The position numbers were made by a program, and so were the translations under genes. Shown here one piece after another: positions 1-64,000 of a stretch of 64,000 nt of DNA. The stretch spans positions 65,949 to 129,948 of the forward strand of contig JAKLIG010000002.1 of the NCBI GenBank assembly GCA_022709735.1. Direction: 5' to 3'. The notes beneath the pieces were generated by a model. The model searched no databases, had not been told where the DNA came from, and saw nothing but the letters and a program-made list of their open reading frames with translations. Source of the stretch: Patescibacteria group bacterium. Its GTDB lineage: Bacteria; Patescibacteriota; Minisyncoccia; Moranbacterales; UBA2206. Positions within the stretch are counted from its first letter, which is position 1; each line of letters begins with the position of its first letter.

Positions 1-386
1 TATTTAGAAAAAACACTTTGCAAAATTTCGCTGTGATGGAAAATATCCCGGCTAATTATAGCGATAAACACATCGGCATATCCATCAGCACGCTCAATTA
101 TTGGGATAAACATATTTTGATTGAAATCTTGATAGATTTCATTTTCTTTTTCTTTAGTTAAACCACTAAACTTTATCCAATAGCCCCAAAAAAAGGAATA
201 ATCCGCCTTATCATAATCGATAAAAGCCCAGAAATGCTTAATTATCCCCTTTTCCATGAGCTGTTCAAAGTGATATTTCACTACTTGTGGGGTAGATCCA
301 ATTATTCTAGCGATTTCAGAAAAGCTTACACGCCCATCTTTATCAAGCTCAAATAGTATTTTTTTGTCGAATTCCGTGAGGTTCAT
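1..386 (-). CDS. Lrp/AsnC-family transcriptional regulator, partial (start codon at ~386, C-terminus beyond window start)
   Basis: Reverse-strand translation from the ATG at ~384-386 reads MNLTEFDKKILFELDKDGRVSFSEIARIIGSTPQVVKYHFEQLMEKGIIKHFWAFIDYD. This matches the N-terminal winged-HTH pattern of the Lrp/AsnC family. The ORF runs off the window edge, so it is absent from the ORF track. Confidence 0.55.
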   Translation of the reverse strand, partial: MNLTEFDKKILFELDKDGRVSFSEIARIIGSTPQVVKYHFEQLMEKGIIKHFWAFIDYDKADYSFFWGYWIKFSGLTKEKENEIYQDFNQNMFIPIIERADGYADVFIAIISRDIFHHSEILQSVFSK

Positions 387-555
387 TTTTTAAATTATAT
401 ACTTATATAATCATTTTAGCACATTATTGATAAAATATCAAGTAATATATTGAAATATTGTCCAAACAGTGCTATAATAGGCCGTTAAGCTAAAAATAGC
501 CTAACAAACGCACCTTTAAAAAACAACTTTAAAACCATACAAAAGGAGTCCAAAA

Positions 556-1407
556 ATGGAAAAAATCAATGTAATCATTGAAATGGCAAGACATGGCAAA
601 AAAAATGGCTTTAATTCAAGTCGAATCTCAAACTCGGAAGAAATCGCAGAAATGGCAGAGAATATAGATTTAAGCGGATTCCAGTCAGTTGAAATTCATA
701 CAACGCCAGTAGAAAGAGCCGTTCACACCGCCCAATCAATTCAGAGTGGTTTCAAAAAACAAGGAGCGGATACGGAAATCAAGATCCAGGAAATGGCTAG
801 CGGGATCTTGAGCTCTGCAGGAACTTCTATTGAAGCCATTATGGCTAAAAGTGAAAGCTCCAAGGATCTTAACCTGATTTCTCCGGAAATCAGAGAGGAA
901 TACAAATTAGCCGTGGAAAATCACATCGCCTCATCCTGGTCTAAAGAGGACGCCGGTGTCGGCGCCTGGATCAAAATCATGAAAAAAGAAATTGAGTTTC
1001 TGAAAAAAAATGGGGCTGAAAAGTTTAAAAGTGACCAGCTCAAAAAAAACGGAATTTCTGTTCTTGAGGTGGTTCTACGGATATGTAGTTACCTCATTAA
1101 CATTAATGGTGAAAATAAATTCGTGTATTCAATAAATCACGCGGGTTTCATCGAACCATTATTAGTCTATCTACTAGCCGAACAAATTACCGAAAATCCA
1201 GTAAGAGATGGGCTGGATGTTTTCCAAAAGATGGGTGGTGCCTTCGAGCCGTCCGAGAGTGTAAAGATTATCCTCAAGGGCGAAAAAGTTATTTTTCATC
1301 TACGAGGAAAAATTTACGAAATTAACCGAGAGAAATTAGAAAAGGAGGCAAAAAAATTAGAAAGCATTTCAATCGCTAATCAAGTTATCGAGATGCGAAA
1401 AAAATAG
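556..1407 (+). CDS. histidine phosphatase superfamily protein (SixA/phosphoglycerate-mutase-like fold)
   Basis: N-terminal catalytic RHG motif (IEMARHGKK). A downstream TPVERAVHTAQ segment matches the SP-x-RA-x-QTA motif of branch-1 histidine phosphatases. A later NHAGF histidine is also present. Confidence 0.5.
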   Translation: MEKINVIIEMARHGKKNGFNSSRISNSEEIAEMAENIDLSGFQSVEIHTTPVERAVHTAQSIQSGFKKQGADTEIKIQEMASGILSSAGTSIEAIMAKSESSKDLNLISPEIREEYKLAVENHIASSWSKEDAGVGAWIKIMKKEIEFLKKNGAEKFKSDQLKKNGISVLEVVLRICSYLININGENKFVYSINHAGFIEPLLVYLLAEQITENPVRDGLDVFQKMGGAFEPSESVKIILKGEKVIFHLRGKIYEINREKLEKEAKKLESISIANQVIEMRKK

Positions 1408-1525
1408 TTCTTTCAAAAAAGGTCAAACGGGAAGCTACCTATACAAAACGCTTCCCACTTTTTTCAAGATCATCTTATTTATAAGGTAATCTTAAGAGAA
1501 GTATTAATTATTAAATTATAATAAT

Positions 1526-3088
1526 ATGGAAAAAAATAACTTACCAAAAAAATCAAACTGGAAATTGATGTATGAAGGACCTGACTTGGGTCATTTTCTA
1601 GCTAATCAAATATTCATCAAACCCTTTAGCCAAAAAAATAGCTTACTAAACAAATTAACCGGTTTTAAATATGACTATTATCTTTGGTATAGCGACGAAA
1701 ATGAATGTGGCGGAATTCATGGCGGATACTATCAAGAAAGTGATTTGAGAAGAGCTCTCGAAAAAGGAGAAAAACTATTTTTCAATAAAAAGTGGCTTGA
1801 GAAATGGTATCAATTAATAGATAGTGATTCAAAAAAAGTTGGCGAGCTTATGGAGAAATATAGCCTTGAAAAAAATATCAAAAAATACAACGCCACTAAA
1901 TTGCTGAAAATTATTCCAAAGATGATTACTTTGGAATATAGACTTCTTTCTTATGTGAGATGTAGTCAACCACAATTAACTGATGCTTTGAAAAATAAAC
2001 TCTACAAAAAAATAAGAAGGAAAATCAAAAATGAAAAAACCGTTGAGAAAATTTTCAACACACTTACGATGCCAGAAGAAAAATCCTTTTTCACCGAGGA
2101 AGAAATAGCTTGGCTATCAATTATAATAGAGGCCGAAGAAAAAATCCGAGAAAAAGAAATTAGACATCTCTCTGAAGAATTTTTATCTAATAATTATTTA
2201 GAGATATTTAAATCAATCAAAAATCACCTTGAAAAATATTCGCTGATACCCGCTAGCGACAGAACCCCAGCTTGGGATATTGAGCATTTTATTGAACTCT
2301 TAAAAAATAATTTAAGATCAGATATTAATCATCAAAACAAACAAAAAGAAATCATCAACCAATACAAAAATTCTAAAAAAATAAAAGAAAATATCATTAG
2401 AAAATATAATCTGGAATACAGTTGCCTTGAAATAGGAAGTAGGATTGCAAAAGTTGGATTCTATAGATTTAAGGCAAGTTTCTATTGGAGATGGATGGGA
2501 TATTATTTAGTTTTAATTTCAAAAAGATATTCTAAAAAATTAAACATATCCTTCAAAGAAATAACATCTCTAACAGAAAAAGAATTTATCGAGGCGATTA
2601 AAAGCAACCGACTTCCCCATAAAAAATATCTATCAAAAAGAGCAACAGCAGAACTCTATTTGCACCAAAAAGGAAAAAACTTTATTTGGTGGGGAGATGA
2701 AGCAATTAAGAAGAAAAAAGAGTTTTTGGGTAATAACATAGACGGGGCAACCGAACTAAAGGGAGAAATTGGAAGCATGGGGATGGTCAAGGGCAGGGCA
2801 TTTGTGTTTTATTGGAGTGACAATATAATCAAAAAAATGCAAAGCATGAGACAAGGAGACATTCTTGTCGCCCCACAAACTCATCCTACATATATGCCCG
2901 CCATAAGAATGGCGCAAGCTATGGTTTGCGATGAAGGCGGAGTTACTGGACATGCGGCAATAGTTGCTCGAGAACTCAAAAAACCTTGCGTCATAGGACT
3001 GCATACTGCTACCAAAATAATTAAAACTGGGGATGAAATTGAGGTTGATGCCAACAAAGGAATTGTTAGAATTATAAAAAGAAAATAA
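1526..3088 (+). CDS. protein with C-terminal PEP-utilising-enzyme mobile (phosphohistidine swivel) domain; N-terminal ~400 aa unassigned
   Basis: C-terminus carries GRAFVFYW...GDILVAPQTHPTYMPAIRMAQAMVCDEGGVTGHAAIVARELKKPCVIGL. This is the G-G-x-T-S/G-H-A-A-I-V-A-R-E-L-G-I-P-C-V-V-G signature of PEP synthase / PPDK / rifampin-phosphotransferase swivel domains. Confidence 0.6.
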   Translation: MEKNNLPKKSNWKLMYEGPDLGHFLANQIFIKPFSQKNSLLNKLTGFKYDYYLWYSDENECGGIHGGYYQESDLRRALEKGEKLFFNKKWLEKWYQLIDSDSKKVGELMEKYSLEKNIKKYNATKLLKIIPKMITLEYRLLSYVRCSQPQLTDALKNKLYKKIRRKIKNEKTVEKIFNTLTMPEEKSFFTEEEIAWLSIIIEAEEKIREKEIRHLSEEFLSNNYLEIFKSIKNHLEKYSLIPASDRTPAWDIEHFIELLKNNLRSDINHQNKQKEIINQYKNSKKIKENIIRKYNLEYSCLEIGSRIAKVGFYRFKASFYWRWMGYYLVLISKRYSKKLNISFKEITSLTEKEFIEAIKSNRLPHKKYLSKRATAELYLHQKGKNFIWWGDEAIKKKKEFLGNNIDGATELKGEIGSMGMVKGRAFVFYWSDNIIKKMQSMRQGDILVAPQTHPTYMPAIRMAQAMVCDEGGVTGHAAIVARELKKPCVIGLHTATKIIKTGDEIEVDANKGIVRIIKRK

Positions 3089-3109
3089 TTCTAGCTAAAA
3101 GTTGTCATA

Positions 3110-3142
3110 AAAAAACCACTCTTCACGAGTGGTTTTTTTGTG
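3110..3142 (+). terminator. rho-independent terminator after the PEP-utiliser gene
   Basis: aaaaaaccactcttcacgagtggtttttttg forms a perfect 9-bp stem followed by a T7 tract. Confidence 0.6.
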
Positions 3143-3229
3143 CCCTCAGTAGGAATCCCTGCCTGCCGGCAGGCAGGAAACCTACATCTCATTCTTAGGA
3201 CGGATTTGCTCCCCGCCTGCCATCGCCTG
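3141..3229 (-). pseudogene. partial duplicate of the tRNA-Arg 3' half (anticodon arm to 3' end), with a 20-bp perfect palindrome in the T-loop
   Basis: The minus strand reads AGCAAATCCGTCCTAAGAATGAGATGTAGGTTT[CCTGCCTGCCGGCAGGCAGG]GATTCCTACTGAGGGCAC. This is near-identical to positions ~22-73 of the adjacent intact tRNA but lacks the acceptor 5' strand and D-arm. Confidence 0.5.
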
Positions 3230-3301
3230 TGCCCTCAGTAGGAATCGAACCTACATCTCATCCTTAGGACGGATTTGCTCTATCCATTGAGCTATGAGGG
3301 C
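3230..3301 (-). tRNA. tRNA-Arg (anticodon CCU)
   Basis: Reverse complement GCCCTCATAGCTCAATGGATAGAGCAAATCCGTCCTAAGGATGAGATGTAGGTTCGATTCCTACTGAGGGCA folds as a cloverleaf. Acceptor stem is 7 bp, D-arm is GCTC/GAGC, anticodon loop is GTCCTAA, T-arm is GTAGG-TTCGATT-CCTAC. Confidence 0.8.
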
Positions 3302-3350
3302 AGAGGCAAAGGCGGGCAGGTATCCGTTGAACTACAGGGACAGAATTATT

Positions 3351-4283
3351 TTATACAGCTTCTCTTTTTATATTTTTCTTTTCCATATATTCGTCCAGCG
3401 CTTCATCTTCCCACGCTAATAGTTTACTTCCATAATGAGTTCCGCTACGTTCTTTGCCGCTTTCTTTTGCCTCTTCTTTTATACACTTTAAAATCAACTT
3501 GATTATCGTATTATTTTTTCGAAGCTTTTGATATGTATCATCATATAGAACATTCCTGTTTAATAGTATGCCATTATCTAATTGAAGATCAGCAATATAT
3601 AAACATCTCTTAAATTCTCTCTTGAGCATTTTTTCAATGACTGTGTCATCTTTTTCCTTCAAGGCTTTTTCAAAAACTGCATCGGGATAATTTTTGCCAG
3701 CTTCTTTTTCCAAAAGTTTTATTTGGTTATAATACTCATACTTTTTGCCATACGCAACCTGCATAAGTTTCTCCTTAGCCTCTAAATATTCCTTATATTT
3801 TTCAGGTTTATTAACTTTATTAATCTCTTCTAAAAAAGATTGAATATCTTCTTCGAAAGAAAAAGGCTCAGGATATTTTTTAAGAAACTCTTCTACATTT
3901 CTAGCATCAATTTCTTCATACGCATTGGCGTCATTTAAAACCAAACGAGCAATCATTCTTTCTATGTGTTTTTCTACCTGTTTATCTTCCGAAATTTCTC
4001 TGAATAACAAAGCTGGTTTGCCAGGATGTATGCCTGTAGAAATTTCTTCTAATTTCAATAATTCTTTAAAATCTTCCCTGGTAATTTCTCCGCCGGCAAC
4101 TTTTTTTAAGAATTCTTCTTTCGCTTTTATTTCCAAAACCAATCCTGTTTCGCCAAAAATCTTTGCATCTTTTTCTGACATAAAAATAATTATTTCTTTT
4201 TGTTTTTCAATATCAGGAGTTATTTCTTTTTCACCCATATTTTCTTTTTCCATTATTTTTGTAATTGATTCGGGATTGTACAT
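3351..4283 (-). CDS. hypothetical protein (acidic, Lys/Glu-rich, cytoplasmic)
   Basis: Long ORF (310 aa) with the local coding-like composition. No motif recognised. Confidence 0.45.
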   Translation of the reverse strand: MYNPESITKIMEKENMGEKEITPDIEKQKEIIIFMSEKDAKIFGETGLVLEIKAKEEFLKKVAGGEITREDFKELLKLEEISTGIHPGKPALLFREISEDKQVEKHIERMIARLVLNDANAYEEIDARNVEEFLKKYPEPFSFEEDIQSFLEEINKVNKPEKYKEYLEAKEKLMQVAYGKKYEYYNQIKLLEKEAGKNYPDAVFEKALKEKDDTVIEKMLKREFKRCLYIADLQLDNGILLNRNVLYDDTYQKLRKNNTIIKLILKCIKEEAKESGKERSGTHYGSKLLAWEDEALDEYMEKKNIKREAV

Positions 4284-4310
4284 ATTTTTAATTTAATTAT
4301 TAATAGTAAA

Positions 4311-4580
4311 TTATTTTTTACTTTTTCCAAATTTTGATTTCATTGCAATGAATGTTCCAACTGCAATGCCGAGTGAATATACAGTTATCGCTAAAATACT
4401 TCTTTCAGTGTCTAACCTTGTGAGTATATCATAAAATACTCCCAAACTTATCATCGAAGTAAAAAAAGAAAATGTCGAAGCTAAAAGCGGTCGATCCGTC
4501 GCAACATACTTTACATTGAGCGTCCAAAACACATCTTGCATCACTCCAACTAGAAAATAAATTATAAAATAAATATTCAT
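4311..4580 (-). CDS. small membrane protein (2-3 TM helices)
   Basis: 89-aa ORF with hydrophobic helices and a KFGKSKK C-terminal tail. Confidence 0.4.
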   Translation of the reverse strand: MNIYFIIYFLVGVMQDVFWTLNVKYVATDRPLLASTFSFFTSMISLGVFYDILTRLDTERSILAITVYSLGIAVGTFIAMKSKFGKSKK

Positions 4581-4593
4581 ATTTTTTTATTAG

Positions 4594-4666
4594 TGGACCT
4601 GAGGAGACTCGAACTCCTTACCTCAGCAATGCGAATGCTGCGCTCTACCAGCTGAGCTACAGGCCC
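4594..4666 (-). tRNA. tRNA-Ala (anticodon CGC)
   Basis: Reverse complement GGGCCTGTAGCTCAGCTGGTAGAGCGCAGCATTCGCATTGCTGAGGTAAGGAGTTCGAGTCTCCTCAGGTCCA. G3:U70 alanine identity pair is present. Anticodon loop is TTCGCAT. Confidence 0.8.
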
Positions 4667-4677
4667 TATTTTTAGAG

Positions 4678-4751
4678 TGGGTATATCCTGACTCGAACAG
4701 GAGACCTTTCCGATGTGAACGGAACGCTCTAACCAACTGAGCTATACACCC
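4678..4751 (-). tRNA. tRNA-Val (anticodon CAC)
   Basis: Reverse complement GGGTGTATAGCTCAGTTGGTTAGAGCGTTCCGTTCACATCGGAAAGGTCTCCTGTTCGAGTCAGGATATACCCA. Anticodon loop is TTCACAT. Confidence 0.8.
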
Positions 4752-4757
4752 AAAAGG

Positions 4758-4830
4758 TGGACCATACCGGGATCGAACCGGTCACCTCATCCGTGCCACG
4801 GATGCGCTCTACCAGATGAGCTAATGGCCC
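4758..4830 (-). tRNA. tRNA-Ala (anticodon GGC)
   Basis: Reverse complement GGGCCATTAGCTCATCTGGTAGAGCGCATCCGTGGCACGGATGAGGTGACCGGTTCGATCCCGGTATGGTCCA. G3:U70 pair is present. Anticodon loop is GTGGCAC. The 5' end overlaps the stop codon of the next ORF. Confidence 0.7.
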
Positions 4831-5507
4831 GCATTGCAAATAGTTTCTATTATTTGCCTTATTTCATTATAAATATCAGCAGAAAAATAATCTATCCGGC
4901 AAACTCCTTTATATTCTGGTTTTTTTGATTTTTTTCCCACAGTTCGCAAATCAATTCTAGCTTTATAAAATTGACTCAATGGAATACCTGTAGTATTTGA
5001 CCAAAATTTTTCTAGTTTTAGAACATCCTGATCTGCTCTGCCTTGCAAAGTACATCTGAATTTTTTCTCATCAATCTTATAACATTTTCTTAATAAACCT
5101 AAAAAAAGCTTGATTACTTTAGGATCAGAATTTCCTAACATAAGGGAACTTCTGTGTGTTTTCCCGCCTTCGCCTAAATATAACACTGCTAGTATAATTT
5201 TAGCAATATCTTCATTATTTTTTAACTTTTCCAAATGAGCCACTCTATTTTTAATTTCATTTAAATATTTCTTTCTTTTTTCTCCGATTGTTTTTAAGGC
5301 TGCTACATGAGCAATTTCAGTTTTATTTTTTATAGCCTCATCTAGCTTAGACTTTGCTTTCTGTGATAGTTTCAAGCCATCAAACCAAAAAGATAAAGTA
5401 CTTTTTGGTATTTTTATTTTTATCTTTGATATAATTTCTCCATAAGTATTCCCCTCACTTCTAAGTTCAATCGCTCTATTTTTATATTTTATATATTTGG
5501 ATATCAT
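4821..5507 (-). CDS. possible single-motif LAGLIDADG-type homing endonuclease with N-terminal HTH
   Basis: Contains IAKIILAVLYLGEGGK, which resembles the LAGLIDGDG helix motif. The N-terminus (NRAIELRSEGNTYGEIISKI) looks like a helix-turn-helix. The stop codon overlaps the tRNA-Ala 5' end. Confidence 0.35.
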   Translation of the reverse strand: MISKYIKYKNRAIELRSEGNTYGEIISKIKIKIPKSTLSFWFDGLKLSQKAKSKLDEAIKNKTEIAHVAALKTIGEKRKKYLNEIKNRVAHLEKLKNNEDIAKIILAVLYLGEGGKTHRSSLMLGNSDPKVIKLFLGLLRKCYKIDEKKFRCTLQGRADQDVLKLEKFWSNTTGIPLSQFYKARIDLRTVGKKSKKPEYKGVCRIDYFSADIYNEIRQIIETICNAGH

Positions 5508-5600
5508 AATATATCAATTGTACTACTGAACTTATCAATGTGCAAACAAAAAAATTCAAATAAATTTGCTACAAAGCTTTAATAATATTAAACTATATTT

Positions 5601-7172
5601 ATGGATTCAATAAAAATGCTTTGGGGTAAATTCAAAACTCAACCAGATATTTGGTTCTTTTTTGGATTTTTATTAACTTTTACCTTAAGTGTTCGAAAAG
5701 TACTGTTTTACTTTCCAATTCTTGGAACTTTTAATGAATATTCCGGGATGTATCTTTATATCTCTGATATATTTCTACTTTTAACCCTTCTTTCTTGGCT
5801 TATATCTATATTATGCAATAATAGTATTACTTTATCAAGATACTTGCCCCCCACTAAAAATCTATTATCTCATTACAAAACTTATTTAAAACAATTTTTA
5901 GTGGGGGGTGAACTGTGGATAAGTAATATATTTCACAGGTTATACATACTTTTACCATCTTTTTTAGTTTTACTTTCTTTTATATCAATTTTCTGGTCCC
6001 AAAATCAGTCAATAGCATTATTTAGATCTATTAAGCTTTTAGAGTTTTATTTACTCTATCTATACATTATCTTCCGCATTGTTCCACAATTGTTCCACGC
6101 TTGCCCGCCAGAAAAATGTTCCACGCTTGCCCCGTTAATCTTAGATGTTCCACGTGGAACATCTAAGATTATTACGGGGTGGAACAAACTACTTTTCGGC
6201 ACTATTATCTTTTTAGGCCTATTCCAAGCCATAATCGGCATTATCCAATTTTTCCTACAAAAATCTATCGGCCTATTTTGGCTCAAAGAAAGCCTAATTT
6301 CACCAGACATTCTTGGCGTGGCAAAAGTAATTTTAAATAGCGAAAAATTCATCCGCGCTTATGGTTTAATGCCACATCCTAATATTCTAGGAGGATTTCT
6401 ACTATTTTCAATTATTATAACTTTACTTTATCAAAAATGTTCCATGCGGAACATTAAAAATGGCATCTGGCTTTTTAGGCTTATTCTAACAATCCAAATT
6501 TTCTCTCTAATTTTAACTTTTTCAAAATCAGCCATAATTGGACTGCTTATCGCCTTAGTATATATTTATGTTTCACGTGGAACATTTATTAAGAACTTAA
6601 AGCAACTGCAAAATTTTAAACTTATAATTCTATCAGTCTTAATTATTTTATTTTCTAGTTTTATTTTAATCAAACCAGATCTGAATTCTCTATTTACCAA
6701 ATCTCTAAATGAACGTTTATTCTATCTGAATGTTCCACATGGAACATTCGTGGAACATCCAATTTTAGGAATTGGAACCGGACAATCGGTTTTAATGATG
6801 CAAAAATTTTATTCGCAAACTCTAAACTTCTGGGAATATCAGCCTGTTCATAATGTTTTTTTGCTTATCCTAAGCGAACTAGACGTATTCGGTCTTGGAG
6901 TATTTATTTGGTGGTTATGGGAATTGTTCCATGCAAAACAATTAAAAGAGAAGAATAACGAGTATATATTACAAAACAATAATACCACTTTGTCAAGTAT
7001 TGTTATCTCCCGCTATTTCAAAGGAATTCTTCTAGGTCTTATCTTTATAATGCTTTTTGATCATTATTTATGGGATATTCAGCAAGGAAGCTTTCTATTT
7101 TGGCTAACCGCCGGATTTGTTGCTGGAATAACCAAAAACTGGTATTGTGGAAATGAAATTGTAATTAGTTAG
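5601..7172 (+). CDS. O-antigen ligase/Wzy-like polytopic membrane protein carrying multiple in-frame palindromic repeat insertions
   Basis: At least 10 predicted TM helices. The C-terminal region carries the Wzy_C-like motif NERLFYLNVPHGTFVEHPILGIGTGQS. The reading frame stays open across 6 palindromic DNA repeats (see findings). Confidence 0.5.
   Translation: MDSIKMLWGKFKTQPDIWFFFGFLLTFTLSVRKVLFYFPILGTFNEYSGMYLYISDIFLLLTLLSWLISILCNNSITLSRYLPPTKNLLSHYKTYLKQFLVGGELWISNIFHRLYILLPSFLVLLSFISIFWSQNQSIALFRSIKLLEFYLLYLYIIFRIVPQLFHACPPEKCSTLAPLILDVPRGTSKIITGWNKLLFGTIIFLGLFQAIIGIIQFFLQKSIGLFWLKESLISPDILGVAKVILNSEKFIRAYGLMPHPNILGGFLLFSIIITLLYQKCSMRNIKNGIWLFRLILTIQIFSLILTFSKSAIIGLLIALVYIYVSRGTFIKNLKQLQNFKLIILSVLIILFSSFILIKPDLNSLFTKSLNERLFYLNVPHGTFVEHPILGIGTGQSVLMMQKFYSQTLNFWEYQPVHNVFLLILSELDVFGLGVFIWWLWELFHAKQLKEKNNEYILQNNNTTLSSIVISRYFKGILLGLIFIMLFDHYLWDIQQGSFLFWLTAGFVAGITKNWYCGNEIVIS
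6081..6190. repeat. nested palindromic element: 30-bp perfect palindrome tcttagatgttccacgtggaacatctaaga, preceded by two direct copies of gttccacgcttgcccg
   Basis: Read directly. The core ATGTTCCACGTGGAACAT recurs in degenerate form at ~6436-6455, 6568-6585, 6729-6760 and 6922-6941. Confidence 0.8.
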
Positions 7173-7184
7173 AATAAAAACGAT

Positions 7185-8096
7185 ATGGACAAAGAACAGC
7201 AATTTAATCCGAGCAATCCAAAATATAAAAAGATTGAGGACTTGCCAGCTGATGAACAAAATAAATTTAAAGCAAATTATGACTATAAACCTACCGAGGG
7301 ATATGTAGAAAATGGTTTCGTAAGAAATAGTGTCTACAAAAAAGATGAAGCGCAAGAACAAGCGAAGCGCATGCAAAAATTAATAACATCTGGTCAAGCA
7401 TCAAATTATAATGACGCGGAAAAGATCGTAGAAGAAGAAATAAAAAAAGAATACTTAATAGAGGCAAAAAAGGAGTTAACTACAAATGCAAGCAAGACCC
7501 TTGGCGTTTATGGGCTGTTTCTAAGTGGCCTTTTGAATTTAGCATACTGTCTTGAAAATGCTGGCGAAAATGAATTGTTTGAAAAAATTATTAATAAAAT
7601 TCTTCCTTGTGCTGGCGTCATAAATGTAAAATTTGCGCTAGAAAAACTTGGCGATACATCAAAAATGAATGATCTTGATCGTGCAGAAAGTGTTATTGGC
7701 CATGAAATATTTAGATTAGAAAAATACTCACTAAAAAATATTGAGACACCAATTTTTAGGGCGTTTGCTCGACTCATTGCTGACATAAAAATGCTTTGGG
7801 AGGATTATCGAGGAGAGACAATAGCTCCATTAAAATTATATAGAGCATTGGGTGAGGAAAATAAAATCAAAGAAGCTGAAGAAATTATAAATAATCCTGA
7901 TTTTAAATATAAACAAAGCTTTGAATATGCAAATAGGACATTCAATGCAACTGAATATATGAAAAGAATAAATGCTTTAAGGGTATTACTTCAAGAATTT
8001 CTGGAAAAAACTAATCAATTCGAAGAAAGCAGAATAGATTATTATCAAGCTGTTGATGAAATCGAAAAAGAAATAACTGCCAAACTTGAACAATAG
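7185..8096 (+). CDS. hypothetical protein
   Basis: 303-aa ORF with no recognisable motif. Coding-like composition. Confidence 0.45.
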   Translation: MDKEQQFNPSNPKYKKIEDLPADEQNKFKANYDYKPTEGYVENGFVRNSVYKKDEAQEQAKRMQKLITSGQASNYNDAEKIVEEEIKKEYLIEAKKELTTNASKTLGVYGLFLSGLLNLAYCLENAGENELFEKIINKILPCAGVINVKFALEKLGDTSKMNDLDRAESVIGHEIFRLEKYSLKNIETPIFRAFARLIADIKMLWEDYRGETIAPLKLYRALGEENKIKEAEEIINNPDFKYKQSFEYANRTFNATEYMKRINALRVLLQEFLEKTNQFEESRIDYYQAVDEIEKEITAKLEQ

Positions 8097-8532
8097 CAAA
8101 ATATTAGCTTCAAGCAATTCGCCTCTGCCTATTCGCCAAAAATTAAAAATAATTATGGGAAGTTTTATTGAAATAAACGATACATTGCAAATATCAACAG
8201 ACCAAGGTTTTCCGAAAGAATTGGATTATGCACAACATAAGATAAAACCTTTTACCGCAGAAGATTTCAAGGATAAGATTTTTGAATTTAAAGATAAGCC
8301 GAAAATTAGAATTTATAAATTACCGCCTGTCAGAAATTTTTTAGTCCAGAATATCGATGGCAAATGGCTTTATTGGGGGCTTGTGCATATTGTTGAAATT
8401 TTTCATGATAATATAAAACAAACTACTTCCGGAAAATTCAAGATAATTTATATTTATACTCCGGAAGAAATGAAACAAGCTCATAAGCTGATAGATAGAA
8501 ATAAGGAAACGAATTATTTGGAAGTAATATAA
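8086..8532 (+). CDS. hypothetical protein (true start may be the internal Met at ~8155)
   Basis: ORF of 148 aa. Confidence 0.4.
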   Translation: MNNSKILASSNSPLPIRQKLKIIMGSFIEINDTLQISTDQGFPKELDYAQHKIKPFTAEDFKDKIFEFKDKPKIRIYKLPPVRNFLVQNIDGKWLYWGLVHIVEIFHDNIKQTTSGKFKIIYIYTPEEMKQAHKLIDRNKETNYLEVI

Positions 8533-8537
8533 ATAAT

Positions 8538-8951
8538 ATGAAGAAAATCGCAGCGATTATTTTGGAAAATGATAAGGGAGAAATTCTTCTTTATTTGCGA
8601 GATAACAAACCCAACATCCCATTTCCTCATCATTGGGATTTGTTTGGCGGATATGTTGAAGAAGGAGAAACGCCGGAAGAAGCTTTGATTCGCGAAGTCA
8701 AAGAAGAATTAAATTTTGATTTGAAAGAATATAAATTTTTCAAAAAATATGAATGCTTGGAAGGAGATGCGCATCAAAACGAAAAATATGTTTATATCGG
8801 CAAAATAAATTTACCCCTTGAAAAAATCACTTTGCAGGAAGGGGAACGATTACAATTTTTTCCAAAAAAAGATATTCCTGATGTTAAGTTTGCAAATATA
8901 TTAAAAAGCATAGTTATGGATTATATTAATGATAAGAATTTTAATAAATAA
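8538..8951 (+). CDS. NUDIX hydrolase
   Basis: Nudix box GGYVEEGETPEEALIREVKEELN matches G-x5-E-x7-R-E-x-x-E-E-x-G-U. Confidence 0.75.
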   Translation: MKKIAAIILENDKGEILLYLRDNKPNIPFPHHWDLFGGYVEEGETPEEALIREVKEELNFDLKEYKFFKKYECLEGDAHQNEKYVYIGKINLPLEKITLQEGERLQFFPKKDIPDVKFANILKSIVMDYINDKNFNK

Positions 8952-9483
8952 AATAACCATTATTAGATTTTATCTTATGAATGATTTAAATTACAACGAG
9001 AATGGAGTCAAGATAATTGACCAAGAAAAAATAAATGCGCTGCTAGAAGAATCGAGAATTAGTCCGCGAAAAAGAGCGAGCATATGCCTTCACACCGAAA
9101 AATCAGATTTAGTGCAAAGAATGGTTATGGCTATTCAAACAGAATCCTACATGCAAGCGCATAAGCATGAATTGCCAGCCAAAAGGGAACTTTTTACGAT
9201 TTATCAAGGAGAAGCGGCTGTGGCTATATTCAAAAATGATGGCGAGATTGACAACGTTTATGTACTTGCCCCGGATAAAATACGCACTATTGAAATTTCA
9301 GCTGGTCTATACCATTGCCTTGTCGCTCTGACACCAGACATTGTTCTTTTTGAAACAAAAGACGGACCATGGGAAAGCGTGGAAAAAGACAAGCAATTTG
9401 CGCCCTGGATGCCAGCAGAAGACTCTGAAGAGTCAGTAGAGTATTTGAAAAATCTAAAAGTTAAGATAGAACAATACTTCTAA
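8929..9483 (+). CDS. cupin-fold protein (WbuC-like); likely true start at the Met near 8977
   Basis: ~165-aa beta-rich protein with the spacing pattern of small WbuC-type cupins. Recalled loosely, low certainty. Confidence 0.35.
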   Translation: MIRILINKITIIRFYLMNDLNYNENGVKIIDQEKINALLEESRISPRKRASICLHTEKSDLVQRMVMAIQTESYMQAHKHELPAKRELFTIYQGEAAVAIFKNDGEIDNVYVLAPDKIRTIEISAGLYHCLVALTPDIVLFETKDGPWESVEKDKQFAPWMPAEDSEESVEYLKNLKVKIEQYF

Positions 9484-9637
9484 AATTTGACTAAAATAGC
9501 AAAATAATATAGAATGACGGCATAAGTCGTCGTTTTTTATTTGGTATAATTTTGCCTTTTATAAAGCATTATTATACTAAGATATTTACTAAATGACGAT
9601 AAGTATTGATTATTTTAATTATTAAGAGTATAATCTT

Positions 9638-10417
9638 ATGTTAAACGAAAATCAGAGAGAGAAAATTAAGACCGCCCTTTTAAAACTAAATATGACAGAA
9701 AAAGAGGTGGCTATCTATATTTCCGCCCTGCAACTAGGCGAATCCAGCATTCCAATGCTCTCCAAAGAAACTGGTTTTAGCCGGGGAACGATCTATGATC
9801 TAGTAGAGAAACTTAAAAATAGCGGGTTCTTGGCTGAAATTAAAAAAGGCAAGAAGCGAAGAATTGTGCCAGAAAGCCCGACTAATAGATTATATAAAGT
9901 TTTGGACTCGAAGCACGACCAGCTCAAAAGAATGCAACAGGATGTGGATGAGATCTTGCCGATCCTTCGGACAATTAATGCCAAGGAAGATTTTAAACCT
10001 CAAATCCGAACTTATTTTGGAGAAAAAGGTTTTCGGCAAGTGTGGGATGAAATTTTTTCTTATGAAGGAAAAAATTTCTTGAGTATTGCGAGAATTGAAA
10101 CTTTTGTTGCTTTCGGAGGGGAAAATTTTCTTAAGGAAATAATTGAAAGAAAGTTGAAGCTTGGATTTATTAGCCGAGCCATTAATGAAAATTCCTCTCC
10201 TGCTATCAAAATGCAAGAGAGCGATACAAAAGAAAGTCGAGAAACTCGGTTGGCGCCTAAAGAATTTATGTTTCCATCAACTGAAATAATTTTTGGAGAT
10301 AAGATCGCCATGTTTTCAACTCAAAAGGAAAATATTATTCTTCTGATTGAAAGTAAAGACTTTGCCGACACTCACCGTGCTTATTTTGAAATGATGTGGA
10401 AGTTTTTGGAGAAATAA
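9638..10417 (+). CDS. TrmB-family transcriptional regulator
   Basis: The N-terminal winged HTH (LTEKEVAIYISALQLGESSIPMLSKETGFSRGTIYDLVEKLKNSGFL) is typical of TrmB-type regulators. The 33117 gene is a paralogue. Confidence 0.55.
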   Translation: MLNENQREKIKTALLKLNMTEKEVAIYISALQLGESSIPMLSKETGFSRGTIYDLVEKLKNSGFLAEIKKGKKRRIVPESPTNRLYKVLDSKHDQLKRMQQDVDEILPILRTINAKEDFKPQIRTYFGEKGFRQVWDEIFSYEGKNFLSIARIETFVAFGGENFLKEIIERKLKLGFISRAINENSSPAIKMQESDTKESRETRLAPKEFMFPSTEIIFGDKIAMFSTQKENIILLIESKDFADTHRAYFEMMWKFLEK

Positions 10418-10445
10418 AACAATATACAGAAAAGGAGATGTCAAT

Positions 10446-10820
10446 ATGAATAATAAACCTTTATTGCTTAATATTAAAGAATGTCCATCGGAGCTAGATT
10501 TTCTCCACAGCTTTGCAAAACATCATCCGATAAATGCGACCATCCGGGTGAAAAATTCCATCAATACGGCTGTTTTACAATTTTATGTAACCCAAATAGA
10601 AACAATTTTTTACCCAGGCGATACATGGGAAATTAAAGGTCATTTTCTAGAATGGAAATTTCTTTATAAGGAGGATAAAAAAACAAACTACTATTACCAT
10701 CTTTCCGGCAAATTCGTCGGTACCTACAAACCCTCAACAAGGAGCGGGGAAATTAAAGTCCTTGACTACAAAAAAAGTATTGAAAAAAAACCCAGATATA
10801 TTTTAATAACTGGCTGTTAA
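10446..10820 (+). CDS. hypothetical protein
   Basis: 124-aa ORF with an upstream RBS (aaaggagatg). Confidence 0.4.
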   Translation: MNNKPLLLNIKECPSELDFLHSFAKHHPINATIRVKNSINTAVLQFYVTQIETIFYPGDTWEIKGHFLEWKFLYKEDKKTNYYYHLSGKFVGTYKPSTRSGEIKVLDYKKSIEKKPRYILITGC

Positions 10821-10826
10821 AACACT

Positions 10827-11015
10827 TTGAAAAGGAGAACAATTATGGCACTTATTGATACCTTGAAATACATCCGGATGTCAGCCTATCTTCGGGAAAG
10901 AGATGCTAGAGAAAAATATCTTCGAGAAGAAAAGAATAGATTAACTCAAGAGAATGAATCCCTTAGACAAAAACTTGAACAACTTGAAAAAGGAGAAGAA
11001 GAGCAGAAAAAGTAA
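10827..11015 (+). CDS. small coiled-coil protein
   Basis: 62 aa. RBS aaaaggagaacaattATG. Charged heptad-like C-terminus. Confidence 0.3.
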   Translation: MKRRTIMALIDTLKYIRMSAYLRERDAREKYLREEKNRLTQENESLRQKLEQLEKGEEEQKK

Positions 11016-11091
11016 TTTTGCAAAAACTACAAAAAATCCTACACCCTGGAAACTCGGGTGTAGGATTTTTAATTTGTAGCAAAATATAATT

Positions 11092-13563
11092 TTATAGCAC
11101 AGTCGAGGCAGAAACTTTGTCCCCAGCTTGCGGTCTCATAACTCTCACTCCTTGCGTTGCTCGTCCAAGAACAGAAACGCTTCCCAGCGGAATTCTAATG
11201 ATTTGGCCTTTCTCGGAAGTGAGAATTAGATCAGTATCGAGCGCGTCCATATTGATAATTGTTGCGCCGACTATTTTTCCAGTCTTCGAAGTAACGGAAG
11301 CAGTTTTTATTCCCGAGCCTCCGCGCTTTTGCACTTTGTAGAATTTCAGATCTGATCTTTTGCCAAAACCATTTTCAGAAATTGTCAGAAGCTGGTTGCC
11401 TTTTTGATTTTTGAAAACCACATCCATTCCCACGACCTTGTCATCTTTCTTAAGTTTTATTCCACGCACTCCCGCCGCATTTCTTCCCATCGAACGAACA
11501 TCCGATTCTTTGAATCTAATCGCTTGACCATTTTTGGTAGTGATGACAATTTCATCTGTTCCGGTGGTCGCTTCCACCCAGCTAAGCATATCGCCCTTTT
11601 CAAGCTTGATCGCAATTAGTCCAGAACGGCGAACATTTTCAAATTCATCCAAGGTAGTTTTTTTGACTGTTCCCATTTCAGTTGTCATAAAGAAAAATTT
11701 ATAATTGTCATCTTTGTTGAAAGCGATAATCGCGGTGACACTTTCTTCTTGAGAAAGTGAGAGGAAGTTCACGATTGATTGACCCTTGGCGATTCTGGTT
11801 GATTCCGGAATTTCATAAGCTTTCGTTTGAAAAACTTTTCCACTGTTAGTGAAAAATAGCAAATTATCATGCGTCATTACGCCGAGCATTTTTTGAATCT
11901 CATCGCCCTCTCTTGTTGTCGCGCCAATCACGCCTTTGCCTCCGCGCTTTTGCACTTTGTAGACGCTTGGGTTCATTCTTTTTACATAGCCATCCTTAGA
12001 AAGAGTGATGATTGCTTCTTCATTCGGGACGAGATCTTCTTGTTTGAATTCGCCCACACCTGATTTTATCACTTTCGTTTTTCGCTCATCGCCATATTTT
12101 TCTTTGACGCGTGTTAATTCATCTTTGATAATTCCAAATATTTTTTTCTCGCTTTTTAGAATTGCTTCAAGTTCGGCGATGAGTTTTATTTTTTCCGCTA
12201 ATTCATCTTCAATCTTTTTTCGTTCGAGTCCAGCCAGAGTTTGCAGTTTCATTTCCAAAATTGCCGTGGCTTGTTTTTCCGACAATTTGAATTTCTTCAT
12301 CAAATTCTTATGCGCTTCTTCTTTCGTCCCCGATTTTTTGATTGTTTCAATCACCGCGTCAATATGATCCAAGGCAATTTTGAGTCCTTCCAAGATATGC
12401 GCTCGATCTCGCGCTTTTTCTAAATCAAATTTAGTGCGTCTCACAATTACAATTTTTCGATGCGCAATATATTCTTCCAAGATAGCTTTTAAATTCAAAA
12501 CTTTTGGTTCGATGCCGTTAACGAGCGCCAGCATATTCACACCAAAATTTTTCTGAAGATCAGTCAGTGAATATAATTTATTCAAAACTTTTTGCGGATA
12601 AGCATCTTTTTTGAGATCAACGACAATTCGCACACCTTCCTTGTCAGATTCATCACGAAGATCTTTTATTCCGACAATTTTTCCTTCATGCACAAGATTG
12701 GCAATATTTTCAATAAGCGTTGATTTGTTGGTCGCATAAGTAATCTCGCTAATTATAATTTGAAATGCGCCAGTCTTAGTTTCTACGATATCCGCTTTCC
12801 CACGGGTCAAAATTTTTCCGCGTCCGGTTTTGTAAGCTTCTAAAATATCTCGCTTGTTATAAATTATTCCGCCCGTTGGAAAATCTGGGCCTTTAATAAA
12901 TTCAGCGAGCTCTTCAACGGTTGCCTCGGAATTATCAATCAGATGATTTATGCCATCGATAAGTTCCGAAAGATTATGTGGAGGAATGTTGGTCGCCATT
13001 CCAACTGCGATTCCCATCGAACCGTTAAGTAGAAGTTGGGGAAGTCCGGCTGGGAGAACTGTTGGTTCTTTATGCTGGCCATCAAAATTCGGCACGAAAT
13101 CTACCGTATCTTTTTCAATATCCACTAGCATCTCTTCCGCCATTTGCGAAAGTTTGGCTTCTGTATAACGATAAGCGGCTGGGCCATCGCCGTCCATTGA
13201 GCCAAAGTTTCCTTGTCCTTTCACCATTGGATAGCGAAGAGAGAAATCTTGCGCCATTCGAACCATTGAGTCATAAACCGCGACATCGCCGTGTGGGTGG
13301 TATTTTCCAAGCACTTCTCCAACAACAGTGGCTGATTTTCGAAATTTGGCGTTCGCGCGAAGCCCAGTGTTCCACATGGAATAGAGAATTCTTCGATGAA
13401 CTGGCTTCAAACCGTCCCTAACATCCGGCAGAGCACGGGACACAATCACGCTCATGGCATAATCTAAATAGGATTGCTGGATTTCAAGAGTAATTTCGCG
13501 ATTTTGAACATTTTTTTCTCCCTCGTTAGAAATATTTTGTATAGATTTTTTTTCTTCTGACAT
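11092..13563 (-). CDS. gyrA: DNA gyrase subunit A
   Basis: Carries [21 protein letters not shown], the AAYRYTE region of the catalytic Tyr, and C-terminal beta-pinwheel repeats. 823 aa. Confidence 0.95.
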
Positions 13564-13573
13564 ATGGAAATAT

Positions 13574-13849
13574 TTATTGATTATTTTGCGTTTGATTGCC
13601 TAAAACTTTTTTCATCTGCTTGGTCGCGTCTTCAATGGATTTTTTTTGCTGACTAAATTCTTCTACCATTACCTTATTTTTTTTCTCCGAAACTTCTTTT
13701 TCATTCATACTGCTGATTTGCGCCGAAAGAGAAATCATCCAGATGATTATAATTACTGCCATTCCAATGGCTGTGAGCCCCCACGCCCAACGAAGCCTGA
13801 TATGCTCGGGCTGTTTTCTAATTTCCTCTACTTTATCAAAAATACTCAT
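13574..13849 (-). CDS. small single-TM membrane protein (operonic with gyrA)
   Basis: 91-aa ORF with one hydrophobic helix and a charged tail. Confidence 0.4.
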
Positions 13850-13853
13850 AAAC

Positions 13854-14519
13854 TTATTCGATATCCATCACAATAACTTCCATTTCTTTTCCTTCCAAGT
13901 CTTTTTTCTTGATATTAATCTTGGAAACTTTTTCTCTCGGACAATTTCCGATTTCACTGCAGAATTTTTTCTCATCATCAATCTTAATATCCGACGCCGT
14001 ATCTTTCATTTTATAGTGTATTGGGATAATTATTTTCGGTTCAATTTTTTTGGCAATTTCTACCGCTTTTTTGCCGTCAATTGTATAATTTCCCCCAATC
14101 GGAATCATAAGCACATCGATACCATTAATTTTTTCCAGTTGATTTTCGCTAAGATCCGTTCCGAGATCGCCCAAATGGCAAATGCGTAAATCTTCTGATT
14201 CTAAAATATAAATCGTGTTTATTCCATGCTCCGCTCCGTTTTTTTCATCATGAAATGAAGGAATGCCAATAACATTCACCCCCTTAGCACTGTATTCACC
14301 AGGAATATCAATCACATACGGCTCGCCTTTCAGCGCCTCTACATTATTATGATCATGATGAGCGTGGCTTACTAAAACTAAATCGGCCTGGCCTTGCGGA
14401 GGGCGAAGCCCGACAGATTTGTCGAAAGGATCAAAAAAAATCGCGATATCTTCTTTGCCTCTTCCAGCTGGTTTTGTGGTTATTTTAAAGCAAGAATGGC
14501 CGTAATATTGAATGTTCAT
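13854..14519 (-). CDS. MBL-fold metallo-hydrolase
   Basis: Carries the HxHxDH motif (VSHAHHDHNN) plus downstream His/Asp ligands typical of UPF0173-type MBL proteins. Confidence 0.7.
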   Translation of the reverse strand: MNIQYYGHSCFKITTKPAGRGKEDIAIFFDPFDKSVGLRPPQGQADLVLVSHAHHDHNNVEALKGEPYVIDIPGEYSAKGVNVIGIPSFHDEKNGAEHGINTIYILESEDLRICHLGDLGTDLSENQLEKINGIDVLMIPIGGNYTIDGKKAVEIAKKIEPKIIIPIHYKMKDTASDIKIDDEKKFCSEIGNCPREKVSKINIKKKDLEGKEMEVIVMDIE

Positions 14520-14728
14520 AAAATTGAGAATTAAGAAGTATGAATTAAGAAGAAAGCATAAAATAGTATGCTTTTTTACTAACTCATTTTAGCACGGAGA
14601 AAAAGAGTTGTCGAGATTTGACAAATTGTTATTTAGCCTTTAAATTTATTATCAGTTCATTTATTTAGTTTTTGGGATTAATTATCAGCTAACCGTAATT
14701 TTTTAAGAATTAAGAGGAGACGACACGC

Positions 14729-14956
14729 ATGGAGAAAAATAACCCAAAATGTAATTTAAGAGGGAATGCCTGCAAAAAAAAGCAGGCTAAAAAAAATCAG
14801 GATTGCCAGGGTTGCATCAAAAGATTATATGATGATAGTGGTATGAAAGTTGCACCAACCGCAACCATAATGCCAACTCACATCATTGATACGTTGTTCA
14901 GATCCTCCAGAGAAGAAAGGATTTGTCATAAAACGCCTTTCCGCAAGTATGCCTAA
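14729..14956 (+). CDS. Cys-rich, Lys-rich small protein (75 aa)
   Basis: Strong SD (aagaggagacgacacgcATG). Carries CNLRGNACKKKQAKKNQDCQGC. A hairpin+T terminator follows at ~15009-15052. Confidence 0.4.
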   Translation: MEKNNPKCNLRGNACKKKQAKKNQDCQGCIKRLYDDSGMKVAPTATIMPTHIIDTLFRSSREERICHKTPFRKYA

Positions 14957-15145
14957 TCACGCTTAATTTCGTTGGAAAATATGCCTGCTGATAATTATCC
15001 CGAACCGACCAGTGGTCTTGATCCCAAAAGGAGAGAGACTACTGGTTTTTTATTTCCAATATTTGACTTTTCGCCATTTTCCCGCTAAATTATTGTCAGT
15101 TAAGTGGTTCGTTAACAATTTAAGCTTCATTTGAAAGGAGGACAT

Positions 15146-15286
15146 ATGAAGCCGTGGTGTAAGAAATATGAGATGTCTATTCCGAATGAAAAAGTAAAAA
15201 ATCAGTGTTCTTTGCATAATCACCATCGTGGCTGTATAAATCTCATAAAGAAAAGAAGGGTAAAAAATAGAAAAAAGTTTTATTAA
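15146..15286 (+). CDS. Cys-rich cationic mini-ORF (46 aa, MKPWCKKYEMSIPNEKVKNQCSLHNHHRGCINLIKKRRVKNRKKFY), absent from the ORF track
   Basis: Read by eye. A consensus SD (gaaaggaggacatATG) sits 8 nt upstream. Confidence 0.35.
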   Translation: MKPWCKKYEMSIPNEKVKNQCSLHNHHRGCINLIKKRRVKNRKKFY

Positions 15287-15309
15287 TCTTTTTTTGGATG
15301 AAGGAGGGC

Positions 15310-15435
15310 ATGAGAATTATGGCAAAAAAAGTGAATGTGACTCCAAGAGATTGCAAAAAACCAAAGAATGGCGAATGTGGCAGATATGCATATTGTATAG
15401 GCTGCCCGAAAAACAACCTGAAGAAAAGGAAATGA
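15310..15435 (+). CDS. Cys-rich cationic mini-ORF (41 aa, MRIMAKKVNVTPRDCKKPKNGECGRYAYCIGCPKNNLKKRK), absent from the ORF track
   Basis: Read by eye. SD gaaggagggcATGagaattATG. Ends 12 nt before the decarboxylase-like gene. Confidence 0.35.
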   Translation: MRIMAKKVNVTPRDCKKPKNGECGRYAYCIGCPKNNLKKRK

Positions 15436-15447
15436 AAGGAAAAAGTC

Positions 15448-16599
15448 ATGACTAAACAAACAAATTTACCACCAATGGTTGTAAAGCACGCCCATGTGGA
15501 ACTGGCTGAAGCTCAAAGAGTACAAAAAACTCTTCTGGCGCCCGGCCCATGTCCTCATCTTTTCGAAGGACGCCAAAAAAATATTGCTGTTTATGGCTTG
15601 ATATCAAAGGGTCCGGAATTTGAATTCTACGATGCCCTGCTTGCCATGACCAATATGAAAGATCCGCTTTCCCGTCGTCTCATGGCAGGCATTATGGCCG
15701 CCGCCGAAATTTACACTAAAAGAATGATCCAGATCTGGGTCGAACTCTGCAACCTGAGAACCTTTAAAGACCAGGACGGCGTTTACCAGAAATGGGGACC
15801 GGCGGGAGATTTTATGATGATGCGGATTATGGATTATGTGCGGGAGCTCGAGAAAAAACACAACATTCGCATTATCTGCCAGCATGATTGCAAACGTGGC
15901 GACCTCGGTGCAACAATGATCGGTTATTACGACCGATTCATCGGAAATCTCAGCTCTTCGCTGGAAATCGGCCATGCTTTCCTCGGTTATGATACTATGA
16001 ATATACAGCTGTACATGGGGAGCGATGTCCTCATGCTGAAGGAAGTGCAGAAGAAAAATTACATCCCAGCGCACGGTTTAAAGCTTATGCGTGAAAAGGG
16101 GAAGGGAATAATTGTCGTTGATAAAACTTCCAACGACAGTGGCCCCGAATACCAACAGCTGTTTATCCCGAAACGCGGCAGAACTCTGGAAGAATGCGTG
16201 GCAGAAGATATCAATTCATTGGCCGAATACTATGGCCTGGTTTATGACGAACTGTCCCCACTTGGTCTTGTCGTAGGCTCAACACATCAAGCTAATGGGA
16301 TGCTGCGTTTATTGTTCCCCACGGGCACATGGTGGGTCCCCGGCTATGGAAATCAGGGCGGAAAATTCGAAAATATTATGCTTGAGCTTATCCGAGAAGG
16401 TAAATGGTGCGGGCAGGGCGCCACATTTACCAATGAAACCGGCATGATGTATGTGTGGATGGAAAATCAAGGCGGCACCGGGAAGATCCATGATGCAGAA
16501 ATGCTATCAATATCAGCAACAAAAAAATTTCAGGAAGCTGAATATAAAGCTTATCAGACGCCGGAAGTAAAGGCGGCCGGAATTCGGTATCCATTTTAA
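15448..16599 (+). CDS. orotidine-5'-phosphate decarboxylase suprafamily enzyme (type-2 PyrF-like) with ~110-aa N-terminal extension
   Basis: HDCKRGDLGATM matches the D-x-K-R-G-D-I-G-x-T catalytic motif. Downstream blocks IIVVDKTSNDSG, LGLVVGSTHQA and WWVPGYGNQGG align with the TSNP, VVGAT and PGVG-QGG blocks of type-2 OMPDCs. Local GC is clearly higher than the flanks. Confidence 0.55.
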   Translation: MTKQTNLPPMVVKHAHVELAEAQRVQKTLLAPGPCPHLFEGRQKNIAVYGLISKGPEFEFYDALLAMTNMKDPLSRRLMAGIMAAAEIYTKRMIQIWVELCNLRTFKDQDGVYQKWGPAGDFMMMRIMDYVRELEKKHNIRIICQHDCKRGDLGATMIGYYDRFIGNLSSSLEIGHAFLGYDTMNIQLYMGSDVLMLKEVQKKNYIPAHGLKLMREKGKGIIVVDKTSNDSGPEYQQLFIPKRGRTLEECVAEDINSLAEYYGLVYDELSPLGLVVGSTHQANGMLRLLFPTGTWWVPGYGNQGGKFENIMLELIREGKWCGQGATFTNETGMMYVWMENQGGTGKIHDAEMLSISATKKFQEAEYKAYQTPEVKAAGIRYPF

Positions 16600-16650
16600 A
16601 AAATGGGAATGGATCGTATTAACAATATACCGAATACTCAACCCGCACGA

Positions 16651-16712
16651 CTTAGCAGAATTAAGGAGGAAATATTCTGCAAAAGTCGTGTGGGTTGATT
16701 TTTTTTACCAAA
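16651..16712 (+). terminator. rho-independent terminator closing the GC-shifted island
   Basis: caacccgcacgactt...aagtcgtgtgggttg is a 15-bp inverted repeat followed by attttttttt. Confidence 0.55.
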
Positions 16713-16842
16713 ATTTGACATAATTCAATTTTTAAATTACAATGATTTTACAGTTAATTATTAAGAAAATTGAATAGGGAATGCTTTAATTCCCATATCG
16801 TCTTTCTTAATAATTTCCTTTAATTAGGGAATTTTTTAATTT

Positions 16843-16928
16843 TACGAACTACGAAATGAACGAAATACGAAACATTTAAACTACCTTTCGTACTTTCGTA
16901 TTTAGTATTTATTTCGTAGTTCGTAAAC
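16843..16928. promoter_or_regulatory. conserved upstream element (inverted pair of the TTTCGTATTTCGTTCATTTCGTAGTTCGTAAA family) immediately 5' of rpsA
   Basis: The same ~32-nt motif is also found at 19865-19898 (5' of ftsH) and 35985-36031 (5' of the YraN gene). Confidence 0.5.
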
Positions 16929-16936
16929 AAAATACT

Positions 16937-18256
16937 ATGTCAGACATTTTAGACAATCTCGCCAAAGAAGTGGATAAACTTTCCGAAGAAACTGCTTCTC
17001 CTAGCAAAAAAGTTTCGAAAGAAACAGAAAAGGAAATCCCGGAAGATAATTCCGTGATGAGCAACCTTCTTTCCAAGGGCTCTTTTCATTTTCCAAAAGT
17101 CAGCGACACAATTGATGGAAAAGTAATTTATGTTTCTTCCAATGAAATATATCTTGATCTTCCGCCGTTTGGCACTGGAATCGTTTTGGGAAAAGAAATA
17201 AAAGATGGCCTCGGAAGTGGAAAGTTGAAAATTGGAGACACAGTGAATGCCACGATAATTGATATGGAGAATGAAAATGGCTATATTGAGCTTTCTATCC
17301 GTGAAGCATCTTGCGAAAAAGCTTGGGATGATTTGGAAAGCAAACGAGACACGCAAGAAAAAGTGAACATAAAAGTGCTTAGCGCCAATAAAGGCGGGCT
17401 TTTAGTGGAAGTTAACAGTATTTCCGGATTTTTGCCAGTTTCCCAACTTTCCGGCAAGAATTATCCTCGAGTAGAAGACGGCGATAAGAATAAAATTTTG
17501 AATCTTCTCAAAAAACTCATTGGTCAAGAATTGGAAGTTCGAATAATTGACGCTGATCGAGAAACAGAAAAACTTATCGTGAGCGAAAAAGCCGCGCAGA
17601 GCGAAAAAGACATGGAAGTAATTTCCGCGCTTAATGTCGGCGACACCGTGAGCGGAGAAATCAGCGGAGTAGTTGATTTTGGAGCATTCGTTAAGTTTTC
17701 AATAAAAGAAAATGACAGTGAAAGAAAGCTAGAAGGATTGGTTCATATTTCCGAACTCGCTTGGCAACTTATTGAAGATCCGCGAACAATTGTGAAAGTC
17801 GGCGACAAAGTGAGCGCCAAAATTATCGGCATTGATGGCGATAAAATTTCGCTTTCTATCCGCGCGCTTCAAGAAGATCCTTGGTCAAATATCGCAGAAA
17901 AATATAAAAAAGGCGACATCGTTTCCGGAACAGTTAATAAAATTAATCATTTCGGCGCATTTGTATATCTCGACAAAGATATTCATGGCTTGGCTCACAT
18001 CAGCGAAATGTCAGAAAATTATCCTGGAAAAAGCCTAAACGAACTTATCAAGGCCGGCGAAAAATATAATTGGGAAATTCTTTCTATTGAACCAAAAGAG
18101 CATCGCATGGGACTCGTTCTAGCAAAAGATAAGAAAAAGAAAAAAGAAAAGGAAGAAAAAGTTGAGAAGGAAGAAGTTGGAGAAGAAAAAGAAATTAAGA
18201 AAGAAAAGAAAGAGAAAAAAGAAGCCAAGAAAAAAAGTAAAAAGAAAGAAGAATAA
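16937..18256 (+). CDS. rpsA: 30S ribosomal protein S1 (short form) with Lys/Glu-rich C-terminal tail
   Basis: Several S1 RNA-binding domains (e.g. GTVNKINHFGAFVYLDKDIHGLAHISEMS). 439 aa. Confidence 0.8.
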   Translation: MSDILDNLAKEVDKLSEETASPSKKVSKETEKEIPEDNSVMSNLLSKGSFHFPKVSDTIDGKVIYVSSNEIYLDLPPFGTGIVLGKEIKDGLGSGKLKIGDTVNATIIDMENENGYIELSIREASCEKAWDDLESKRDTQEKVNIKVLSANKGGLLVEVNSISGFLPVSQLSGKNYPRVEDGDKNKILNLLKKLIGQELEVRIIDADRETEKLIVSEKAAQSEKDMEVISALNVGDTVSGEISGVVDFGAFVKFSIKENDSERKLEGLVHISELAWQLIEDPRTIVKVGDKVSAKIIGIDGDKISLSIRALQEDPWSNIAEKYKKGDIVSGTVNKINHFGAFVYLDKDIHGLAHISEMSENYPGKSLNELIKAGEKYNWEILSIEPKEHRMGLVLAKDKKKKKEKEEKVEKEEVGEEKEIKKEKKEKKEAKKKSKKKEE

Positions 18257-18266
18257 AAAATTTAAA

Positions 18267-18830
18267 ATGATTATTTCTTTCAACGGAGATCATGGCTCCG
18301 GAAAAAGCACTGTTGCTAAAATGGTAGCAGAAAAGTTGAGCTATCCCAGATATTATATGGGACAAATTTTTCGTGATTTAGCAGAAAAAGAAGGGCTGAA
18401 TTTAGCAGAATTTCAGAATTTGTGTAAAAAAAATTCTTGGGCAGACAAACAAGTAGATGATTATTTAATGGAGCTTCCAAAAAAAGAAAAGAATTTTGTT
18501 ATAGAAAGTAGGACTGCTTGGCATTTTATTCCTGATTCTCTAAAAATTTATTTAAAAGTTAGTGAGAAGGAAGGTGCTAAAAGAATTCTAAAGGAAATAG
18601 AAAAAAATAGCCTTAGAAATAAAGAGGACTTTAATTTAAATTCCATAGAGAATATAATCGCTAGTGAAAAAGCCAGAAAAGATAGAGATGATGAACGCTA
18701 TCAAAAATATTATGGAATAAAAATCCGTAATGAAGCTAACTATGACTTCGCGTTAGATACAACCAAACTAACAGTTGAGGAAGTTTTTAAAAAAGTAATG
18801 ACTTTCATCGAATCAAAAATAAATAATTAA
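18267..18830 (+). CDS. cmk: cytidylate kinase
   Basis: IISFNGDHGSGKSTVAKMVAEKL P-loop at the N-terminus. The likely true start is the ATG at ~18267. The track ORF start at 18162 overlaps the rpsA tail. Confidence 0.8.
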   Translation: MIISFNGDHGSGKSTVAKMVAEKLSYPRYYMGQIFRDLAEKEGLNLAEFQNLCKKNSWADKQVDDYLMELPKKEKNFVIESRTAWHFIPDSLKIYLKVSEKEGAKRILKEIEKNSLRNKEDFNLNSIENIIASEKARKDRDDERYQKYYGIKIRNEANYDFALDTTKLTVEEVFKKVMTFIESKINN

Positions 18831-18851
18831 ATTTAATTTTGATTTACTATC

Positions 18852-19829
18852 GTGCCTAATTTAATCAAAAAAGTTCAAAATACTATCTTTAAGAACAATC
18901 TTTTTGAGCGAGGAGCAAAAATTATCCTCGCGGTTTCTGGTGGACCGGATAGCGTGTGTCTTCTGGATATTTTTTCGCATCTCCAAAAAAAATATTCTCT
19001 GGAACTAATTGTTGCGCATGTAAATTATAATCTTCGAGGAAGCGATAGTTTGAAAGATGAGAAGTTTGTGCAGAAATTAGCAGAGAAATATGGAATGGGG
19101 ATTTTTGTTCTACATTTTAATAATGTAGAGACGCGCTATAGCACGTCTCTACGAAAGCGAAAACAGGAGAATATTTCTGAAAATAATCTTAGAAATATTC
19201 GTTATGATTTTTTTGAAAAGCTTCGCACGGAAAATAATTTTGATTATATCGCAGTTGCGCATAATGCAAACGATCAAGTAGAAACATTCCTCATGAGAAT
19301 TATTCGAGGCTCGGGAACAAATGGCCTTACCGCCATGAAATTTAAAAATAATTTTTTGATCCGACCCTTGCTTTCAACTAGTCGCATTGAAATTCTCGAA
19401 TATCTCAAGAAAAATAATTTATCCCATAGAACAGACAGAACAAATCAAGAAAATACTTTTTTTAGAAACAAAATCAGAAACAACTTCATTCCATTTATTG
19501 AAAAAAACTTCAATCCACGCGTCAAAGAAACTATTTTTGATTCCTTAGTTTCCATTTCCGAAGATTCAGATTTTCTCGAAAAAACAGCCCAAAATAATTT
19601 CAAAAATCTGACGATAAAAAAACTAGAAAAACTGCATCCGGCCATCCTTCGAAGAGTCATCCGGAAAAATATAGAAAGCCTAAAGGGAGATACCAAAGAT
19701 ATCAGCGCTAATAATATTGAAGAAATCATAAAAATCATAAAAAGCACGAAAAACAAAATTCAAGTTGTAATACTCAAAGGATTGAAAATTATCCGGAAGA
19801 GTGATAAAATTGTAATTAGTAAATTATAA
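18852..19829 (+). CDS. tilS: tRNA(Ile)-lysidine synthetase
   Basis: PP-loop SGGPDS motif (ILAVSGGPDSVCLLDIF). GTG start. Confidence 0.85.
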   Translation: MPNLIKKVQNTIFKNNLFERGAKIILAVSGGPDSVCLLDIFSHLQKKYSLELIVAHVNYNLRGSDSLKDEKFVQKLAEKYGMGIFVLHFNNVETRYSTSLRKRKQENISENNLRNIRYDFFEKLRTENNFDYIAVAHNANDQVETFLMRIIRGSGTNGLTAMKFKNNFLIRPLLSTSRIEILEYLKKNNLSHRTDRTNQENTFFRNKIRNNFIPFIEKNFNPRVKETIFDSLVSISEDSDFLEKTAQNNFKNLTIKKLEKLHPAILRRVIRKNIESLKGDTKDISANNIEEIIKIIKSTKNKIQVVILKGLKIIRKSDKIVISKL

Positions 19830-19864
19830 TTAGGATAAATAAATTAAATACGTTCAGAATGAAA

Positions 19865-19898
19865 TTTTCGTATTTCGTTCATTTCGTAGTTCGTAAAT
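19865..19898. promoter_or_regulatory. copy of the TTTCGTATTTCGTTCATTTCGTAGTTCGTAAAT upstream element, 5' of ftsH
   Basis: Near-identical to the motif at 16886-16928 and 35997-36031. Confidence 0.5.
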
Positions 19899-19900
19899 AT

Positions 19901-21769
19901 ATGCAAAAACTATTCAAAAACATCGGCATCGTGATCCTAATTTTCCTTTTTATCTCGGGAATTTTTGTTCTTTACGGCAGTCCTTCAAAAACTCCGGCTT
20001 CCGTTTCCCTTTCCACTTTAGCCCAGCAAGTGAACGACGGCAAAGTTAAAGAGATAAAAGTTGACTCTAATAGCTTAAATATCACCCTAAATGATGGCAC
20101 AATAGAAAAATCAACCAAGGAAACCAGTGGAGGAATTGTAGAAACTCTCAAAAATTATGGCGTTGATAGCGCAAAAATCCAAGGAGTGAGCATCGATGTC
20201 CAAGGAGAATCCGGCGTAAGTTTTTGGCTGGGAACAATTTTGCCATTTCTTCTGCCTTTTCTTTTGGTTGGCGCTTTTATCTGGTTTATGTTTCGCCAAG
20301 CGCAACGAGGCAACAATCAAGCCTTGTCTTTCGGTTCATCGCGCGCTCGAATGATTGATCCAAAGAATAAAAATCAAAGAATCACTTTCAAAGATGTGGC
20401 CGGATCAAAAGAAGCCAAGGAAGAACTTTTTGAAATTGTAGAATTTTTAAAAAGCCCGAAAAAGTTTTTGAACCTTGGCGCAAAAATTCCAAAAGGCGTT
20501 TTGCTCCTGGGCTCTCCCGGAACTGGAAAAACTTTGATTGCCAAAGCAGTCGCTGGTGAAGCCAATGTGCCATTTTTCAATATCAGTGGCTCGGAATTTG
20601 TAGAAATGTTTGTCGGAGTCGGCGCTTCGCGCGTTCGTGATCTTTTCAAGCAAGCCAAGAAAAATGCACCAGCTATTGTTTTTATCGATGAAATTGACGC
20701 AGTCGGCCGTCACCGCGGAGCGGGACTGGGAGGAGGACACGACGAAAGAGAACAGACATTGAATCAAATTTTAGTTGAAATGGACGGCTTTGATACAAAT
20801 ACTAATGTAATTATTATCGCCGCCACTAACAGACCGGATGTTTTGGATCCAGCCCTTCTTCGCCCGGGACGATTTGACCGCCGAGTGATGATGGATCTTC
20901 CTGATATAGCCGAAAGAGAAGAAATTTTGAAACTGCATTCTAAAAACAAACCTCTGACCAAAGATGCTGATCTCAAAAAAATTGCCCAAAGAACTCCGGG
21001 CTTTTCCGGCGCTGATCTTTCTAATCTTTTGAACGAAGGAGCAATTCTTACTGCAAGGAGAAACAAAAAACAAATCACAATGGACGAACTTACAGAGTCA
21101 ATTGAAAAAGTAATCCTTGGGCCAGAAAGAAGAAGTCGAAGAATTGACGAGGAAGAGAAAAAAATTATCGCCTATCACGAAGCCGGACACGCGCTTATTG
21201 CCGCCAGTCTCAAAAATTCTGATCCGGTCCAAAAAATTTCAATCATCTCCCGCGGTCATGCTGGCGGATATACTTTCAGCACGCCAGAAAAAGACAAGAC
21301 CTTGCTTTCAAAAAATTATTTCATCGATGAGCTTTCCGTGCTTCTCGGCGGATATGCCAGTGAGAAATTAAATTTTGAAACGGTGACTACCGGTTCTTCC
21401 AATGATTTGGAAAGAGCCACCAACATCGCGAGAAATTTGATCACTCGCTACGGCATGAGCGAACTTGGACCACGCACTTTCGGCCACAAGGAAGAAATGG
21501 TTTTTCTTGGCAAAGAAATGCATGAAGAAAAAAATTATTCCGAAAAAACCGCTGAAGAAATCGACCAGAAAGTTTCCCAATTTATCGAAAACGCTTATAA
21601 AGTTTCGGAAAAAATACTTCAAGATAAAAAAGAACTTTTGGAAAAACTTTCCGCCACACTTCTCGAAAAAGAAACAATCGAACAGGAAGAGTTTAATGAG
21701 ATTATGGGAATTGCTCCAAAAAATAAGCCTGAAGAAAAAATTGTGCAAGAAGAAACAAAGACAGTTTAG
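19901..21769 (+). CDS. ftsH: ATP-dependent zinc metalloprotease FtsH
   Basis: Walker A GSPGTGKT, second region of homology, and zinc site HEAGHA. The start is probably the Met at 19901, downstream of the repeat element. Confidence 0.95.
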
Positions 21770-21774
21770 CAAAT

Positions 21775-21890
21775 TTTTAATTTTTGAATTTTTAATTTTA
21801 TAAATAAATCCAAATTTCTTAATTTTTAAACATTTAGAAATTAAAGCATTATTTAAAAATTACAAAATTAAAAATTATAAAATTAATCTC
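21775..21890. repeat. AT-rich ~110-nt intergenic repeat (copy 1 of 2)
   Basis: ~85% identical to 37347-37458 (tttttgaatttttaattttataaataaatc...ttaatttttaaacatt...atttaaaaattat). Contains an internal inverted repeat. Confidence 0.7.
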
Positions 21891-21891
21891 T

Positions 21892-22878
21892 ATGTCTACA
21901 ATAAATTATCTCTCCATCTTAAAAAAAGCTTGGTCAATCACCTGGACGAATAAATATCTATGGTGGTTTGGTTTTTTTGCTACTTTAGGCAGTTGTGGTG
22001 GAATAAATATTTTTTTCGATGGAGTCGAAGAAAATTTAGATCCAGTCAAGGAGCAACAAATACTGGAATTTTTTTCGAAAAATTTTCATTGGATAATCGC
22101 GATTGCGATTATATTATTCCTGCTGTTTATTATTTTTCTAATCCTAGGCACTATCGGCCGAGGCGCGCTCATCAGCTCTATCGGAAAAAATCTAAAAGAG
22201 CAACATTCTAATTTTAAGATTAGTTGGCAAGAAGGCAAGAAAAACTTCTGGAAAATATTTGCTATTAACTTTTCCTTGGGCCTGTTTATTCTTCTGACTC
22301 TTCTCATTCTTATCGCCCCAGTAGCCACATTGTTTTTGAATAAAAATTATATTATCGGAGGAATCCTGGCATTCATCGCTATTTTAATTTTTATCCCAAT
22401 CGCTATTCTAACTTGTTATCTCAAAACTTACGGCTATATTTATGCGGTTTTAGGCAAGTTAAAATTTTGGCCAGCTATTGAAAATGCCTATAATCTTTTT
22501 GCTAAAAATCTGACTTCGAGTGTCCTGATGAGTTTGATCTTTATTCCGCTTGGCATAATTTTTATGCTGATTATTTTTGTTGCCATTCCAATTTTATTTT
22601 TTGTTTTTCTCATTCTTTGCGGTATCGCTTATCTCGCGCTTGGAAAAATTGCTGCAATTATTTTTGGCGCGATTGGAATAATAATCTTTTTGACCTACGC
22701 GCTCTTTGTGCGAAGCATCTTTGAAGTTTTCGCCCAAACTGTCTGGATTCTTTTCTTCCACAAAATTGCAACGCCGAAAGTGAAAGAGCTGGTCGTTGAA
22801 GAGGAAAAAGAAAAAGAAATCGCCTCCAAACCGCTTCCGATAATCGAAGCCAAAAAAATTCCTAAAGCCGAGCTTTAG
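21892..22878 (+). CDS. polytopic membrane protein, unknown function
   Basis: 328 aa with ~7 TM helices. The C-terminus (IPKAEL) is encoded by the AAAGCCGAGCTTT hairpin repeat. Confidence 0.5.
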   Translation: MSTINYLSILKKAWSITWTNKYLWWFGFFATLGSCGGINIFFDGVEENLDPVKEQQILEFFSKNFHWIIAIAIILFLLFIIFLILGTIGRGALISSIGKNLKEQHSNFKISWQEGKKNFWKIFAINFSLGLFILLTLLILIAPVATLFLNKNYIIGGILAFIAILIFIPIAILTCYLKTYGYIYAVLGKLKFWPAIENAYNLFAKNLTSSVLMSLIFIPLGIIFMLIIFVAIPILFFVFLILCGIAYLALGKIAAIIFGAIGIIIFLTYALFVRSIFEVFAQTVWILFFHKIATPKVKELVVEEEKEKEIASKPLPIIEAKKIPKAEL

Positions 22879-22914
22879 GACAGAGCCAAAGCTTTTCAAA
22901 AAGCTCGGCTTTGA
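22862..22914. repeat. hairpin repeat AAAGCCGAGCTTTAG-N20-TTCAAAAAGCTCGGCTTT (copy 1)
   Basis: 13-bp inverted repeat. The second copy lies at 42693-42746. Confidence 0.7.
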
Positions 22915-23003
22915 AGAAACACTTTTAGAAATCAAAAAGCCAGCTATTAGCAATGTGTTCTTGCTAGCTGGCTTTTTTCGCGTCTAATTTTTGGTACCGT
23001 TTT

Positions 23004-23408
23004 TTAGTACCGTGGCGGTTCAGGGGAAGTTGAAACTATTTCTCTTGATGAAAACTTCCCATCAAGGAAATAAATTTTAACGCAAACGAAGGATTGCGCT
23101 TTTCCTCTTACGGGAATCTTGGAATAGTCAACATAAAGCGTTAGGTAATCATAAACGCTGTCCTCTCCATCCGCAAAGGCTTTATCTTTCGCTTGTTGCA
23201 GTTGTGCATTGCTACGGTTCTGGGTATTTTGTTCAATATCATACATTCCAGCGAAAGTTCCACATAAAATTAATACAATACCCATTGTTAAAAAAATACC
23301 ATTTCTTTTGCTTTGATTTGTGACAGATATGCCAGTTAGAATAATAATAACTAATCCCACAAAGCCCAAAAGATAGTTCCATAATGAAATATCTTGATAA
23401 CTACTCAT
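23004..23408 (-). CDS. membrane protein, unknown function
   Basis: 134 aa with two TM helices. Confidence 0.4.
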   Translation of the reverse strand: MSSYQDISLWNYLLGFVGLVIIILTGISVTNQSKRNGIFLTMGIVLILCGTFAGMYDIEQNTQNRSNAQLQQAKDKAFADGEDSVYDYLTLYVDYSKIPVRGKAQSFVCVKIYFLDGKFSSREIVSTSPEPPRY

Positions 23409-23570
23409 ACGCCCTCCTTAAAAAGATTGAAGTTTAAAATTTTCCCTTTTTTTAATTTACTGTCAAAAACTGATTTTCTAACTTATCATACCCTTCCCTT
23501 TTTGTCAAGTTATTATTAAAAAAAATTGACTGAAAGGTTTTTTTGAAATATGATAAAAAAAGACTTGATA

Positions 23571-23644
23571 GGGTGTTTAGCTCAGCTGGTTAGAGCGTCA
23601 CATTGACATTGTGAAGGTCACTGGTTCGAGTCCAGTAATACCCA
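23571..23644 (+). tRNA. tRNA-Val (anticodon GAC)
   Basis: GGGTGTTTAGCTCAGCTGGTTAGAGCGTCACATTGACATTGTGAAGGTCACTGGTTCGAGTCCAGTAATACCCA. Anticodon loop is TTGACAT. Confidence 0.85.
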
Positions 23645-23654
23645 CTAAAATATT

Positions 23655-23726
23655 GGGACCATAGCTCAGCGGTAGAGCAGGCGACTCATAATCGCTTGGT
23701 CGAAGGTTCGAATCCTTCTGGTCCCA
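23655..23726 (+). tRNA. tRNA-Met (CAU; elongator type, or tRNA-Ile2 substrate of TilS)
   Basis: GGGACCATAGCTCAGCGGTAGAGCAGGCGACTCATAATCGCTTGGTCGAAGGTTCGAATCCTTCTGGTCCCA. G1-C72 pair and no GGG/CCC anticodon stem, so not an initiator. Confidence 0.75.
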
Positions 23727-23730
23727 CAAA

Positions 23731-23762
23731 AAAACAATCCTTGAATGGATTGTTTTAAATTT
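23731..23762. terminator. bidirectional hairpin terminator between the tRNAs and the recombinase gene
   Basis: aaacaatccttgaatggattgttttaaatttt forms an 8-bp stem. Confidence 0.5.
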
Positions 23763-23771
23763 TATTAAAAA

Positions 23772-24716
23772 TTATTTTCCCCTTCTTCTCGCGTGAAAGG
23801 CTTTGTGAATTTCCTTAAGATGTGGATTGGTAACATGAGTATAAATTTGCGTGGTGTTTATTGAGGCATGCCCGAGCATCGCTTGGACCGACCGAATATC
23901 CGCGCCGTTCATCAAAAGATCAGTCGCAAAAGAATGGCGAAGCGTATGCGGATGGACATCTTTCACAATCCCGGCTTTGACCGCATAATACTTCACGATT
24001 CGTTGAATAGACCTCGGGGTTAATCTCAAATTGTCAGATTTATTCTTATTTTTTTCTTTTTTACCCTCGAATTTTTTAAGCCCCGCGCTATCCCGCACAA
24101 AAAGCGCCGGATCAATGTCTTCTCTCTTTTTGAGATATTCGCAGAGCGCCCGAGAGGCCGTGTCAGAAATAAAAACCACTCTGATTTTATTTCCCTTGCC
24201 TCGAACACTCAATTCTCCGCTTTTTAGATTGAGTTTTTCTCGATCAATGCTAATGAGCTCGGAAACCCGAAGACCAGCCGAAAAAAGTAGCTCCAGAATT
24301 GCCCGATCACGAAGAGATTTGAAACTTACTCCGCTCGCTGCGCCCAAAATCCTTTCCACCTCGGCATTTTCCAAAAAATCTACCTCTCGTTCCGGCGTTT
24401 TCCCGATTTCCACCTTTTCCGCTTGAAGCGTTTTAACATCTCTTTTCGCCATATATTTCAAAAAACAACGAAGAGCAATAATATAATAATTTTGCGTAAT
24501 TTTCTTGAGATTTTGACCTTTTTCGTCGACAAAACGGTTGAGATATAGCCTAAAATTTCTAATTAAATCATCCGTGATTTCTCTTGGCTCTTCAATTTTT
24601 GCCCAAACTAAAAATTTTTCCAAATAACGATCATAATTTTCAATCGTTTTGGGCGACCGCTGTTTTTCCACCTCCAAATATTCAAGAAATTGCGTTTTAA
24701 GCTCTTTTAGCTTCAT
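23772..24716 (-). CDS. tyrosine site-specific recombinase (XerC/XerD family)
   Basis: C-terminal HTLRHSFATDLLMNGADIRSVQAMLGHASINTTQIYTHV carries the R-H-R-Y catalytic signature. The N-terminal core-binding domain is of XerD type. Confidence 0.8.
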   Translation of the reverse strand: MKLKELKTQFLEYLEVEKQRSPKTIENYDRYLEKFLVWAKIEEPREITDDLIRNFRLYLNRFVDEKGQNLKKITQNYYIIALRCFLKYMAKRDVKTLQAEKVEIGKTPEREVDFLENAEVERILGAASGVSFKSLRDRAILELLFSAGLRVSELISIDREKLNLKSGELSVRGKGNKIRVVFISDTASRALCEYLKKREDIDPALFVRDSAGLKKFEGKKEKNKNKSDNLRLTPRSIQRIVKYYAVKAGIVKDVHPHTLRHSFATDLLMNGADIRSVQAMLGHASINTTQIYTHVTNPHLKEIHKAFHARRRGK

Positions 24717-25072
24717 ATAATTGCATTATTATGCGACATTACCTAATTTCATTATACCCCATTTTTCCCATTTGACAAAAAGGGCTCTGGGATATATACT
24801 GTTTTGGAGATAAATATTAGGGTTTTAGAAGCGAAAAATGCCTTTTTAAAAGGCTTTTTCAAATCAAAACCACAAGAAAGATCAATTCTATTAGTAACCT
24901 AATAGCATCAATCAGAAATCTATTTACTCGGAAAAAACTAGACAATACAAGAAACCAAATTCATATCAAGCAGAAAGCTATCACAGCTTTTATCAAGGAA
25001 CACCGGACTATAAAAGTCCTTCATCTGTTTCGAAACTATTCTGCCTTTGCTGTTGTTGTATCCAGCGCTTTC

Positions 25073-26068
25073 TTGGTTTCTGCCACTAATTTAGCCGCAG
25101 GGCGGGAGTCCAGTGGTTTTTTATTTGGCTATTTTGGAGAAAATGAAAATTATGAAAACCCTCTGAAAGATGTGATGTTTTTGAAAACGGCTGAAAAAAC
25201 CAGTGTCGCGGTAGCTGATTTAGCAAAAGCAAAAATTCTTCCCGACCCTAAAAGCGCCCGACTGGAAAAAGAAGAAGAATCAATGATAATCCAAGGCCAA
25301 GCGCTTGTCGCTGGGAACAGCCCGATCAAAAAAGATCCGGAAGAAGAAGGTGGAGTTGTTATCTATGAAGTAAAACAAGGCGATACGGTAGGCGCTATTG
25401 CAGCCGCTAATCATATTTCAATTAATACTATCCTGTGGTCAAATGAACTTGATAATGTTGATTCTATAAAGCCTGGAGATAAGATATTCCTCTTGCCAGT
25501 ATCTGGGCTTAATTATAAAGTCAAAAGCGGAGACACAATCGATAGCATCGCTTCAAAATATAAAGCAGAAAAAGATAAAATTATCGCTTTCAATAACTTG
25601 CCAGCTAATGGAGATTTGGAAGTCGGGCAGGAGATTACTATTCCTGACGGCCAAAAAGAAACACCAAAACCGCAACCAACGCCATCCAGCTCATTTAATA
25701 TCGCTCAGCGTCCATATGAGTCATTCTCAAGTGGAGGAACGGTCCTTGGCGGAAAAGCTGGCGCCGGACATAAATTCCCATACGGTTATTGCACTTGGTA
25801 TGTCGCGCAAAAAAGATATGTCCCATGGGGTGGAAACGCTGGAACCTGGCTTTACCATGCCAAAGCAGCCGGCTATGCTACGGGAAGAACTCCAAAAGTT
25901 GGATCAATTATGGTTTCTTCTGAATCCTGGTGGGGGCATGTTGCTTTGGTTGAAAAAGTTTCCGGCAGTATGATTACTGTTTCTGAAATGAACTATGTCA
26001 AATGGGGGAAGAAAAGTTCTAGAACTTTAGATTCTAAATCAAGGGTAATAAAGGGATTTATTTATTAA
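25073..26068 (+). CDS. peptidoglycan hydrolase with two LysM domains and a C-terminal CHAP domain; N-terminus probably extends upstream
   Basis: LysM repeats YEVKQGDTVGAIAAANHISINTI and YKVKSGDTIDSIASKY. CHAP Cys/His region is YGYCTWYV...SWWGHVALVEKV. The in-frame upstream sequence encodes a TM-like YSAFAVVVSSAFLV segment with no ATG, so a non-ATG start is likely. Confidence 0.65.
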   Translation: MVSATNLAAGRESSGFLFGYFGENENYENPLKDVMFLKTAEKTSVAVADLAKAKILPDPKSARLEKEEESMIIQGQALVAGNSPIKKDPEEEGGVVIYEVKQGDTVGAIAAANHISINTILWSNELDNVDSIKPGDKIFLLPVSGLNYKVKSGDTIDSIASKYKAEKDKIIAFNNLPANGDLEVGQEITIPDGQKETPKPQPTPSSSFNIAQRPYESFSSGGTVLGGKAGAGHKFPYGYCTWYVAQKRYVPWGGNAGTWLYHAKAAGYATGRTPKVGSIMVSSESWWGHVALVEKVSGSMITVSEMNYVKWGKKSSRTLDSKSRVIKGFIY

Positions 26069-26388
26069 TTATAACCAATTAAATAAGAAGGGGGAGTATC
26101 AATGATAAAATTTGGTTATTTTTCTGTGCTACGAGCACAGACTTATGGAACCCCGCTTGATCCCAAGGGGGGTGCAGGAAGAATCAGGGGTGAAGAATTC
26201 CGCTATCCAATAACAAAAGCGGAAATTAATCACCCAAGAGCATTTTATAATTCATCGGATCCGGATATATTACGTCCGGAACTAAAAACGAAAAAATAAT
26301 TTCTTAGAATCTTTAAGAAATTATAAAAAAGGCCACTTGATACATAAGCTTATCAGTGGCTTTGTCTTTTAAATAATTTTAATTTTAT

Positions 26389-28641
26389 TTAATTTATCTT
26401 TTTGAGTGGCGCGATTGAGCTGGCTAATTTTTTTAGCCCCGCCTTGGAAAACGCGACTGTGATGACATCGCCTTGGCTCGCAACTACGAGGCCTTCGCCA
26501 AAAGTTTCATGCTCAACTCTGTCTCCATCTTTAAAACTGGAATTAGGAATTATGAATTTAGAATTAGGAATATTTTTTTCTTTCTCCTGATTCCTAATTC
26601 CTGATTCCTGATTCTGCATTAGATGTTCCGGAATGTCGTCTAGAAAACGGCTAGGTGCATTAATTTGCGTTGAACCAAAAATATTTCGAGTTACGGTAAA
26701 TAATAAATATACTTTTTCCATCGCCCGCGTAATGCCGACATACATAAGTCGTCTTTCTTCTTCCATTTCACTATCATTTAGCATGCTTCTGGAATGTGGC
26801 AAAATCCCTTCTTCCAACCCTGCGATAAAAACTATTCGAAACTCCAAACCTTTGGCACTATGAAGCGTCATAAGATGCACCGCTTCGGACGCCTGATCAA
26901 TATTATCCGTATCTGAAATCAATGCCACTTCTTCCAAGAATAATTTCAAGGCTTCGTCGCCTTCGTATTCTTCGTACTTTTTCGCCACCGTCAAAAGTTC
27001 CCGCACATTTTCATGTCTCATTTCTCCTTCTTCTGTCCCATCCATTAAAAATTTTTCATAACCTGATTCGCTATAAACTTTTTGAATAAAATCCGTAAGA
27101 ATTAATTTATTTTTTAGTTCTGCCATCCGTTTTATAAAATCTGAAAATTTAACAATATTATCAATTCGTTGTTTGGAAATTGGAAATTGGAAATTGGAAA
27201 TTGCGAGGCCTTGAGATATTAAATCGAGATTATTACTCCTTGCTATATTAATCCATTTTCCCAAAGTAATATCTCCGACTCCTCGCTTCGGTTCATTTAT
27301 TATTCGCTCCAGCGAAGTTTCATCATTAAAATTATTGATAAGCCGGAGATACGCAATCACATCCTTGATTTCTTTTCGCTGATAGAATTTTACTCCGCCA
27401 ATAATCCGGTAGGAAATAGAATTTCTAAGCATCGCTTCTTCAATCATCCGGGATTGGGCATTGGTTCTGTATAAAACTACAAACTCATTTAATTTATAAT
27501 TATTCCTATTTTTCAAAGCTCTAATTTCATCCACGATAAACTGCGCTTCTTCTTTTTCATCTTCCGCTTCAAAACTTTGAATCAAATGTCCTTCCTTGTT
27601 TTCCGTCCAGATTTTCTTATCTTTGCGGTTTATGTTTTTGGAAATCACACCATAAGCTGCGTCCAAAATGTTTTGCGTAGAACGGTAATTTTGCTCAAGT
27701 TTTATAGTCTTGGCATTGGGATAATCTTTTTCAAAATCCAAAATATTTTGAATGTTGGCACCTCGCCAAGAATAAATTCCCTGCCAGTCATCGCCCACGA
27801 CGCAAAGATTTTTATTCTTTTCGGATAATAATTTAACTAGAATATATTGCGCATGGTTAGTGTCCTGATATTCATCCACCATAATATATTGAAAAAAGTT
27901 TTGGTATTTTTCCAAGACTTCGGGAAATGCCCGAAAAATTTTAACTGTGATCATCAAAATATCATCGAAATCCAAAGCGCCTTGTTCTTTCAATTTTTTT
28001 TGATAATTTAGATAAATTTTTGCCACCATTTCTTCAAAATATCCGCCGACTCCCGCCAAAAATTCTTCCGCACCGAGTAGTTCATTTTTAGCATTGGAGA
28101 TTGCGCCTAAAATTGTTTTTGGTTTGAATTGGTCAATATTAATTTCCATTTCTTTCATCACTTTTTTCATCAGAGCCAGCTGGTCTTGGTCATCAAAAAT
28201 GTTAAATGAACTTTTGTATCCAACTTTTTCAATTTCCCGCCGAAGAATTTTCACGCAAATCGAATGGAAGGTGCCAACAGTCGGCAATTCGTAATTTGTA
28301 ATTGGTAACTTGGATTCTTTTGAATTTTGGTCATTGGAATTTGAAAATTCATTGGAAACCTGCCTGCCGGTAGGCAAGGTTGGGATTTGGAAATTGGAAA
28401 TTGAATTTGCTGAAAGCAAATTTTTTATTCTTTCTTTCATCTCTCCCGCCGCTTTATTAGTAAAAGTCACCGCCAAAATTCTTCTCGGACTGATCTTTTT
28501 TTCACAAATCAAATACGCCACGCGGTGCGTAAGCGCTTTTGTTTTCCCTGATCCGGCGCCAGCAATAATCAACACCGGTCCTTCGGTGATCATTACCGCT
28601 TCTCTTTGCGGAGGATTAAGTTTTTCTAAAATTTCATTCAT
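26389..28641 (-). CDS. uvrD: ATP-dependent DNA helicase UvrD/PcrA family, with in-frame low-complexity insertions
   Basis: MNEILEKLNPPQREAVMITEGPVLIIAGAGSGKTKALTHRVAYLI motif I. Helicase motifs II-VI are present. 750 aa. Confidence 0.9.
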   Translation of the reverse strand: MNEILEKLNPPQREAVMITEGPVLIIAGAGSGKTKALTHRVAYLICEKKISPRRILAVTFTNKAAGEMKERIKNLLSANSISNFQIPTLPTGRQVSNEFSNSNDQNSKESKLPITNYELPTVGTFHSICVKILRREIEKVGYKSSFNIFDDQDQLALMKKVMKEMEINIDQFKPKTILGAISNAKNELLGAEEFLAGVGGYFEEMVAKIYLNYQKKLKEQGALDFDDILMITVKIFRAFPEVLEKYQNFFQYIMVDEYQDTNHAQYILVKLLSEKNKNLCVVGDDWQGIYSWRGANIQNILDFEKDYPNAKTIKLEQNYRSTQNILDAAYGVISKNINRKDKKIWTENKEGHLIQSFEAEDEKEEAQFIVDEIRALKNRNNYKLNEFVVLYRTNAQSRMIEEAMLRNSISYRIIGGVKFYQRKEIKDVIAYLRLINNFNDETSLERIINEPKRGVGDITLGKWINIARSNNLDLISQGLAISNFQFPISKQRIDNIVKFSDFIKRMAELKNKLILTDFIQKVYSESGYEKFLMDGTEEGEMRHENVRELLTVAKKYEEYEGDEALKLFLEEVALISDTDNIDQASEAVHLMTLHSAKGLEFRIVFIAGLEEGILPHSRSMLNDSEMEEERRLMYVGITRAMEKVYLLFTVTRNIFGSTQINAPSRFLDDIPEHLMQNQESGIRNQEKEKNIPNSKFIIPNSSFKDGDRVEHETFGEGLVVASQGDVITVAFSKAGLKKLASSIAPLKKIN

Positions 28642-28846
28642 CCCGTTAGAAATTTATTAGTTATGCCCGTTTTGTAATTTCTTAACGGGATTCATAGCTA
28701 AGTTATTTTAACACACAATTACTCTAGAGCGAAAAATTTGCCAAACTTCCAATTATATTGTAATGTTTATACATAATTATTTTATCTAGCCGGCACTGGT
28801 TTATCTGACGGGGGCTTCCCGCAACGAGTGCTTGGCCGAAAAAGCT

Positions 28847-29116
28847 ATGGCGCTAAACGCAAAGCAAAAGGCGAAAGCCACAAAAGATGTAGTAAGACAC
28901 GAGAAAGATACCGGCTCGCCGGAATATCAAATCGCACTCTTCACTGAGAAGATTAAAAAACTAACTTTGCATCTCAAAAAGAATGCCAAAGATTTTCACT
29001 CCCGTCGCGGACTTCTCAAAATGGTTTCCAAGAGAAAGAAACTAATGGATTATCTCAAAAAAACCAACGAAAAAGCCTATAAAACAGTGGTCAAGAAGTT
29101 GGATTTAAATGGGTAG
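28847..29116 (+). CDS. rpsO: 30S ribosomal protein S15
   Basis: [48 protein letters not shown] matches the S15 signature. Likely start at Met 28847. Confidence 0.9.
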
Positions 29117-29242
29117 CTTTAAATTGACCTAATTATACTAATTGTCTAATTATTCTAAATAATTCTTAAATCCAATTTTGAATTTGGTTATTGATTCTTT
29201 ATTAGATTAATTAAATTAATTAGAATAATTAGAATAATTTTA

Positions 29243-29740
29243 ATGAGTATTTATAAAGAACAACGCATCGGAGTCTTGGTGGACATTCAAAACCTCTACT
29301 ACAGCGCAAAAGTTTTGCACAAAAAAAAGGTTAACTTCGGGCAGATTCTGAAAGAAGCGGTGGGGGACAGAAAGCTCATCCGCGCGATTGCTTATGGGAT
29401 AAAAACCCTAGAAGGCCAAGAAGAAAAATTTTTCGAAGCTTTGGAAAAAGTCGGTTATGAAGTCAAAACCAAAGATCTTCAGATTTTTCCCGGAGGCGCC
29501 AAAAAAGGCGATTGGGATGTAGGCATTGCGATGGACGCGATAAAGATGTCAAAAAGTTTGGATGTGATTGTGCTTGTTGCCGGCGACGGAGATTACATTC
29601 CGCTCGTAAATTATATTCAATCCACCACCGGTTGCCGAGTGGAAGGAATTGCTTTTTTGGAATCAACCAGCAAAAAACTTGTGGAAGAATTAGATGACTT
29701 TTTGAACTTAAGCGAGAATAAAAAGAAGTTTTTGATTTAA
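29243..29740 (+). CDS. NYN-domain (LabA-like) protein
   Basis: IGVLVDIQNLYYS...VLVAGDGDYIPLV matches the NYN/LabA fold motifs. Confidence 0.6.
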   Translation: MSIYKEQRIGVLVDIQNLYYSAKVLHKKKVNFGQILKEAVGDRKLIRAIAYGIKTLEGQEEKFFEALEKVGYEVKTKDLQIFPGGAKKGDWDVGIAMDAIKMSKSLDVIVLVAGDGDYIPLVNYIQSTTGCRVEGIAFLESTSKKLVEELDDFLNLSENKKKFLI

Positions 29741-30092
29741 AAACGCTTTGTCACTTTTCTTTTCCCAAAAGAAAAGTGACAGAAAAGAAAAAGGCCGCCC
29801 AAACTCATAGAAAGATAAATTTTCAACTTTTTCGCTAAAATTTATGTTCCGCTCCGCTCCATAATAAATTTTTTAACGCGAAAAAAGTCTAAATTTATAG
29901 CTTTCTATTTCGTAAGGGCGGGTTTTAATTTTTTGACAAAACCCCTAAATTAAGCTACAGTTTAGCTACTAAATAAGTAAATTAATAATAAAAAGCCTGC
30001 GACTTCTGCGTAAAAGGCACAATAGTGAACTTACAATCTTAAGTTTAGTATCGTGTTTTATGACGTCATTAGCGCAAGGCTAATCAAGAAAA

Positions 30093-32192
30093 ATGGAAGC
30101 AAAAAAATGGTCTCTCCAAATCGGAGGACGAATTTTGGAAATCGAAACCGGCCTCTTAGCTGGACAAGCTAGCGGAGCAGTAACCGCCCGTTATGGCGAC
30201 ACTGTCGTTCTCGCAACGGCTGTTATGAGCAAGTCCGCTTCAAAAATAAGCGGATATTTTCCGCTGATGGTGGATTTTGAAGAAAGATATTATGCCGCCG
30301 GAAAAATCAAAGGATCGAGATTTATTAAACGAGAAGGTCGTCCATCGGATGACGCTATTCTTTCCGGACGCGCAGTGGATCGAACAGTGCGCCCACTTTT
30401 CAATTCGAGGATGCGAAATGATGTGCAAGTAGTTTGCACAGTTTTGTCATACGACGGCGAAAATGATCCAGATATAATTTCCATCATCGCCGCTTCAACG
30501 GCTCTTTCTATTTCCAACATTCCTTGGAGAGGACCCGTCGCTGCAGTTCGAGTTGGAAAAGTTAAAGATGAATTAATTTTAAACCCAGTTAATGGAGAAA
30601 TTACTGATGGTTCGCTAGATCTTTTGGTTAGCGGCACAGAAGATAAAATCAATATGATTGAGTGCGCTTCAAAAGAAGTTCCAGAAGGAGAAATGCTTGA
30701 AGCGATCAAATTTGCGCAGGAAGCAATCAAAAAAATTGCTGGATTTATTTTGGAAATTCAAAAAGAAGCTGGCAAAGAAAAATCAGAACCAGCTCTAGTA
30801 AAAGGCACAGAGGAATTTGAAAATAAAATTAAGGAAATGCTTCTTAAGGAAAATTTAGCCCAAGCACTTTATGACAAAGATAAAAAAGTTATTGAAGAAA
30901 AAACTGGCGCTATTCAAGAAAAGATTTCAGTGTTTATTAAAGAAAATTATTCCGAGGATCAAGAAAAATTAAAAGAAGTCGCCAATATTATTTTTGAAGA
31001 AGTGTCCGATGAAATTGTGCATAAAAATGTTTTGGAGCGTGATATGCGACCGGACGGAAGAAAACTAGATGAAATTAGAAATATCGAATGCAAAGTTGGA
31101 ATTTTGCCAAGAACTCACGGCACTGGACTTTTCACTCGCGGAGAAACACAAGCGCTCACTGTCACAACTCTTGGTGCGCCTGGAGACGAGCAAATCATTG
31201 ACACTATGGAAGTTGATACGAAAAAAAGATACATTCATTATTACAATTTCCCGCCATTTTCCGTGGGCGAAGTGCGCCCAATGCGAGGACCGGGAAGACG
31301 AGAAGTTGGTCATGGAGCACTGGCTGAAAAAGCTTTAGTTCCAGTGCTGCCTTCAAAAGAAGAATTTCCCTATACAATTTTGCTTATGAGCGAAGTACTT
31401 TCTTCTAATGGTTCTTCTTCGATGGCTTCGACTTGTGGTTCCACTCTTTCTCTTATGGATGCCGGCGTACCAATCAAGCGCCCAGTCAGCGGAATTGCAA
31501 TGGGAATAATTGTGGGAGAAAATAATTTCAAAGTGCTAACTGACATTCAAGGACTCGAAGATCATTATGGCGATATGGATTTCAAAGCGGCTGGAACAGA
31601 CAAAGGAATCACGGCGCTTCAAATGGATGTAAAACTTGATGGCGTAACAATTCCAATGCTCGAAGCAGTTCTCGCTCAATCTCATGAAAATAGATTGGAA
31701 ATTTTGAAAAAAATTAATGATACAATTTCTGCTCCACGCGCCGAAATGTCGCAATATGCGCCGAGAATTATCGTTATGCATATCAATCCTGATAAGATTC
31801 GAAATGTCATCGGCACTGGAGGAAAAATCATCAACGAAATTATTGATGAAACAGGCGTAGAAATTGACATTGAAGATGACGGTTCAGTTTTTATTACTTC
31901 AACTGACAAACAATCCGCAGAGAAAGCGAAAGAATGGATAAATAATCTCACTCGTGAAGTCAAAGCCGGTGAAATTTTCCAAGCTAAAGTTGTGAAAATT
32001 ATGGCCTTTGGAGCTTTCGTTGAACTTCTCCCAGGACAAGATGGTCTAGTGCATGTCAGCGAAATTGCTGATCGAAGAATTGAAAAAGTGGAAGATGTGC
32101 TTCATATTGGCGATATGGTTTCGGTCAAAGTCAAAGAAATCGATTCGCAAGGAAGAATTAATCTCACTATGCGAGGATTGGAAAAGAAATAA
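30093..32192 (+). CDS. pnp: polyribonucleotide nucleotidyltransferase (PNPase)
   Basis: Two RNase PH-like domains, then a KH domain (IGTGGKIINEIIDETGVEIDI) and an S1 domain (GEIFQAKVVKIMAFGAFVEL). 699 aa. Confidence 0.95.
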   Translation: MEAKKWSLQIGGRILEIETGLLAGQASGAVTARYGDTVVLATAVMSKSASKISGYFPLMVDFEERYYAAGKIKGSRFIKREGRPSDDAILSGRAVDRTVRPLFNSRMRNDVQVVCTVLSYDGENDPDIISIIAASTALSISNIPWRGPVAAVRVGKVKDELILNPVNGEITDGSLDLLVSGTEDKINMIECASKEVPEGEMLEAIKFAQEAIKKIAGFILEIQKEAGKEKSEPALVKGTEEFENKIKEMLLKENLAQALYDKDKKVIEEKTGAIQEKISVFIKENYSEDQEKLKEVANIIFEEVSDEIVHKNVLERDMRPDGRKLDEIRNIECKVGILPRTHGTGLFTRGETQALTVTTLGAPGDEQIIDTMEVDTKKRYIHYYNFPPFSVGEVRPMRGPGRREVGHGALAEKALVPVLPSKEEFPYTILLMSEVLSSNGSSSMASTCGSTLSLMDAGVPIKRPVSGIAMGIIVGENNFKVLTDIQGLEDHYGDMDFKAAGTDKGITALQMDVKLDGVTIPMLEAVLAQSHENRLEILKKINDTISAPRAEMSQYAPRIIVMHINPDKIRNVIGTGGKIINEIIDETGVEIDIEDDGSVFITSTDKQSAEKAKEWINNLTREVKAGEIFQAKVVKIMAFGAFVELLPGQDGLVHVSEIADRRIEKVEDVLHIGDMVSVKVKEIDSQGRINLTMRGLEKK

Positions 32193-32210
32193 ATCTTTAT
32201 GGAATTTAAA

Positions 32211-32247
32211 AAAGCGGTTAATGATTTTTCATTAAACCGCTTTTTTG
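32211..32247 (+). terminator. rho-independent terminator after pnp
   Basis: aaagcggttaatgatttttcattaaaccgcttttttg. Confidence 0.6.
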
Positions 32248-32287
32248 ATTTCTGCCTCCTTTCTTAATAATTTTTTGTATTGTAATC

Positions 32288-32926
32288 TTAGAATTTGATT
32301 TCTACGCCCGTCATAAGAGACCGGTTTGCCAACTTGCTGTCCAAAAAAAAGAAGTTTGGCATTAGGAAAAAATTTACCGATTCATATTTGTAGCTCAGTC
32401 TGACTGGTCGGAGATACAGATTTTTGCTTCCACCAAGATAATTGTGATACCAGACTTCAGCGCCAAGATTGAAAGTTGGATTGGTGGTGCTAAAAAAGAA
32501 CCACATATCATTTTTTGCCGGAGTTTGCTGGTTGATTCCAAAATCCCGAACATAGTCAAAGATAACGAACAATTTCCAAACATTGCCTTTAAATCGAATG
32601 GCTGGTCCCAGGGTCTGATTTCCAAGCGAATCTTCAGAATACTTGGCACCAGCTTGCCAGCCAGAGAAAAAAGTTTTGAATATATATGGCTGTAGCTTAT
32701 TATATCCGTGATTGCCGGTACAAAATTTTGTTCCTATCGACAAATCTTTTATGCCATTGTTTTCAAAAACAGCATAGGTTCCTCCAAAATCTTCAGCGTT
32801 ACTTACTCTTTCCCCTTTTTCAAGACGGAGATAAAGGTAATTATCCACCGCTTGCACATTTTTTGTAATCAAAATGGTGCAAAAAAATACTGCCAACATA
32901 ATCTTGATAAGCTGATTTTTTTTCAT
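32288..32926 (-). CDS. secreted beta-rich protein with outer-membrane-beta-barrel-like C-terminus (…GVEIKF)
   Basis: N-terminal signal peptide (MKKNQLIKIMLAVFFCTILITKNVQA). Alternating hydrophobic beta-strand pattern. Ends in an aromatic residue, like OMP C-terminal strands. Confidence 0.35.
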   Translation of the reverse strand: MKKNQLIKIMLAVFFCTILITKNVQAVDNYLYLRLEKGERVSNAEDFGGTYAVFENNGIKDLSIGTKFCTGNHGYNKLQPYIFKTFFSGWQAGAKYSEDSLGNQTLGPAIRFKGNVWKLFVIFDYVRDFGINQQTPAKNDMWFFFSTTNPTFNLGAEVWYHNYLGGSKNLYLRPVRLSYKYESVNFFLMPNFFFLDSKLANRSLMTGVEIKF

Positions 32927-33116
32927 TTCATCTTCTCCTTTTTTAAATTTTTAAAATAAAAGTAATCCATTTCGCCACATATTAGGTTGTTAATGTTCAA
33001 CGGTATATGTTAGCTTAATTATTAATAATCGTCAAAATTGTTAACAAAACAATTGATTTGACTTATTTGTTGCTTTATATTAGCATTAATAATGTTGACA
33101 ATAATTTTGACAAAAT

Positions 33117-33875
33117 ATGAAAAATAATCTATTAGCCATACTTAAAGATATGGGATTAAGCGATCTTGAAGCCTCTGTTTACCTTGCGTCCCTCTCGCTG
33201 GGCCCAGCTTCTGTTTCAAAAATATCTAGAAATTCAGATGTAAAAAGAACCTCTGTTTATCCAATAATCAATTCTTTAAAGCAAAAAGGCCTTATGAATA
33301 TTGAGCTTAGAGGCTGGAAAAAGCTATACACTGCTGAAAGTCCAGAAAAATTGAAATTTATTATAGATGATAAGCTAAATAAATTAAAAAATGGCTTACC
33401 CGATTTTATGGCTATGTACAACCTAAGAGGAGGGGAAAGTTTTATTAAATATTATGAAGGAATTGCTGGCATAAAATCCGTCTATGAAAGTTTTTTAAGG
33501 GATATTCAACCACATGATGACTATTTAGTTATTTCTGATACTGAAGAATGGTTTAACCTTGATCCGGAATATTTTTCTAGCTTTTTAGAACGAAGAGCAA
33601 AATTCAATATTAATGTCAGGATGCTCTTGCAAGACAAAGAAAAGGCACGCGAACTTAAAAAGAAAGAGCAGGGACTTAATTTTAAAATTAAGCTTTTGCC
33701 TCCTGAAACTAAATTAACTACTAATATGGTCGTTATCCCTCAACGAATTCTCATACAGCAACTTACTCCTCCTATAATAGGAATTGTTATTGAAAATAAA
33801 AGTATAATACAAATGAATCAACAGCTTTTTGAAATAATGTGGAAATCAATCAAAGAAGAAAATAATATCGAGTAG
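33117..33875 (+). CDS. TrmB-family transcriptional regulator (paralogue of 9638..10417)
   Basis: N-terminal HTH LSDLEASVYLASLSLGPASVSKISRNSDVKRTSVYPIINSLKQKGLM. Confidence 0.5.
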   Translation: MKNNLLAILKDMGLSDLEASVYLASLSLGPASVSKISRNSDVKRTSVYPIINSLKQKGLMNIELRGWKKLYTAESPEKLKFIIDDKLNKLKNGLPDFMAMYNLRGGESFIKYYEGIAGIKSVYESFLRDIQPHDDYLVISDTEEWFNLDPEYFSSFLERRAKFNINVRMLLQDKEKARELKKKEQGLNFKIKLLPPETKLTTNMVVIPQRILIQQLTPPIIGIVIENKSIIQMNQQLFEIMWKSIKEENNIE

Positions 33876-33984
33876 CCAAATTTCCGAATCTGTTGTAAAA
33901 TATAAATGCAAATTAGATATCTTTAGTTATTCGAATCATTCGAGTGGCAATTTGAATTATTCGAGTCGCTTTATTAAAAACAAA

Positions 33985-35214
33985 ATGTTTGGACAAAAAA
34001 CTAATGGATCAAATGATCCGCAAAATAAAAATTTATCCACTGATGGAAAAATGAATTTCAACGAAGATAATTTCAAAGTGGAAGAATTTCCAATTCACAC
34101 TATGAAAAACGATTTGAAAGAATTGCAAAATCCAACCGAAAAAAAATCTATTCCCACAGATGATATCAGCATAGAAAAAAATTCTTTTTTTGGGAAAAAA
34201 CCGGAAACTGTTTCGCCAGAAAAAAATGGTCCATTTTTTCAAGCGGAAACTCCAAAACCCCAGGAAAAATCTGATTTTTCTGATATTAGAACTGCTCCAG
34301 CAAAAATCGAACCGGCCTATTCTCAAGAGCCTAAAGAATTACCGAGAGAAGAAACAAAAGAAGTGCCAAAAGAAACACCGGCTATTTTTCAAACTCCAAA
34401 GGAAAATATTCCTCCTGTTCAAAGTCATGGCATCGGAAAAGCAATTTTTGTTGCTGTTATAATTTTTATAATTTTGATTGTCTGTACTGGCGGGTATTAT
34501 TTTTGGATGACAAGAGTTTCCATTTCGCCAGAAGAAATTGCCCTTCCGGAAACAGTTGAACCGATCGTAGAAACAATCCCCGATGAAACAATCGCCTTAC
34601 CTGCTTTATCCGCCCAAAATTCAAATTATCTGCAAATTAATCTAACAGACGCTACTGCCGAAAGCCTCAAAACAACCTTGAATAGTTATACCGAAAAAGT
34701 TCTTGCGACCAAAACAATCGGCGCTTTTGAATTTTTAATAACTGACGAAAAAAATAATCCAATCACTTTCAAGGATTTCGCCGATAAATCAGGCCTGATT
34801 CTAGCGCCAGCAATTTTATCTAATCTAAATTCTGATTTTAGTCTTTATATCTATAATTATGGAGAAAACACGCGCTTTGGACTCTCTATATCCTCAAAAA
34901 ATGATACGCTTTTAAAAACTGCGCTCCTAAAAGAAGAAAAAAACCTTTTTAAGGGCTTATCTCCGCTATATCCAGCCTTAACTGCTAATCCGCTAAGCAC
35001 TTTTTCTACTACTGCCTATAAAAACAACGCCGTTCGTTATTTAAACATAACCACTCCGGATGATTATGCAGTTGATTATATTATTATTAACAAAAAACTG
35101 CTTATTGGCACAACCAAAACTGCCACATTTTCGATTTTAGACCGCATATTGGCACCAAAAAATGAGGATAGCCTTGAAAATAGCAATGAAAATACGACTC
35201 CTGTTATTCCTTAG
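33985..35214 (+). CDS. single-pass membrane-anchored protein with large extracytoplasmic domain
   Basis: The track ORF starts at 33952 inside a repeat element, so the Met at 33985 is the likelier start. One TM helix (AIFVAVIIFIILIVCTGGYYFWM). Confidence 0.45.
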   Translation: MFGQKTNGSNDPQNKNLSTDGKMNFNEDNFKVEEFPIHTMKNDLKELQNPTEKKSIPTDDISIEKNSFFGKKPETVSPEKNGPFFQAETPKPQEKSDFSDIRTAPAKIEPAYSQEPKELPREETKEVPKETPAIFQTPKENIPPVQSHGIGKAIFVAVIIFIILIVCTGGYYFWMTRVSISPEEIALPETVEPIVETIPDETIALPALSAQNSNYLQINLTDATAESLKTTLNSYTEKVLATKTIGAFEFLITDEKNNPITFKDFADKSGLILAPAILSNLNSDFSLYIYNYGENTRFGLSISSKNDTLLKTALLKEEKNLFKGLSPLYPALTANPLSTFSTTAYKNNAVRYLNITTPDDYAVDYIIINKKLLIGTTKTATFSILDRILAPKNEDSLENSNENTTPVIP

Positions 35215-35377
35215 GATTATCCATGCTGTGGATAACTTGTGAGAAAACACTCCTTATCCCCAAAAAAGAAAATTACTTTAAAATTCTTTTATTTTTTACA
35301 TTTACGCTGTAAACTGATTGAAAAATTGAAAAAATCTAATTTTTACGCTTAGATAAAAGATTTTTTAGTTTATTGCA

Positions 35378-35406
35378 TTGACTTTAGAGTATTTTCTTGC
35401 TATAAT
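35378..35406 (+). promoter_or_regulatory. near-consensus sigma70-type promoter (TTGACT-17 bp-TATAAT with TGn extended -10)
   Basis: ttgactttagagtattttcttgcTATAAT read directly. No protein-coding gene follows for ~640 bp. Confidence 0.55.
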
Positions 35407-35412
35407 AATAGT

Positions 35413-35940
35413 ATCAATTGAACATTAACAACTTATTCCCGACGGCGGAAAAGTTTTCAATCGCAATTTCCCCCTATTTGCGATTGAAAATTATTCTGCT
35501 GTCCAAGCATTCTTGCCAACGCGCAAGAGTCGCTCCGATCTTCTGACATCGGAGACCCAAAATAAAAACAAAAATTTTTTATTAAAATAAAAACAAAAAA
35601 TAAAAAACAAGTTCTTTAAATCCAAAGGCCAAGTGCCAGAGGATGGCAGGAGAAAAAGCATAAAAAAAGTCAGAAATGCTTAAGGCATGTACATAAAATA
35701 CACCCAAGCTATAATTTCCGAATGGTATATCCATTTGAGTGAATAATAATTTATTCTTCTTTCAAGTGGATATACCAAAGCCTCTCACCCGGGCTAGGGA
35801 ATTTCCGCTCTCGGTGTTAGTACATGACAAACACCGGGGCGTTCAGCCTATAATTTTTATTTATTGGGCGTCGAACGCCCTGGTTACCATACCATATGGA
35901 TATCGGGGTGAAGTTAGGTTATAAATTTTTGATTTTAAAG
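35413..35940 (+). ncRNA. candidate structured ncRNA(s) of unknown identity, transcribed from the strong promoter
   Basis: 840-bp ORF-free region (35215-36054). Stable hairpins at 35454-35487, 35505-35522 and 35530-35551, followed by an A/T run. A GC-rich segment at 35720-35920 carries long inverted repeats (tggtatatcca/tggatatacc; gggcgttc/gaacgccc). Confidence 0.3.
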
Positions 35941-35964
35941 GCACCAAAGAAAGGGTGTTTTTAT

Positions 35965-36031
35965 TTTTTACGAAATACGAAAAGGCTTTTTAAATGTTTC
36001 GTATTTCGTTCATTTCGTAGTTCGTAAATAG
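35965..36031. promoter_or_regulatory. third copy of the TTTCGTATTTCGTTCATTTCGTAGTTCGTAAAT upstream element, 5' of the YraN gene
   Basis: cgaaatacgaaa...tttcgtatttcgttcatttcgtagttcgtaaatag. Confidence 0.5.
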
Positions 36032-36054
36032 AAGAAGTCTGCTATAATTTAACT

Positions 36055-36438
36055 ATGGCTACTAATACTAAAAATTTAGGTAATCTCGGCGAGGAAGAAG
36101 CTGTAAAATATTTGAAAAATAATGGTTATGAAATTTTAGATCGAAATTTTCAAAATAATTTCGGGCGAAGACTCGGAGAAATTGATATTATTGCGCTTGA
36201 CCCCAAAGAAAAAGAAATTGTTTTTGTGGAAGTTAAGACCAGAGAATTTGAAAAATATAAAAATACTCTTCCTGAAGAAAATATCACTTATTCCAAGCTT
36301 AGAAAACTCAATAAAATCGCCAACGCTTATCTTCGACTTAAAAATCTGGAGGATGAGGCTTATCGTTTTGATGCTATTTCTGTTTGGCTAAGCGAGATAA
36401 CCGGAGAAGCAAAAATAAAGCATATCCAAAGCCTTTAA
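36055..36438 (+). CDS. YraN-family (UPF0102) endonuclease
   Basis: GEEEAVKYLKNNGYEILDRNFQ...GEIDIIALDPKEKEIVFVEVKTR. Confidence 0.7.
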   Translation: MATNTKNLGNLGEEEAVKYLKNNGYEILDRNFQNNFGRRLGEIDIIALDPKEKEIVFVEVKTREFEKYKNTLPEENITYSKLRKLNKIANAYLRLKNLEDEAYRFDAISVWLSEITGEAKIKHIQSL

Positions 36439-36521
36439 TAGACAATGAAGTTTTTCTCTGCTAGAATTGTATTATAATTAAGATAGAATTAACTATCGAT
36501 TTTAAATCTTAAGCTAAATTT

Positions 36522-36875
36522 ATGACTATTAATAAAGAAACATTAGATGAACTAAAATCAGCCCTTCTCAAAGAAAAAGAAGAATTGGAAAAAAATTTAG
36601 GACGAATTGCAAAACCTATCGACAAAAAAGAAGGCGACTATGAAACTTCTTTTGAAACACTTGGGACCGACAAGGATGACAATGCTACGGAAGTAGACCA
36701 ATATTCCCAAAATTTGTCCGTAGAAACATCTCTTGAAAAACAACTTCAAGAAATTATTGGCGCACTTTCTCGAATGGAAAAAGGCACTTATGGAAAATGC
36801 GAAAATTGCGGAAAAGATATTCCGTTGGAAAGACTAAAAGCCAATCCAAGCGCTAGAGTTTGTTTGGATTGCTAA
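36522..36875 (+). CDS. DksA/TraR-family C4 zinc-finger protein
   Basis: C-terminal CENCGKDIPLERLKANPSARVCLDC. Confidence 0.7.
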   Translation: MTINKETLDELKSALLKEKEELEKNLGRIAKPIDKKEGDYETSFETLGTDKDDNATEVDQYSQNLSVETSLEKQLQEIIGALSRMEKGTYGKCENCGKDIPLERLKANPSARVCLDC

Positions 36876-36891
36876 ACACAAGTAATCACGA

Positions 36892-37350
36892 ATGTATAAA
36901 TATAAAAAAATACTTTATATATTTTGTTTTTTATTTCTGATTTTTATTGACCAGTTATCAAAATATTTGATCCGCTTATACTACAGCGGATTTTATATTT
37001 GTAATCATAATTTGGCGTTTGGATTAAATTTGAAATGGGGGATTTTAATATTTATTTTTCTTTTTATTTTGATTGCTTTAAATTTTCAATTTAAAATTTT
37101 CAATTTAAAATTAATTTCAAATTTCAAATTTCAAATTTCAAATTGGAGCGTTTTAAATATATCCGGTATTATTTTGATTGCCTCTGGTGGCATTTCAAAC
37201 ATCATCGACCGCTTGCACTTTGGTTGCGTTATTGATTTTATCGATTTAAAATTTTGGCCTGTTTTTAATTTGGCTGATATCTACATTACGCTTGGTGTTA
37301 TACTTATATTAATCAGTTATTTCAAGAGTAAAGAAAAAAATAATTTTTAA
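36892..37350 (+). CDS. lspA: lipoprotein signal peptidase II, with an in-frame heptamer tandem repeat
   Basis: Conserved NIIDRLHFGCVIDFIDL...FNLADIYITLG C-terminal blocks. The internal LNFQFKIFNLKLISNFKFQISNW segment is encoded by (AATTTCA)n. Confidence 0.8.
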   Translation: MYKYKKILYIFCFLFLIFIDQLSKYLIRLYYSGFYICNHNLAFGLNLKWGILIFIFLFILIALNFQFKIFNLKLISNFKFQISNWSVLNISGIILIASGGISNIIDRLHFGCVIDFIDLKFWPVFNLADIYITLGVILILISYFKSKEKNNF

Positions 37351-37458
37351 TTTTTGAAATTTTTAATTTTATAAATAAATCTTAATGTCTTAATTTTTAA
37401 ACATTAGAAATTAGATATTATTTAAAAATTATAAAATTAAAAACTAAAAATTTTCAAA
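37347..37458. repeat. AT-rich ~110-nt intergenic repeat (copy 2 of 2)
   Basis: See 21775-21890. Confidence 0.7.
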
Positions 37459-38985
37459 GTGTCTTCCAAAGTTTTTTCGGCCGCGACCATAGGCCTCAAA
37501 AGTGAAATTGTCGAAGTAGAAGCCGATACGGTGAGCGCTGGCCTACATCAATTTAATATTGTTGGACTGCCTGACACAGCTGTTAAAGAATCACGAGACC
37601 GCGTGAGTGCGGCAATCAGAAATTCTGGCTTCAAGCCGCCTCATCGGGCTGGTCGGGTTACAATCAATCTCGCTCCGGCTGATCTCAAAAAAGAAGGACC
37701 AATTTATGATCTCCCGATGGCGCTCGGATTTCTTCTGGCCACCGAACAAATCGCTTTTGATTTCAAGGATAAAATATTTTTAGGTGAACTGTCGCTCGAC
37801 GGGAAAGTTAGAGGAGTTAAAGGCGTGCTTCCAATGGCAATTTTAGCCAAAGAAAAAAATATTAAAGAGCTTTATATTCCAAAAGACAATGCCAAGGAGG
37901 CCTCTGTTATCGAAGGCGTGGAAATTTTTCCAGTGTCAACTTTAATTGAACTTATTGAACATTTAATCGGGGAAAACAAAATTATTCCAGCCGAAAAAAT
38001 AAATCTGGAAGAACTTTTTTCTTATGAAGATTATCTGGTGGATATGTCGCATGTTCGCGGGCAAGAACATGCCAAACGCGCACTGGAAATTGCCGCCGCG
38101 GGTGGGCACAATGTAATTTTGAACGGTCCACCTGGATCAGGAAAAACACTTCTCGCCAAAACTATGGCCTCAATTTTGCCAAAACTAACTGTCGCGGAAG
38201 CGCTGGAAGTTACTAAAATATTTTCTATTGCCGGGCAACTTCCGAGAAATAACGCGCTCATTACCAAGCGGCAATTCCGCTCACCTCATCATAGCGCCTC
38301 GGCAGTTTCTTTGGTTGGCGGTGGAACATTCCCGCGTCCGGGAGAAATCAGTCTTTCTCATCGAGGAGTTTTATTTTTAGATGAATTTCCCGAATTTTCG
38401 CGATCAGTTCTGGAAAATCTTCGTCAACCTTTGGAAGACGGAATCATTACAGTTTCTCGCGCTCAAGGCACAATGGAATTTCCAGCGCGTTTCACCCTAG
38501 TCGCTGCGATGAATCCGTGCCCCTGCGGAAATGCCACTGATCCAGAAAAAACTTGCGTTTGTTCGCCGGCTTCGATTATAAAATACCAGCGAAAAATTTC
38601 TGGGCCGATTATGGATCGAATTGATCTCCATGTCGAAGTACCGCGCATTAAATTTGAAAAACTTTCCGAAGATCCTATCGGAGAAAAATCAGCTGAAATC
38701 CGAATTCGCGTCGAAAAAGCTCGAAGCATTCAAAAAGAAAGATTTCTAAATTCAAAAACTATTTCGAACAGCGAAATGGGCAGCGAACAAATCAAAACTT
38801 TTTGCAAATTAACACCTGAATCACTAGAACTTATGCGCATGGCTGTTTCCAATTTTCATTTGAGCGCGAGAGCCTATTATCGCATCATTAAAGTTGCCAG
38901 AACCATCGCTGATTTAGAAGAACTTGAAAAAATCTCTCCCGCCCACATCGCCGAAGCTTTGCAATATCGCTTTAAGGCAGAATAA
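37459..38985 (+). CDS. YifB/ComM-family Mg-chelatase-like AAA+ ATPase
   Basis: VRGQEHAKRALEIAAAGGHNVILNGPPGSGKTLLAKTMASILP. C-terminal Mg-chelatase subunit ChlI-like domain. GTG start. Confidence 0.85.
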   Translation: MSSKVFSAATIGLKSEIVEVEADTVSAGLHQFNIVGLPDTAVKESRDRVSAAIRNSGFKPPHRAGRVTINLAPADLKKEGPIYDLPMALGFLLATEQIAFDFKDKIFLGELSLDGKVRGVKGVLPMAILAKEKNIKELYIPKDNAKEASVIEGVEIFPVSTLIELIEHLIGENKIIPAEKINLEELFSYEDYLVDMSHVRGQEHAKRALEIAAAGGHNVILNGPPGSGKTLLAKTMASILPKLTVAEALEVTKIFSIAGQLPRNNALITKRQFRSPHHSASAVSLVGGGTFPRPGEISLSHRGVLFLDEFPEFSRSVLENLRQPLEDGIITVSRAQGTMEFPARFTLVAAMNPCPCGNATDPEKTCVCSPASIIKYQRKISGPIMDRIDLHVEVPRIKFEKLSEDPIGEKSAEIRIRVEKARSIQKERFLNSKTISNSEMGSEQIKTFCKLTPESLELMRMAVSNFHLSARAYYRIIKVARTIADLEELEKISPAHIAEALQYRFKAE

Positions 38986-39064
38986 AATACTTCCATGTTG
39001 AACGCATATATGCGTTCAATACAGGTTTTACATTTTCTCTTTTCCAGTTTAGAATTGATTAAAG

Positions 39065-40054
39065 ATGAACAAGAAAAAATTCAAGAAAATATTTTACTTT
39101 CTTCTCCTTTTTACGCTTATTTTTGGCGCATATAAGCTATTTTTATTTTTCAAAAATAAACGAGACTTTTCCGAAAATTCAGAATATAGAAAAACGATTA
39201 TTTTGAATGATAACGGGCTTATTTTCGAAACTTCGACCTCAGCCGGTTTAGTTTCAGAATTTTTGAAAGACAAAAATATAAACTTAGGGGAACATGACAA
39301 GATTATTCCAGAACTTGATTCCAAGATTTTTTCCGGATCAAATATTGAAATTCAAAGAGCCGCAAAAATAAAAATTGAAGTTGATGGCAAAAAAATTGAA
39401 GGCTATGCGATTTCAAAAAATGTCGGTAAAGCTTTGATAGAAAATAATATCACATTAACTCGTTTGGATAAAACTGAACCGCGCTTAAGTTATCCAGTAG
39501 AAAATAATTCCACCATAATTGTGACAAGAATAAACATTGAAGAAAAAATTGAGAAGGAAGAAATTGATTTTAAGATTACCGCTAAAAATGATTCGAAGCT
39601 CGGCTGGCGAGAGAAAAAAGTTGAACAAAAAGGAGAAAAAGGGATAAAGGAAATTAAATATGAAATAACTTACAAGAACGGCAAAGAAATTTCTCGTAAA
39701 GTTTTAGAAAAAAATATAACCAAGGAGCCCATTGCAGAAATTATTGTAAAAGGCACCTATGTCAAACTTGGCAAAACTCACACCGGGCTTGGTACTTGGT
39801 ATAAACAACCAGAGCATCTTTTTATTGGAAGCGAATCCGGAGAAGGCCTTTATGCCGCCAATCCTTGGCTTCCAAAAGGAAGTTATGTTAAGGTAACTAA
39901 TAAAGACAATGGAAAAACAGTAATCGTACGAATAAATGACCGCGGACCGTTCGGACCAAATCGTATTATTGATCTTCACACTGTGGCTTTCCAAAAAATC
40001 GCTTCCCTCGGCGCAGGAGTGATCAATGTGAAGATGGAAGAAATCCTAAATTAA
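39065..40054 (+). CDS. RlpA-like double-psi beta-barrel protein with N-terminal TM anchor and G5-like middle region
   Basis: C-terminal GLYAANPWLPKGSYVKVTNKDNGKTVIVRINDRGPFGPNRIIDL matches the RlpA/DPBB motif. Confidence 0.6.
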   Translation: MNKKKFKKIFYFLLLFTLIFGAYKLFLFFKNKRDFSENSEYRKTIILNDNGLIFETSTSAGLVSEFLKDKNINLGEHDKIIPELDSKIFSGSNIEIQRAAKIKIEVDGKKIEGYAISKNVGKALIENNITLTRLDKTEPRLSYPVENNSTIIVTRINIEEKIEKEEIDFKITAKNDSKLGWREKKVEQKGEKGIKEIKYEITYKNGKEISRKVLEKNITKEPIAEIIVKGTYVKLGKTHTGLGTWYKQPEHLFIGSESGEGLYAANPWLPKGSYVKVTNKDNGKTVIVRINDRGPFGPNRIIDLHTVAFQKIASLGAGVINVKMEEILN

Positions 40055-40058
40055 ATTT

Positions 40059-40961
40059 ATGCAACCAAAAAAATCGTTAGGACAAAATTTTCTAAGAGAT
40101 AAGAATGTTTTGGAAAAAATTATTGCATCCGCTGATTTGAAATCGGATGATTTTGTGATTGAAATCGGACCGGGGGAGGGAGTCTTAACAGAAGAATTAG
40201 CAAAACACGCTGGAAAAGTTTTAGCGGTTGAGATTGATAAAACTTTGGCCGATAAATTAAAAGAAAAATATAAAAATAACAAAAAAATAGAAATTTTAAA
40301 TGATGATATTTTGAAAATAAATCTGCCGGAAATACTCCGTCATTCTGAGCGGAGCGAAGCGAAGTCGAAGAATCTGCTAGATAATATTACTAGTAATAAT
40401 AACCGAAAGATCCTTCGACTTCGTCCGAGTACGGACTTCGCTCAGGATGACGATATTAATTATAAGCTAATTGCCAACATCCCATATTACATCACTTCTC
40501 CAATCATCCAATTATTTTTAGAAACAAAATATCCGCCAAGCGTTATGATTTTGATGGTGCAAAAAGAAGTCGCGCAGAGGATTTGCGCAAACCCCGGACA
40601 GATGAGCATTCTCGCTGTGAGCGTGCAATATTATTCCAAGCCGGAATTATTATTTTATGTCGACAAAAAAAGTTTTTATCCGGTGCCGGAAGTGGACAGC
40701 GCGGTGATAAAAATTTCAGGAATCAGGAATTATGAATCAGGAATTATGAATCAGGAAGAAACAAAAAAATTCTTTAGAATTGTCAAGGCTGGATTTTCCG
40801 CCAAACGAAAAATGCTTCTCAATAATTTGTCCAGCAGTTTACATCTCGAAAAAAAACAAGTTGAAGAAAAATTAAAAAAAGTTGGAATATCTCCGGCCTC
40901 AAGAGCGCAAGAACTCTCCATGGAAGATTGGAAAAATATAGCGACTCTAATTTACGAATGA
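40059..40961 (+). CDS. rsmA: 16S rRNA (adenine1518/1519-N6)-dimethyltransferase, with two in-frame repeat insertions
   Basis: SLGQNFLRDKNVLEKII...IEIGPGEGVLTEEL SAM-binding N-terminus. Confidence 0.9.
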   Translation: MQPKKSLGQNFLRDKNVLEKIIASADLKSDDFVIEIGPGEGVLTEELAKHAGKVLAVEIDKTLADKLKEKYKNNKKIEILNDDILKINLPEILRHSERSEAKSKNLLDNITSNNNRKILRLRPSTDFAQDDDINYKLIANIPYYITSPIIQLFLETKYPPSVMILMVQKEVAQRICANPGQMSILAVSVQYYSKPELLFYVDKKSFYPVPEVDSAVIKISGIRNYESGIMNQEETKKFFRIVKAGFSAKRKMLLNNLSSSLHLEKKQVEEKLKKVGISPASRAQELSMEDWKNIATLIYE

Positions 40962-41030
40962 ACACTCGAATGATTCGAATAAATTCGAGACATTCGGGTG
41001 ATGATTCGAGTTATTCGAGTCGCCCTAGAA
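40962..41030. repeat. TTCGAG-rich dispersed repeat (copy 2; copy 1 at 33905-33965)
   Basis: Shared ATTCGAGTTATTCGAGTCGC / TTCGAATnATTCGAG blocks. Confidence 0.55.
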
Positions 41031-42653
41031 AAACAAAACCTTCACCATAACCAAACCATAAACAAAAATAATTCCCAAAACCGGCCAGAAAATTTGGCGC
41101 GGTTTTATTTTCTCCGAAACTACTGTTAAAAATGCCGCCCCTCCAAAAAACATCGCATACCAAAAAAGTTTCAACTCATTAAGCAGAAAAACGCTTAAAA
41201 CAAAGGAAATAAATAAGCCGGACGCTACAATCGTCCGCGCTTTTTTTTCTCCGAAAATAACTGGAATTGTCCAAACATCGTCCTTTTTGTCGCCAGCGAT
41301 ATCCTTGAAATCTTTGATTGGAAGTGAAAGCGTTCCAGCGATAAGCATAAGGAAAATAATTCGGCTAGAAAGAGTATGGATGGTTTGATTTTCAGAAATT
41401 AAAATATAACCTAAAAATAAAACCATAAGCGACGCAAGAGAACTTATGAATGTTGCAATGATTGGAAATCTTTTCAGGCGAAATGGCTCGGCGGAATATA
41501 TCCAAGCAATCACTTGATAAACAACAAGGAGCGAAGCGAAAGAAAAACCAATTGTGAGCCCGCCTACAATCGACAAAGAAAAACAAGCCAGTCCGAAATG
41601 CGCATAAGATTCCCGCGTAAAAATTTCTTGCTGAAGCGGGCGTTCCGGATTAGAAATACGATCTATTTCAAAATCATTGAGATCATTTACCACGACTGAT
41701 GCTTTCCAAGAAAGCCAAACACTAATAAGAAGCACCACGGCAGAAAGAATAGAAAATAAATCCAGGCGAAGATTTTGCGGATAATTCAAAAATCCGATTG
41801 CTATTCCAATGAAAAAAAGTCCGCTGTGATAGAAAATTTGCGGAAAACGGAAATTCTTGAGAACTGCGATAAATTTTTTTGAGTCAATTCGCCAAAATAA
41901 AAAAGAAAGCAAAAAAATCAAAAGAATAAAATAAATAAAATCCAAACGATAGGCCAGAGCCAGCGCGAAGTGGAGCGCCGAAAAATCAATTCCCATCGTT
42001 CGGCTCATCCCGCCGAAAAATTGAGCAATTTGATAAGCTTGAATTTCCGAAATTTTATTTTGCCCGGAAAAAAAAGAAAAAGTGTAAAAAAACAGCGATG
42101 GGAAAGCGCCAAGAAAAAACAAAATAGAATAAACCGCCAAAGCAGTAAAAATTGTCTTTAGAATTTTTTTAGTTTTTATCCAAACAACTGCCGAAAGCAA
42201 AAAAATAACTGTCAAAAAAATAATTTTTGTTCCAAAATAAACAATCGCGCTTGGAAGATGGCCAAAAACACTGCTATATTGGAGCCATAAATCATGCGGA
42301 GCGCTGAAAAGATAAAAACTCCAGTAAATTTCCCCACCGGTCTTCGCCATATCGATAAGCGGAGGAAAAAGGACAAAAATCAAGGAAAAAATCATAATCC
42401 CGGACAATTTTTCGGGGTTAATTTTCAAAATAAGGCTTAAAAAAAGCCAAAATAGGACTATTACCAGTGAAAAAAAGTAGAAATTATGAATATATTCCAA
42501 TATTGCCTCATAAAAAGAAAGTGGCTTAGATAAAGCTAAAAACTGCTCAATAAAGCATCTTATAAAAATAATTCCCAGAAAAGCCATAATCCAAACCAAA
42601 AGACTGGCCTTTTTCTCAAATAAATTATTGAAAAGTTTTTGTATTTTATCCAT
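41025..42653 (-). CDS. fusion membrane protein: N-terminal polytopic domain plus C-terminal UbiA-family prenyltransferase domain
   Basis: C-terminal domain carries the first Asp-rich motif NDLNDFEIDRISNPERP (NDxxDxxxD) and the second DFKDIAGDKKDDVWTIPV. Confidence 0.55.
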   Translation of the reverse strand: MDKIQKLFNNLFEKKASLLVWIMAFLGIIFIRCFIEQFLALSKPLSFYEAILEYIHNFYFFSLVIVLFWLFLSLILKINPEKLSGIMIFSLIFVLFPPLIDMAKTGGEIYWSFYLFSAPHDLWLQYSSVFGHLPSAIVYFGTKIIFLTVIFLLSAVVWIKTKKILKTIFTALAVYSILFFLGAFPSLFFYTFSFFSGQNKISEIQAYQIAQFFGGMSRTMGIDFSALHFALALAYRLDFIYFILLIFLLSFLFWRIDSKKFIAVLKNFRFPQIFYHSGLFFIGIAIGFLNYPQNLRLDLFSILSAVVLLISVWLSWKASVVVNDLNDFEIDRISNPERPLQQEIFTRESYAHFGLACFSLSIVGGLTIGFSFASLLVVYQVIAWIYSAEPFRLKRFPIIATFISSLASLMVLFLGYILISENQTIHTLSSRIIFLMLIAGTLSLPIKDFKDIAGDKKDDVWTIPVIFGEKKARTIVASGLFISFVLSVFLLNELKLFWYAMFFGGAAFLTVVSEKIKPRQIFWPVLGIIFVYGLVMVKVLFF

Positions 42654-42692
42654 AACTTAAATTTAGCAAAAACTCGAAAGAAAGTCTATCTC

Positions 42693-42746
42693 CATTTCCA
42701 AAGCCGAGCTTTAGTGAAAAACCCAAACGGTTCAAAAAGCTCGGCT
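42693..42746. repeat. hairpin repeat AAAGCCGAGCTTTAG-N-TTCAAAAAGCTCGGCTTT (copy 2)
   Basis: See 22862-22914. Confidence 0.7.
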
Positions 42747-42841
42747 TTAAATAAACTCTTTGCAAAATAATATATCCACTTATCCACAGCCCTAATTTTG
42801 TTTTTAAAAAAATACTTTTTGTGGTATAATTTCAATGCAAT

Positions 42842-43930
42842 ATGAAATTAAAAAATCTTAATACAACTCTGCTTATCTTGGCGGGCTTATTGTGTTTAAG
42901 CTTGGCTTTTTTTGCAATGGCTGAGCAGAATTCTAGCGGAGCAAAAAACATTTTTTTAGATTCCGATCAAGACGGTCTGGCCGATACAGAAGAAAAAGCT
43001 TATGGCACTAATCCAAAAAATTCTGACACGGATGGCGATGGCTATTCTGACGGCGCTGAAGTAAAAGCCGGCTATAACCCTTTGAAAAAAGCGCCTGGAG
43101 ACAAATTATCCGAAACTCCCAAACAGGAAGTCAAGGGAGAAAGTATAACAGCTAAAATTAGCGGGGAAAATGATAAAAAAACGACAACAGATACCACAGC
43201 AAAGGAAGCTTCCGTCTCTGGAGAAAAAGAAAATTTAACTGAAAAAGTTGCTGGAAAAATATCTGCCCTCGCTAACCAAAAAGATCCAGCTAACCAAACA
43301 ATTGACATGGAAGATATTCAGGGAATATTAGATTCAATTATGAGCGGAGAAGATTTCAAAGATGAACTTCCTAAAGTTTCCAAGGATGATATAAAAATTT
43401 TGAAACAAAACTATGGAAATTTAAGCGAAAAAAAAGCCAAGGAAAAAAAGAAAGAAGACGCCATCAATTATTCCGTCGCCGTCCTTTATATTTTTACCAG
43501 CAATTCTCCAGAACCTCTTACTTCCTCCACTGATGCTATTTCTATTCTCCAAAAAACAATCAAACAAATTTCTTCCTCTTTCAACTCTGGCAATCCAGAA
43601 AGTCTGAATGATCTAAGCAATAGTGGGGAAAAAATTTATGAACAGCTAAAAGAAGTCGTTGTTCCAGAAGATATGACAGACACACAAATAAAGGCCTTGC
43701 AATATGCTCTTTATGCCCAAGATCTAAAAAATATAGTTAAATTAGATCAAGCAGATCCCCTCGCTAGCCTGTCCAATTATTCAAAAATTGCAAATTATGT
43801 TAAGAGCTTAAATGCTTTTTATGATGAAATAAAAAGCAAGCTTGACGACTACGGCATAGAATATAATGAAGTTCAAAGCAAGCTAGAAGATCACGGGATT
43901 AAGGCAGATATTTTTGGAACCCAAGAATAA
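42842..43930 (+). CDS. secreted protein with thrombospondin-type-3-like Ca-binding repeats (first gene of T4SS-like cluster)
   Basis: Signal peptide. DSDQDGLADTEE...NSDTDGDGYSDGAEVKAGYNP D-x-D-x-D-G repeats. Confidence 0.45.
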   Translation: MKLKNLNTTLLILAGLLCLSLAFFAMAEQNSSGAKNIFLDSDQDGLADTEEKAYGTNPKNSDTDGDGYSDGAEVKAGYNPLKKAPGDKLSETPKQEVKGESITAKISGENDKKTTTDTTAKEASVSGEKENLTEKVAGKISALANQKDPANQTIDMEDIQGILDSIMSGEDFKDELPKVSKDDIKILKQNYGNLSEKKAKEKKKEDAINYSVAVLYIFTSNSPEPLTSSTDAISILQKTIKQISSSFNSGNPESLNDLSNSGEKIYEQLKEVVVPEDMTDTQIKALQYALYAQDLKNIVKLDQADPLASLSNYSKIANYVKSLNAFYDEIKSKLDDYGIEYNEVQSKLEDHGIKADIFGTQE

Positions 43931-44876
43931 AAATCCTTATATGAATTCCAATAAAAACAAAACCTATTTTTTGAAAAAAATATTATTTACAAGCTTTTTG
44001 GTTTTGTTTTTTTGCTTCTGGCAAGCACCGAAAGCTCAAGCAACTGTTTGGCCGGGAGTTGACCCAGTTATCAAACAAGGGCTGGAAGTGATAACAAACT
44101 TAATCCAAGATTTGATGGTGAGTGTCATAAAACAAGCAGCCATTCAATCAATTGTTCAATTAGTCGACTCTTCAGTTGGACGCGGAGCAGGAGGCCAGCC
44201 ATCCTTTATCACTAATTGGGATGATTTTTTAATCGGCCAACCAGAAAACAATACTAATATTTATATGAATGATTATATTAGTCGAATGACTCGTGGAAGA
44301 AATTCTTATTCCGGATATTCCACAGAGGGTTTTACCGGCCCAGCAAATTATGCTGCTGATTTAGGACAATTAGTCAACTCCTTAGGTGCTTCTAATGCTC
44401 CGGAGATGTCTTACGAAGGCGACCCTTCGCAAATGTTTGATGAGGGAAATTTCAAAAATATGGAACTTTATCTTTCGGGAGTTAATAATCCCTGGGCATT
44501 CAACATAGCTTATGAAAACGAACAGCAAAAAAAATTAGAAGAAGAAAAATATATCGCCCAAACACAAGCAATCGCTTATCAAGGATTTCGCGGAACACCG
44601 GGAGAACTGCCAGGTACTGTCACTAAGCCTGGAATCTTAATCAAGGAAAATGTAGCTAATACAGAAAATTTGCCAAATCTCACCCTGGCAAATGCCGGGA
44701 GTTTGCCAGAAATGATAGTTGCAGCCTTGGTCAATCAGATGGTCAGCCGTTCCATCACTGGTTATTCAAGCGTTCAAAGATCCACATCCAGATCAGCTGC
44801 TTCAGAAAATAGATATAATTCTAGCATTAATAGTTCCATTGATTCTCAAGGACCGGAAGCAAGATTCGGAAACTAA
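43914..44876 (+). CDS. secreted/membrane-anchored hypothetical protein
   Basis: N-terminal hydrophobic signal anchor (ILFTSFLVLFFCFWQAPKAQA). Confidence 0.4.
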   Translation: MEPKNKNPYMNSNKNKTYFLKKILFTSFLVLFFCFWQAPKAQATVWPGVDPVIKQGLEVITNLIQDLMVSVIKQAAIQSIVQLVDSSVGRGAGGQPSFITNWDDFLIGQPENNTNIYMNDYISRMTRGRNSYSGYSTEGFTGPANYAADLGQLVNSLGASNAPEMSYEGDPSQMFDEGNFKNMELYLSGVNNPWAFNIAYENEQQKKLEEEKYIAQTQAIAYQGFRGTPGELPGTVTKPGILIKENVANTENLPNLTLANAGSLPEMIVAALVNQMVSRSITGYSSVQRSTSRSAASENRYNSSINSSIDSQGPEARFGN

Positions 44877-44912
44877 ACTAGAAGTAAATTTCAAATTGAA
44901 AATTTCTAAATA

Positions 44913-47300
44913 ATGAAACAAAAATCCATAACAACTAAATTTATTCTCATCGCTATTTTTATCTTAGCGCTTGGGTTTGGGCTTGGGAAAATAAACAAGG
45001 CAAAAGCAGCCACTCTGACTGATTGCTCAACTGAAGATCCATCTTTAACTGGATCTTGTTTTTGCATTTCAACATCTCCGTTAGTAACACCCGGAGAAGG
45101 AGATGTTGTGTTAGGTGAATTATCCTGCCAAGATTGTAAAACACAAACAGAAAATCCTATATATGCAAATAAAAATTGCACATGGAGTCATGACAAAGGA
45201 GCTTGGGAACATATTAAATCTTTTGGAACGTCAGGAACAACTAAAGTAATAATGCACTCCAATGATGTTTGCCCTGGAATGGAATTAACAAATCCAAGAA
45301 CATGGCTTAATTGTTTTCTTCTATATATCTTGAAGCTTTGCGGATTTCTTCTTTCTGTTTCTGCTACTCTTTTTGGCTGGTCAATTGAGCCAGGTAATAT
45401 CACTAATGTTCTTAATAATGCAATCATATATAAAACTTGGGCGATGGTCAGAGATGTTCTAAATATTGCTTTTATAATGTTTTTGCTTTTTTCTGCTTTT
45501 GCTACTGTTTTCCAAATTGACAAATATAGCTACAAAAAAATTCTTCTTATGCTTGTCATTATGGCGCTTCTCGTTAATTTCAGTTTTCCCATCACTCGTT
45601 TTATCATCGATGTTTCCAACATGATGATGTATTATTTTATAGATGCCCTCAAAGTTGGTGATAAAGTTGCAGGGGATTGGTTTGTGACTATAGCCAATAA
45701 AGGTCAATTGCAAGCTATAATCAATCCGGAAGATCAGGCTGATACCACTTTTTTGATTATAGCCGTAATTTTTGTCTTCATGCTGGCTGTAACATTTTTG
45801 ACTATTGCCGTGCTTTTTGTAATCCGAACAATTGCTCTGGCAATTTTAATTATTTTTTCTTCTTTGGCTTTTGTCGGCGCTGCTGTCTCTCCACTTTCTT
45901 CCTATGCTTCTGATTGGTGGAAAAAACTTTTTAACTATTCTTTTTTCGGACCAATTATGATTTTTATGCTTTATGTGGCCACAAGTATGACTGGCGCCAT
46001 AAGCACTGTTGGAGGAGAAAGCATGCAAAAAATAGCCGGCGATAACTCAAATAATCCTGATTTTATAAGCAGTCTCTCTTTTTATATCATCCCGATTATC
46101 ATTCTTTGGCTTGGTCTTGGTATTGCGCAATCAATGAGCATCGCCGGCGCTTCGGCCGTTGTTGGAAAAGCACAAAACTTTATGAAAGGCGCTGGAAGCT
46201 GGGCGATCTCACCAGTTACTGGTGGATACAAAGCTGGCAAATGGTTAGCCGGAGCAGGAGTGGGTGCTGCTGAAAGATGGGCGGGTAAAGGTAAAATTAC
46301 AAAATTCCTTATTCCTCGTGTTTACAAAGAAGCTTATAAACAAAGAATGGCCATTAAGGATCGCGAAGCTTTTGAAGGATCAACTGGAGAAATGCATGAT
46401 TTGTTTAATAAATGGCTTAGTCGTGGCAGAAAAGAAAAATCTGACTATAGCTACGCTTCTCATGCAGGAAAAGTTTCCAAATATGTTTCAGAAATTTCTG
46501 CTGTCAACACTAATGCTGATTATGTAATGGAGGAATTAAAAAGAGCTATTGACAATAAACAAGTTGCCAAAGCTGAAGCCGCTCTCAAAATTCTGGCTAA
46601 AGAAAACAATCTCAATGAAATGATGCATGCTATGGGCAAAGCTTACGGTAATCACACACAAACCGCTGGACCGCTCAATATAAAAGCGGCCATACAAGAT
46701 ATATTGTCAAAAGCAGGAGCAGGAACTAATGATGATAAAAATGAATTTATGGCAAAAGAACTTCTAGCACTAAGTGAAACATGTATCAGCGCGGGAAATT
46801 TTGGTCTAGCTGGAATGGCCCGGTTTAAACCTGGAGAAAACGGACAGCCAGGCCAATTTATAATTTCTGATGATGCATATCAAAGATCTATAGCTATAGC
46901 TAAATTCCAAAATCTTGAATCACAAACAAGACAAAAAATGCTTCATCATAATTCTATTTTTGGTGAAAATAAAGACGGCTCTATCGGAGAAATCGATATT
47001 GTCCAACGAGGCATCCTAGAAAGCTTTAATGAAAAAGATGTCGATCAAATGAATCGTTCTCGAGATGACCTCGTAAGACAAATAAAAAGAGCTATCAATG
47101 AAGACAGAATTGATGCAAAAGCTCTGGAAATCTTAAACTCGGTTATGGAAGATAATAAATATTTAAAGGATTATGTTTTTGCAGCGGCTGAAGGAAAAGC
47201 TAAGGCTGAAAGCAAAAAAAATACAAACAAACCTACTCCATCAGGATCGAGCGATTCTGGAAATTATACTTATGATACAAGCAATAGTAGCAGATCTTAG
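44913..47300 (+). CDS. VirB6/TrbL-like polytopic membrane protein with Cys-rich N-terminal ectodomain and long hydrophilic C-terminal domain
   Basis: Signal peptide, ~6 TM helices in the middle, 795 aa. Its position two genes upstream of VirB3/VirB4 fits T4SS VirB6/TrbL organisation. Confidence 0.4.
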   Translation: MKQKSITTKFILIAIFILALGFGLGKINKAKAATLTDCSTEDPSLTGSCFCISTSPLVTPGEGDVVLGELSCQDCKTQTENPIYANKNCTWSHDKGAWEHIKSFGTSGTTKVIMHSNDVCPGMELTNPRTWLNCFLLYILKLCGFLLSVSATLFGWSIEPGNITNVLNNAIIYKTWAMVRDVLNIAFIMFLLFSAFATVFQIDKYSYKKILLMLVIMALLVNFSFPITRFIIDVSNMMMYYFIDALKVGDKVAGDWFVTIANKGQLQAIINPEDQADTTFLIIAVIFVFMLAVTFLTIAVLFVIRTIALAILIIFSSLAFVGAAVSPLSSYASDWWKKLFNYSFFGPIMIFMLYVATSMTGAISTVGGESMQKIAGDNSNNPDFISSLSFYIIPIIILWLGLGIAQSMSIAGASAVVGKAQNFMKGAGSWAISPVTGGYKAGKWLAGAGVGAAERWAGKGKITKFLIPRVYKEAYKQRMAIKDREAFEGSTGEMHDLFNKWLSRGRKEKSDYSYASHAGKVSKYVSEISAVNTNADYVMEELKRAIDNKQVAKAEAALKILAKENNLNEMMHAMGKAYGNHTQTAGPLNIKAAIQDILSKAGAGTNDDKNEFMAKELLALSETCISAGNFGLAGMARFKPGENGQPGQFIISDDAYQRSIAIAKFQNLESQTRQKMLHHNSIFGENKDGSIGEIDIVQRGILESFNEKDVDQMNRSRDDLVRQIKRAINEDRIDAKALEILNSVMEDNKYLKDYVFAAAEGKAKAESKKNTNKPTPSGSSDSGNYTYDTSNSSRS

Positions 47301-47329
47301 TTAAAGAAAGTATTTAAAAAAATAATTCA

Positions 47330-48685
47330 ATGATTAATAATATTCAACTATTAGATCAATACAATCAACTCCGAGAAATTTCCCAAGAAGCGATTGATCA
47401 TATTGATTCTGGTGTGGCCGAACGAGTCCTAAGAGAAATCAGAAAAAATTTCCCTGTTTTAAATTTGGGAAAGGCCACTTCTGATTTAGACAAAAAAATA
47501 TATGATCTACAGATAAAAATGCAGATTGTCAACTTTTTAGCCATCACCAACGAAGAAGCAATGAATATATTCAAAAATCATCTTCTTTCTTTTTTTAGAA
47601 TTGACATTCCAATGGAAGAAAGAGTGATTTCTCGTTATAATTATGTTGGCTATTCCGAAAAAGAGTCAGCTCGACTGGCTTTGAAAAAAGCTATTTTGGA
47701 AAACAAAGAGAGACTAGGCAATCTAACTATAGGCGAATGGGTAAATAAATTTGAAGAAAAAGATGTTGCTCTTGGCAGGTCAGAAAATTCTATTATGACT
47801 TTTATGTCGGAAGATTTGGATGCAAAAAAATTGCCAAAAACAGAACATGGTCTTTTGAAAATAATTTTACATGTTTATAAAAAATTAATAGCCTTGAAAT
47901 TAATCGATATTTTTGATATTGCAGAAACATTAAAAGAATCTGCTGGCAATAAACAACCAGATAAAAGACAGTCCTACTTAAGATATATTTCGCCAGAAAC
48001 TGAACTTTCGGAAAATGCTAAAACTGCAAATCTTACTCTTCCCGACGCTCTCAAGAGTTATCCTGATCTTGGCGAACAGTTGATTACCTCAAATTATATA
48101 AAACTCAAAAATTTTCCCGAACCAGTTCGACCATCAATCAAAAACTGGCTTTCTGACTATACTTTCAACACTGGCTATGAATCACATGGCGCGATGGATC
48201 GCGGAACATATCTTTTCCGAAATGAAAATGCAAAAATCCTAAATTCAGCCGATCGCGAAAGACTTTCTTATGTTTTAAAAAGCTATGATGAAAATTCGCT
48301 AATTGATGTCAACACTAACACTAAACAAATAGTTTTCCCAAAAGCCGAATTGACTAAGCAACATGCTTCATCGATCAAAACAGAATACAAGCCTGCCCCA
48401 ATAGCAGAAAGAAAAAACACTTCTGATTTTGGCGCGCAAAATCAAGCCTCAAGAAACTTTCAAGAAATTTACAATGCCCCAAAACAAAATGTTCAACCAA
48501 AAAATGAGCCCTTGAGTTTCAGCTCCCCACAAAAACTTCCCTATGAAAAACAAACGGCTCTGACTAAAAATTATAGCCCTCAACCGATGAGAATTTCCTC
48601 ACAAAATTCAAAACAAAATGAAAATAATAATTCAAAAAATAACCGCAATGTTCCACCAGGGAATATTGTAAACTTAAAAGAATAA
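47330..48685 (+). CDS. hypothetical soluble protein within T4SS-like cluster
   Basis: 451 aa. No TM and no NTP-binding motif. Confidence 0.4.
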   Translation: MINNIQLLDQYNQLREISQEAIDHIDSGVAERVLREIRKNFPVLNLGKATSDLDKKIYDLQIKMQIVNFLAITNEEAMNIFKNHLLSFFRIDIPMEERVISRYNYVGYSEKESARLALKKAILENKERLGNLTIGEWVNKFEEKDVALGRSENSIMTFMSEDLDAKKLPKTEHGLLKIILHVYKKLIALKLIDIFDIAETLKESAGNKQPDKRQSYLRYISPETELSENAKTANLTLPDALKSYPDLGEQLITSNYIKLKNFPEPVRPSIKNWLSDYTFNTGYESHGAMDRGTYLFRNENAKILNSADRERLSYVLKSYDENSLIDVNTNTKQIVFPKAELTKQHASSIKTEYKPAPIAERKNTSDFGAQNQASRNFQEIYNAPKQNVQPKNEPLSFSSPQKLPYEKQTALTKNYSPQPMRISSQNSKQNENNNSKNNRNVPPGNIVNLKE

Positions 48686-48686
48686 T

Positions 48687-49085
48687 ATGTTATTCAATGT
48701 TCCACAATTTATCGATATTGAAGACAAAATTGTCGGCCCACTCACGGCCAAACAACTTGGTTGGCTTGGAATTGCTGGAGTTTTACTTCTTATTTTCTGG
48801 GGTACGCTCACTTTTTCCACTTTTGTCTTTGTCGCAATAATAACTCTTGGGATTTTTGGCGCCTTGGCATTTTATCGACCATATAACCAGCCCCTTTCAA
48901 ATCTTATAATGTCTGGAATAAATTATTTTATAAAACCGAAAGTCTATGTTTGGAAGAGATATTATGATAATATAAAAGCAACCAGCCAAGTTTCTGTTCA
49001 TCCTAAAGAAGAAGTTATTATTAGAAAAAAAGTTTTAGATAATAAAAAAATAGAAGAATTAACAAAAATACTAAATCAAAAATAA
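48687..49085 (+). CDS. VirB3/PrgI-like small two-TM protein
   Basis: 132 aa with two adjacent TM helices. It sits immediately upstream of VirB4, the conserved VirB3 position. Confidence 0.45.
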   Translation: MLFNVPQFIDIEDKIVGPLTAKQLGWLGIAGVLLLIFWGTLTFSTFVFVAIITLGIFGALAFYRPYNQPLSNLIMSGINYFIKPKVYVWKRYYDNIKATSQVSVHPKEEVIIRKKVLDNKKIEELTKILNQK

Positions 49086-49774
49086 TGGAATTTCTACATT
49101 CAAAAAAATTATCAAAAGAAGCGTCTTCTTCGCCTACCCAAAAATACTTGGATGTAGCAGAAATTAAAGATGATGTGGTTGTTCTGAAATCCGGCGCGCT
49201 TCGTTCTATTCTGGCGGTATCCGCAATCAACTTTGATTTGAAATCAACTGACGAGCAAGAAGCCATCATCAATCAATATCAGAATTTCTTGAATTCTGTA
49301 GATTTTCCTATCCAAATTCTAATCAGTTCTCGAAAACTGAATATGCAAACTTATCTTGACTATATCACCGAAAAGGAAAAAACCCAGTCAAGCGAACTTC
49401 TCCGAATGCAACTGGCAGAATACAAAAGTTTTATCGAGCAACTAGTAAGCGGTTCAAATATTATGGAAAAAAATTTCTATATAATTATCCCGTTTTCTCC
49501 AATTGAAAATCAAGAAAAAGGATTTTTTTCAAATATCGGAAGCCTCATGAACCCGCAGAAGAATATTCTAGAAAAAAGAGAGAATTTTGAAACATACAAA
49601 AACCAACTTTTTCAAAGAATCGACCATGTTATCGCTGCCCTCTCTGGAATTGGCTTGCGCATTGCGCCTCTCAAAACTGAAGAGCTTATTGAACTTTTGT
49701 TTGATTCCTACAATCCTGAAGTTTTCAATGCAACAGAACTTAAGGATATAAATAAATTAGAACTACAAAAATAA
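49085..49774 (+). CDS. VirB4/TraC N-terminal domain encoded as a separate ORF
   Basis: DDVVVLKSGALRSILAVSAINFDLKSTDEQEAIINQYQNFLNSVDFPIQIL matches the N-terminal domain of Gram-positive-type VirB4 (TcpF/Orf16-like). It ends in an A5 tract 4 nt before the next ORF, which is in the +1 frame. Confidence 0.55.
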   Translation: MEFLHSKKLSKEASSSPTQKYLDVAEIKDDVVVLKSGALRSILAVSAINFDLKSTDEQEAIINQYQNFLNSVDFPIQILISSRKLNMQTYLDYITEKEKTQSSELLRMQLAEYKSFIEQLVSGSNIMEKNFYIIIPFSPIENQEKGFFSNIGSLMNPQKNILEKRENFETYKNQLFQRIDHVIAALSGIGLRIAPLKTEELIELLFDSYNPEVFNATELKDINKLELQK

Positions 49775-49778
49775 ATTC

Positions 49779-51605
49779 ATGCTTAATTTATTCAAAAAAA
49801 ATACAAACACTCCTGCTCCCGCCAAACCGACTAATGAAGTTTTAGAATCAGAAAAATATTATCAAGAAGGGGTTTCTCGCCTCAACGATCTTTTGGCGCC
49901 CGCAGCTATAAAAGTAACTCCAAAATATATCCGAGTAGGCGAAACTCTCGCCCAAACTATTTTTGTCGTCGCTTATCCACGATTTCTAAATAGCAACTGG
50001 TTTTCACCGATTATAAACATCGACTTGCCGATAGATATTTCCATGTTTATTCATCCAATTGAAACTTACGACATTTTGAAAGATCTTAAAAAAAATGCCA
50101 CTCGAGTTGAATCACAACTTCATATCGAACAAGAAAAAGGTATGATTCGTGATCCTGCTCTCGAAACAGCCATTCAGGATATTGACGAACTTCGGGACAA
50201 ACTTCAACAAGGAACAGAAAAATTTTTCCGCTTTGGGCTCTATATCACTGCTTATGGAGAAAATGAAAAAGAACTTTCTGACATTTCTCGTTCCATTGAA
50301 GCAATTTTGGAAGCGCAATTGGTTTATATAAAACCGGCTATTTTTAAGTCTGAACAAGGATTCAATTCCACCCTTCCTCTTGCCAATGATGAATTAGACA
50401 TTGGAAGCAGCATGAATAGCGCTCCGCTTTCTACTACATTTCCTTTTGTTTCCTCCACCCTTTCTTCTAATGATGGAATTCTCTATGGAATAAACCGCCA
50501 CAACAATAGCTTGATTATTTTTGATCGATTCAAAATGGAAAACGCTAATATGGTAGTTTTTGCTAAATCTGGTGCTGGAAAAAGCTATACCATAAAGCTA
50601 GAAGTTCTCCGATCTCTTATGATGGGAACAGATGTTATTATTATTGATCCAGAAAATGAATACAAACATTTATGCGAAACAGTCGGTGGAACTTTTATAA
50701 AAATTTCCCTAAATTCCAACAACCATCTCAATCCTTTTGATTTACCACATATCAAAGAAGATGAGGATCCTGAAGATATCCTTCGAAATAACATTGCCAA
50801 TCTTCTCGGGCTTTTTCATATTATGCTTGGAAATATTACTCCAGAAGAAGATTCTATTTTAGGTCGAGCCATTCGGGAAACCTATGCTGTCCGCGATATT
50901 ACGGCTGAATCAAATTTCGATACTCTTACAAAAGAATCCTATCCCACCATGACTGATCTTTATCAAATTCTTCGCAGTATGGACGGCGGAGAAAACTTGG
51001 CCATTCGAATGGAAAAATATACGGAAGGAATTTTTTCAGGTTTCTTAAATAATACTACCAACATAAGCGTAAATAACCCGATGATGGTTTTCAATATCCG
51101 TGACATGGAAGAAGAATTGCGTCCAATTGCTATGTATATGGTAATGCAGTTTATTTGGAATGAAATGAGAACAACACTCAAGCGCCGGCTGGTTTTGGCC
51201 GATGAAGCTTGGGTAATGATGAAGTATGACGATGCTGCTTCTTTTATGTTCGGAATTGCTAAGCGTTGCCGAAAATATTATACCGGTCTCACTACCATCA
51301 CCCAGGATGTCAACGACTTTCTAAGCTCGCGCTACGGAAAAGCCATTGTCACCAACTCCTCAATTCAATTGCTTTTAAAACAATCGCCAGCCGCCGTGGA
51401 TGTTATCAGCGAAACTTTCTATCTCACTGACCAGGAAAAATTTCTTCTCTTGGAATCAAATGTCGGTGAAGGAATTTTTTTCGCTGGCACAAAGCATGTT
51501 GCTATTAAGGTTGTAGCTTCATATTCAGAGGATCAAATAATTACTACTGATCCAGCTCAACTTTTAGAAATTGAGCAAGCCAAAAAAGAATTCTCTGAAG
51601 AATAA
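49779..51605 (+). CDS. VirB4/TrbE-family T4SS ATPase (middle and C-terminal ATPase domains)
   Basis: YIRVGETLAQTIFVVAYPRFL middle-domain motif. Walker A AKSGAGKSY and Walker B RRLVLADEAW. Confidence 0.85.
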   Translation: MLNLFKKNTNTPAPAKPTNEVLESEKYYQEGVSRLNDLLAPAAIKVTPKYIRVGETLAQTIFVVAYPRFLNSNWFSPIINIDLPIDISMFIHPIETYDILKDLKKNATRVESQLHIEQEKGMIRDPALETAIQDIDELRDKLQQGTEKFFRFGLYITAYGENEKELSDISRSIEAILEAQLVYIKPAIFKSEQGFNSTLPLANDELDIGSSMNSAPLSTTFPFVSSTLSSNDGILYGINRHNNSLIIFDRFKMENANMVVFAKSGAGKSYTIKLEVLRSLMMGTDVIIIDPENEYKHLCETVGGTFIKISLNSNNHLNPFDLPHIKEDEDPEDILRNNIANLLGLFHIMLGNITPEEDSILGRAIRETYAVRDITAESNFDTLTKESYPTMTDLYQILRSMDGGENLAIRMEKYTEGIFSGFLNNTTNISVNNPMMVFNIRDMEEELRPIAMYMVMQFIWNEMRTTLKRRLVLADEAWVMMKYDDAASFMFGIAKRCRKYYTGLTTITQDVNDFLSSRYGKAIVTNSSIQLLLKQSPAAVDVISETFYLTDQEKFLLLESNVGEGIFFAGTKHVAIKVVASYSEDQIITTDPAQLLEIEQAKKEFSEE

Positions 51606-51608
51606 ATT

Positions 51609-52175
51609 ATGCTATACGATCCTCAAAAAAAACAAAATTTTGAAGATGAAAAACTAAAAACTCGTCAAGAAAAAGCTCAGAAAACATTGAAAGAAAACAG
51701 CATTGGAAAAAACAAAGGCCAAGCGCAAAAAACTATCCGATCCGCTAAAAATTTACTAAAAAAACTCACTCCGCTTCACGCCTTGTCTCTTGCTACCCAA
51801 ATCCGACCGTCTGATTTAGTTTATCTCATCGCCCTAGTTGCAGCAATTTTAAAAGATTTTTTAATAGATCCTATTGAAGCTACAGGGATAGGTTATGCTT
51901 TTGTATTTATAATAACACTCCTTGTTTCAATCCTTATTTGGTTTATGATGACTTTGGCAAATTTTTCCGATAGCGGGCAAAAGGTGAATCATAAGGTAAT
52001 AAAAAGCTGGCTTGTTCTCTTGGGAGGAACAACCGCCGAAATGCTTTTTGGAGTTAATATTCTGCCAATTGAAACACTCACAGTTTTTATTATATATTTT
52101 ATGGCACTTTCTGCCCGAAAAGAAGCTAAAGAAAAAGCCAAAGAAGAAGCTGCTGCGCAAGAAAGTTATGCCTAA
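51609..52175 (+). CDS. membrane protein (3-4 TM), unknown function
   Basis: 188 aa. Starts 4 nt after VirB4. Confidence 0.4.
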   Translation: MLYDPQKKQNFEDEKLKTRQEKAQKTLKENSIGKNKGQAQKTIRSAKNLLKKLTPLHALSLATQIRPSDLVYLIALVAAILKDFLIDPIEATGIGYAFVFIITLLVSILIWFMMTLANFSDSGQKVNHKVIKSWLVLLGGTTAEMLFGVNILPIETLTVFIIYFMALSARKEAKEKAKEEAAAQESYA

Positions 52176-52199
52176 AAATTTCGTGCCACTCACAAACAT

Positions 52200-52880
52200 A
52201 TGCGCTATTATAGAAAAAAAAGTTTTTTGTCCCGCTTAACTAGCGTTTTTATCGATAATAAGGAAATTGCCATCACCTGCTTGGTAATTATTTTTTGTTT
52301 ACTTTTATCAATTATTTTTCCGGTCAACAATTCCGTCCAGCTTCTTACTCGAAATATTTTTTTTCTGATTATTGTTCCAATTCTTTATTATAAATTAATT
52401 CTTGGAAAAAGATTTTCCGACTTGGGCCTGATTTTAGGCGACAAAAGGGCGGGAATTTTTTGGGGAATTATTTTGTTCTTTGTTTCTCTTTTGATTTTTT
52501 ATCTTCTTTATACCTATACAGATTTTAAAAAAAATTATTTGCTTTCATCCTATGTCGTCCATAATTTCTGGCTTTTTTTGCTTTACGAGCTTTTACTCGC
52601 CAATCTTTTTGTTTTTATCCAAGAATTTTTTTGGCGCGGATTTATCTTACTTTATTTTTCCAAAAAAATATCTTACTTTTCAATTTTTTTACAATTTATT
52701 CTTTTCACATTGATGCTTATTCCAGCAAAAAATACTTTTTGGCAAATGGCACCAACACTAGTAATTTCCCTTTTTTCTGGTATAATTGTATACAAAAGCC
52801 GGTCTATTTTATATTCTTGGATTTTCGCTTTGTTTTCCCTGGTAATTTTAGATAGTTTCATAATCTATCATTTAAAATGA
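52200..52880 (+). CDS. CPBP-family (CAAX/Abi) intramembrane protease-like protein
   Basis: Polytopic. QEFFWRGF matches the EExxxR motif-1 region. Confidence 0.4.
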   Translation: MRYYRKKSFLSRLTSVFIDNKEIAITCLVIIFCLLLSIIFPVNNSVQLLTRNIFFLIIVPILYYKLILGKRFSDLGLILGDKRAGIFWGIILFFVSLLIFYLLYTYTDFKKNYLLSSYVVHNFWLFLLYELLLANLFVFIQEFFWRGFILLYFSKKISYFSIFLQFILFTLMLIPAKNTFWQMAPTLVISLFSGIIVYKSRSILYSWIFALFSLVILDSFIIYHLK

Positions 52881-55669
52881 AAAATAAAAAGTTCAAAAAA
52901 ATTTATTCAATATTAAACTTGGTTGTTATTGTTTTGCTATTTTTTTCCCAAACAGGAATAGCGCAAGCTATTGATGTAGGAAGTGTCGGCAATATTATGG
53001 GTGTCAGTAGCCCGGCTGGTTTTTTAGATTCCATCTTTGACGATCTCGAATTAGATAAAGAAGAACTCAAATATGACATTCAGACATTCAATTCATCTAG
53101 CTCGAAAAAAACTCCACCGTCAGTTTCTCTATTTTTTAGCCCGGCTAATCCAAGCGAGGGAGAAAAAATCACCGTCACTGCTTCCCCAACTTATTTTCTA
53201 AATGACCCCAAGGAATTATATTATACTTGGTTTTTAAAAACAGAGGATTGTGATAGAACTAACAATATCACAGAAGAAAACAGAAAATGCGACCTTGATG
53301 AAGATGAGGATATCGATATTGAAGATTATAAAATAAAAGCTACTAAAATCATTGCTAACGGTGGATTTGTTTTGCCTGAAAATTATGGGGAACTTGAAAA
53401 ACTTTACCAAAGCGACTCTGATGATGATGGCTATGATGCTTATACGGGAGGTAATGATCAAAAAGGCAAAAACCCCTATTGCTACATTCACAATATAGAA
53501 ACTGGTGAGGAATATCGAATAAAGCATTGCGAGGAAGATGATGAAGAAGATGTTGATTTCAAAGATCTCCATCTTTTCCCAAATGCTCCTTACAGAACAA
53601 CTGGAAATGGAGAATTTGATACAATTGAAGAAAAATTCTGGAACACTGATCCAAACAGCAACGATACTGCCGGTACTGGAAATTCCGATGAAGCTAATGT
53701 AGCCGGGTTAGGCATAACTAACTTTACTTGGAATTATCAAAAGGGCGATGAAGTAGGAGTAGCAGTAGAAGGAGTCTCCACTGAACCGACTCAAACAGAT
53801 GATTCTTCCTACAAAACCATGTGGGCGATAAGCAAGGGGACTTATGAAGTTGATACTACTTATAATGAAAATGACTATCCGGAAACTACTACTCTAAGCA
53901 CAGATACTGATTTAAATACGCCTGTGCTTGGGCAAACCACTGTCACGATCAAAACTAAAGTTGAAGAAATTGATACTGACGAAGATGGAAATGAAAAAAT
54001 TGTCAATGAAATTGCCACAATTAAAACCACTTATTATACTAGAGTTACTATAACTAATGATATAACCGGAGACATTATAAGCGATGATACTGATCCGGAT
54101 GAATCAACAACCGAAGATCCAAACCCAGCCTATTCCACAGCCAATCTTGCTGGAGAGTTTGATATAGAAGCAAATGATTATGAAATTGAAAAGCCCTCTG
54201 ATTTAAATAAGCTTTTATACAAGGCCTTAGTTTCTCCTCAAGAAAACAGTGCCGGGAGTAATAAATTGGAAATTAATCTTTCTTATTCTCCTTCCAATCC
54301 AATAAATGATCCAACCGGCGAGCAAAGCGATATATTAGTTATCCATTCTTCTATTCCAAATGCTAAAGATAATAATTATTTGCAATATAAATGGAGTGTT
54401 TATAATAGTGACGAAGTAAATCCTGATAGTTGGGGGAACGCTATGCTAAAAACTGACCTGCCTGAATCAACTCAATCGATTGGATTTGGAATTGATACTT
54501 TTAAATTTAAATTAGCTTTAGAAAATCCAAAAAAATATATTAGAGTTGCTCTGACTGCCACAGAAAATGTTGGAGAAACATATTCTCGAAAAACTAGCCA
54601 GGATTTAATTATTCCAATTACTTCTATAGACGAAAATGAACAGATAAGCGCTTCCATTGCTTCCATTACGACGGCTGATCCTTCAGATACGGCCAATCTA
54701 TCTGGGATAAGTCTTGGTTTAGGCACTCAAATTTGCGATGTCAACGCTACCGAAAAAGCTGTTTGCCCAATTACTAAAAATCAAATTATAGGGCTATCCT
54801 ATCCAAAGAATACTTCTTCAACTACTGCCCAAGATTTTCTTTGGACAATTGATGGCAAACCATTTTCTTATCCATATTGCTATTTTGATGGCTGTGATTC
54901 AACTCATCCAGAAATGCAAACCAATACAGCCTTTTTCCCGGTTCTCAAAGAAGTTGGCGAGAAATATATGATAACTCTTACAACCGTGGATGCGGATAAG
55001 AATGGAAAGAAAATAAATTTAACAAAAACTTTTAAGGTGGTCGAACCAAAAATTGAAATTATTTCAGCAGATGAAAGTTGCGCTATCGGAGACAAAAATT
55101 GCAGACGGGAAGTTATAGGAAAATATTTCGATGTTGATGGCACATCATTCCCTGACTACAGTCGAAATAAATTTTGGGCGATAGTTGGCTCTAATGTCAA
55201 ATTGAAGGCTATAGCTAGCTTTCCGGTTTCCCCAGAAGAATATATTTGGACAGTTGATGGCACTTCGATAAATTATTACAACGCTAGCGACTATGGCTTC
55301 AGTATCGATGATACCGGCGCTCTTATCTTGCCTCCAAAAGAAAAACAAGGAGAAAATTATAATATATCTGCGAGCGCTCTCTATACCCAAGATCCCTTAG
55401 TTAAAAAAGCACTGAAAAATATTTGGAATATAACTTATAATCAATTCTATGAAAAACCCGTTTCTGATAACATTATTGTAAATATGTATAATGAAGAAGC
55501 AGTGACTACTACTCAAAAATCAGTTAAAAAAGTATTCGCTTCAGTATTTTCCTCTGCTCCAGCTTATATTGCCTTTCTTCTTAGAGTAGTTCTCACTATA
55601 TTCATCCTCCTATTCACAGTAAATTTAATTTTTTCTTTTTCTCCAAAAATTAATTCAAAAGAAGATTAA
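52877..55669 (+). CDS. large (930 aa) acidic Thr/Asp-rich surface protein with signal peptide and C-terminal TM anchor
   Basis: N-terminal signal peptide. C-terminal AYIAFLLRVVLTIFILLFTVNLIF helix. Confidence 0.5.
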   Translation: MKNKKFKKIYSILNLVVIVLLFFSQTGIAQAIDVGSVGNIMGVSSPAGFLDSIFDDLELDKEELKYDIQTFNSSSSKKTPPSVSLFFSPANPSEGEKITVTASPTYFLNDPKELYYTWFLKTEDCDRTNNITEENRKCDLDEDEDIDIEDYKIKATKIIANGGFVLPENYGELEKLYQSDSDDDGYDAYTGGNDQKGKNPYCYIHNIETGEEYRIKHCEEDDEEDVDFKDLHLFPNAPYRTTGNGEFDTIEEKFWNTDPNSNDTAGTGNSDEANVAGLGITNFTWNYQKGDEVGVAVEGVSTEPTQTDDSSYKTMWAISKGTYEVDTTYNENDYPETTTLSTDTDLNTPVLGQTTVTIKTKVEEIDTDEDGNEKIVNEIATIKTTYYTRVTITNDITGDIISDDTDPDESTTEDPNPAYSTANLAGEFDIEANDYEIEKPSDLNKLLYKALVSPQENSAGSNKLEINLSYSPSNPINDPTGEQSDILVIHSSIPNAKDNNYLQYKWSVYNSDEVNPDSWGNAMLKTDLPESTQSIGFGIDTFKFKLALENPKKYIRVALTATENVGETYSRKTSQDLIIPITSIDENEQISASIASITTADPSDTANLSGISLGLGTQICDVNATEKAVCPITKNQIIGLSYPKNTSSTTAQDFLWTIDGKPFSYPYCYFDGCDSTHPEMQTNTAFFPVLKEVGEKYMITLTTVDADKNGKKINLTKTFKVVEPKIEIISADESCAIGDKNCRREVIGKYFDVDGTSFPDYSRNKFWAIVGSNVKLKAIASFPVSPEEYIWTVDGTSINYYNASDYGFSIDDTGALILPPKEKQGENYNISASALYTQDPLVKKALKNIWNITYNQFYEKPVSDNIIVNMYNEEAVTTTQKSVKKVFASVFSSAPAYIAFLLRVVLTIFILLFTVNLIFSFSPKINSKED

Positions 55670-55678
55670 AAAAACAAA

Positions 55679-56230
55679 ATGAAAAAAATATTTATATTTA
55701 CATTTATTTCTTTATTTGCTTTTCCTTCAATAACAGAGGCCTATTGTTCTTGCTACAATCGACAATATTTTGCAACTACAATTGGCGAGGAAATTACGGA
55801 AGATATAGGGGCTGATAAATGTGACCAAGAATGTGCCAATCGCAGAACGAAATACTATTGTCTTAAAGATGTTTGCGCATCATATGACATTGTTCCTATC
55901 ACAAAAACACCTACCACTACTGATACCACTACTATAGGAACCTACAAACCCATGGAAGAAATTCCAGGATTTGGAAGGCCAGAAAATTTTCCAGCATACC
56001 TTATGGCAATTTATAAATTTGGTCTTTGGGCAATCGGAATGTGCGCAGTTTTTATGATTATGATCGGCGGATATATGTATTTGACTTCTGCTGGCAACAA
56101 TACTCAAACTGGAAAAGCTAAGGGAATTATCACAGACGCTATAGCCGGACTTATCCTAGCGTTAGTTTCGTATCTTTTGCTTTATACAATCAATCCAGAT
56201 TTAGTCATATTTACATCTATAATAAAATAA
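55679..56230 (+). CDS. VirB2/TrbC-like pilin candidate
   Basis: Signal peptide, Cys-rich segment, then two hydrophobic helices (LMAIYKFGLWAIGMCAVFMIMIGGYMYL...AIAGLILALVSYLLLY) in the TrbC/VirB2 arrangement. Confidence 0.45.
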   Translation: MKKIFIFTFISLFAFPSITEAYCSCYNRQYFATTIGEEITEDIGADKCDQECANRRTKYYCLKDVCASYDIVPITKTPTTTDTTTIGTYKPMEEIPGFGRPENFPAYLMAIYKFGLWAIGMCAVFMIMIGGYMYLTSAGNNTQTGKAKGIITDAIAGLILALVSYLLLYTINPDLVIFTSIIK

Positions 56231-56243
56231 AAAATAAAAAACC

Positions 56244-57128
56244 ATGTTTTCTAAAAAAAGTTTTTTTGCAACAATCATAATTTTGCTGTTTTTATTTTTG
56301 CCCCTAGCCTTGATTAATGCTCAAGGTGTAGTTCCTTGCGGGCATGGCGATGATCCAAATAATGCTTGCACGCTTTGCCACCTAATCATCGGCATCAAAA
56401 AAATTATTGATTTTGGCTTGAAATTGCTTGTCGTTGTCGCATTTATTGGAATTTTTATCGCTGGCATAATGTATATCATTTCTTCCGGGTCTGAAGAGAT
56501 GATGAAACGTGCCAAGGCTTTTCTTACTGCCAGTCTTACTGGGTTTGCTATAACTTTAGGCGCATGGCTAATCGTAAATATTGTGATATGGAGCCTTTCT
56601 GCCAATCCCACAATAGGCATTAAAGGGGCTAATTGGTATACCTTTACTTGCAGTACTAAAAGCTCTGCTGCTAATCCAGCAGTAACAACCCCTAGCGCTC
56701 CTAGTGCGCCTAGCACACCTAATGCTCCTAGTGCTCCTGGAGGGGGAGGAACTGCTTCAGGATATACCTATGATCCAGGAATTCAATCTCAAGCATCAGA
56801 TGCCTCAGGAGATTTAACTCAACTTTTAAATTGCATGCAGCCGAAACTGCCTACTGAAGCCAAAAGAATCAGTTCTATTTCCGATTCACATGGAATGGAA
56901 AATTGTGCAGGAACAGCATGGGAAAGTAGTTGCGCTCATACAAAAGATTCTTGCCACTATGGTGGAAAAAATTCTAGTTGTATTGGGAAATCATATGCTG
57001 CTGATTTTGGAAATGAAAGCTATTCTAATCAAATAATTTCAACGGCGAGATCATGCGGAGCAAATTATGCAGTCATGGAAGGAAATCATGTCCATGTCAG
57101 CGTTGGAGCTTCTTGCGGATGTAACTAA
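56244..57128 (+). CDS. second VirB2/TrbC-like pilin domain fused to a Pro/Ala/Ser linker and a Cys-rich C-terminal domain
   Basis: Signal peptide. Pilin-like helices KLLVVVAFIGIFIAGIMYI / FAITLGAWLIVNIVIW. Linker PSAPSAPSTPNAPSAPGGGG. At least 8 Cys in the C-terminal 140 aa. Confidence 0.4.
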   Translation: MFSKKSFFATIIILLFLFLPLALINAQGVVPCGHGDDPNNACTLCHLIIGIKKIIDFGLKLLVVVAFIGIFIAGIMYIISSGSEEMMKRAKAFLTASLTGFAITLGAWLIVNIVIWSLSANPTIGIKGANWYTFTCSTKSSAANPAVTTPSAPSAPSTPNAPSAPGGGGTASGYTYDPGIQSQASDASGDLTQLLNCMQPKLPTEAKRISSISDSHGMENCAGTAWESSCAHTKDSCHYGGKNSSCIGKSYAADFGNESYSNQIISTARSCGANYAVMEGNHVHVSVGASCGCN

Positions 57129-57140
57129 TTTAGCAAAAAA

Positions 57141-58298
57141 ATGTCTATTCTCAAAAAAATATTTTTTCTTTCTATTTTTATTTTTTTTCTTTCCCTGCTT
57201 TTTTGGGGTATTTATACCTTGTCTTTTAAAAAAACAGAAGTAGCTGAAAATGAAAATGCGCCAACAGATAATAATTCTATTATTGATAGCGCTCTCGACA
57301 AAATTATACCTACCTCTAACGCAAAAATTTCTGTAATTTCTCAAGAAGCCCTTATTTCTCCGCTCATTTCAACAGATGAAGATAAAATTTGGTATTTTTC
57401 CACCTCTGGAGAATTAAAAGAATTCGATCTTGCTGGAAGCGCTCAAAAAAATTTGGCTGACAAAAAAATTACTGGCGTTTCAAAAGTTGTTTGGTCTCCA
57501 AATAAACTAAAGGCTTTATTGAAAATTAAAAATTCCGATGGAAGCAGCTCTTTTTCACTTTTTGACATAAAAACCGGCCAAGCCTCTCCCCTTAATGCAA
57601 ATATTAATGAAGTTTCATGGCTAGCAACTTCTGATAAAATTTTTTATAAATATTTTGACACAAAAAACAAAAAAAGCACGCTGAATATTTCCAGCCCAGA
57701 TGGGAGTGGTTGGAAAAAGCTGCTAGAGCTTCCTCATGATAAAATATTTTTCTACCAAATTCCAAGATCTGGATTGGTTTCTGTTTGGAACAATGGGGAC
57801 GCCTATTATCCAACTCTTCTTCAAACAATTTCTCTTATCGGGGAAGATTTGAAAACTCTATATAAGGATAGCTTTGGCGCCGATTATCTTTGGGACAATG
57901 CCGGAAATCATGCCTTAGTAAGCCAAACAGATACCAAGGGTGGAACAAAAATTCAACTTGGCGTCATAAATTATAACGGTGGAGAATATAAAAACCTCGG
58001 CCTCCCAACTTTCGCCTTTAAATGCTTGTGGTCTAAAGATAATATAACTATTTATTGCGCTCTTCCGGGAGAAATTCCTGACAATTCTATTTTGCCCAAT
58101 GATTATAAAGCCGGAAAATTTACCACATCTGATACTTTTTGGAAAATTAATATTGAAACAGGAGAAAAAAAGCGTCTAGTTGAAACTGCCGACATAAATA
58201 GCGCTTTCGACGCTTCAAATCTATTCGCCAATTCCGATGAAAGTTTGCTTTTCTTTGTGAATAAAATTGACGGAAAGTTATATAAAATAGCGCTATAG
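57141..58298 (+). CDS. secreted beta-propeller-like protein (TolB-like)
   Basis: N-terminal TM/signal. Repeated ~40-aa beta-rich blocks. Confidence 0.35.
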   Translation: MSILKKIFFLSIFIFFLSLLFWGIYTLSFKKTEVAENENAPTDNNSIIDSALDKIIPTSNAKISVISQEALISPLISTDEDKIWYFSTSGELKEFDLAGSAQKNLADKKITGVSKVVWSPNKLKALLKIKNSDGSSSFSLFDIKTGQASPLNANINEVSWLATSDKIFYKYFDTKNKKSTLNISSPDGSGWKKLLELPHDKIFFYQIPRSGLVSVWNNGDAYYPTLLQTISLIGEDLKTLYKDSFGADYLWDNAGNHALVSQTDTKGGTKIQLGVINYNGGEYKNLGLPTFAFKCLWSKDNITIYCALPGEIPDNSILPNDYKAGKFTTSDTFWKINIETGEKKRLVETADINSAFDASNLFANSDESLLFFVNKIDGKLYKIAL

Positions 58299-58299
58299 A

Positions 58300-59469
58300 T
58301 TATTTTTTAAGCGCTAAAAAATTAAGCCAAAAAACAATTGCCAAATCATTTTTGAAATAAGTCGTATCGAAAATCCCGTGAATTAAGATAACTAACATTA
58401 TCCCTAAAGCCATAAACAGAATCTCGCTTGGTTCTGTTTTTATTTTTTCAAATATTTTCTTAAACCAAAAAAATGTCAACACCAAAAAACCAATCAGACC
58501 AGAAATCCCGGAGTAAAGCCAGAAAGTTAGATATAAATTATTCGGATGAGGCACGGCCCATTCCAAATAGGGCGGATAGAACTTTTGGTATTTAAGATAT
58601 GTGTTTTGAAAATTCCCCGGCCCAATGCCGATCCAAAAATTATTTTCAATCATTTTCCCCGAGGCTTTCCAAATCATGATCCGAGAAGACAAGGATGATC
58701 GTGGATTAGCAGTCAATAAATCCGTTAGTTTTTTATTATTTATTTGAGAAAAGAAAAGCACTATAATAATTAAAATCGCTATTATTATATTTTTTAAAGA
58801 AATGCTCTTTTTTATTAAAGCTATAATCAAAAGAGCACCAAGCACCGCTATCCAAGCTCCATAAGAATAAGTGAAATAAAAAGCTATTAAAATTATTATC
58901 GATAAAAAAATAAGTAAATTTTTTAGTTTTAAGTTGCGATTTTGGATTTGAAACAGCGATATTATTATCGCTGGCGCCAAATACATTGCCAGATAATTTG
59001 GCGAATTAAAAAATCCGATTAATCGTCCATCATAAGTGAGATGGCCTAAAATTAAATAACCCATAGAAATCAGCGCCACCGTTGCCCCGGAAAAAAAATA
59101 AGCCCAAAAAATGTGGTCTATTTTTTCTTTTGGAATAATTATTCCTACCAGAAAAAGAAAAATCAGTGGGAACAAAAACCAGCCCTTTATTATTCCCCAT
59201 GATTCCAAATGATTGCCATTAAAAAAAGTGGAAAGAAAAATTCCGATCAGCATAAGCCCTCCGGCAATGATATATTTTTTATATCTTTGAAAAAAATCCT
59301 GAAAATTTATTTTTCCCTTGTCAGAAAAAAACCAGACTAGAAAAGTTGCAGAGATTATTATTTCTAAAACATTCGTTGAAAAAAATCCTATCTTTATTTT
59401 TGCCAAATAAAGCGGGATAAAAAACACCGTTAGATATATCAGATTTTCTAATATTTTTTTACTTTTCAT
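58300..59469 (-). CDS. O-antigen ligase/polymerase-family membrane protein
   Basis: Wzy_C-like motif SRIMIWKASGKMIENNFWIGIGPGNF. ~10 TM. Confidence 0.6.
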   Translation of the reverse strand: MKSKKILENLIYLTVFFIPLYLAKIKIGFFSTNVLEIIISATFLVWFFSDKGKINFQDFFQRYKKYIIAGGLMLIGIFLSTFFNGNHLESWGIIKGWFLFPLIFLFLVGIIIPKEKIDHIFWAYFFSGATVALISMGYLILGHLTYDGRLIGFFNSPNYLAMYLAPAIIISLFQIQNRNLKLKNLLIFLSIIILIAFYFTYSYGAWIAVLGALLIIALIKKSISLKNIIIAILIIIVLFFSQINNKKLTDLLTANPRSSLSSRIMIWKASGKMIENNFWIGIGPGNFQNTYLKYQKFYPPYLEWAVPHPNNLYLTFWLYSGISGLIGFLVLTFFWFKKIFEKIKTEPSEILFMALGIMLVILIHGIFDTTYFKNDLAIVFWLNFLALKK

Positions 59470-60781
59470 ATCGCGGGTTAAAACTGATTAGAATAAGAAA
59501 AAGCGCGAGAACCACCGGAGAATAAAGGCCGGTTTCCGCCAATGAATGCGCGGAAAAAATAATCAAACTTGCAAAAAATCCAGCGTACATCATATCTCTC
59601 TTGGAAAAAATCCAAAAATTAAGAAGTGTTATAAATAAAATTAAAATCCAAACTGCGCTAGCCAAAACGCCTTCTTCAACAGCAATGTCCAAATAAGTAT
59701 TATGCGCATAAATTGGATTTCGATAAATTGCTGTGTTATCAACCTCTAGAGAAAAATTACCAATACCCGTTCCAAAAAAAGGTTTTTCTCTAATTATTTC
59801 CAAGGATTTTCGCCACATATTTATCCGACCGGCATTCGACCCTTCATTCAAATCAAAACTAGAATCAAACCTTTCTGAAACCGGGCCAGGAACAGTCAGC
59901 ATTAAAACATAAAATATTACCGCCAAACCTGTCATTAATTTATATTTTCCTGTCATTCTTTTCCAAAAAATAAACAAGAAAACCAACGCCCCCGAGGCAA
60001 TTGCTAAATATCCTCCGCGAGAAAAAGTTAGAATATTCGCCAAAAAAATACTTATAAAAGAAATCGCCCAAATTTTTTTCTTTTCTGAAATTAACCCCGC
60101 ACCCATAAGCTTACTTGCTTTATCCGTAGACACTCGCTCGGAGTATTCTGGGTGCGGGGTAAAAAATAAAATCACAGAAAGCGGCAGCATCATTCCTAAA
60201 AACAAGGAGAAAGAATGCGGATCAGGGAAAGTTGCAATTCCACGGAAATAATTTTGCCCAGAAACACCAACAAACCAGCTCGGGTATTTCAAAACCATTT
60301 GCGTCAAGTTTTCTCCCCAAAAAACCGGGCCAATAAAATTTAGATAAACACTGGAAATTTTTTCATGGCTCCAAAAAAATTGAGAAAAAAATTGGAAAAT
60401 ACCAAAAATGGATACAGCTAGCCCGGACAAAACCAAAGCTTCTAAGGTTTTTATGATTTTTTCTCTCCTGTCTAAAATGCTTTTTGCTATAAAATAAATT
60501 GGAAAAATAGAAAATAAATAAGCGAGTTTTCTAAGCGCCCAGCCATAATTTTGCGCAAAAAACAAAGAAACTGCGCCAAGAAAAAGAAAAAACAAAATTA
60601 GTTTTGCCTGCGCATCAAATTTGAAAAACTCTTTTTTATTCTTAAATCGATTATAAAGCCAAGCGAAAAATAGAAACAAGATAAAAATTCTTATTGAAGC
60701 CAGATCAATGCCCGGCGCCGGGTTGAGCGCTATCTGAAAAGGCAGATAAAAACAAATAAATAGGAAAAAAATAAATATCAT
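59459..60781 (-). CDS. O-antigen ligase/polymerase-family membrane protein
   Basis: NAGRINMWRKSLEIIREKPFFGTGIGNF motif. ~11 TM. Confidence 0.6.
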   Translation of the reverse strand: MIFIFFLFICFYLPFQIALNPAPGIDLASIRIFILFLFFAWLYNRFKNKKEFFKFDAQAKLILFFLFLGAVSLFFAQNYGWALRKLAYLFSIFPIYFIAKSILDRREKIIKTLEALVLSGLAVSIFGIFQFFSQFFWSHEKISSVYLNFIGPVFWGENLTQMVLKYPSWFVGVSGQNYFRGIATFPDPHSFSLFLGMMLPLSVILFFTPHPEYSERVSTDKASKLMGAGLISEKKKIWAISFISIFLANILTFSRGGYLAIASGALVFLFIFWKRMTGKYKLMTGLAVIFYVLMLTVPGPVSERFDSSFDLNEGSNAGRINMWRKSLEIIREKPFFGTGIGNFSLEVDNTAIYRNPIYAHNTYLDIAVEEGVLASAVWILILFITLLNFWIFSKRDMMYAGFFASLIIFSAHSLAETGLYSPVVLALFLILISFNPRYEK

Positions 60782-60961
60782 ATAAATAGCTGGCTTGAAG
60801 ACGCCAAAGAATTAAAATTTTTACGGAATTCCTGTTTGAGAATTTGAATTTTATCTAAAAATTTCCATCGGTAGCTGTTGATTGAGGGAAATTTTTAGCT
60901 ATAAAATTCTGAATTCGAGTTTAATTTCGGAAAAATTTTAATTCTTTAATATTTTAACCTG

Positions 60962-61795
60962 TTAATAAAATAATTTTCCCAATATTTTCACTGTCAGCCA
61001 TTCCAAAAAATTACGGTGTTTTTTGAAATAATATTCTTGCGATCGATAATAATCTGCTTTTTGCACTTTTTTTTCTGGATAGCTTTTCCCTCCGATGTGT
61101 TTTATGGAAAAATTAGGTTGATATAAAATTTTCTTACCGGCCTTTTTTACTCTTTTGCAAAGATCCATATCTTCAAAATACATAAAAAAATTTTCGTCAA
61201 AACCTCCGATTTTTTGGAAAATTTCTTTTCTTATAAAAAGAGCGGCCGCCGAAACCCAATCCGCTTCAACTAAATTTCCTTTCTGCCAAAATTTTTTATT
61301 CCTTGAAAGTCCTAAATTATTTTTTATTAAATCCAAAATACCAAATTCATATCCCGCGCTCCATTTTTCAATTTCTCCATCTCTGGAATATAATCGACTG
61401 CCAGCAACCCCTAGTTCCTCATTTTTTTCAAATAATTTAAACGCTTCCTCTATTTCCAGCGAGATAATCTCCGTGTCTGGATTCAGAAAGAGCAAAATTT
61501 CTCCTTGGGAAAGTTTTGCTCCGACATTATTTCCAGCGCCAAAACCTAAATTTTTATGATTATTTATTATTTTTATTTCTGCTTTATTTTCCAAAATCAT
61601 TTCCAGTTTCTCTTCGATATCATTATTAACTATGATTATTTCAAAAGGAACTGCTGAATTTATTCTATCATAAATCGAATCAACGCATTTTTTCAAAAAA
61701 TCCGCACTTTTATAATTTACAATAATGACTGAGAGTTTTTTATTTGGCATATTTAAAATCATGATAGGCTTTTTGAACTGCTTTGGCGATAGCAT
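60962..61795 (-). CDS. family-2 glycosyltransferase
   Basis: LSVIIVNYKSADFLKKCVDSI...DMDLCKR. DxD-type GT2 fold signature. Confidence 0.75.
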   Translation of the reverse strand: MLSPKQFKKPIMILNMPNKKLSVIIVNYKSADFLKKCVDSIYDRINSAVPFEIIIVNNDIEEKLEMILENKAEIKIINNHKNLGFGAGNNVGAKLSQGEILLFLNPDTEIISLEIEEAFKLFEKNEELGVAGSRLYSRDGEIEKWSAGYEFGILDLIKNNLGLSRNKKFWQKGNLVEADWVSAAALFIRKEIFQKIGGFDENFFMYFEDMDLCKRVKKAGKKILYQPNFSIKHIGGKSYPEKKVQKADYYRSQEYYFKKHRNFLEWLTVKILGKLFY

Positions 61796-62597
61796 TTTTT
61801 TCGCGCTTCAAATCTTTTTTATTTTTGAGCTTTCGCAGAAAAGTATAGAAAAAAATCCAAGGGCGAAGAAAAAGAGAAGAGTTTTTTCGAAAAAAGATAA
61901 GCCCGGAAAGCACCAGCCAATAAATTTTATTTTCTTTTTTTTCTTGGCTTTTTTCAAGATGCAAAATCCGACTTTTGAGACAGACCGCCAATCTGTAGCC
62001 TTCTTTTTTAGCACGAAAACTGAAATCCGCATCCTCCCAATAAAGAAAATATTTTTCATCAAAAAGCCCGATGCGTCGAAAGACTTCTGCGCGAATTAGC
62101 ATAGCACAACCGGAGATATAATCAGAACCAAAGTAATTTTCTCTTAAAGTATTTCTTTCTTGAATGCTTTTCATTTTGAGCCAGTTAATTTTTCCGCCAG
62201 AAAACCAAATTCTCAATCCGTCGCTTTCAAAAATCAAAGGGCTGGCTATCCCGATTTTTTTATCTTCTTCCATCATTTCAACTAAAGAAACCAGGAAATT
62301 ATTTTCCACCTCTGTGTCATAATTTAAAAGCAATATATAATCTGCGCCTCGTTCAAGCGCATATTCAATCCCAATATTATTTCCCGCCGAGAATCCGAGA
62401 TTTTCGCTGTTTTTTATCAATGTTATCTTGGAAAACTCGCGCTTAATAAGTTCGAAGGATCCGTCGACTGAATTATTATCAACGAAAACCACTTCGAAGT
62501 TCGGATAATTTATTCGAAAAACGCTTGCAAGCGTTTTTTTTATAAAATCCTTTCCATTATAGTTTAAGATTATTATAAAAACTTTAGGGAAGTTCAT
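61740..62597 (-). CDS. family-2 glycosyltransferase
   Basis: VFIIILNYNGKDFIKKTLASV N-terminus. YWEDADFSFR. Confidence 0.75.
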   Translation of the reverse strand: MNFPKVFIIILNYNGKDFIKKTLASVFRINYPNFEVVFVDNNSVDGSFELIKREFSKITLIKNSENLGFSAGNNIGIEYALERGADYILLLNYDTEVENNFLVSLVEMMEEDKKIGIASPLIFESDGLRIWFSGGKINWLKMKSIQERNTLRENYFGSDYISGCAMLIRAEVFRRIGLFDEKYFLYWEDADFSFRAKKEGYRLAVCLKSRILHLEKSQEKKENKIYWLVLSGLIFFRKNSSLFLRPWIFFYTFLRKLKNKKDLKREKNAIAKAVQKAYHDFKYAK

Positions 62598-63993
62598 ATT
62601 GTGCTGTTTCCTTTTTGCTAATTATACTGGTAATTTCCTGTGTTTTCACAACTTTAAATATCCAAATAAAAACAATGTAGACCGCTGTTCCAGAAAAAGC
62701 AAGAAGGAAAAAATTCATTTTTGAAAATATGAAAAAATAAACCGCCATTACAGCGCCGGAAAGCAATATCGCCCAAAATTTTTCCGCCTTTGGAAAATAG
62801 CCGAGATCTTTGACCGCCACATAAAAAGCAGCTAGCGTTACAAAAAGTTCTGTTGCCGTTGAAATAATCGCGGCGGCAAGATAGGAATAGCGCGGGATAA
62901 AAATTAGGTTGGCCGAGACATTGAAAATCGCGGCAATCGCCATAATTGTCATTAATTTTTTTTGCTTGTTGCCAGAAATCAAAATAACATTGAAAAAATT
63001 GCCAAAGAATATGCAACCTAAAGAAAAAATCAAAATACGAAGAACAACACTGGAAGCAAAAAATCCTTTTCCGCCGATAAGCTCAACAATTCCTCCCGAA
63101 AGAAACATTGTTCCAATAATAAGCGGGATGACAAAAATCCAAAAAACCTTGAAAGTTTTGTCAGAAATATTTTGAAAACTTTTTTTATCAGAAAAAATAT
63201 TTTTCGCCATAATCGGGAAAACCAAGCCCGCTATCATTGCCGGAAAAAAAGAAATATTTTCTATCACCTTGTAAGCTACATTATAAATCCCAACTTCCGC
63301 GCTGGTTTTCAAAACAGAAAGCAAAATTGTATCAATCTTAAAATAAATAAAACTAATTATCGCTGCAATCCCGAGCGGATAAGATTCTTTTACGAATTTT
63401 TTCCAATACACTATGTCAAACTTAAAAGAAAAAGAAATATATTTTTTTGACCAGAAATAAACCAGAAAAAAACTAAGCGCCATATTAAGAAGAAGCGAAG
63501 ATATTATCCAAAGAAAATTGAGCTTGAATTTTATGGCGAAAAAAATAAATAGCACCTGGACAATTTTCCCAAGAAGTTCCGCAACTGCTACTCGGTCCAT
63601 TGCTAAATTTTTTTGAAATATGCCGTTCAATACTTGGTACGATGAAGAAAAAAGAAAGGATAGCGCAACTATAATGATCGCTTCTTTGACTTCAGTCGGG
63701 TAAGGAAAGAAAAAGACAACCACTGGAGATAGGATCAAAACGACAAGCGAGATGATCATCCGCAGAGTGAAAATATTCCCAACAATTTTTTCTTCATCCG
63801 CCCCAGGACGGGAAATTTCTCGAGTAACTGTGGAATATAGCCCGAGATCAGCAATAGCTGTAAAAAAAGATAAAAACGCCAACACTGTGGCGTAATTTCC
63901 AAAACCAGCTTGCCCCAAATATCGAGTAATGAGGCCAATAGAAACTAAAGCTAAAATAGTCGAGAGAATTTTAGAAAAACTACTAAATGCCAC
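62584..63993 (-). CDS. Wzx-type oligosaccharide flippase (polysaccharide biosynthesis protein family)
   Basis: 469 aa with ~12-14 TM. N-terminal ILSTILALVSIGLITRYLGQAGFGNYATVLAFLSFF is typical of MOP/Wzx flippases. Confidence 0.65.
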   Translation of the reverse strand: MAFSSFSKILSTILALVSIGLITRYLGQAGFGNYATVLAFLSFFTAIADLGLYSTVTREISRPGADEEKIVGNIFTLRMIISLVVLILSPVVVFFFPYPTEVKEAIIIVALSFLFSSSYQVLNGIFQKNLAMDRVAVAELLGKIVQVLFIFFAIKFKLNFLWIISSLLLNMALSFFLVYFWSKKYISFSFKFDIVYWKKFVKESYPLGIAAIISFIYFKIDTILLSVLKTSAEVGIYNVAYKVIENISFFPAMIAGLVFPIMAKNIFSDKKSFQNISDKTFKVFWIFVIPLIIGTMFLSGGIVELIGGKGFFASSVVLRILIFSLGCIFFGNFFNVILISGNKQKKLMTIMAIAAIFNVSANLIFIPRYSYLAAAIISTATELFVTLAAFYVAVKDLGYFPKAEKFWAILLSGAVMAVYFFIFSKMNFFLLAFSGTAVYIVFIWIFKVVKTQEITSIISKKETAQYELP

Positions 63994-64000
63994 ATTGTAG

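Follow-up and report, generated by a model that had tools for sequence, protein, structure and literature searches.

In-frame heptamer arrays and a cross-phylum hairpin in a Moranbacteria helicase gene suggest little-described selfish DNA tolerated in floppy protein loops

Introduction

A gene for a UvrD-type helicase in a bacterium of the Candidate Phyla Radiation (CPR) carries three blocks of simple repeats and palindromes that are read through in frame. An earlier, sequence-only reading of the window analyzed here (the whole stretch of 64,000 nucleotides, to which all coordinates refer) described these blocks as three insertions and saw in them an active and frame-preserving insertion process. 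The locus raises the question of whether the blocks are insertions at all, where their DNA comes from, and how a housekeeping protein accommodates it. The in-frame repeats, together with a hairpin found across phyla, suggest little-described selfish DNA that proteins tolerate in floppy loops.

The Host Gene and its Indel Hot Spots

The gene and its three repeat blocks are located as follows.

26389..28641, minus strand: pcrA/uvrD-type SF1 helicase coding sequence, 750 aa, carrying all three repeat blocks (A, B and C)
28282..28413, minus strand: site A, composite insert (aa 77-120) separating motif Ia from GTFHS (query 79-121 against PcrA 83-88)
27173..27203, minus strand: site B, (AATTTCC)x4.4 array, aa 480-489, in a loop of the 2B domain; length-neutral in the window
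26536..26616, minus strand: site C, two inverted heptamer arrays, aa 676-702, in the linker that joins domain 2A to the Tudor domain; no net insertion

The product possesses motifs I, Ia, GTFHS and II to VI and the C-terminal Tudor domain of a PcrA/UvrD SF1 helicase. It matches the PcrA of PDB entry 1pjr (E 1.6e-206, aligned residues 3-78 and 122-749) as well as the Pfam families PF00580 (UvrD-helicase), PF13361 (UvrD_C) and PF21196 (PcrA_UvrD_tudor), all above their cut-offs. The host belongs to Candidatus Moranbacteria (CPR), the name borne by a 100% identical protein, and the window PcrA is the single member of its own 90% identity cluster.

The repeat sites were compared among 35 PcrA orthologues, and the hairpin described below was counted in 120. 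Among the 35, sites A, B and C are three indel hot spots of hypervariable length, situated respectively in a disordered loop 3′ of motif Ia, in a short loop of domain 2B and in a disordered linker before the Tudor domain, with AlphaFold pLDDT values below 50 at A and C. Two more hot spots exist among the orthologues and are empty in the window genome. Orthologues at 69-83% identity carry from 0 to ~45 extra residues of unrelated sequence at the hot spots; in line with the sequence-only reading, these segments are not conserved lineage-specific loops.

Site A is the sole net insertion of the three. It is flanked by motif Ia (TFTNKAA, aa 59-65) and GTFHS (aa 123-127), and lies 3′ of motif Ia rather than between motifs I and Ia, where it had first been placed. 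From anchor to anchor it spans 50 aa, the longest among the 35 orthologues (minimum 13, median 29), which amounts to a net gain of ~37 aa over the shortest; AlphaFold models aa 82-115 as coil with pLDDT < 50. It is a composite of four modules.

28380..28403, minus strand: heptamer array TTTCCAA/ATCCCAA on the coding strand (TTGGAAA-type units), immediately upstream of the hairpin; predicted peptide ISNFQIP
28359..28379, minus strand: the 21-nt hairpin (hereafter HP), coding strand CCTTGCCTACCGGCAGGCAGG; predicted peptide (T)LPTGRQ(V)
28327..28356, minus strand: 30-nt degenerate-heptamer block TCCAATGAATTTTCAAATTCCAATGACCAA, SNEFSNSNDQ; also found in pcrA site B of relatives and in a HypF-like gene
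28286..28312, minus strand: heptamer array TTACCAA TTACAAA TTACGAA (LPITNYE; AATTACN array); family shared with the HypF-like gene and with other PcrA orthologues at their C-termini

The predicted peptide stretch that spans the insert reads ...IPTLPTGRQVSNEF..., and the palindrome CCTGCCTGCCGGTAGGCAAGG at 28359-28379 has an expectation of 0 matches in shuffled sequence. The array of site A (~60 nt, the 30-nt block included) matches the site B array of relatives, and HP sits in the window at a different unit boundary of this shared array than it does in site B of those relatives.

At site B, TRF detects (TTGGAAA)x4.4 at 27173-27203 with 100% matches. The (GGAAATT)x4 array and the peptide ISNFQFPISK reported there are real, the four perfect units lying at 27175-27202 instead of 27177-27212; the tract encodes aa 480-489. 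The site has the median length of the orthologues (19 aa; 35 orthologues), ancestral residues having been replaced by the heptamer array after a neighboring deletion; in relatives it is up to 26 residues longer, HP included. AlphaFold gives it a pLDDT of 76-90, with a helix at 474-479, a DSSP helix at 481-483 and coil at 484-489.

At site C, two arms, GGAATTA x4.7 at 26539-26571 and TCCTGAT x4.3 at 26585-26614, are inverted relative to each other (pairs I19/I20), with a DNA fold z-score of just -2.4. The site is 31 aa long, close to the minimum of the 35 orthologues (minimum 28, median 37), and pLDDT falls below 50 for aa 653-699. All three blocks first noticed in uvrD do exist, their coordinates and labels needing only minor correction, but only site A stands as a net insertion; B and C are built of repeats without being longer than in relatives.

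Related Repeats Elsewhere in the Window

Four further features of the window are relevant.

40716..40757, plus strand: heptamer block of TCAGGAA/TTATGAA units, read in frame in ksgA (SGIRNYESGIMNQEE), ~45 nt of it common to site C
40338..40455, plus strand: imperfect palindrome of ~115 nt, in frame in ksgA; DNA fold z = -7.1; inverted pair I4
37080..37144, plus strand: arrays of AATTTCA-type heptamers, read in frame in lspA (LNFQFKIFNLKLISNFKFQISN); inverted pair I1
3158..3177, no strand assigned: perfect 20-nt form of the hairpin (CCTGCCTGCCGGCAGGCAGG), non-coding, at the T-loop position of a partial tRNA-Arg(CCT) duplicate; z = -3.2

Six period-7 tandem tracts occur in the window against 0.05 in local shuffles, five of the six in coding sequences, and period 7 is the only period enriched to such a degree. 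With at most two mismatches, GGAAATTGGAAATT has 13 matches (4.5 expected) and GGAATTAGGAATTA has 10 (1.6 expected), counts reached by 0/100 shuffles in both cases. Heptamer arrays are present in ksgA, lspA, the HypF-like gene and spacers, and heptamer blocks also stand directly upstream of genes. On one strand, the units have the form T-N4-A-A (TTTCCAA, TCAGGAA, TTACGAA); they are arranged head to tail and differ in copy number between relatives, as in heptanucleotide simple sequence repeats (SSRs). The 30-nt block amounts to an insert of ~20 aa in the HypF-like gene, and the ksgA palindrome to a net insert of ~32 aa relative to B. subtilis KsgA. The recurrence in ksgA noticed at the outset is borne out by the block at 40716-40757, and the repeat structure does exist at the DNA level. 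The modules are met again at further sites, in further genes and in the DNA of other genomes. In an Rfam search of the window, tRNAs alone reached the gathering threshold.

Turnover of the Modules among pcrA Orthologues

An identical 24-nt sequence, ACCTTGCCTACCGGCAGGCAGGTT, is found at site A of the window and at site B of the relative L001, and a 22-nt copy of it lies at site C of L002 in a different reading frame. HP is found nine times among the 120 pcrA orthologues, at three sites and in three frames. Two filled/empty pairs, the window versus L003 at site A and L001 versus L125 at site B, differ by a clean 21 nt without target duplication, and a related 30-nt hairpin is present or absent, again cleanly and without target duplication, between two members (L131 versus L132) of one cluster whose identity is at least 90%. 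Among Moranbacteria orthologues, the modules are acquired and lost, grow and change place. The comparison draws on relatives at 76-83% identity and on this one cluster; turnover is real, as the 30-nt hairpin attests, but the word "active" in the original proposal rests on differences between relatives.

Matching 7-mers on both sides of HP had prompted a model in which the heptamer arrays are footprints of repeated HP insertion with a 7-bp duplication. This model was rejected because the members of the three filled/empty pairs have an equal number of units and differ by the hairpin alone.

Could the blocks have arisen entirely in place, by slippage of AT-rich heptamers accompanied by chance palindromes and without any dispersal? 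Heptanucleotides are reported to be the commonest long SSRs of prokaryotes and slippage has been proposed for them (Mrazek et al., 2007, as relayed in PMC4679880; PMC4692102). Furthermore, the site B arrays of close relatives differ by whole blocks of units (L003, L125, L124, L001 and the window), and the ancestral ...ATTTCTAAT... at this site could have been the seed of the array. However, slippage can yield neither one GC-rich hairpin of 21-24 nt that recurs at three sites of pcrA, read in different frames, as well as in no fewer than 120 other genomes, nor one block of 30-80 nt shared by sites A and B of pcrA and the HypF-like gene, nor the 45 nt common to site C and ksgA. Such a purely local origin is improbable: it is contradicted as the sole explanation and survives only for changes of array length.

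The notion that the insertion process itself preserves the frame is not supported either: the heptamer unit is not frame-neutral, and the 20-nt variants of the hairpin at the same loci are almost all non-coding. HP is frame-neutral only because the variant in the window is 21 nt long, and since the heptamer unit is not, selection must filter array lengths. A change of one heptamer unit alters the frame, and the tracts might on that account be contingency loci that toggle pcrA, ksgA and lspA by phase variation; one cluster with identity of at least 90% does include alleles whose C-termini are frameshifted right at site C (P0026 and P0125 versus P0124). Yet each of these alleles comes from one short contig and could be an error of assembly, the tracts are short (~4 units), the hosts are housekeeping genes and not surface or restriction genes, and the frame is kept through the tracts in 35/35 aligned orthologues, all of which makes phase variation a far-fetched reading.

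The Hairpin across Phyla

No fewer than 120 species-level genomes, from ~13 bacterial phyla, contain the 21-mer without any mismatch, within genes as well as in non-coding DNA, for a calculated chance expectation of ~0.3 in 596 Gb. Its carriers include Flagellimonas oceanensis 40DY170, Galbibacter sp. EGI 63066 and a Cyclobacteriaceae contig of 5.9 Mb. Several genomes appear 3-4 times among the matches listed. That the palindrome belongs to a multi-phylum hairpin family is the main point of this analysis and had been missed by the sequence-only reading.

The inserts sit on the modeled protein surface, where interaction loops could evolve, and might be lineage-specific functional loops; alternatively, they might be assembly artefacts. 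Both ideas are scarcely credible. On the one hand, the segments are unconserved even in close orthologues and one DNA sequence is read in three frames; on the other hand, the hairpin is present in assemblies made with differing assemblers and platforms, and two cultured isolates figure among the exact matches listed. Orthologue, frame and assembly evidence thus contradicts these readings.

HP folds on one strand, with a bulged A and a G.T wobble around a CCGG loop. About 40% of the copies (50/125) lie inside long open reading frames (ORFs), the intragenic copies being those that a long-ORF screen can detect; they are read through in frame and use all five stop-free frames. Relative to transcription, 33 of them are on the same strand and 17 on the opposite one, and stop codons predict 30:20, leaving no orientation bias beyond this effect. 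Single-strand transposons should show a bias towards the lagging-strand template; as a proxy for it, GC skew on the HP strand is positive at 63 loci and negative at 45 (p = 0.10, not significant), skew being a weak proxy on loci of 8 kb.

In the flanks of HP, position -1 is an A in 91/121 copies and position +1 a T in 75/121, and runs of A often precede the hairpin, with runs of T after it. The period-7 signal reaches 0.37 in the flanks versus 0.30 in a distal control, the 7-mers on either side match at six or more of seven positions in 33/121 copies (3.4 expected), and strongly heptamer-periodic flanks are found around 34/123 copies versus 1.7% in the control. In all 34 of these heptamer-flanked copies HP falls on a unit boundary; on the CCTTGCC strand, nearly all have units of the form T-N4-A/G-A/G. 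HP shows a preference for the AA^T unit boundaries of heptamer arrays, in a single fixed orientation relative to the array strand. For ~70% of copies, the flanks are neither heptameric nor inverted. Flanking stems of at least 5 nt surround 17 copies (~5 expected); nesting in longer palindromes is a minority context and not the rule.

An asymmetric hairpin conserved exactly over ~13 phyla, with such a one-strand fold and such A and T runs, could also be a nucleic-acid signal under selection, whose genic copies would be a by-product. It might be a hairpin bound by protein or RNA, with the heptamer arrays as binding sites, or a terminator or pause site within genes; it might equally mark a site of recombination or serve as a signal for DNA uptake. 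The heptamer blocks directly upstream of genes fit this possibility, and the TAACTGA heptamer repeats of Beggiatoaceae, Cyanobacteria and Bacteroidetes have been proposed to be regulatory (PMC4679880). Nevertheless, the presence of HP at a given site is erratic among close relatives, its orientation is unbiased with respect to transcription, copies interrupt housekeeping ORFs midway, where a terminator would be harmful, and no Rfam family matches. Selection for such a signal appears unlikely as the main explanation, and for a species-specific DNA-uptake signal (DUS/USS) in particular, the identity of HP across phyla argues against it.

No mobilizing enzyme turned up near HP: an approximate IS200-type TnpA query, run by tblastn against ~1 Mb of HP loci as a weak test, returned one weak match. 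Rfam returned no family around HP and nothing with E < 0.4, and a known RNA family was rejected as its identity; a phage origin was likewise rejected, with 1 match in 2.9 million viral contigs. A literature search on the HP sequence, on the peptides LPTGRQ, LPAGRQ and LAYRQAG, and on palindromic elements in Patescibacteria found nothing relevant.

Comparison with Known Systems

The Rickettsia palindromic elements (RPEs; Ogata et al., 2000, as reviewed in PMC10969869) are, along with heptanucleotide SSRs, the closest analogues. As in RPEs, palindromic DNA is dispersed through a bacterium with a small genome, both in non-coding DNA and in housekeeping genes that are unrelated to one another and whose frame it keeps, and the insert peptides are found where the protein fold tolerates them. 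The sizes differ: RPEs measure ~100-150 bp, whereas HP has 21 nt and the blocks of pcrA consist of heptamer arrays, so that only the ksgA palindrome (~115 nt, z = -7.1) resembles an RPE in this respect. HP also differs by its occurrence in ~13 phyla instead of one genus, by its coupling to heptamer arrays and by its CPR host. Membership of HP in the Rickettsia RPE families is implausible because the host is a CPR bacterium and the hairpin is spread over phyla.

The arrays recall the long 7-nt SSRs (Mrazek et al., 2007) and the TAACTGA repeats (PMC4679880), which are also short, phylogenetically scattered tandem arrays of heptamers, with T-N4-R-A units, found upstream of genes and occasionally within them. 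Unlike these, the arrays of the window have units that vary by site, are frequent in ORFs and share blocks between unrelated genes, and the hairpin is embedded at their unit boundaries in a fixed orientation, an arrangement for which no earlier description was found.

Among mobile palindromes, REP/RAYT and IS200/IS605 (HUH, Y1) systems likewise involve short palindromes that are imperfect and keep a bulge or mismatch. HP resembles IS200/IS605 elements in the manner of its insertion, as it is found without target duplication, in a specific orientation and adjoining a short target (AA^T), and it resembles REPs in being a multicopy palindrome, imperfect and within their range of 20-40 nt. The definition of REPs makes them extragenic and species-specific, whereas ~40% of HP copies are intragenic and HP is identical across phyla. 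A letter-perfect asymmetric 21-mer across phyla is hard to square with species-specific REP/RAYT co-evolution, and could mean that HP has a function.

The mobile G+C clusters, or repetitive hairpin-forming elements, of AT-rich mitochondrial genomes are also GC-rich hairpins scattered in an AT-rich genome, singly or beside tandem arrays, and occasionally in rRNA or protein genes at length-variable positions (PMC2800124). These clusters are organellar and lineage-specific, whereas HP is common to many phyla and its detectable genic copies are read in frame. Bacterial MITEs share with HP the character of small, non-autonomous-looking dispersed repeats able to fuse in frame with host ORFs (PMC10969869). 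In contrast to MITEs, HP shows no target site duplication in the three filled/empty pairs (21, 21 and 30 nt), and its 21 nt are far below the MITE size of ~50-500 bp. The arms of HP could be read as abutting inverted repeats in the manner of a MITE, but over 21 nt. To our knowledge, HP has no parent insertion sequence.

A Proposed Origin of the Blocks

The three blocks are DNA-level repeats at PcrA indel hot spots, built from dispersed heptamer arrays and the 21-nt HP; they are probably of a mobile or selfish nature and tolerated in permissive loops. The arrays would lengthen and shorten by slippage, and blocks of 45-80 nt may pass between arrays through ectopic recombination or transposition. 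HP itself would be a selfish or mobilized hairpin with strand-specific insertion; by analogy with REP/RAYT or IS200/IS605, it probably inserts as folded single-stranded DNA recognized via the conserved bulge and mismatch. The intragenic survivors would be the copies that keep the frame, contain no stop codons and fall in permissive loops, and through this filter an essential-type helicase, ksgA and lspA could carry inserts. The predicted insert peptides are probably without function.

A bolder and tentative proposal is that HP and its 20-nt and 30-nt relatives form an undescribed mobile or templated DNA element in many phyla, one that inserts cleanly, with no target duplication, and in one orientation at 5′-AA^T-3′ and that, with the arrays, continually writes peptides into the surface loops of housekeeping proteins. 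T-N4-AA arrays would supply AA^T junctions in series, and some HP copies would stand at the tips of other palindromes.

Significance

Selfish DNA within genes that code for proteins, mainly known from Rickettsia, would be extended by these blocks to the Candidate Phyla Radiation, with several hot spots in one helicase. Such inserts make proteins longer, burden metagenome annotation with small ORFs and spurious "low-complexity" regions, and show where loops tolerate foreign peptides. The hairpin is tied to heptanucleotide arrays, which earlier work noted as abundant in prokaryotes without explaining why; if true, the reading of HP as mobile gives a handle on the heptamer direct repeats (e.g., TAACTGA) of several phyla. 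A 21-nt hairpin with a defined target and orientation is a testable lead to a new mobilization mechanism or to a conserved hairpin-binding function.

The helicase gene and its repeat blocks

The minus-strand open reading frame (ORF) at 26389-28641 codes for an SF1 helicase of 750 aa that matches Geobacillus PcrA (1pjr, E = 1.6e-206), carries UvrD-helicase, UvrD_C and PcrA/UvrD Tudor domains, and is 100% identical to a protein recorded under Candidatus Moranbacteria; the window around it has 35.6% G+C and is ~88% coding. Its 120 best-matching relatives are helicases from Moranbacteria/Parcubacteria, 709-812 aa in length except for a few that inteins make longer. Inteins (PF14890) occur in Moranbacteria PcrA proteins of ~1100 aa (P0010, P0050, P0059, P0081, P0116) and are a further class of selfish insert in this gene.

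The three repeat blocks that the sequence-only reading had claimed in uvrD are all present according to TRF, pattern counts and a palindrome search. They lie at sites A (28282-28413), B (27173-27203) and C (26536-26616).

Repeat features within the minus-strand pcrA gene
28286-28312, site A: AATTTGT-type array (TRF)
28359-28379, site A: palindrome CCTGCCTGCCGGTAGGCAAGG, the 21-nt GC-rich hairpin (palindrome search)
28387-28403, site A: TTGGAAA x2.4 (TRF)
27173-27203, site B: (TTGGAAA)x4.4, 100% matches (TRF)
26585-26614, site C: TCCTGAT x4.3 (TRF)
26539-26571, site C: GGAATTA x4.7 (TRF)

Repeat-pattern counts in the window exceed those of all dinucleotide shuffles, and of the tandem periods from 4 to 15, 7 (together with its multiple, 14) clearly shows the strongest enrichment: the window has six period-7 tracts vs 0.05 expected, five of the six within ORFs. 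The claimed recurrence in ksgA is borne out by ~45 nt common to site C and 40716-40770.

One net insertion and two variable loops

Segment lengths were taken anchor to anchor in an alignment (A1) of 35 PcrA orthologues with 69-83% identity. Site A, thought earlier to separate motifs I and Ia, falls between motif Ia (TFTNKAA, aa 59-65) and GTFHS (aa 123-127), window residues 79-121 standing opposite a 6-residue loop of PcrA (1pjr). Its segment of 50 aa is the longest among the orthologues (minimum 13, median 29), whereas the window segment at site B (19 aa) equals the median and that at site C (31 aa) is close to the minimum of 28. Judging from these lengths, site A alone is a net insertion, of ~37 aa, and the variable loops at sites B and C are at present made up of repeat DNA. 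The sequence-only reading, which took all three for insertions, is therefore upheld for site A and corrected for the other two; its view of repeat-derived, tolerated segments undergoing turnover stands, whereas its insertion count, motif position and "frame-preserving process" do not.

An AlphaFold model of window PcrA built on A1 (mean pLDDT 72) predicts coil with pLDDT < 50 at aa 82-115 (site A) and aa 653-699 (site C), and at site B a short loop of domain 2B with helices on either side. Two more hot spots (A1 columns 398-422 and 629-670) are empty in the window and occupied in relatives (P0002, P0005, P0008, P0014, P0020, P0030, P0043 and others) by peptides such as ICHPELVSGSQEIPDQVRNDK, PASTREDDRSSTRGG, LCGNRRGSFASLPHRQASAQDGK, PASTRGDDRSSTRGG and TPSPSPYKGEG, which by manual back-translation were judged to look like translated GC-rich palindromes. 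A CCCTCTCCTT...AAGGAGAGGG hairpin occupies two sites in two frames in L001, a locus from another genome. Within one cluster of at least 90% identity, the C-termini of P0026 and P0125 are, vs P0124, frameshifted and truncated from the exact start of the site C repeat, and these alleles lack the Tudor domain; the frameshifts may be genuine or may stem from faulty assembly.

Movement of modules between sites and genes

Window pcrA was codon-aligned with the syntenic loci L001, L002 and L003. The 24-nt ACCTTGCCTACCGGCAGGCAGGTT (TLPTGRQV) of window site A has an identical copy at site B of L001, and site C of L002 holds a 22-nt hairpin copy in a different frame (KPCLPAGRQ). A survey of 120 orthologues gave nine occurrences of the hairpin, in three reading frames: one at site A (window only), six at B and two at C. 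Window site A also contains a 30-nt block, TCCAATGAATTTTCAAATTCCAATGACCAA, that recurs at site B of L001, L124, L125 and L126; once the hairpin is removed, ~60 nt of window site A can be aligned to L001 site B, the hairpin lying at differing unit boundaries in the two. When metagenomes were scanned, the 30-nt block turned up together with its flanks (AISNFQFPISNEFSNSNDKISKQKIK) in L129, a HypF-like gene not homologous to pcrA, as a ~20-aa insert against solved HypF, and further tracts (VTNYELR, ISNFQFP) lie elsewhere in that gene. Site B itself holds a short ATTTCTAATGATCAA in L003, expanded arrays in L125 and L124, an array plus hairpin in L001 and L126, and, in the window and L002, four perfect units, next to which the ancestral codons have been deleted. 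Dispersed modules are gained, lost and expanded rapidly at these hot-spot loops.

Insertion of the hairpin and its flanks

The hairpin is the sole difference in three filled/empty pairs. At site A, empty L003 reads CAAATCCCAA^ATTCCAATGA and the filled window CAAATCCCAA[21 nt]TTTCCAATGA; at site B, empty L125 reads GATCAAA^TTTCAGAA and filled L001 GATCAAA[21 nt]TTCCAAAA; at site C, P0115 (L131) holds a related 30-nt hairpin, CCTGCCCGCAATGCATTCGTTGCAGGCGGA, with AGA before and AAAAAA after it, and P0143 (L132), of the same cluster of at least 90% identity, is without it. Target duplication was found in none of the three pairs, and on that count the hairpin falls outside the MITEs.

Among the copies listed, flanks are mutually unrelated in sequence apart from base, period-7 and palindrome structure. 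Position -1 is A in 91/121 and +1 is T in 75/121; joined flanks give a period-7 signal of 0.37 (vs 0.26-0.30 for other periods and 0.30 for distal controls); left and right flanking 7-mers agree at at least 6/7 positions in 33/121 copies vs 3.4 expected; and clear heptamer arrays surround 34 copies (28%) vs 1.7% of controls. The hairpin sits at a unit boundary in 34/34 of these array copies; on the CCTTGCC strand, nearly all of them have units of the form T-N4-A-A (or R-R), so that hairpin orientation is coupled to array strand. Insertion is clean, orientation-specific and at AA^T. A smaller set of the copies listed form the tips of longer palindromes. In Sphingobacteriales (L008, L027, L031, L032, L037) it tips a longer conserved repeat, ...GGGGGATAGACAAATAAAAAAAGATA...GCGTGTTA[HP]AAACGCCCAAATCAT..., of which one genome has several copies, at times with a degenerate second hairpin alongside.

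Distribution across phyla and reading frames

When one genome per species was scanned for exact matches, the 21-mer was found in at least 120 stretches, ~0.3 matches being expected by chance in 596 Gb by our own calculation. The matches listed come from Bacteroidota, Ignavibacteriota, Planctomycetota, Omnitrophota, Nitrospirota, WOR-3, Elusimicrobiota, many Patescibacteria lineages, Bipolaricaulota, Thermodesulfobacteriota, Chloroflexota, Bdellovibrionota and Gammaproteobacteria; they include two cultured isolates and assemblies produced by differing methods. One viral contig in 2.9 million carries the hairpin. Exact conservation across phyla could, instead of mobilisation, reflect a function of the hairpin itself. 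Related variants, such as the 20-nt CCTGCCTRCCGGYAGGCAGG, occur at the same loci and are nearly all non-coding.

Of the copies listed, 50/125 lie within long ORFs, read as LPTGRQ (17), LAYRQAG (14), LPAGRQG (12), CLPVGK (5) or PCLPAGR (2), all five stop-free frames being in use; these ORF copies have no transcription-strand bias beyond the single TAG-containing frame. Two genomes assigned to different phyla, those of L063 (Moraniibacteriota) and L099 (labelled Bdellovibrionales), have the hairpin at one and the same position, …DEVSVE-TLPTGRQ-VENL…, in apparently the same protein; orthologous insertion, repeated hits on one position and faulty binning are candidate explanations.

Other repeats in the window

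Besides a TCAGGAA/TTATGAA array, ksgA contains an in-frame imperfect palindrome of ~115 nt (40338-40455, CGTCATTCTGAGCGGAGCGAAG...CTTCGCTCAGGATGACG, peptide RHSERSEAKSKNL...LRPSTDFAQDDD; DNA fold z = -7.1), with ~32 residues extra vs B. subtilis KsgA and a size similar to that of Rickettsia palindromic elements. In lspA (37080-37144), opposed AATTTTC and AATTTCA arrays make a 35-nt palindrome; the arrays' peptide, LNFQFKIFNLKLISNFKFQISN, apparently lies where signal peptidase II spans the membrane, as read from the alignment.

The perfect 20-nt hairpin of the window (3158-3177) is non-coding. A partial duplicate of the 3' half of tRNA-Arg(CCT) at 3140-3228, adjoining the intact gene (3229-3301), has this hairpin exactly at its T-loop (ggaatc[HP]aaacc vs ggaatcgaacc in the intact gene); the intact copy alone was called by ARAGORN and Rfam. 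GC-rich inverted arms, CCCGCCTGCC...GGCGGGCAGG (3212-3237 / 3295-3320), flank the intact gene and resemble hairpin half-sites, as if the whole were a hairpin-like palindrome with the tRNA in its loop. A 32-nt heptamer block, TTTCGTATTTCGTTCATTTCGTAGTTCGTAAA, has three intergenic copies (16843-16874, 19864-19897, 35995-36028); one is paired with an inverted partner, and one precedes a TGcTATAAT -10-like box and start codon, which places heptamer blocks directly upstream of genes too. An AT-rich ~110-nt repeat with internal inverted arms has two copies (21771-21890, 37341-37460), each immediately past a plus-strand gene end, the latter after lspA.

Mechanism and known systems

Array length would change through slippage, which agrees with what has been published about heptanucleotide repeats (PMC4679880, PMC4692102). 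Blocks may disperse via ectopic recombination or transposition, and selection would retain frame-neutral, stop-free copies in permissive loops only. Folded-hairpin mobilisation has its model in REP/RAYT and IS200/IS605 systems, and by analogy the hairpin may be mobilised as folded single-stranded DNA via its conserved bulge and mismatch. Mobilisation is the weakest part of the explanation: a tblastn search of ~1 Mb of hairpin loci with an IS200-type TnpA, itself a weak test, returned one weak match and no mobilising enzyme, and no replication-strand bias was apparent from GC skew, a weak proxy on 8-kb loci.

Rickettsia palindromic elements (PMC10969869) are closest in behaviour to the window inserts, but the hairpin differs from them in size, sequence, host range and heptamer coupling. 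The arrays can be classed as heptanucleotide simple sequence repeats and are similar to the unexplained TAACTGA repeats. REPs are extragenic, and on that point the hairpin does not qualify as one; an analogue from organelles is the GC clusters and hairpin elements of mitochondria (PMC2800124). No mention of the hairpin sequence or its peptides was found in a limited literature collection, which does not prove novelty, and the more novel reading of the hairpin is plausible but unproven. The finding is real and extends beyond a single-gene curiosity; the hairpin is spread across phyla and survives in frame within ORFs.

Follow-up and report, generated by a model that had tools for sequence, protein, structure and literature searches.

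What is encoded in the 840 bp between the stop of an upstream ORF (position 35214) and the start of yraN (36055) in a stretch of 64 kb of DNA from a Patescibacteria group bacterium, here called the window? An earlier note, written from the sequence of the window, had described positions 35215-36054 as gene-free and had proposed that a near-consensus promoter there drives a structured RNA without annotation, perhaps one of the housekeeping RNAs. The lack of genes was confirmed; the ORFs in this region are short, none is conserved in homologues, and neither a conserved reading frame nor coding for a small protein was found in the aligned RNA region. Conservation, synteny and covariation across 58 homologues now give strong support to the presence of a structured RNA. 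As judged from these sequences, the region is the gene for a large non-coding RNA of ~500-560 nt, which represents a previously undescribed family in Candidatus Moranbacteria (Candidate Phyla Radiation, CPR). That the RNA is real, independently transcribed and structured, and that its family is new, appears very probable. The best explanation as a whole, namely an RNA of a new family which would act in trans as a scaffold or sponge with a conformational switch, is given a probability of roughly 75%; the mechanism in it, i.e., scaffold or sponge plus switch, is proposed tentatively and at rather less than even odds. The features are collected in Table 1.

Table 1. Predicted features of the RNA gene and its flanks; positions are counted from the first nucleotide of the window.
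Feature	Position	Strand	Basis or remark
DnaA-box consensus 9-mer TTATCCACA	35227..35235	-	exact match
Promoter of the RNA gene, TTGACT-17 nt-(TG)c-TATAAT	35378..35406	+	sigma-70 score 11/12 plus TG
Predicted transcript, ~555 nt, whole structured RNA	35413..35966	+	ends inferred from promoter and terminator
Hairpin H1	35442..35502	+	RNAalifold on 58 sequences
Hairpin H2, apical loop YAACRY	35507..35532	+	compensatory double changes at most pairs
Hairpin H3, loop UUCUGAC at 35541-35547	35533..35554	+	covarying stem; kissing-loop partner
A-rich single-stranded linker (ACCCAAAAYAAAAACAAAAA ... AAAAUAAAAAYAAAAAAUAAAAA)	35555..35610	+	conserved
GUUCUUU (35611-35617), then small hairpin Pa	35611..35637	+	alignment
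Segment AGAGGAUGGCAGGAG	35638..35652	+	strand of long-range helix
Hairpin Pb, loop with GUCAGAA at 35669-35675	35657..35680	+	second kissing-loop partner
Long nested stem capped by HA	35686..35826	+	RNAalifold, 28 sequences
Optional inserted hairpin tggtatatcca/tggatatacc	35723..35777	+	27-nt arms
Hairpin HA, tip of the long stem	35780..35794	+	covarying stem
Single strand ACAAAC, then hairpin HC (35833-35884)	35827..35884	+	covariation
Tail UACCAUACC, then CGGGGUGAAG at 35904-35913	35885..35913	+	tail conserved
Intrinsic terminator, GGCACC-loop-GGGUGUU, then U run	35940..35969	+	motif search
Spacer outside the RNA, TACGAA/TTCGTA hexamer repeats and extended -10 of yraN	35970..36048	+	inverted repeats
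Extended -10 element of yraN, TGCTATAAT	36040-36048	+	CTGCTATAAT conserved in relatives

The promoter was confirmed as the note had read it, including the TGn extension, and is the top-scoring promoter site within 34800-36500. The pattern TTGAC[TCG]-17-TGnTATAAT was found in 53 of the 58 homologues, with the 17-nt spacer and the TG in every one of these. Only one terminator-like site (35940-35969) was detected within 34800-36500, and 43/58 homologues end in GGUGUUUU. Two separate segments had been described in the note; the evidence favours one RNA of ~555 nt, since long-range pairings connect the 5' part with the central one and no terminator-like site lies between the promoter and 35940. Conservation extends across the whole interval 35413-35966. 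A second candidate promoter at 35688-35715 (TGTACA-16-TATAAT), which would give two separate RNAs, was rejected; its hexamer is not conserved in homologue L019, and both hexamers are situated on strands of covarying helices. The RNA would be transcribed independently and strongly, and would act in trans.

Homologues were obtained from MAGs of Candidatus Moranbacteria and from metagenomes, where a scan yielded 72 loci and further loci were reached through YraN; the non-redundant set consists of 58 copies with <97% mutual identity. The loop of H1 (UUUCCCCCUAU, 35467-35477) is invariant, which is partly due to ascertainment, since most homologues were retrieved by an exact pattern in this loop; it is the same in 8/8 loci that were found via YraN and not via the RNA and are thus unbiased. 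Mean identity of the RNA core to the window was 69.8%, compared with 65.2% for yraN DNA, and in 43 of 54 comparisons the RNA was better conserved than yraN. At every locus with enough flanking sequence the gene order is pnp, a gene for a hypothetical membrane protein, the RNA and yraN, which is on the same strand as the RNA and directly 3' of it at the syntenic loci; yraN, a dksA-like gene, lspA and comM form the downstream operon. The upstream neighbour is a hypothetical single-pass membrane protein of 420 aa, for which no Pfam family was found. Following divergent YraN sequences led to sister lineages with yraN behind dnaJ, where no such RNA was found within 3 kb of yraN; yraN therefore does not need the RNA. 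In a divergent subclade (L019 and similar loci) the model of the long stem described below gave a weak match (E = 0.3-0.8). The RNA appears to be single-copy, this model matching the window once only. No phage, plasmid or viral contig in the collections searched matched the RNA, and a mobile-element or phage origin was rejected on this ground. Judging from the homologous loci, the RNA is passed on vertically, at one syntenic position in the chromosome. The spacer hexamer TACGAA/TTCGTA is enriched, with 64 copies in 8.7 kb versus 4 in 30 kb.

Of the three stable hairpins and the A/T run that the note had placed downstream of the promoter, the hairpins were verified: 35413-35600 folds into three of them with -54.5 kcal/mol, compared with -25.2 ± 3.8 for shuffled sequences (z = -7.8). 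The A/T run behind the third is a conserved A-rich linker and not a terminator. RNAalifold on 58 sequences gave double changes at 22 of the 35 pairs in the 5' domain. H1 consists of a lower stem (35442-35447 with 35497-35502), in which pair 35446:35498 is CG in 35 cases and UA in 22, and an upper stem (35454-35466 with 35478-35490). The linker was unpaired in every fold computed; L014 and L017 contain an inserted hairpin between its halves. The motif GUUCUUU occurs in nearly all homologues, and the stem of the adjacent hairpin Pa, formed by GGC (35627-35629) and GCC (35635-35637), was seen by eye to vary among homologues as GGC/GCC, GGU/ACC, GGUG/CACC and GGUC/GACC.

The 3' part (35720-35972) folds on the + strand with -92.4 kcal/mol and z = -7.7; z is -5.1 on the - strand. 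Upstream of it, the stem sequence of Pb changes in almost every homologue, complementarity being kept. The long nested stem was predicted by RNAalifold from 28 sequences, with 23 pairs, 20 of them showing double changes; its strands are 35686-35692/35820-35826, 35700-35704/35813-35817, 35707-35709/35807-35809 and 35713-35719/35797-35803. A model of this stem, built without the window, had its single match in the window at 35676-35834 (60.8 bits, E = 3e-10). In held-out sequences 90.1% of the cells were paired, with double changes at 22 of the 23 pairs, although here and below cell counts overstate the number of independent events, since the sequences are related. A model with two local hairpins instead (CAUGUAC..UACAUG at 35686-35705; 35813-35826) was dropped, the nested stem being preferred by RNAalifold and decisively supported by L003, L078 and L083.

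The inverted repeats which the note had listed for this part fared differently. The repeat tggtatatcca/tggatatacc forms a real hairpin, but one that is an optional insert, missing in most relatives (e.g., L003, L014, L017 and L018); homologous inserts with compensating changes are present in L031, L033, L040, L065, L066 and L094. The repeat GGGCGTTC/GAACGCCC proved to be the conserved, covarying hairpin HC, which has an A/U-rich apical loop and double changes at 8/9 predicted pairs. The third, cggtgtt/aacaccg, is not a conserved pairing, since changes in its 5' arm are uncompensated in the 3' arm; the partner of GGUGU (35813-35817) is ACACC (35700-35704), and that of the downstream ACC is GGU at the base of HC. 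The loop of HA, CUCACCC (35784-35790), is nearly invariant, and 56 of the 57 loops found read [CU][CU]CACCC. Complementary to it is the subclade-specific CGGGGUGAAG in the tail, and the minimum free energy (MFE) fold pairs both. In this single-sequence fold, 35720-35972 forms a multi-branch junction that CUCACCC and GGGGUGAAG close. The fold was dropped as a general model; it is valid for the subclade of the window only, because the GGGUGAAG element, which occurs in the close relatives of the window, is missing elsewhere.

Two long-range contacts complete the predicted fold. The loops of H3 (35541-35547) and Pb (35669-35675) would form a kissing loop of 7 bp, for which 90.6% of the cells were paired, double changes occurred at 5/7 pairs and the covariation score was reached by none of 500 shuffles. 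Three homologues (L064, L083 and L089) are without Pb, and in these the H3 loop is changed too. The other contact is an 11-bp helix of 35641-35651 with 35494-35504, i.e., the 3' strand of H1, and excludes the lower stem of H1. In this competing helix 94.7% of the cells were paired, double changes were seen at 4/11 pairs (32 cells), and pair 35503:35642 reads UA 25 times and CG 16 times with zero exceptions; its score was not reached in 500 shuffles, and slid controls were paired at 30-68%. The covariation is compatible with intramolecular or intermolecular pairing, and with a switch or with helices that form at different stages of folding. Some of the tests ran on spliced or model-fitted alignments; RNAalifold predicted little or nothing from MAFFT alignments of the full length or of the whole 3' part, owing to lineage-specific inserts. 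When all column pairs were scanned by brute force, phylogenetic signal swamped the result, though 35503:35642 and pairs labelled Y:Z were flagged. Inspection of the alignment by eye revealed no consistent covariation between GAAC of the 5' leader and GUUCUUU, between GUUCUUU and AGAGGAU (both strands nearly invariant), or between GGUUACCAUA of the tail and GAUGGCAG. The alignment with relatives, which the note had recommended, yielded in total compensatory changes in >60 base pairs.

The suggestion of a housekeeping RNA is not supported by these data, as the architecture fits none of RNase P RNA, tmRNA, SRP RNA and 6S RNA. The Rfam scan for these four, which the note had advised, matched no family. 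With Rfam 15 at the gathering threshold nothing was found in the window or in 21 related loci; at E ≤ 10 nothing relevant appeared in 35100-36150 or in L091, the shortest homologue. ARAGORN detected six tRNAs only, and no tmRNA, in the window. The Rfam models for RNase P RNA (bacterial A and B, archaeal, nuclear) were without match in the window and the 21 loci. Bacterial RNase P RNA resembles the Moranbacteria RNA in its comparable size, conserved housekeeping-style locus, long-range helices and variable peripheral hairpins; the latter lacks the universally conserved P4 or CR-I to CR-V sequences and has another order of long-range strands. The consensus motifs of P4, GAGGAAAGUCC and ACAGAA..GGCUUA, are absent, as read from sequence and consensus, which argues against RNase P RNA; the string nearest to P4, AGAGGAUGGCAG, has its covarying partner upstream at 35494-35504 and not near the 3' end. 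A tmRNA is contradicted by the absence of 5'/3' acceptor pairing, T-arm and tag frame, the 5' leader and 3' tail not being complementary and the tail lacking a conserved CCA end. There is no domain IV motif, which speaks against SRP RNA, and no Rfam match to it; 6S RNA gave no Rfam match either, and a chain of at least 8 helices over ~500 nt differs from the 180-nt rod and central bubble of that RNA. A housekeeping RNA so divergent as to be missed by current models in CPR bacteria, would agree with the apparently single-copy gene at a conserved location, its strong promoter and its high conservation, and also with the fact that, as the note had stated, none of the four was found elsewhere in the window by Rfam and ARAGORN; such genes are, however, not expected in a particular 64 kb anyway, and we regard this possibility as very remote. 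A feature of the DNA itself, such as an origin of replication, a region under DnaA control, or what is left of a decayed gene or mobile element, deserves still less credence. It could account for the A/T-rich tracts, the lineage-specific hairpin insertions and the perfect DnaA box at the left edge, which comes directly after the upstream gene's stop codon, ~145 bp before the -35 hexamer, and recurs with unchanged orientation in 45 of 53 related loci. An origin, suggested by this box and a second 8/9 box, was rejected, since only one box is conserved; no dnaA or dnaN was found among the neighbours of the RNA locus, no V-shaped switch of GC skew in the window, and the 22 DnaA boxes of the window are not above the 15.5 ± 3.8 expected by chance. 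No conserved ORF remnant and no phage or plasmid homologue point to decay or mobility of the apparently single-copy region, and selection on RNA is indicated by the >60 pairs with compensatory changes and by G-U pairs that favour the + strand.

Three other explanations accept an RNA and differ in its role. It could be a cis-acting leader (riboswitch or attenuator) of yraN and the dksA-like, lspA and comM genes, in which a signal decides on formation of the terminator. The position immediately upstream of yraN on the same strand at all times, the terminal terminator, the mutually exclusive helices and the complementarity of the near-invariant CACCC of the HA loop to the conserved GGGUG in the 3' strand of the terminator would suit this. 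Between terminator and yraN, however, there is a spacer of 85-150 nt with the conserved extended -10 CTGCTATAAT; known leaders are far smaller than an RNA of ~500 nt and at least 8 helices; several homologues have terminators without GGGUG, some of them with the same HA loop (e.g., L026, L041); and the sister lineages manage yraN without the RNA. We consider a leader distinctly improbable. Slightly better prospects, though still unlikely, belong to a trans-acting base-pairing regulator of the type of Staphylococcus RNAIII or RsaE, whose C-rich loops (UUUCCCCCUAU, YUCACCC and UUUCC motifs) would pair with G-rich ribosome-binding sites, pictured as AUAGGGGGAAA-like and GGGUGAG-like sequences near start codons. 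S. aureus RNAIII (514 nt) is likewise a chain of hairpins with C-rich apical loops and has its own promoter and terminator, features matched here by a similar length, a strong promoter and a terminator of its own, and nearly invariant C-rich loops. Unlike RNAIII, to which it shows no homology, the Moranbacteria RNA has no embedded ORF, its tertiary contacts covary, and it spans a much greater phylogenetic depth; its long-range contacts and degree of conservation exceed what is usual for simple seed-pairing RNAs, and the A-rich linker and the conserved sequence of the H1 stem would be left without explanation. To a self-assembling "ornate" RNA, in which the kissing loop and the competing helix would be intermolecular and would build a homo-oligomer, we assign a similarly low likelihood. 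Size class and ornate structure fit, the two covarying long-range pairings are equally possible between molecules, and the competing helix makes more sense if swapped between protomers; the covariation fits intramolecular pairing equally well. OLE, ROOL and GOLLD form homo-oligomers according to cryo-EM, and in ROOL and GOLLD, large ornate bacterial RNAs without assigned function, long-range or kissing contacts build the assemblies, as stated in PMC12286853. Neither sequence nor covariance models indicate similarity of the Moranbacteria RNA to these three, and OLE, ROOL, GOLLD, HEARO and raiA, families assumed to be present in Rfam 15, gave no match in our scans. ROOL and GOLLD are often associated with phages or tRNA clusters and are patchily distributed, whereas the Moranbacteria RNA is vertical, at one site, and without a phage or tRNA-cluster link. 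OLE RNA of Firmicutes is similar in size class (~600 nt), in its many conserved helices and single-stranded stretches, in being chromosomal and single-copy, and in a function which long resisted assignment. It adjoins the membrane-protein gene oapA, as the Moranbacteria RNA adjoins the gene for the 420-aa single-pass protein, a likeness in position; the 420-aa protein has no Pfam family, the Moranbacteria RNA is from another phylum, and to our knowledge an A-rich linker and a kissing-loop architecture are not features of OLE RNA.

The preferred reading remains that of an RNA of a new family acting as scaffold or sponge of a ribonucleoprotein. The kissing loop would clamp the 5' and central domains together and loop out the conserved A-rich strand of ~55 nt, and the fold would display the nearly invariant C-rich loops UUUCCCCCUAU and YUCACCC. 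A conserved cellular partner, most likely a single RNA-binding protein or several, may bind to the displayed elements, and the competing helices could lead to two conformations which might gate binding of this partner. Protein-sponge RNAs such as CrcZ, CsrB/RsmZ and 6S RNA are abundant and trans-acting, as the Moranbacteria RNA would be, with strong promoters and single-stranded protein-binding motifs, although the Moranbacteria RNA is folded much more elaborately. Its A-rich linker fits the (AAN)n pattern of CrcZ; the match to the CrcZ model is at chance level, with 11.4 bits compared to a gathering score of 95, and there are two conserved A-rich tracts only versus many repeats. Different from CsrB, it has no GGA motifs, and different from 6S RNA, it is not a rod with a bubble.

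Bacteria have few large RNAs whose folds are complex and conserved, the main examples being RNase P RNA, tmRNA, group I and II introns, OLE, GOLLD, ROOL, HEARO and raiA, and nearly all of those which were solved brought new biochemistry. In the CPR bacteria, which are mostly uncultivated and have tiny genomes, RNA biology is an almost unexplored field; a literature search found no papers on structured RNAs specific to these bacteria. The near-perfect promoter and a conservation equal to or higher than that of the neighbouring protein gene suggest that the RNA is likely important to the cells. It could perhaps be the first large "ornate" RNA specific to CPR bacteria, a housekeeping-grade molecule of ~500 nt in small genomes, which might function as a switchable ribonucleoprotein, a self-assembling particle or even a ribozyme, in a role without counterpart; this we consider doubtful. 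With 58 sequences, a map of the secondary structure and two covarying long-range contacts, the RNA is a target for structure determination and for checks in metatranscriptomes. It is a possible lineage marker for Moranbacteria, and the gene-free stretches of CPR genomes may hide further such RNAs.

The interval 35215–36054, which separates the stop codon of one ORF (420 aa) from the start of the next (127 aa), contained only short ORFs on either strand, in agreement with the gene-free region reported in the earlier note. Strand, position and length of the longest ORF all vary between genomes; thus, the interval is neither a protein gene nor a degraded pseudogene, which had been considered as the alternative. 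By Pfam, the upstream order is PNPase, a hypothetical protein, a TrmB-type regulator and the 420-aa protein, and the gap is followed by YraN, a DksA/TraR zinc-finger protein, LspA, ComM, an RpfB-like protein and KsgA. The YraN protein is identical to that of a Candidatus Moranbacteria MAG.

Related loci were gathered via YraN, independently of the RNA sequence; all possessed a gene-free gap of 700–980 bp at the matching place, and the alignment to the window extended from just past the upstream stop codon as far as the terminator. Searching metagenome contigs for exact occurrences of the loop of the first hairpin, H1, yielded 72 loci, and the same pattern had zero matches in a viral collection; blastn against phage and plasmid collections gave no matches. 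After collapsing copies of ≥ 97% identity, 58 sequences were left. In every sufficiently flanked locus, PNPase and a 420-aa-protein homologue preceded the gap; YraN (42–80% identity to that of the window) and a DksA-like gene followed it. Mean identity to the window was 69.8% for the RNA core versus 65.2% for yraN coding DNA; in 43 of the 54 comparisons, the core was the better conserved. Related lineages with yraN behind dnaJ had no such RNA within 3 kb. In one sister locus of this type, about 1.7 kb (L097:4213–5975) with only two tiny called ORFs adjoin an RRM-domain protein gene; no Rfam match was obtained, and the stretch could hold another unannotated RNA. A 2.9-kb metagenome contig carries yraN and the dksA-like gene as two tandem copies (L015:683–2788), the result of duplication or of chimeric assembly. 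Many metagenome contigs (L001, L002, L043, L044, L047, L052, L059–L061, L063, L068, L090, L093) start or end inside or beside the RNA gene, as expected if the near-invariant H1 region, common to co-occurring species, breaks assemblies, which rRNA genes also do.

The near-consensus promoter claimed previously was the best site found, and TTGAC[TCG], exactly 17 nt, TG, one base and TATAAT recurred in 53/58 homologues. A TATAAT at 35710–35715 was rejected as a promoter, being one strand of a long nested stem. The 3' end is GGUGUUUU in 43 of the 58. Two hairpin-rich segments had been proposed, the first ending in an A/T run. The segments are real; they are not separate units, since no terminator was found between them and the run after H3 is a conserved A-rich sequence, not a U tract. 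We therefore read the locus as one transcript of about 555 nt with predicted ends at about 35413 and 35966. The stretch 35413–35600 folded into the three stable hairpins previously described (-54.5 kcal/mol versus -25.2 ± 3.8 in shuffles; z = -7.8). The greater predicted stability of 35720–35972 on the + strand (-92.4 kcal/mol, z = -7.7) than on the - strand (just -71.3 kcal/mol, z = -5.1) points to a + strand RNA.

Features of the RNA locus (hairpins H1 to HC are predicted; L-numbers denote related loci)
Feature	Position	Strand	Remarks
420-aa ORF	33952–35214	+	upstream neighbour; unassigned by Pfam; a single membrane helix predicted by eye
DnaA box TTATCCACA	35227–35235	-	perfect 9-mer directly after upstream stop codon
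Second DnaA box	35254–35262		8/9; among related loci, in window alone
Promoter TTGACT-17-TATAAT	35378–35406	+	TG ahead of -10; 11/12; best site in 34800–36500
H1	35442–35502	+	RNAalifold consensus, 58 sequences
H2	35507–35532	+	RNAalifold consensus, 58 sequences
H3	35533–35554	+	RNAalifold consensus, 58 sequences
A-rich linker	35555–35610	+	conserved
GUUCUUU, Pa, AGAGRAYRGYAGAAG			after linker, in this order; Pa 3–4 bp
Pb	35657–35680	+	stem sequence differs in nearly every genome, pairing kept
Long nested stem	35686–35692:35820–35826; 35700–35704:35813–35817; 35707–35709:35807–35809; 35713–35719:35797–35803	+	
Inserted hairpin	35723–35777	+	optional, 55 nt; at tip of long stem
HA	35780–35794	+	caps long stem; loop YUCACCC almost invariant
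HC	35833–35884	+	arms GGGCGTTC/GAACGCCC
Terminator-like site, U run	35936–35963	+	sole one found in 34800–36500; 3' of both segments
127-aa ORF (YraN/UPF0102 nuclease)	36055–36438	+	downstream neighbour
Palindromic inserts	L014:2078–3000		RNA 5' leader
	L017:2019–3000; L018:2130–3000		spacer before yraN
	L018		RNA tail

Covariation, which the earlier note had proposed to look for in homologous intergenic regions, was found. In the 5' domain (58 sequences), both sides were changed in 22 of 35 pairs; the H1 loop UUUCCCCCUAU and much of the upper stem were invariant, and although retrieval by the exact loop biases the sample towards it, this held also in 8 loci not selected in that way. The loops of H3 (UUCUGAC, 35541–35547) and Pb (GUCAGAA, 35669–35675) are complementary, with the co-variants UUCUAAC/GUUAGAA (three times), UUCUGAU/AUCAGAA and UUCUGGC/GCCGGAA (twice each) and CCCUG/CAGGG (once); three lineages without Pb also carry an altered H3 loop. 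Over all 58 sequences, 90.6% of the cells (one base pair position in one sequence) of this kissing loop were paired; cell counts, here and in what follows, exceed the number of independent events, since the sequences are related. In the kissing loop, 5/7 pairs were double-changed, 0/500 shuffles reached the covariation score, and slid partners were 27–44% paired. An 11-bp competing helix is possible between 35641–35651 and 35494–35504, the latter comprising the 3' strand of the lower part of the H1 stem and two further bases. It was paired in 94.7% of cells, its score again reached by 0/500 shuffles, and pair 35503:35642, outside H1, was UA in 25 and CG in 16 sequences with zero exceptions. 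Since the H1 lower stem covaries too, the two helices would be alternatives, or one of them would form between molecules. Between the second of the RNA's A-rich tracts (35596–35609) and the U-rich tail of its own terminator (35956–35969), 12 nt are perfectly and 14 nt 86% complementary; such a low-complexity pairing could shield the 3' end.

Farther downstream, one long nested stem replaces two apparent local hairpins. RNAalifold with 28 sequences gave 23 pairs, 20 with double changes, and a covariance model from these sequences, the window excluded, matched the window once (35676–35834, 60.8 bits, E ~3e-10). In 19 held-out sequences, whose model-fitted alignment somewhat favours the stem, 90.1% of cells were paired (shuffles 68.5%, slid partners 31–42%) and 22/23 pairs double-changed. 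The repeat tggtatatcca/tggatatacc does form a hairpin, as an optional insert; the longer inverted repeat pointed out before is HC, with double changes in 8 of 9 pairs.

The DnaA box at 35227–35235 recurs in the same orientation in 45/53 related loci, about 145–190 bp upstream of the RNA promoter, and may serve DnaA-dependent control of that promoter. A replication origin there was rejected (no dnaA/dnaN nearby, no skew switch). Elsewhere, three DnaA-box-like 9-mers (42176–42788), that at 42780–42788 perfect, surround the intergenic region that separates a UbiA-family gene (-) from a TSP3-repeat protein gene (+). The spacer from the RNA terminator to the yraN promoter (35970–36030) contains direct and inverted TACGAA/TTCGTA arrays, present in 19/58 related loci (64 copies in a total of 8.7 kb of spacer versus 4 in 30 kb of RNA sequence), which look like putative operator sites for a yraN regulator. 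GC-rich palindromic inserts of about 45–80 nt, resembling CCCGCCTCGCGTCGAC...GTCGAGGCGGG, at differing positions in three AT-rich genomes, suggest a small REP- or MITE-like mobile repeat.

The candidacy for a housekeeping RNA (RNase P, tmRNA, SRP or 6S) was not borne out. At the gathering threshold, Rfam 15 (4227 families) detected six tRNAs and nothing else in the whole 64-kb window, and no known family in 18 homologous loci; at E ≤ 10, only chance matches to eukaryotic miRNA and snoRNA models were obtained for the RNA region, and none beyond chance for the most compact homologue. ARAGORN found no tmRNA in the window. A divergent housekeeping RNA is thus very improbable, and an element acting at the DNA level still more so. 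The RNA lies outside the Rfam 15 families, yet promoter, synteny and covarying fold are conserved, as expected of the unannotated structured RNA postulated; the partially covered full-text literature on Moranbacteria, Patescibacteria, Parcubacteria and CPR contained no relevant account of an RNA motif, an RNase P RNA or a structured or large ncRNA.

A role in cis, as leader of the yraN operon, appears rather unlikely, since a conserved -10 element of yraN itself follows the terminator and, in related lineages, the gene occurs behind dnaJ with no such RNA within 3 kb. Somewhat less doubtful would be a regulator acting by base pairing or, to a similar degree, a self-assembling ornate RNA, the latter being compatible with a scaffold or sponge. 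A stable and abundant RNA that acts in trans is suggested by the single syntenic copy, vertical inheritance, a near-ideal conserved promoter and a fold that combines tertiary contacts and invariant loops with no fewer than 60 supported pairs. Our best guess, with a probability of about 0.35, is a switchable scaffold or sponge that binds protein: a clamped two-domain body would display C-rich loops together with a long strand rich in A, and helix exchange could take place within it.

Follow-up and report, generated by a model that had tools for sequence, protein, structure and literature searches.

Whether a type IV secretion system (T4SS) with no genes for conjugation around it still serves DNA transfer, or has been turned to another use, is the question raised by a cluster of 13 genes at positions 42842-58298 of a 64-kb stretch of DNA, the whole of which is here called the window. 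A Patescibacterial source is indicated by the products of the genes at 56244 and 47330, which match Candidatus Moranbacteria MAG proteins at 100% identity. The cluster is probably a chromosomally fixed Patescibacteria-type T4SS, in its Candidatus Moranbacteria form, derived from monoderm machinery of the MPF-FATA PrgJ/CD1110 type and used for epibiotic host interaction, not for conjugation. Its identity as a T4SS is supported by a monoderm CD1110/PrgJ-family VirB4, a PrgI/VirB3 protein, a TrsD protein, a VirB6-like protein and VirB2-like pilins.

Organization of the cluster

All 13 ORFs, numbered g1 to g13 in order of position, lie on the + strand, and their coordinates were confirmed. The successive spacers are -17, 36, 29, 1, -1, 4, 3, 24, -4, 9, 13 and 12 nt, with a non-coding total of 131 nt across 15.4 kb, in agreement with a preliminary description of tightly spaced, co-directional genes. 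GC content is like that of the remainder of the window, with no compositional anomaly at the cluster. A promoter-like site, TTTAAA-16-TGnTATAAT (42803..42830, + strand), located by consensus scan 12 nt 5' of g1, is possibly the operon promoter; the scan found 71 such sites in the region, with 56 expected by chance.

The ATPase and its partners

The ATPase g7 (49779..51605, 608 aa) matches NF045971 (VirB4-like conjugal transfer ATPase, CD1110 family) at 9.4e-109 and 364.7 bits, above the curated cut-off of 325, and carries Walker A (AKSGAGKSY) and Walker B (LVLADEAW) motifs. Further matches are to Pfam P-loop_TraG (1.4e-31), to PDB VirB4 4ag5 (1.6e-49) and to residues 227-772 of pCF10 PrgJ (27% identity, E 5e-48). 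The protein thus is the VirB4 ATPase with Walker motifs that was first described. Its alignment spans positions 185-734 of the 752 in NF045971, about 185 N-terminal positions being absent. Since VirB4 profile positions missing from g7 are covered by the TrsD-like stand-alone VirB4 N-terminal domain g6 (49085..49774, 229 aa), VirB4 is a split protein composed of g6 and g7. Matches of g6 are to NCBIfam VirB4_plasma (9.5e-12, profile positions 87-234), TrsD/TraD (1.6e-8) and CD1110 VirB4 (1e-7, positions 12-121); the gene is present in 79 of 80 related loci, each time immediately 5' of VirB4. The two-TM protein g5 (48687..49085, 132 aa) belongs to the PrgI family (PF12666, 2.5e-9, 38 bits; gathering score 27) and was found in 76/80 loci. 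Its identification as VirB3-like was correct, but its placement directly 5' of VirB4 was not, as g6 intervenes.

The T4SS parts of the cluster would also suit a ComB-like system importing environmental or host DNA as a nucleotide source, an idea raised for Patescibacteria in PMC11665869. Like Helicobacter pylori ComB, the cluster has VirB2, VirB3, VirB4 and VirB6 homologues without a relaxase or T4CP, and g7 is weakly similar to CedB, an ATPase of archaeal DNA import (1.8e-12), a match far weaker than those to conjugative VirB4 proteins. ComB, however, is a diderm system with ComB7/8/9/10 and employs VirB7/9/10-type parts; none of these was found in the Moranbacteria cluster, nor was a ComEC link seen for it. 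In S. epibionticum, moreover, competence needs T4P and ComEC, and a comEC deletion is viable whereas the T4SS is essential (PMC12857230). DNA uptake of the ComB kind is therefore considered distinctly unlikely.

The channel protein and adjacent genes

For the polytopic membrane protein g3 (44913..47300, 795 aa), a signal peptide and a Cys-rich ectodomain are predicted, along with about 6 TM helices (aa 135-402) and a hydrophilic stretch of ~390 aa at the C terminus. This topology agrees with the earlier account of an extended VirB6/TrbL-like protein with a Cys-rich ectodomain. The protein itself has no Pfam match, and support for the label comes through its homologues: many of the 311 have precomputed PF19590 (TrbL_3) or PF04610 (TrbL) assignments, and a TrbL match was recovered in 4 of 28 that were rescanned (best 2.5e-7).

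Upstream lies g2 (43914..44876, 320 aa), a secreted or anchored protein conserved in 30 loci and lacking matches in Pfam, NCBIfam or PDB, also when an orthologue profile was used. No VirB8-like part was identified, and g2 is a candidate for the missing VirB8-type role. In the cytoplasmic orphan g4 (47330..48685, 451 aa), a helical N-domain (aa 1-206) is followed by an alpha/beta domain (aa 229-341), and the tail is disordered; where g4 homologues adjoin VirB6-like and VirB3-like genes, they always lie between the two (synteny types A and C). Downstream of VirB4 is g8 (51609..52175, 188 aa), with three TM segments and no family match. It gave tblastn matches in 61/80 loci and, among the tabulated full-length loci, directly follows VirB4 whichever of the three synteny types is considered.

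Pilins and cell wall hydrolases

Two tandem VirB2/TrbC-like pilins had been proposed, one of them with a fused Cys-rich C-domain, and both features were recovered. In the first, g11 (55679..56230, 183 aa), which has a signal peptide, two TM segments and 7 Cys, a Thr-rich linker connects a Cys-rich N-terminal domain to a pilin hairpin (aa 108-171). The protein matches T4SS_pilin at 3e-5, under the gathering score, and a local pilin HMM at residues 111-171. The second, g12 (56244..57128, 294 aa), has a signal peptide as well; its pilin hairpin (aa 28-125, nt 56325-56618) is followed by a Pro/Ser/Ala linker that is disordered (aa 140-171) and by a C-terminal domain (aa 172-294, nt 56757-57125). 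Its own T4SS_pilin match (1.9e-3) is likewise under the gathering score; 27 of 36 homologues match the family (best 2.7e-14), and the AF2 model shows a two-helix hairpin in the pilin part.

The C-terminal domain of g12 is detected by no Pfam model; it has a fold like that of LAS (Hedgehog/DD-peptidase) zinc hydrolases, with the metal ligands intact. The view of 56244 as a protein without recognisable family must accordingly be given up in favor of a pilin domain joined to a LAS-fold domain. The latter is probably a cell-wall-cutting domain, whose hydrolase activity and target are predicted. It differs from other LAS zinc hydrolases (Hedgehog N-domain and Streptomyces DD-peptidase, MEROPS M15 type) in its covalent attachment to a pilin by a disordered linker, in being Cys-rich and in having a Cys-containing insertion that separates the His and Asp ligands. 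The g12-type domain, found in 375 protein clusters, is almost exclusively fused to T4SS pilins (a pilin domain is also present in 130 of the best 150). In sister genomes a lytic-transglycosylase (SLT) domain on pilin 1 takes the place of LAS on pilin 2, as in the 324-aa g11 orthologue of locus L001, where the SLT domain is C-terminal. The LAS domain is dispensable, because the closest relatives (93% VirB4 identity) are without it.

Cell-wall hydrolases of the VirB1 kind in T4SSs are either lytic transglycosylases or enzymes of the CHAP type, in contrast to the LAS-like domain of g12. A LysM-CHAP peptidoglycan hydrolase (331 aa; LysM 1.3e-23, CHAP 2.4e-16) is encoded 16.8 kb upstream of the cluster at 25073..26068 (+ strand). 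Its CHAP domain is 35% identical to residues 752-847 of pCF10 PrgK (E 2e-8), and the protein is 55% identical (1e-130) to the product of L065:4113-5288, a gene that abuts the g3 orthologue. In other Moranbacteria clades the orthologue of this PrgK-like hydrolase is immediately 5' of the VirB6-like gene. The enzyme is a candidate VirB1 equivalent and may be a member of the T4SS.

Accessory and surface proteins

The preliminary description listed two signal-peptide proteins, one with TSP3 repeats, in accordance with the signal-like segment of g2 (residues 17-35) and with g1 (42842..43930, 362 aa), a secreted acidic protein (pI 4.7) with an N-terminal hydrophobic segment (residues 9-27) and bacterial TSP3 Ca-binding repeats (TSP3_bac 1.5e-15). 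It is a clade-specific accessory gene, present in 29 loci, all of them of synteny type A. Also confined to type A and clade-specific is g13 (57141..58298, 385 aa), N-terminally anchored or secreted. It was originally labelled a beta-propeller, and possibly is one: it has no direct family match itself, and weak propeller-family matches occur among its orthologues (DUF5050 9e-5 in 2/13).

The six-TM protein g9 (52200..52880, 226 aa) had been called a CPBP protease. The CPBP fold is borne out (Rce1-like, 1.7e-7; NCBIfam CPBP archaeomyxosortase MrtA, 3.9e-8 over nearly the full profile, under cut-off), but the canonical catalytic histidines are absent, with no His conserved among 52 orthologues. 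Residues conserved in these are Y129, E130, F144, G147, Q165, S202, S206 and D218. The stop codon of g9 overlaps the start of g10 (52877..55669, 930 aa), and the two genes co-occur in synteny types A and C. As first described, g10 is a large acidic surface protein (pI 4.37). Behind its signal peptide comes a long ectodomain, and towards the C terminus a conserved PxYxAFLLR motif runs into a TM anchor (invariant residues A888, P895 and F900). Orthologues of g10 have at most faint Ig_3 and PKD_3 matches, and g10 is a candidate adhesin.

With secreted or accessory proteins (g1, g2, g10, g13) encoded in the operon, and with extracytoplasmic hydrolase domains, the system might be read as an exporter of proteins, possibly of the hydrolase domains themselves, into or onto the host, with the pilins acting only as an anchor or short conduit; protein export has been suggested for the Saccharibacterial T4SS (Wang 2023). 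The secreted proteins, however, have Sec-type N-termini and so do not need the T4SS; there is no T4CP nearby for substrate recruitment, and no effector-like toxin domain was found. Effector export is regarded as rather unlikely, although it overlaps the favored host-contact reading, from which it differs solely in cargo and direction.

Conservation and absence of a conjugation module

Synteny was compared in related Patescibacteria. About 20 species share the order of the 13 genes and of the genes on either side, with amino-acid identities of 30-93%, which excludes a chance arrangement; the flanks conserved alongside are housekeeping and envelope genes (KsgA, UbiA, Wzy). Across 80 species VirB4 identity ranges over 68-94%, and the g3-g8 core is retained in two further arrangements. 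Taken together, this is consistent with a function fixed in the chromosome and maintained by purifying selection.

No relaxase, T4CP or VirB11 was detected by Pfam scan of every window ORF of at least 280 aa, and jackhmmer searches with the pCF10 T4CP (PcfC) and relaxase (PcfG) found no homologues in the window; the reported absence of VirD4, relaxase and VirB11 thus holds within it. As the core genes have their origin in monoderm conjugation machinery and the window ends just 5.7 kb beyond the cluster on its downstream side, the locus could belong to an ordinary conjugative element (ICE or integrated plasmid), or to its decaying remnant, with relaxase and coupling protein just beyond the examined region. 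This had been named at the outset as a threat to a non-conjugative reading, yet jackhmmer found no PcfC- or PcfG-like genes in 80 related loci, each covered for +-10 kb on the two sides of virB4. A tyrosine recombinase gene at 23772-24716 adjoins tRNA genes, as might be expected of such an element, but is 18 kb from the cluster and XerC/D-like. No att-like direct repeats flank the cluster, GC content is unremarkable, the KsgA, UbiA and Wzy flanks travel with it, and the level of VirB4 conservation does not fit decay. Phylum-wide, relaxases occur in just 103/3,035 genomes (PMC12102498). A conjugative element or remnant is highly improbable. A VirD4-like coupling gene may nevertheless be present at another site in the genome, as such genes occur in most Patescibacteria genomes, usually distant from virB4 (PMC12102498).

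Comparison with known systems and proposed function

Features shared with Gram-positive MPF-FATA systems (pCF10 Prg/Pcf; pGO1/pSK41 Trs) are a PrgJ/CD1110 VirB4 (27% identity), PrgI, TrsD as in pGO1, a PrgK-like CHAP hydrolase and the lack of an outer-membrane core. In contrast to pCF10-type systems, the Moranbacteria cluster is without the PcfC T4CP, the PcfG relaxase and a PrgB-type LPXTG adhesin; it differs from Gram-positive systems in its VirB2-like pilins, absent from the latter, its split VirB4 and its chromosomal fixation. With the Patescibacteria-clade T4SSs (S. epibionticum SEML1_0006-0019; PMC12102498; PMC10633639) it has in common a chromosomal monoderm-derived VirB4, a separate TrsD, a PrgI-type VirB3, a VirB6-like protein, a VirB2-like pilin array, a gene set free of relaxase and T4CP, and KsgA nearby, as reported for Paceibacteria. 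A phylum-wide survey likewise lists TrsD, PrgI, VirB4, VirB6, VirB2 arrays, few relaxases and a nearby KsgA (PMC12102498). The Moranbacteria layout differs in the extra genes g1, g2, g4, g8, g9, g10 and g13, in having two pilins, compared with six in the S. epibionticum-type system, and in its unlinked PrgK-like hydrolase, whereas peptidase and lysozyme genes lie directly 3' of virB4 in S. epibionticum. Neither PMC10633639 nor PMC12102498 mentions LAS or SLT domains on pilins or a CPBP-like gene.

A non-conjugative host-contact pilus and channel is the most likely function, and epibiotic use is favored over conjugation because no relaxase or coupling protein is nearby. The original proposal, that a T4SS without a conjugation module points to host attachment or DNA uptake rather than conjugation, is supported and matches Wang 2023 and Quiñonero-Coronel 2025, so that the locus adds a new member to an already known class of system. 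The split VirB4 (g6 and g7) would dock via g5 onto the g3 channel protein in a single membrane, and this complex would power the building of g11 and g12 into a filament or tube outside the cell. Because pilin termini face outward, the LAS-like domain of g12 should lie outside the membrane, either exposed on the filament or released by cleavage at the flexible linker, and may cut peptide links of peptidoglycan in the cell's own wall, the host wall or both. Host contact might be made through acidic g10, on which the CPBP-fold g9 would act, and through Ca-binding g1. The machine would then serve attachment or penetration together with macromolecule transfer, though what is carried and in which direction is conjectural, as is pilus formation itself. 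In S. epibionticum, the T4SS and pilin array are essential for epibiotic growth, and the cluster is without recognisable coupling or relaxase proteins (PMC10633639). Tubular structures that may be T4SS pili have been described as extending into the host (bioRxiv 10.64898/2026.06.21.733656).

Gene content and conservation

The cluster comprises 13 head-to-tail open reading frames on the forward strand (window positions 42842-58298), numbered here g1 to g13 in order, with 131 nt of non-coding sequence in total and three overlapping junctions, in agreement with the preliminary description of thirteen co-directional, tightly spaced genes. A possible promoter-like site lies 12 nt 5' of g1. When each product was compared by tblastn with 80 related loci around virB4, about 20 species proved to have the 13 genes in unchanged order. 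They also share the flanking genes, with KsgA and UbiA on the upstream side and two Wzy-type genes on the downstream side. Because this gene order and these flanks recur in about 20 species, the arrangement is not due to chance. Identity in these species ranges from about 30% (g2, g8) to 93% (VirB4).

The VirB4 proteins of the 80 best genome matches are 68-94% identical to that of the window and belong mostly to Moranbacteria, Parcubacteria and other Patescibacteria MAGs, with a few uninformative titles. The products of g12 and g4 are 100% identical to Candidatus Moranbacteria MAG proteins, and the attribution of the sequence to a reduced, episymbiotic Patescibacterium is judged right. Of the 80 related contigs, about 20 bear the title 'uncultured Bdellovibrionales bacterium' (TPA; loci L007, L030, L032, L036, L041, L046, L050, L051, L057 and others). 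Their VirB4 is 68-85% identical and their synteny is as in the Moranbacteria MAGs; the taxon given in these titles is probably wrong.

Comparison of loci L041-L061, L001-L034 and L065-L072 revealed three arrangements of the same type IV secretion system (T4SS) genes within the order. One is the full 13-gene block. Another consists of pilins-PrgI-TrsD-VirB4-g8, followed by MgChl-G5-KsgA, with a hydrolase and the VirB6-like gene 10 kb away. A further one reads hydrolase-VirB6-g4-PrgI-TrsD-VirB4-g8-CPBP-g10, with no pilins detectable nearby. The G5-DPBB gene at 39065 was considered as a part of the system and not adopted: it keeps its MgChl-G5-KsgA neighbors while its position relative to the T4SS differs in another clade, and therefore looks like a housekeeping gene.

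Core secretion machinery

The product of g7 (49779) carries the Walker A and B motifs (GAGKS and LADEAW) reported for it earlier as a VirB4 ATPase. Its best NCBIfam family is NF045971, 'VirB4-like conjugal transfer ATPase, CD1110 family', where it scores 364.7 bits (curated NCBI cut-off 325) with a match that spans only profile positions 185-734. Further matches are to the VirB4 crystal structure PDB 4ag5 (1.6e-49) and to residues 227-772 of PrgJ, from the Prg/Pcf set of Gram-positive conjugation proteins of pCF10 (27% identity). An FtsK/HerA reading was rejected because VirB4 families score far higher (TraG P-loop 1.4e-31 versus DUF87 1.1e-8). With a VirB4-family ATPase bearing both Walker motifs, the cluster is a T4SS locus.

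Gene g6 (49085; 229 aa), absent from the preliminary description, resembles VirB4 models over their N-terminal positions (9.5e-12 and 1e-7) and also belongs with the TrsD family (1.6e-8). Since it covers those VirB4 positions that g7 lacks, VirB4 is split, the missing N-terminus being encoded by a separate gene; a split VirB4 has been published for most Patescibacteria (PMC12102498). The product of g5 (48687) has two TM segments and exceeds the PrgI gathering score. Its VirB3-like assignment is thus retained, with a correction of its position: g5 precedes g6 and is not immediately next to VirB4.

In the 795-aa product of g3 (44913), a signal peptide and a Cys-rich ectodomain are accompanied by about six TM helices, where five or more are expected of VirB6/TrbL, and by a hydrophilic tail of 390 aa. 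The topology and ectodomain proposed for a VirB6/TrbL-like protein were thereby borne out, while the family label comes from homologues, g3 itself having no direct Pfam match. Many of its 311 homologues carry precomputed TrbL_3 or TrbL annotations, and four of 28 that were rescanned match TrbL (best 2.5e-7). An hhalign comparison with pCF10 PrgH gave E values of 0.009-0.08, with the little power of a single-protein comparison. On these data g3 is taken, with moderate confidence, as a putative extended VirB6-like protein. Orthologue profiles of g1-g13 gave nothing significant in hhalign against single pCF10 proteins (PrgD-M, PcfB), a test of low power in which even g5 against PrgI failed.

A PrgJ/CD1110-type VirB4 and a PrgI-type VirB3, with no outer-membrane core (VirB7/9/10), place the system in the monoderm MPF-FATA class. 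No cluster protein matched the VirB8, VirB9 or VirB10 families. This result also bears on ComB-like DNA uptake, which had been put forward together with host attachment in place of conjugation: no ComB7/8/9/10 (VirB7-10) set was found. Nucleic-acid uptake has been proposed for Patescibacteria T4SSs (PMC11665869), and host-penetrating tubes have been associated with RNA acquisition (bioRxiv 10.64898/2026.06.21.733656). In S. epibionticum, competence requires T4P and ComEC; the cells can do without it, but not without their T4SS (PMC12857230). ComB-like uptake is therefore less favored, and the non-conjugative host interaction is kept. Effector export is a further published proposal (PMC10633639).

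The Patescibacteria-clade T4SS is chromosomal, with TrsD, VirB3, VirB6 and pilins of the VirB2 type close to virB4 and no relaxase in the vicinity; the same gene content is seen here, g3 being the VirB6-like part. VirB4 of this class forms a monophyletic clade (PMC12102498), into which g7 may fall, with indirect support from its 80 best genome matches. As reported for Paceibacteria (PMC12102498), KsgA is nearby, here 1.9 kb upstream. This class was found experimentally essential in a Saccharibacterium in 2023 (PMC10633639), surveyed in 3,035 genomes including Paceibacteria in 2025 (PMC12102498) and featured in a 2025 T4SS review. No T4SS before it had been shown to be required for the growth of its owner; effector export, nutrient uptake and nucleic-acid uptake are among its proposed functions. 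As the system class is published, the locus is a correct recognition of a known kind and adds nothing new at that level; its value is that of a clean, fully syntenic reference layout for Moranbacteria.

Conjugation genes and genomic context

No relaxase, VirD4/T4CP or VirB11 was found in any window ORF of at least 280 aa, as the preliminary description had stated. Jackhmmer searches with the pCF10 T4CP and relaxase gave no match in the window or within 10 kb on either side of virB4 in the 80 loci, and the PrgJ positive control in the same test recovered all VirB4s. VirD4-like genes are reported for the majority of Patescibacteria genomes, where they tend to lie far from virB4 (PMC12102498), so the statement 'no coupling protein' holds for the neighborhood only. 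Flanking repeats were low-complexity chance repeats, none of them att-like. A MOB relaxase with VirD4/TcpA was thus absent from the window and the 80 neighborhoods, and the window showed no integrase with flanking att repeats and no compositional break at the cluster, whose flanks are syntenic across species. A non-conjugative T4SS is the best-supported reading of the cluster.

The G+C content of the cluster (0.34-0.37) matches that of the whole window. Outside the cluster the window encodes housekeeping functions (GyrA, FtsH, PNPase, UvrD/PcrA, S1, TilS, tRNAs) and surface-polysaccharide genes. The latter, at 5601-7172, 58300-59469, 59459-60781, 60962-61795 and 62584-63993, comprise three Wzy_C (O-antigen-ligase-like) genes, one GT2 glycosyltransferase and one polysaccharide flippase. 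Since the two Wzy genes directly 3' of the T4SS are syntenic in about 20 species, a surface-glycan locus is consistently adjacent. Four ORFs of 300-420 aa outside the cluster (33952-35214, 21892-22878, 7185-8096 and 3351-4283) had no Pfam match at E <= 0.01.

Pilins and fused putative wall-hydrolase domains

Two tandem VirB2/TrbC-like pilins, g11 (55679) and g12 (56244), were recognized as such from the outset. Their T4SS_pilin scores of 24.4 and 18.7 are just below the Pfam gathering score of 26.6; 27 of 36 homologues match T4SS_pilin (best 2.7e-14) and three match TrbC. Both proteins combine a signal peptide and a hydrophobic two-helix hairpin with a pilin profile match, the hairpin being modeled by AF2 in g12 at residues 44-79 and 84-119. 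The NCBI record already labels g12 'pilin'.

The fusion of g12 to a Cys-rich C-domain was also noted earlier; the accompanying statement that this gene has no recognizable family does not hold, as both the pilin and a domain of the LAS (lysostaphin / DD-peptidase / Hedgehog zinc-hydrolase) fold are recognized. Residues 172-294 (nt 56757-57125) are modeled by AF2 at pLDDT 90-97 behind a disordered Pro/Ser/Ala linker. Foldseek returned no match for this domain, and Pfam searches with isolated LAS domains gave noise only, such as one Peptidase_M15_3 match at E 0.23. In a profile search against PDB sequences, 23 of the 25 matches were Hedgehog domains (best E 0.017), with HYGG paired with HYEG and NHVHVSV with NHVHVSV. 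H238, D254, H282 and H284 are invariant and E279 nearly so, six cysteines are invariant, and the conserved motifs are ISSISD, SCHYGG, SYAxD and HxHxS. Fold and His-Asp-His ligands (H-x(n)-D, H-x-H) are those of a LAS zinc site, because of which the domain is most likely a peptidoglycan peptidase.

Imperfect 9-nt tandem repeats at 56688-56738 encode the Ala/Pro/Ser linker that joins the pilin domain of g12 to its LAS domain. The AF2 model shows this linker as disordered; its length could be variable, or it could serve as a processing site.

An exhaustive search of 1.84 billion representatives detected LAS-like domains in 375 clusters. Among the best 150, a T4SS pilin domain is also present in 130 and lies N-terminal to LAS in 128 of those; the remaining 20 are mostly short fragments. 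Related loci with the LAS domain include L008, L014, L015, L019-L021, L024, L028, L029, L032 and L035. Among the closest relatives, whose VirB4 is 93% identical, LAS is missing from pilin 2, and it is pilin 1 that carries a hydrolase head, a C-terminal lytic-transglycosylase (SLT) domain (for example L001:16050-17024; also L002, L003, L009, L010, L018 and others). In the window, by contrast, pilin 1 bears a Cys-rich domain at its N-terminus and LAS is on pilin 2. One database homologue is a pilin with SLT at 3.4e-13. Pilin-SLT occurs in 13 loci, pilin-LAS in 12 besides the window, and both in four; neither SLT nor LAS was found outside a pilin ORF in the related loci. Hydrolase heads appear to have moved from one pilin to the other over short evolutionary distances.

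In clades whose pilins have neither domain, a PrgK-like LysM-CHAP hydrolase is encoded directly upstream of the VirB6-like gene. In the window, a LysM-CHAP peptidoglycan hydrolase is encoded at 25073-26068, which is 16.8 kb upstream of g1. It shares 55% identity with its PrgK-like orthologue, whose gene adjoins that for the VirB6-like protein in other clades of Moranbacteria, and the CHAP domain of the window protein is similar to the one in PrgK. With pilin-SLT, pilin-LAS or a PrgK-like hydrolase across clades, a wall-hydrolase function appears to accompany the T4SS in one form or another. The LysM-CHAP gene of the window adjoins a XerC/D-like recombinase (23772-24716) and tRNA-Val and tRNA-Met (23571-23727).

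Proposed mode of action

A membrane platform of VirB3, TrsD, VirB4 and VirB6 would build a VirB2-type filament or tube, which pilin-tethered wall hydrolases may aid; the system would serve epibiotic interaction with a host. Both termini of F-type and T-type pilins face outward. By analogy, the LAS domain of g12 would be extracytoplasmic, which fits its many cysteines, and it may either decorate the filament or be released at the linker. Pilins fused to peptidoglycan-hydrolase-type domains, with some 375 LAS-like clusters and the domain almost always C-terminal to the pilin, point to wall breaching as one element of the mechanism.

A bolder proposal, which we regard as rather unlikely, is that the pilins of Moranbacteria and related Parcubacteria are modular carriers of swappable wall-cutting heads, LAS on one and lytic transglycosylase on the other, and that the filament, or enzymes tethered to pilins at its base, acts as a drill through host peptidoglycan. 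If so, the T4SS tube could gain access to the host membrane and import or exchange macromolecules. The envelope-penetrating tubes that cryo-EM has recently shown in a cultivated Patescibacterium would then have a mechanism.

Accessory genes

The product of g9 (52200) matches PF02517 (Rce1-like/CPBP) with 31.8 bits, above the gathering score of 22.4. Its best NCBIfam match is the MrtA 'archaeomyxosortase' model (3.9e-8, nearly full length, below cut-off). It keeps QEFFWRG, and no histidine is conserved in 52 orthologues; Q165 and S202/S206 are at the expected His-motif sites as placed by spacing from motif 1, not by residue-level alignment. The CPBP catalytic motifs (EExxxR, FxxxH, HxxxN/D) are accordingly not all present. 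Since the 52 orthologues lack a conserved histidine, g9 is probably not a canonical metalloprotease; the earlier label of CPBP protease stands as a profile match, and the gene should not be filed as an active CPBP protease.

The stop codon of g9 overlaps the start of g10 (52877), and the two are translationally coupled. As described before, g10 encodes a 930-aa acidic surface protein; a conserved PxYxAFLLR motif leads into its C-terminal TM helix. The pair is kept in two synteny types and may be an adhesin anchoring or processing module. The C-terminus of g10 together with g9 is reminiscent of a sorting signal and its sorting enzyme. A sorting or anchoring relation between them is plausible but speculative.

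TSP3 repeats, noted previously, are present in g1 (42842). No family match was obtained for g2 (43914), and g2, g10 and g13 (57141) had no PDB sequence match. Orthologue scans gave only faint Ig/PKD matches for g10 and only faint propeller matches for g13, so that the beta-propeller-like character suggested for g13 has a weak signal in orthologues and no direct PDB sequence match.

Two domains are predicted with confidence in the product of g4 (47330), a cytoplasmic orphan for which no fold match was informative. Its gene lies between the VirB6-like and VirB3-like genes wherever detected, and as a conserved orphan it offers a lead in a system without a nearby coupling protein. The pilin fusions and the CPBP gene are not mentioned in two Patescibacteria T4SS papers (PMC10633639, PMC12102498); possibly new in detail are these fusions (pilin-LAS and pilin-SLT), the pairing of a degenerate CPBP with a surface protein, and the orphan g4. 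The product of g8 (51609) has three TM segments. In the tabulated loci its gene comes after VirB4 in each of the three synteny types; in the related locus L006 VirB4 and g8 are separate genes.
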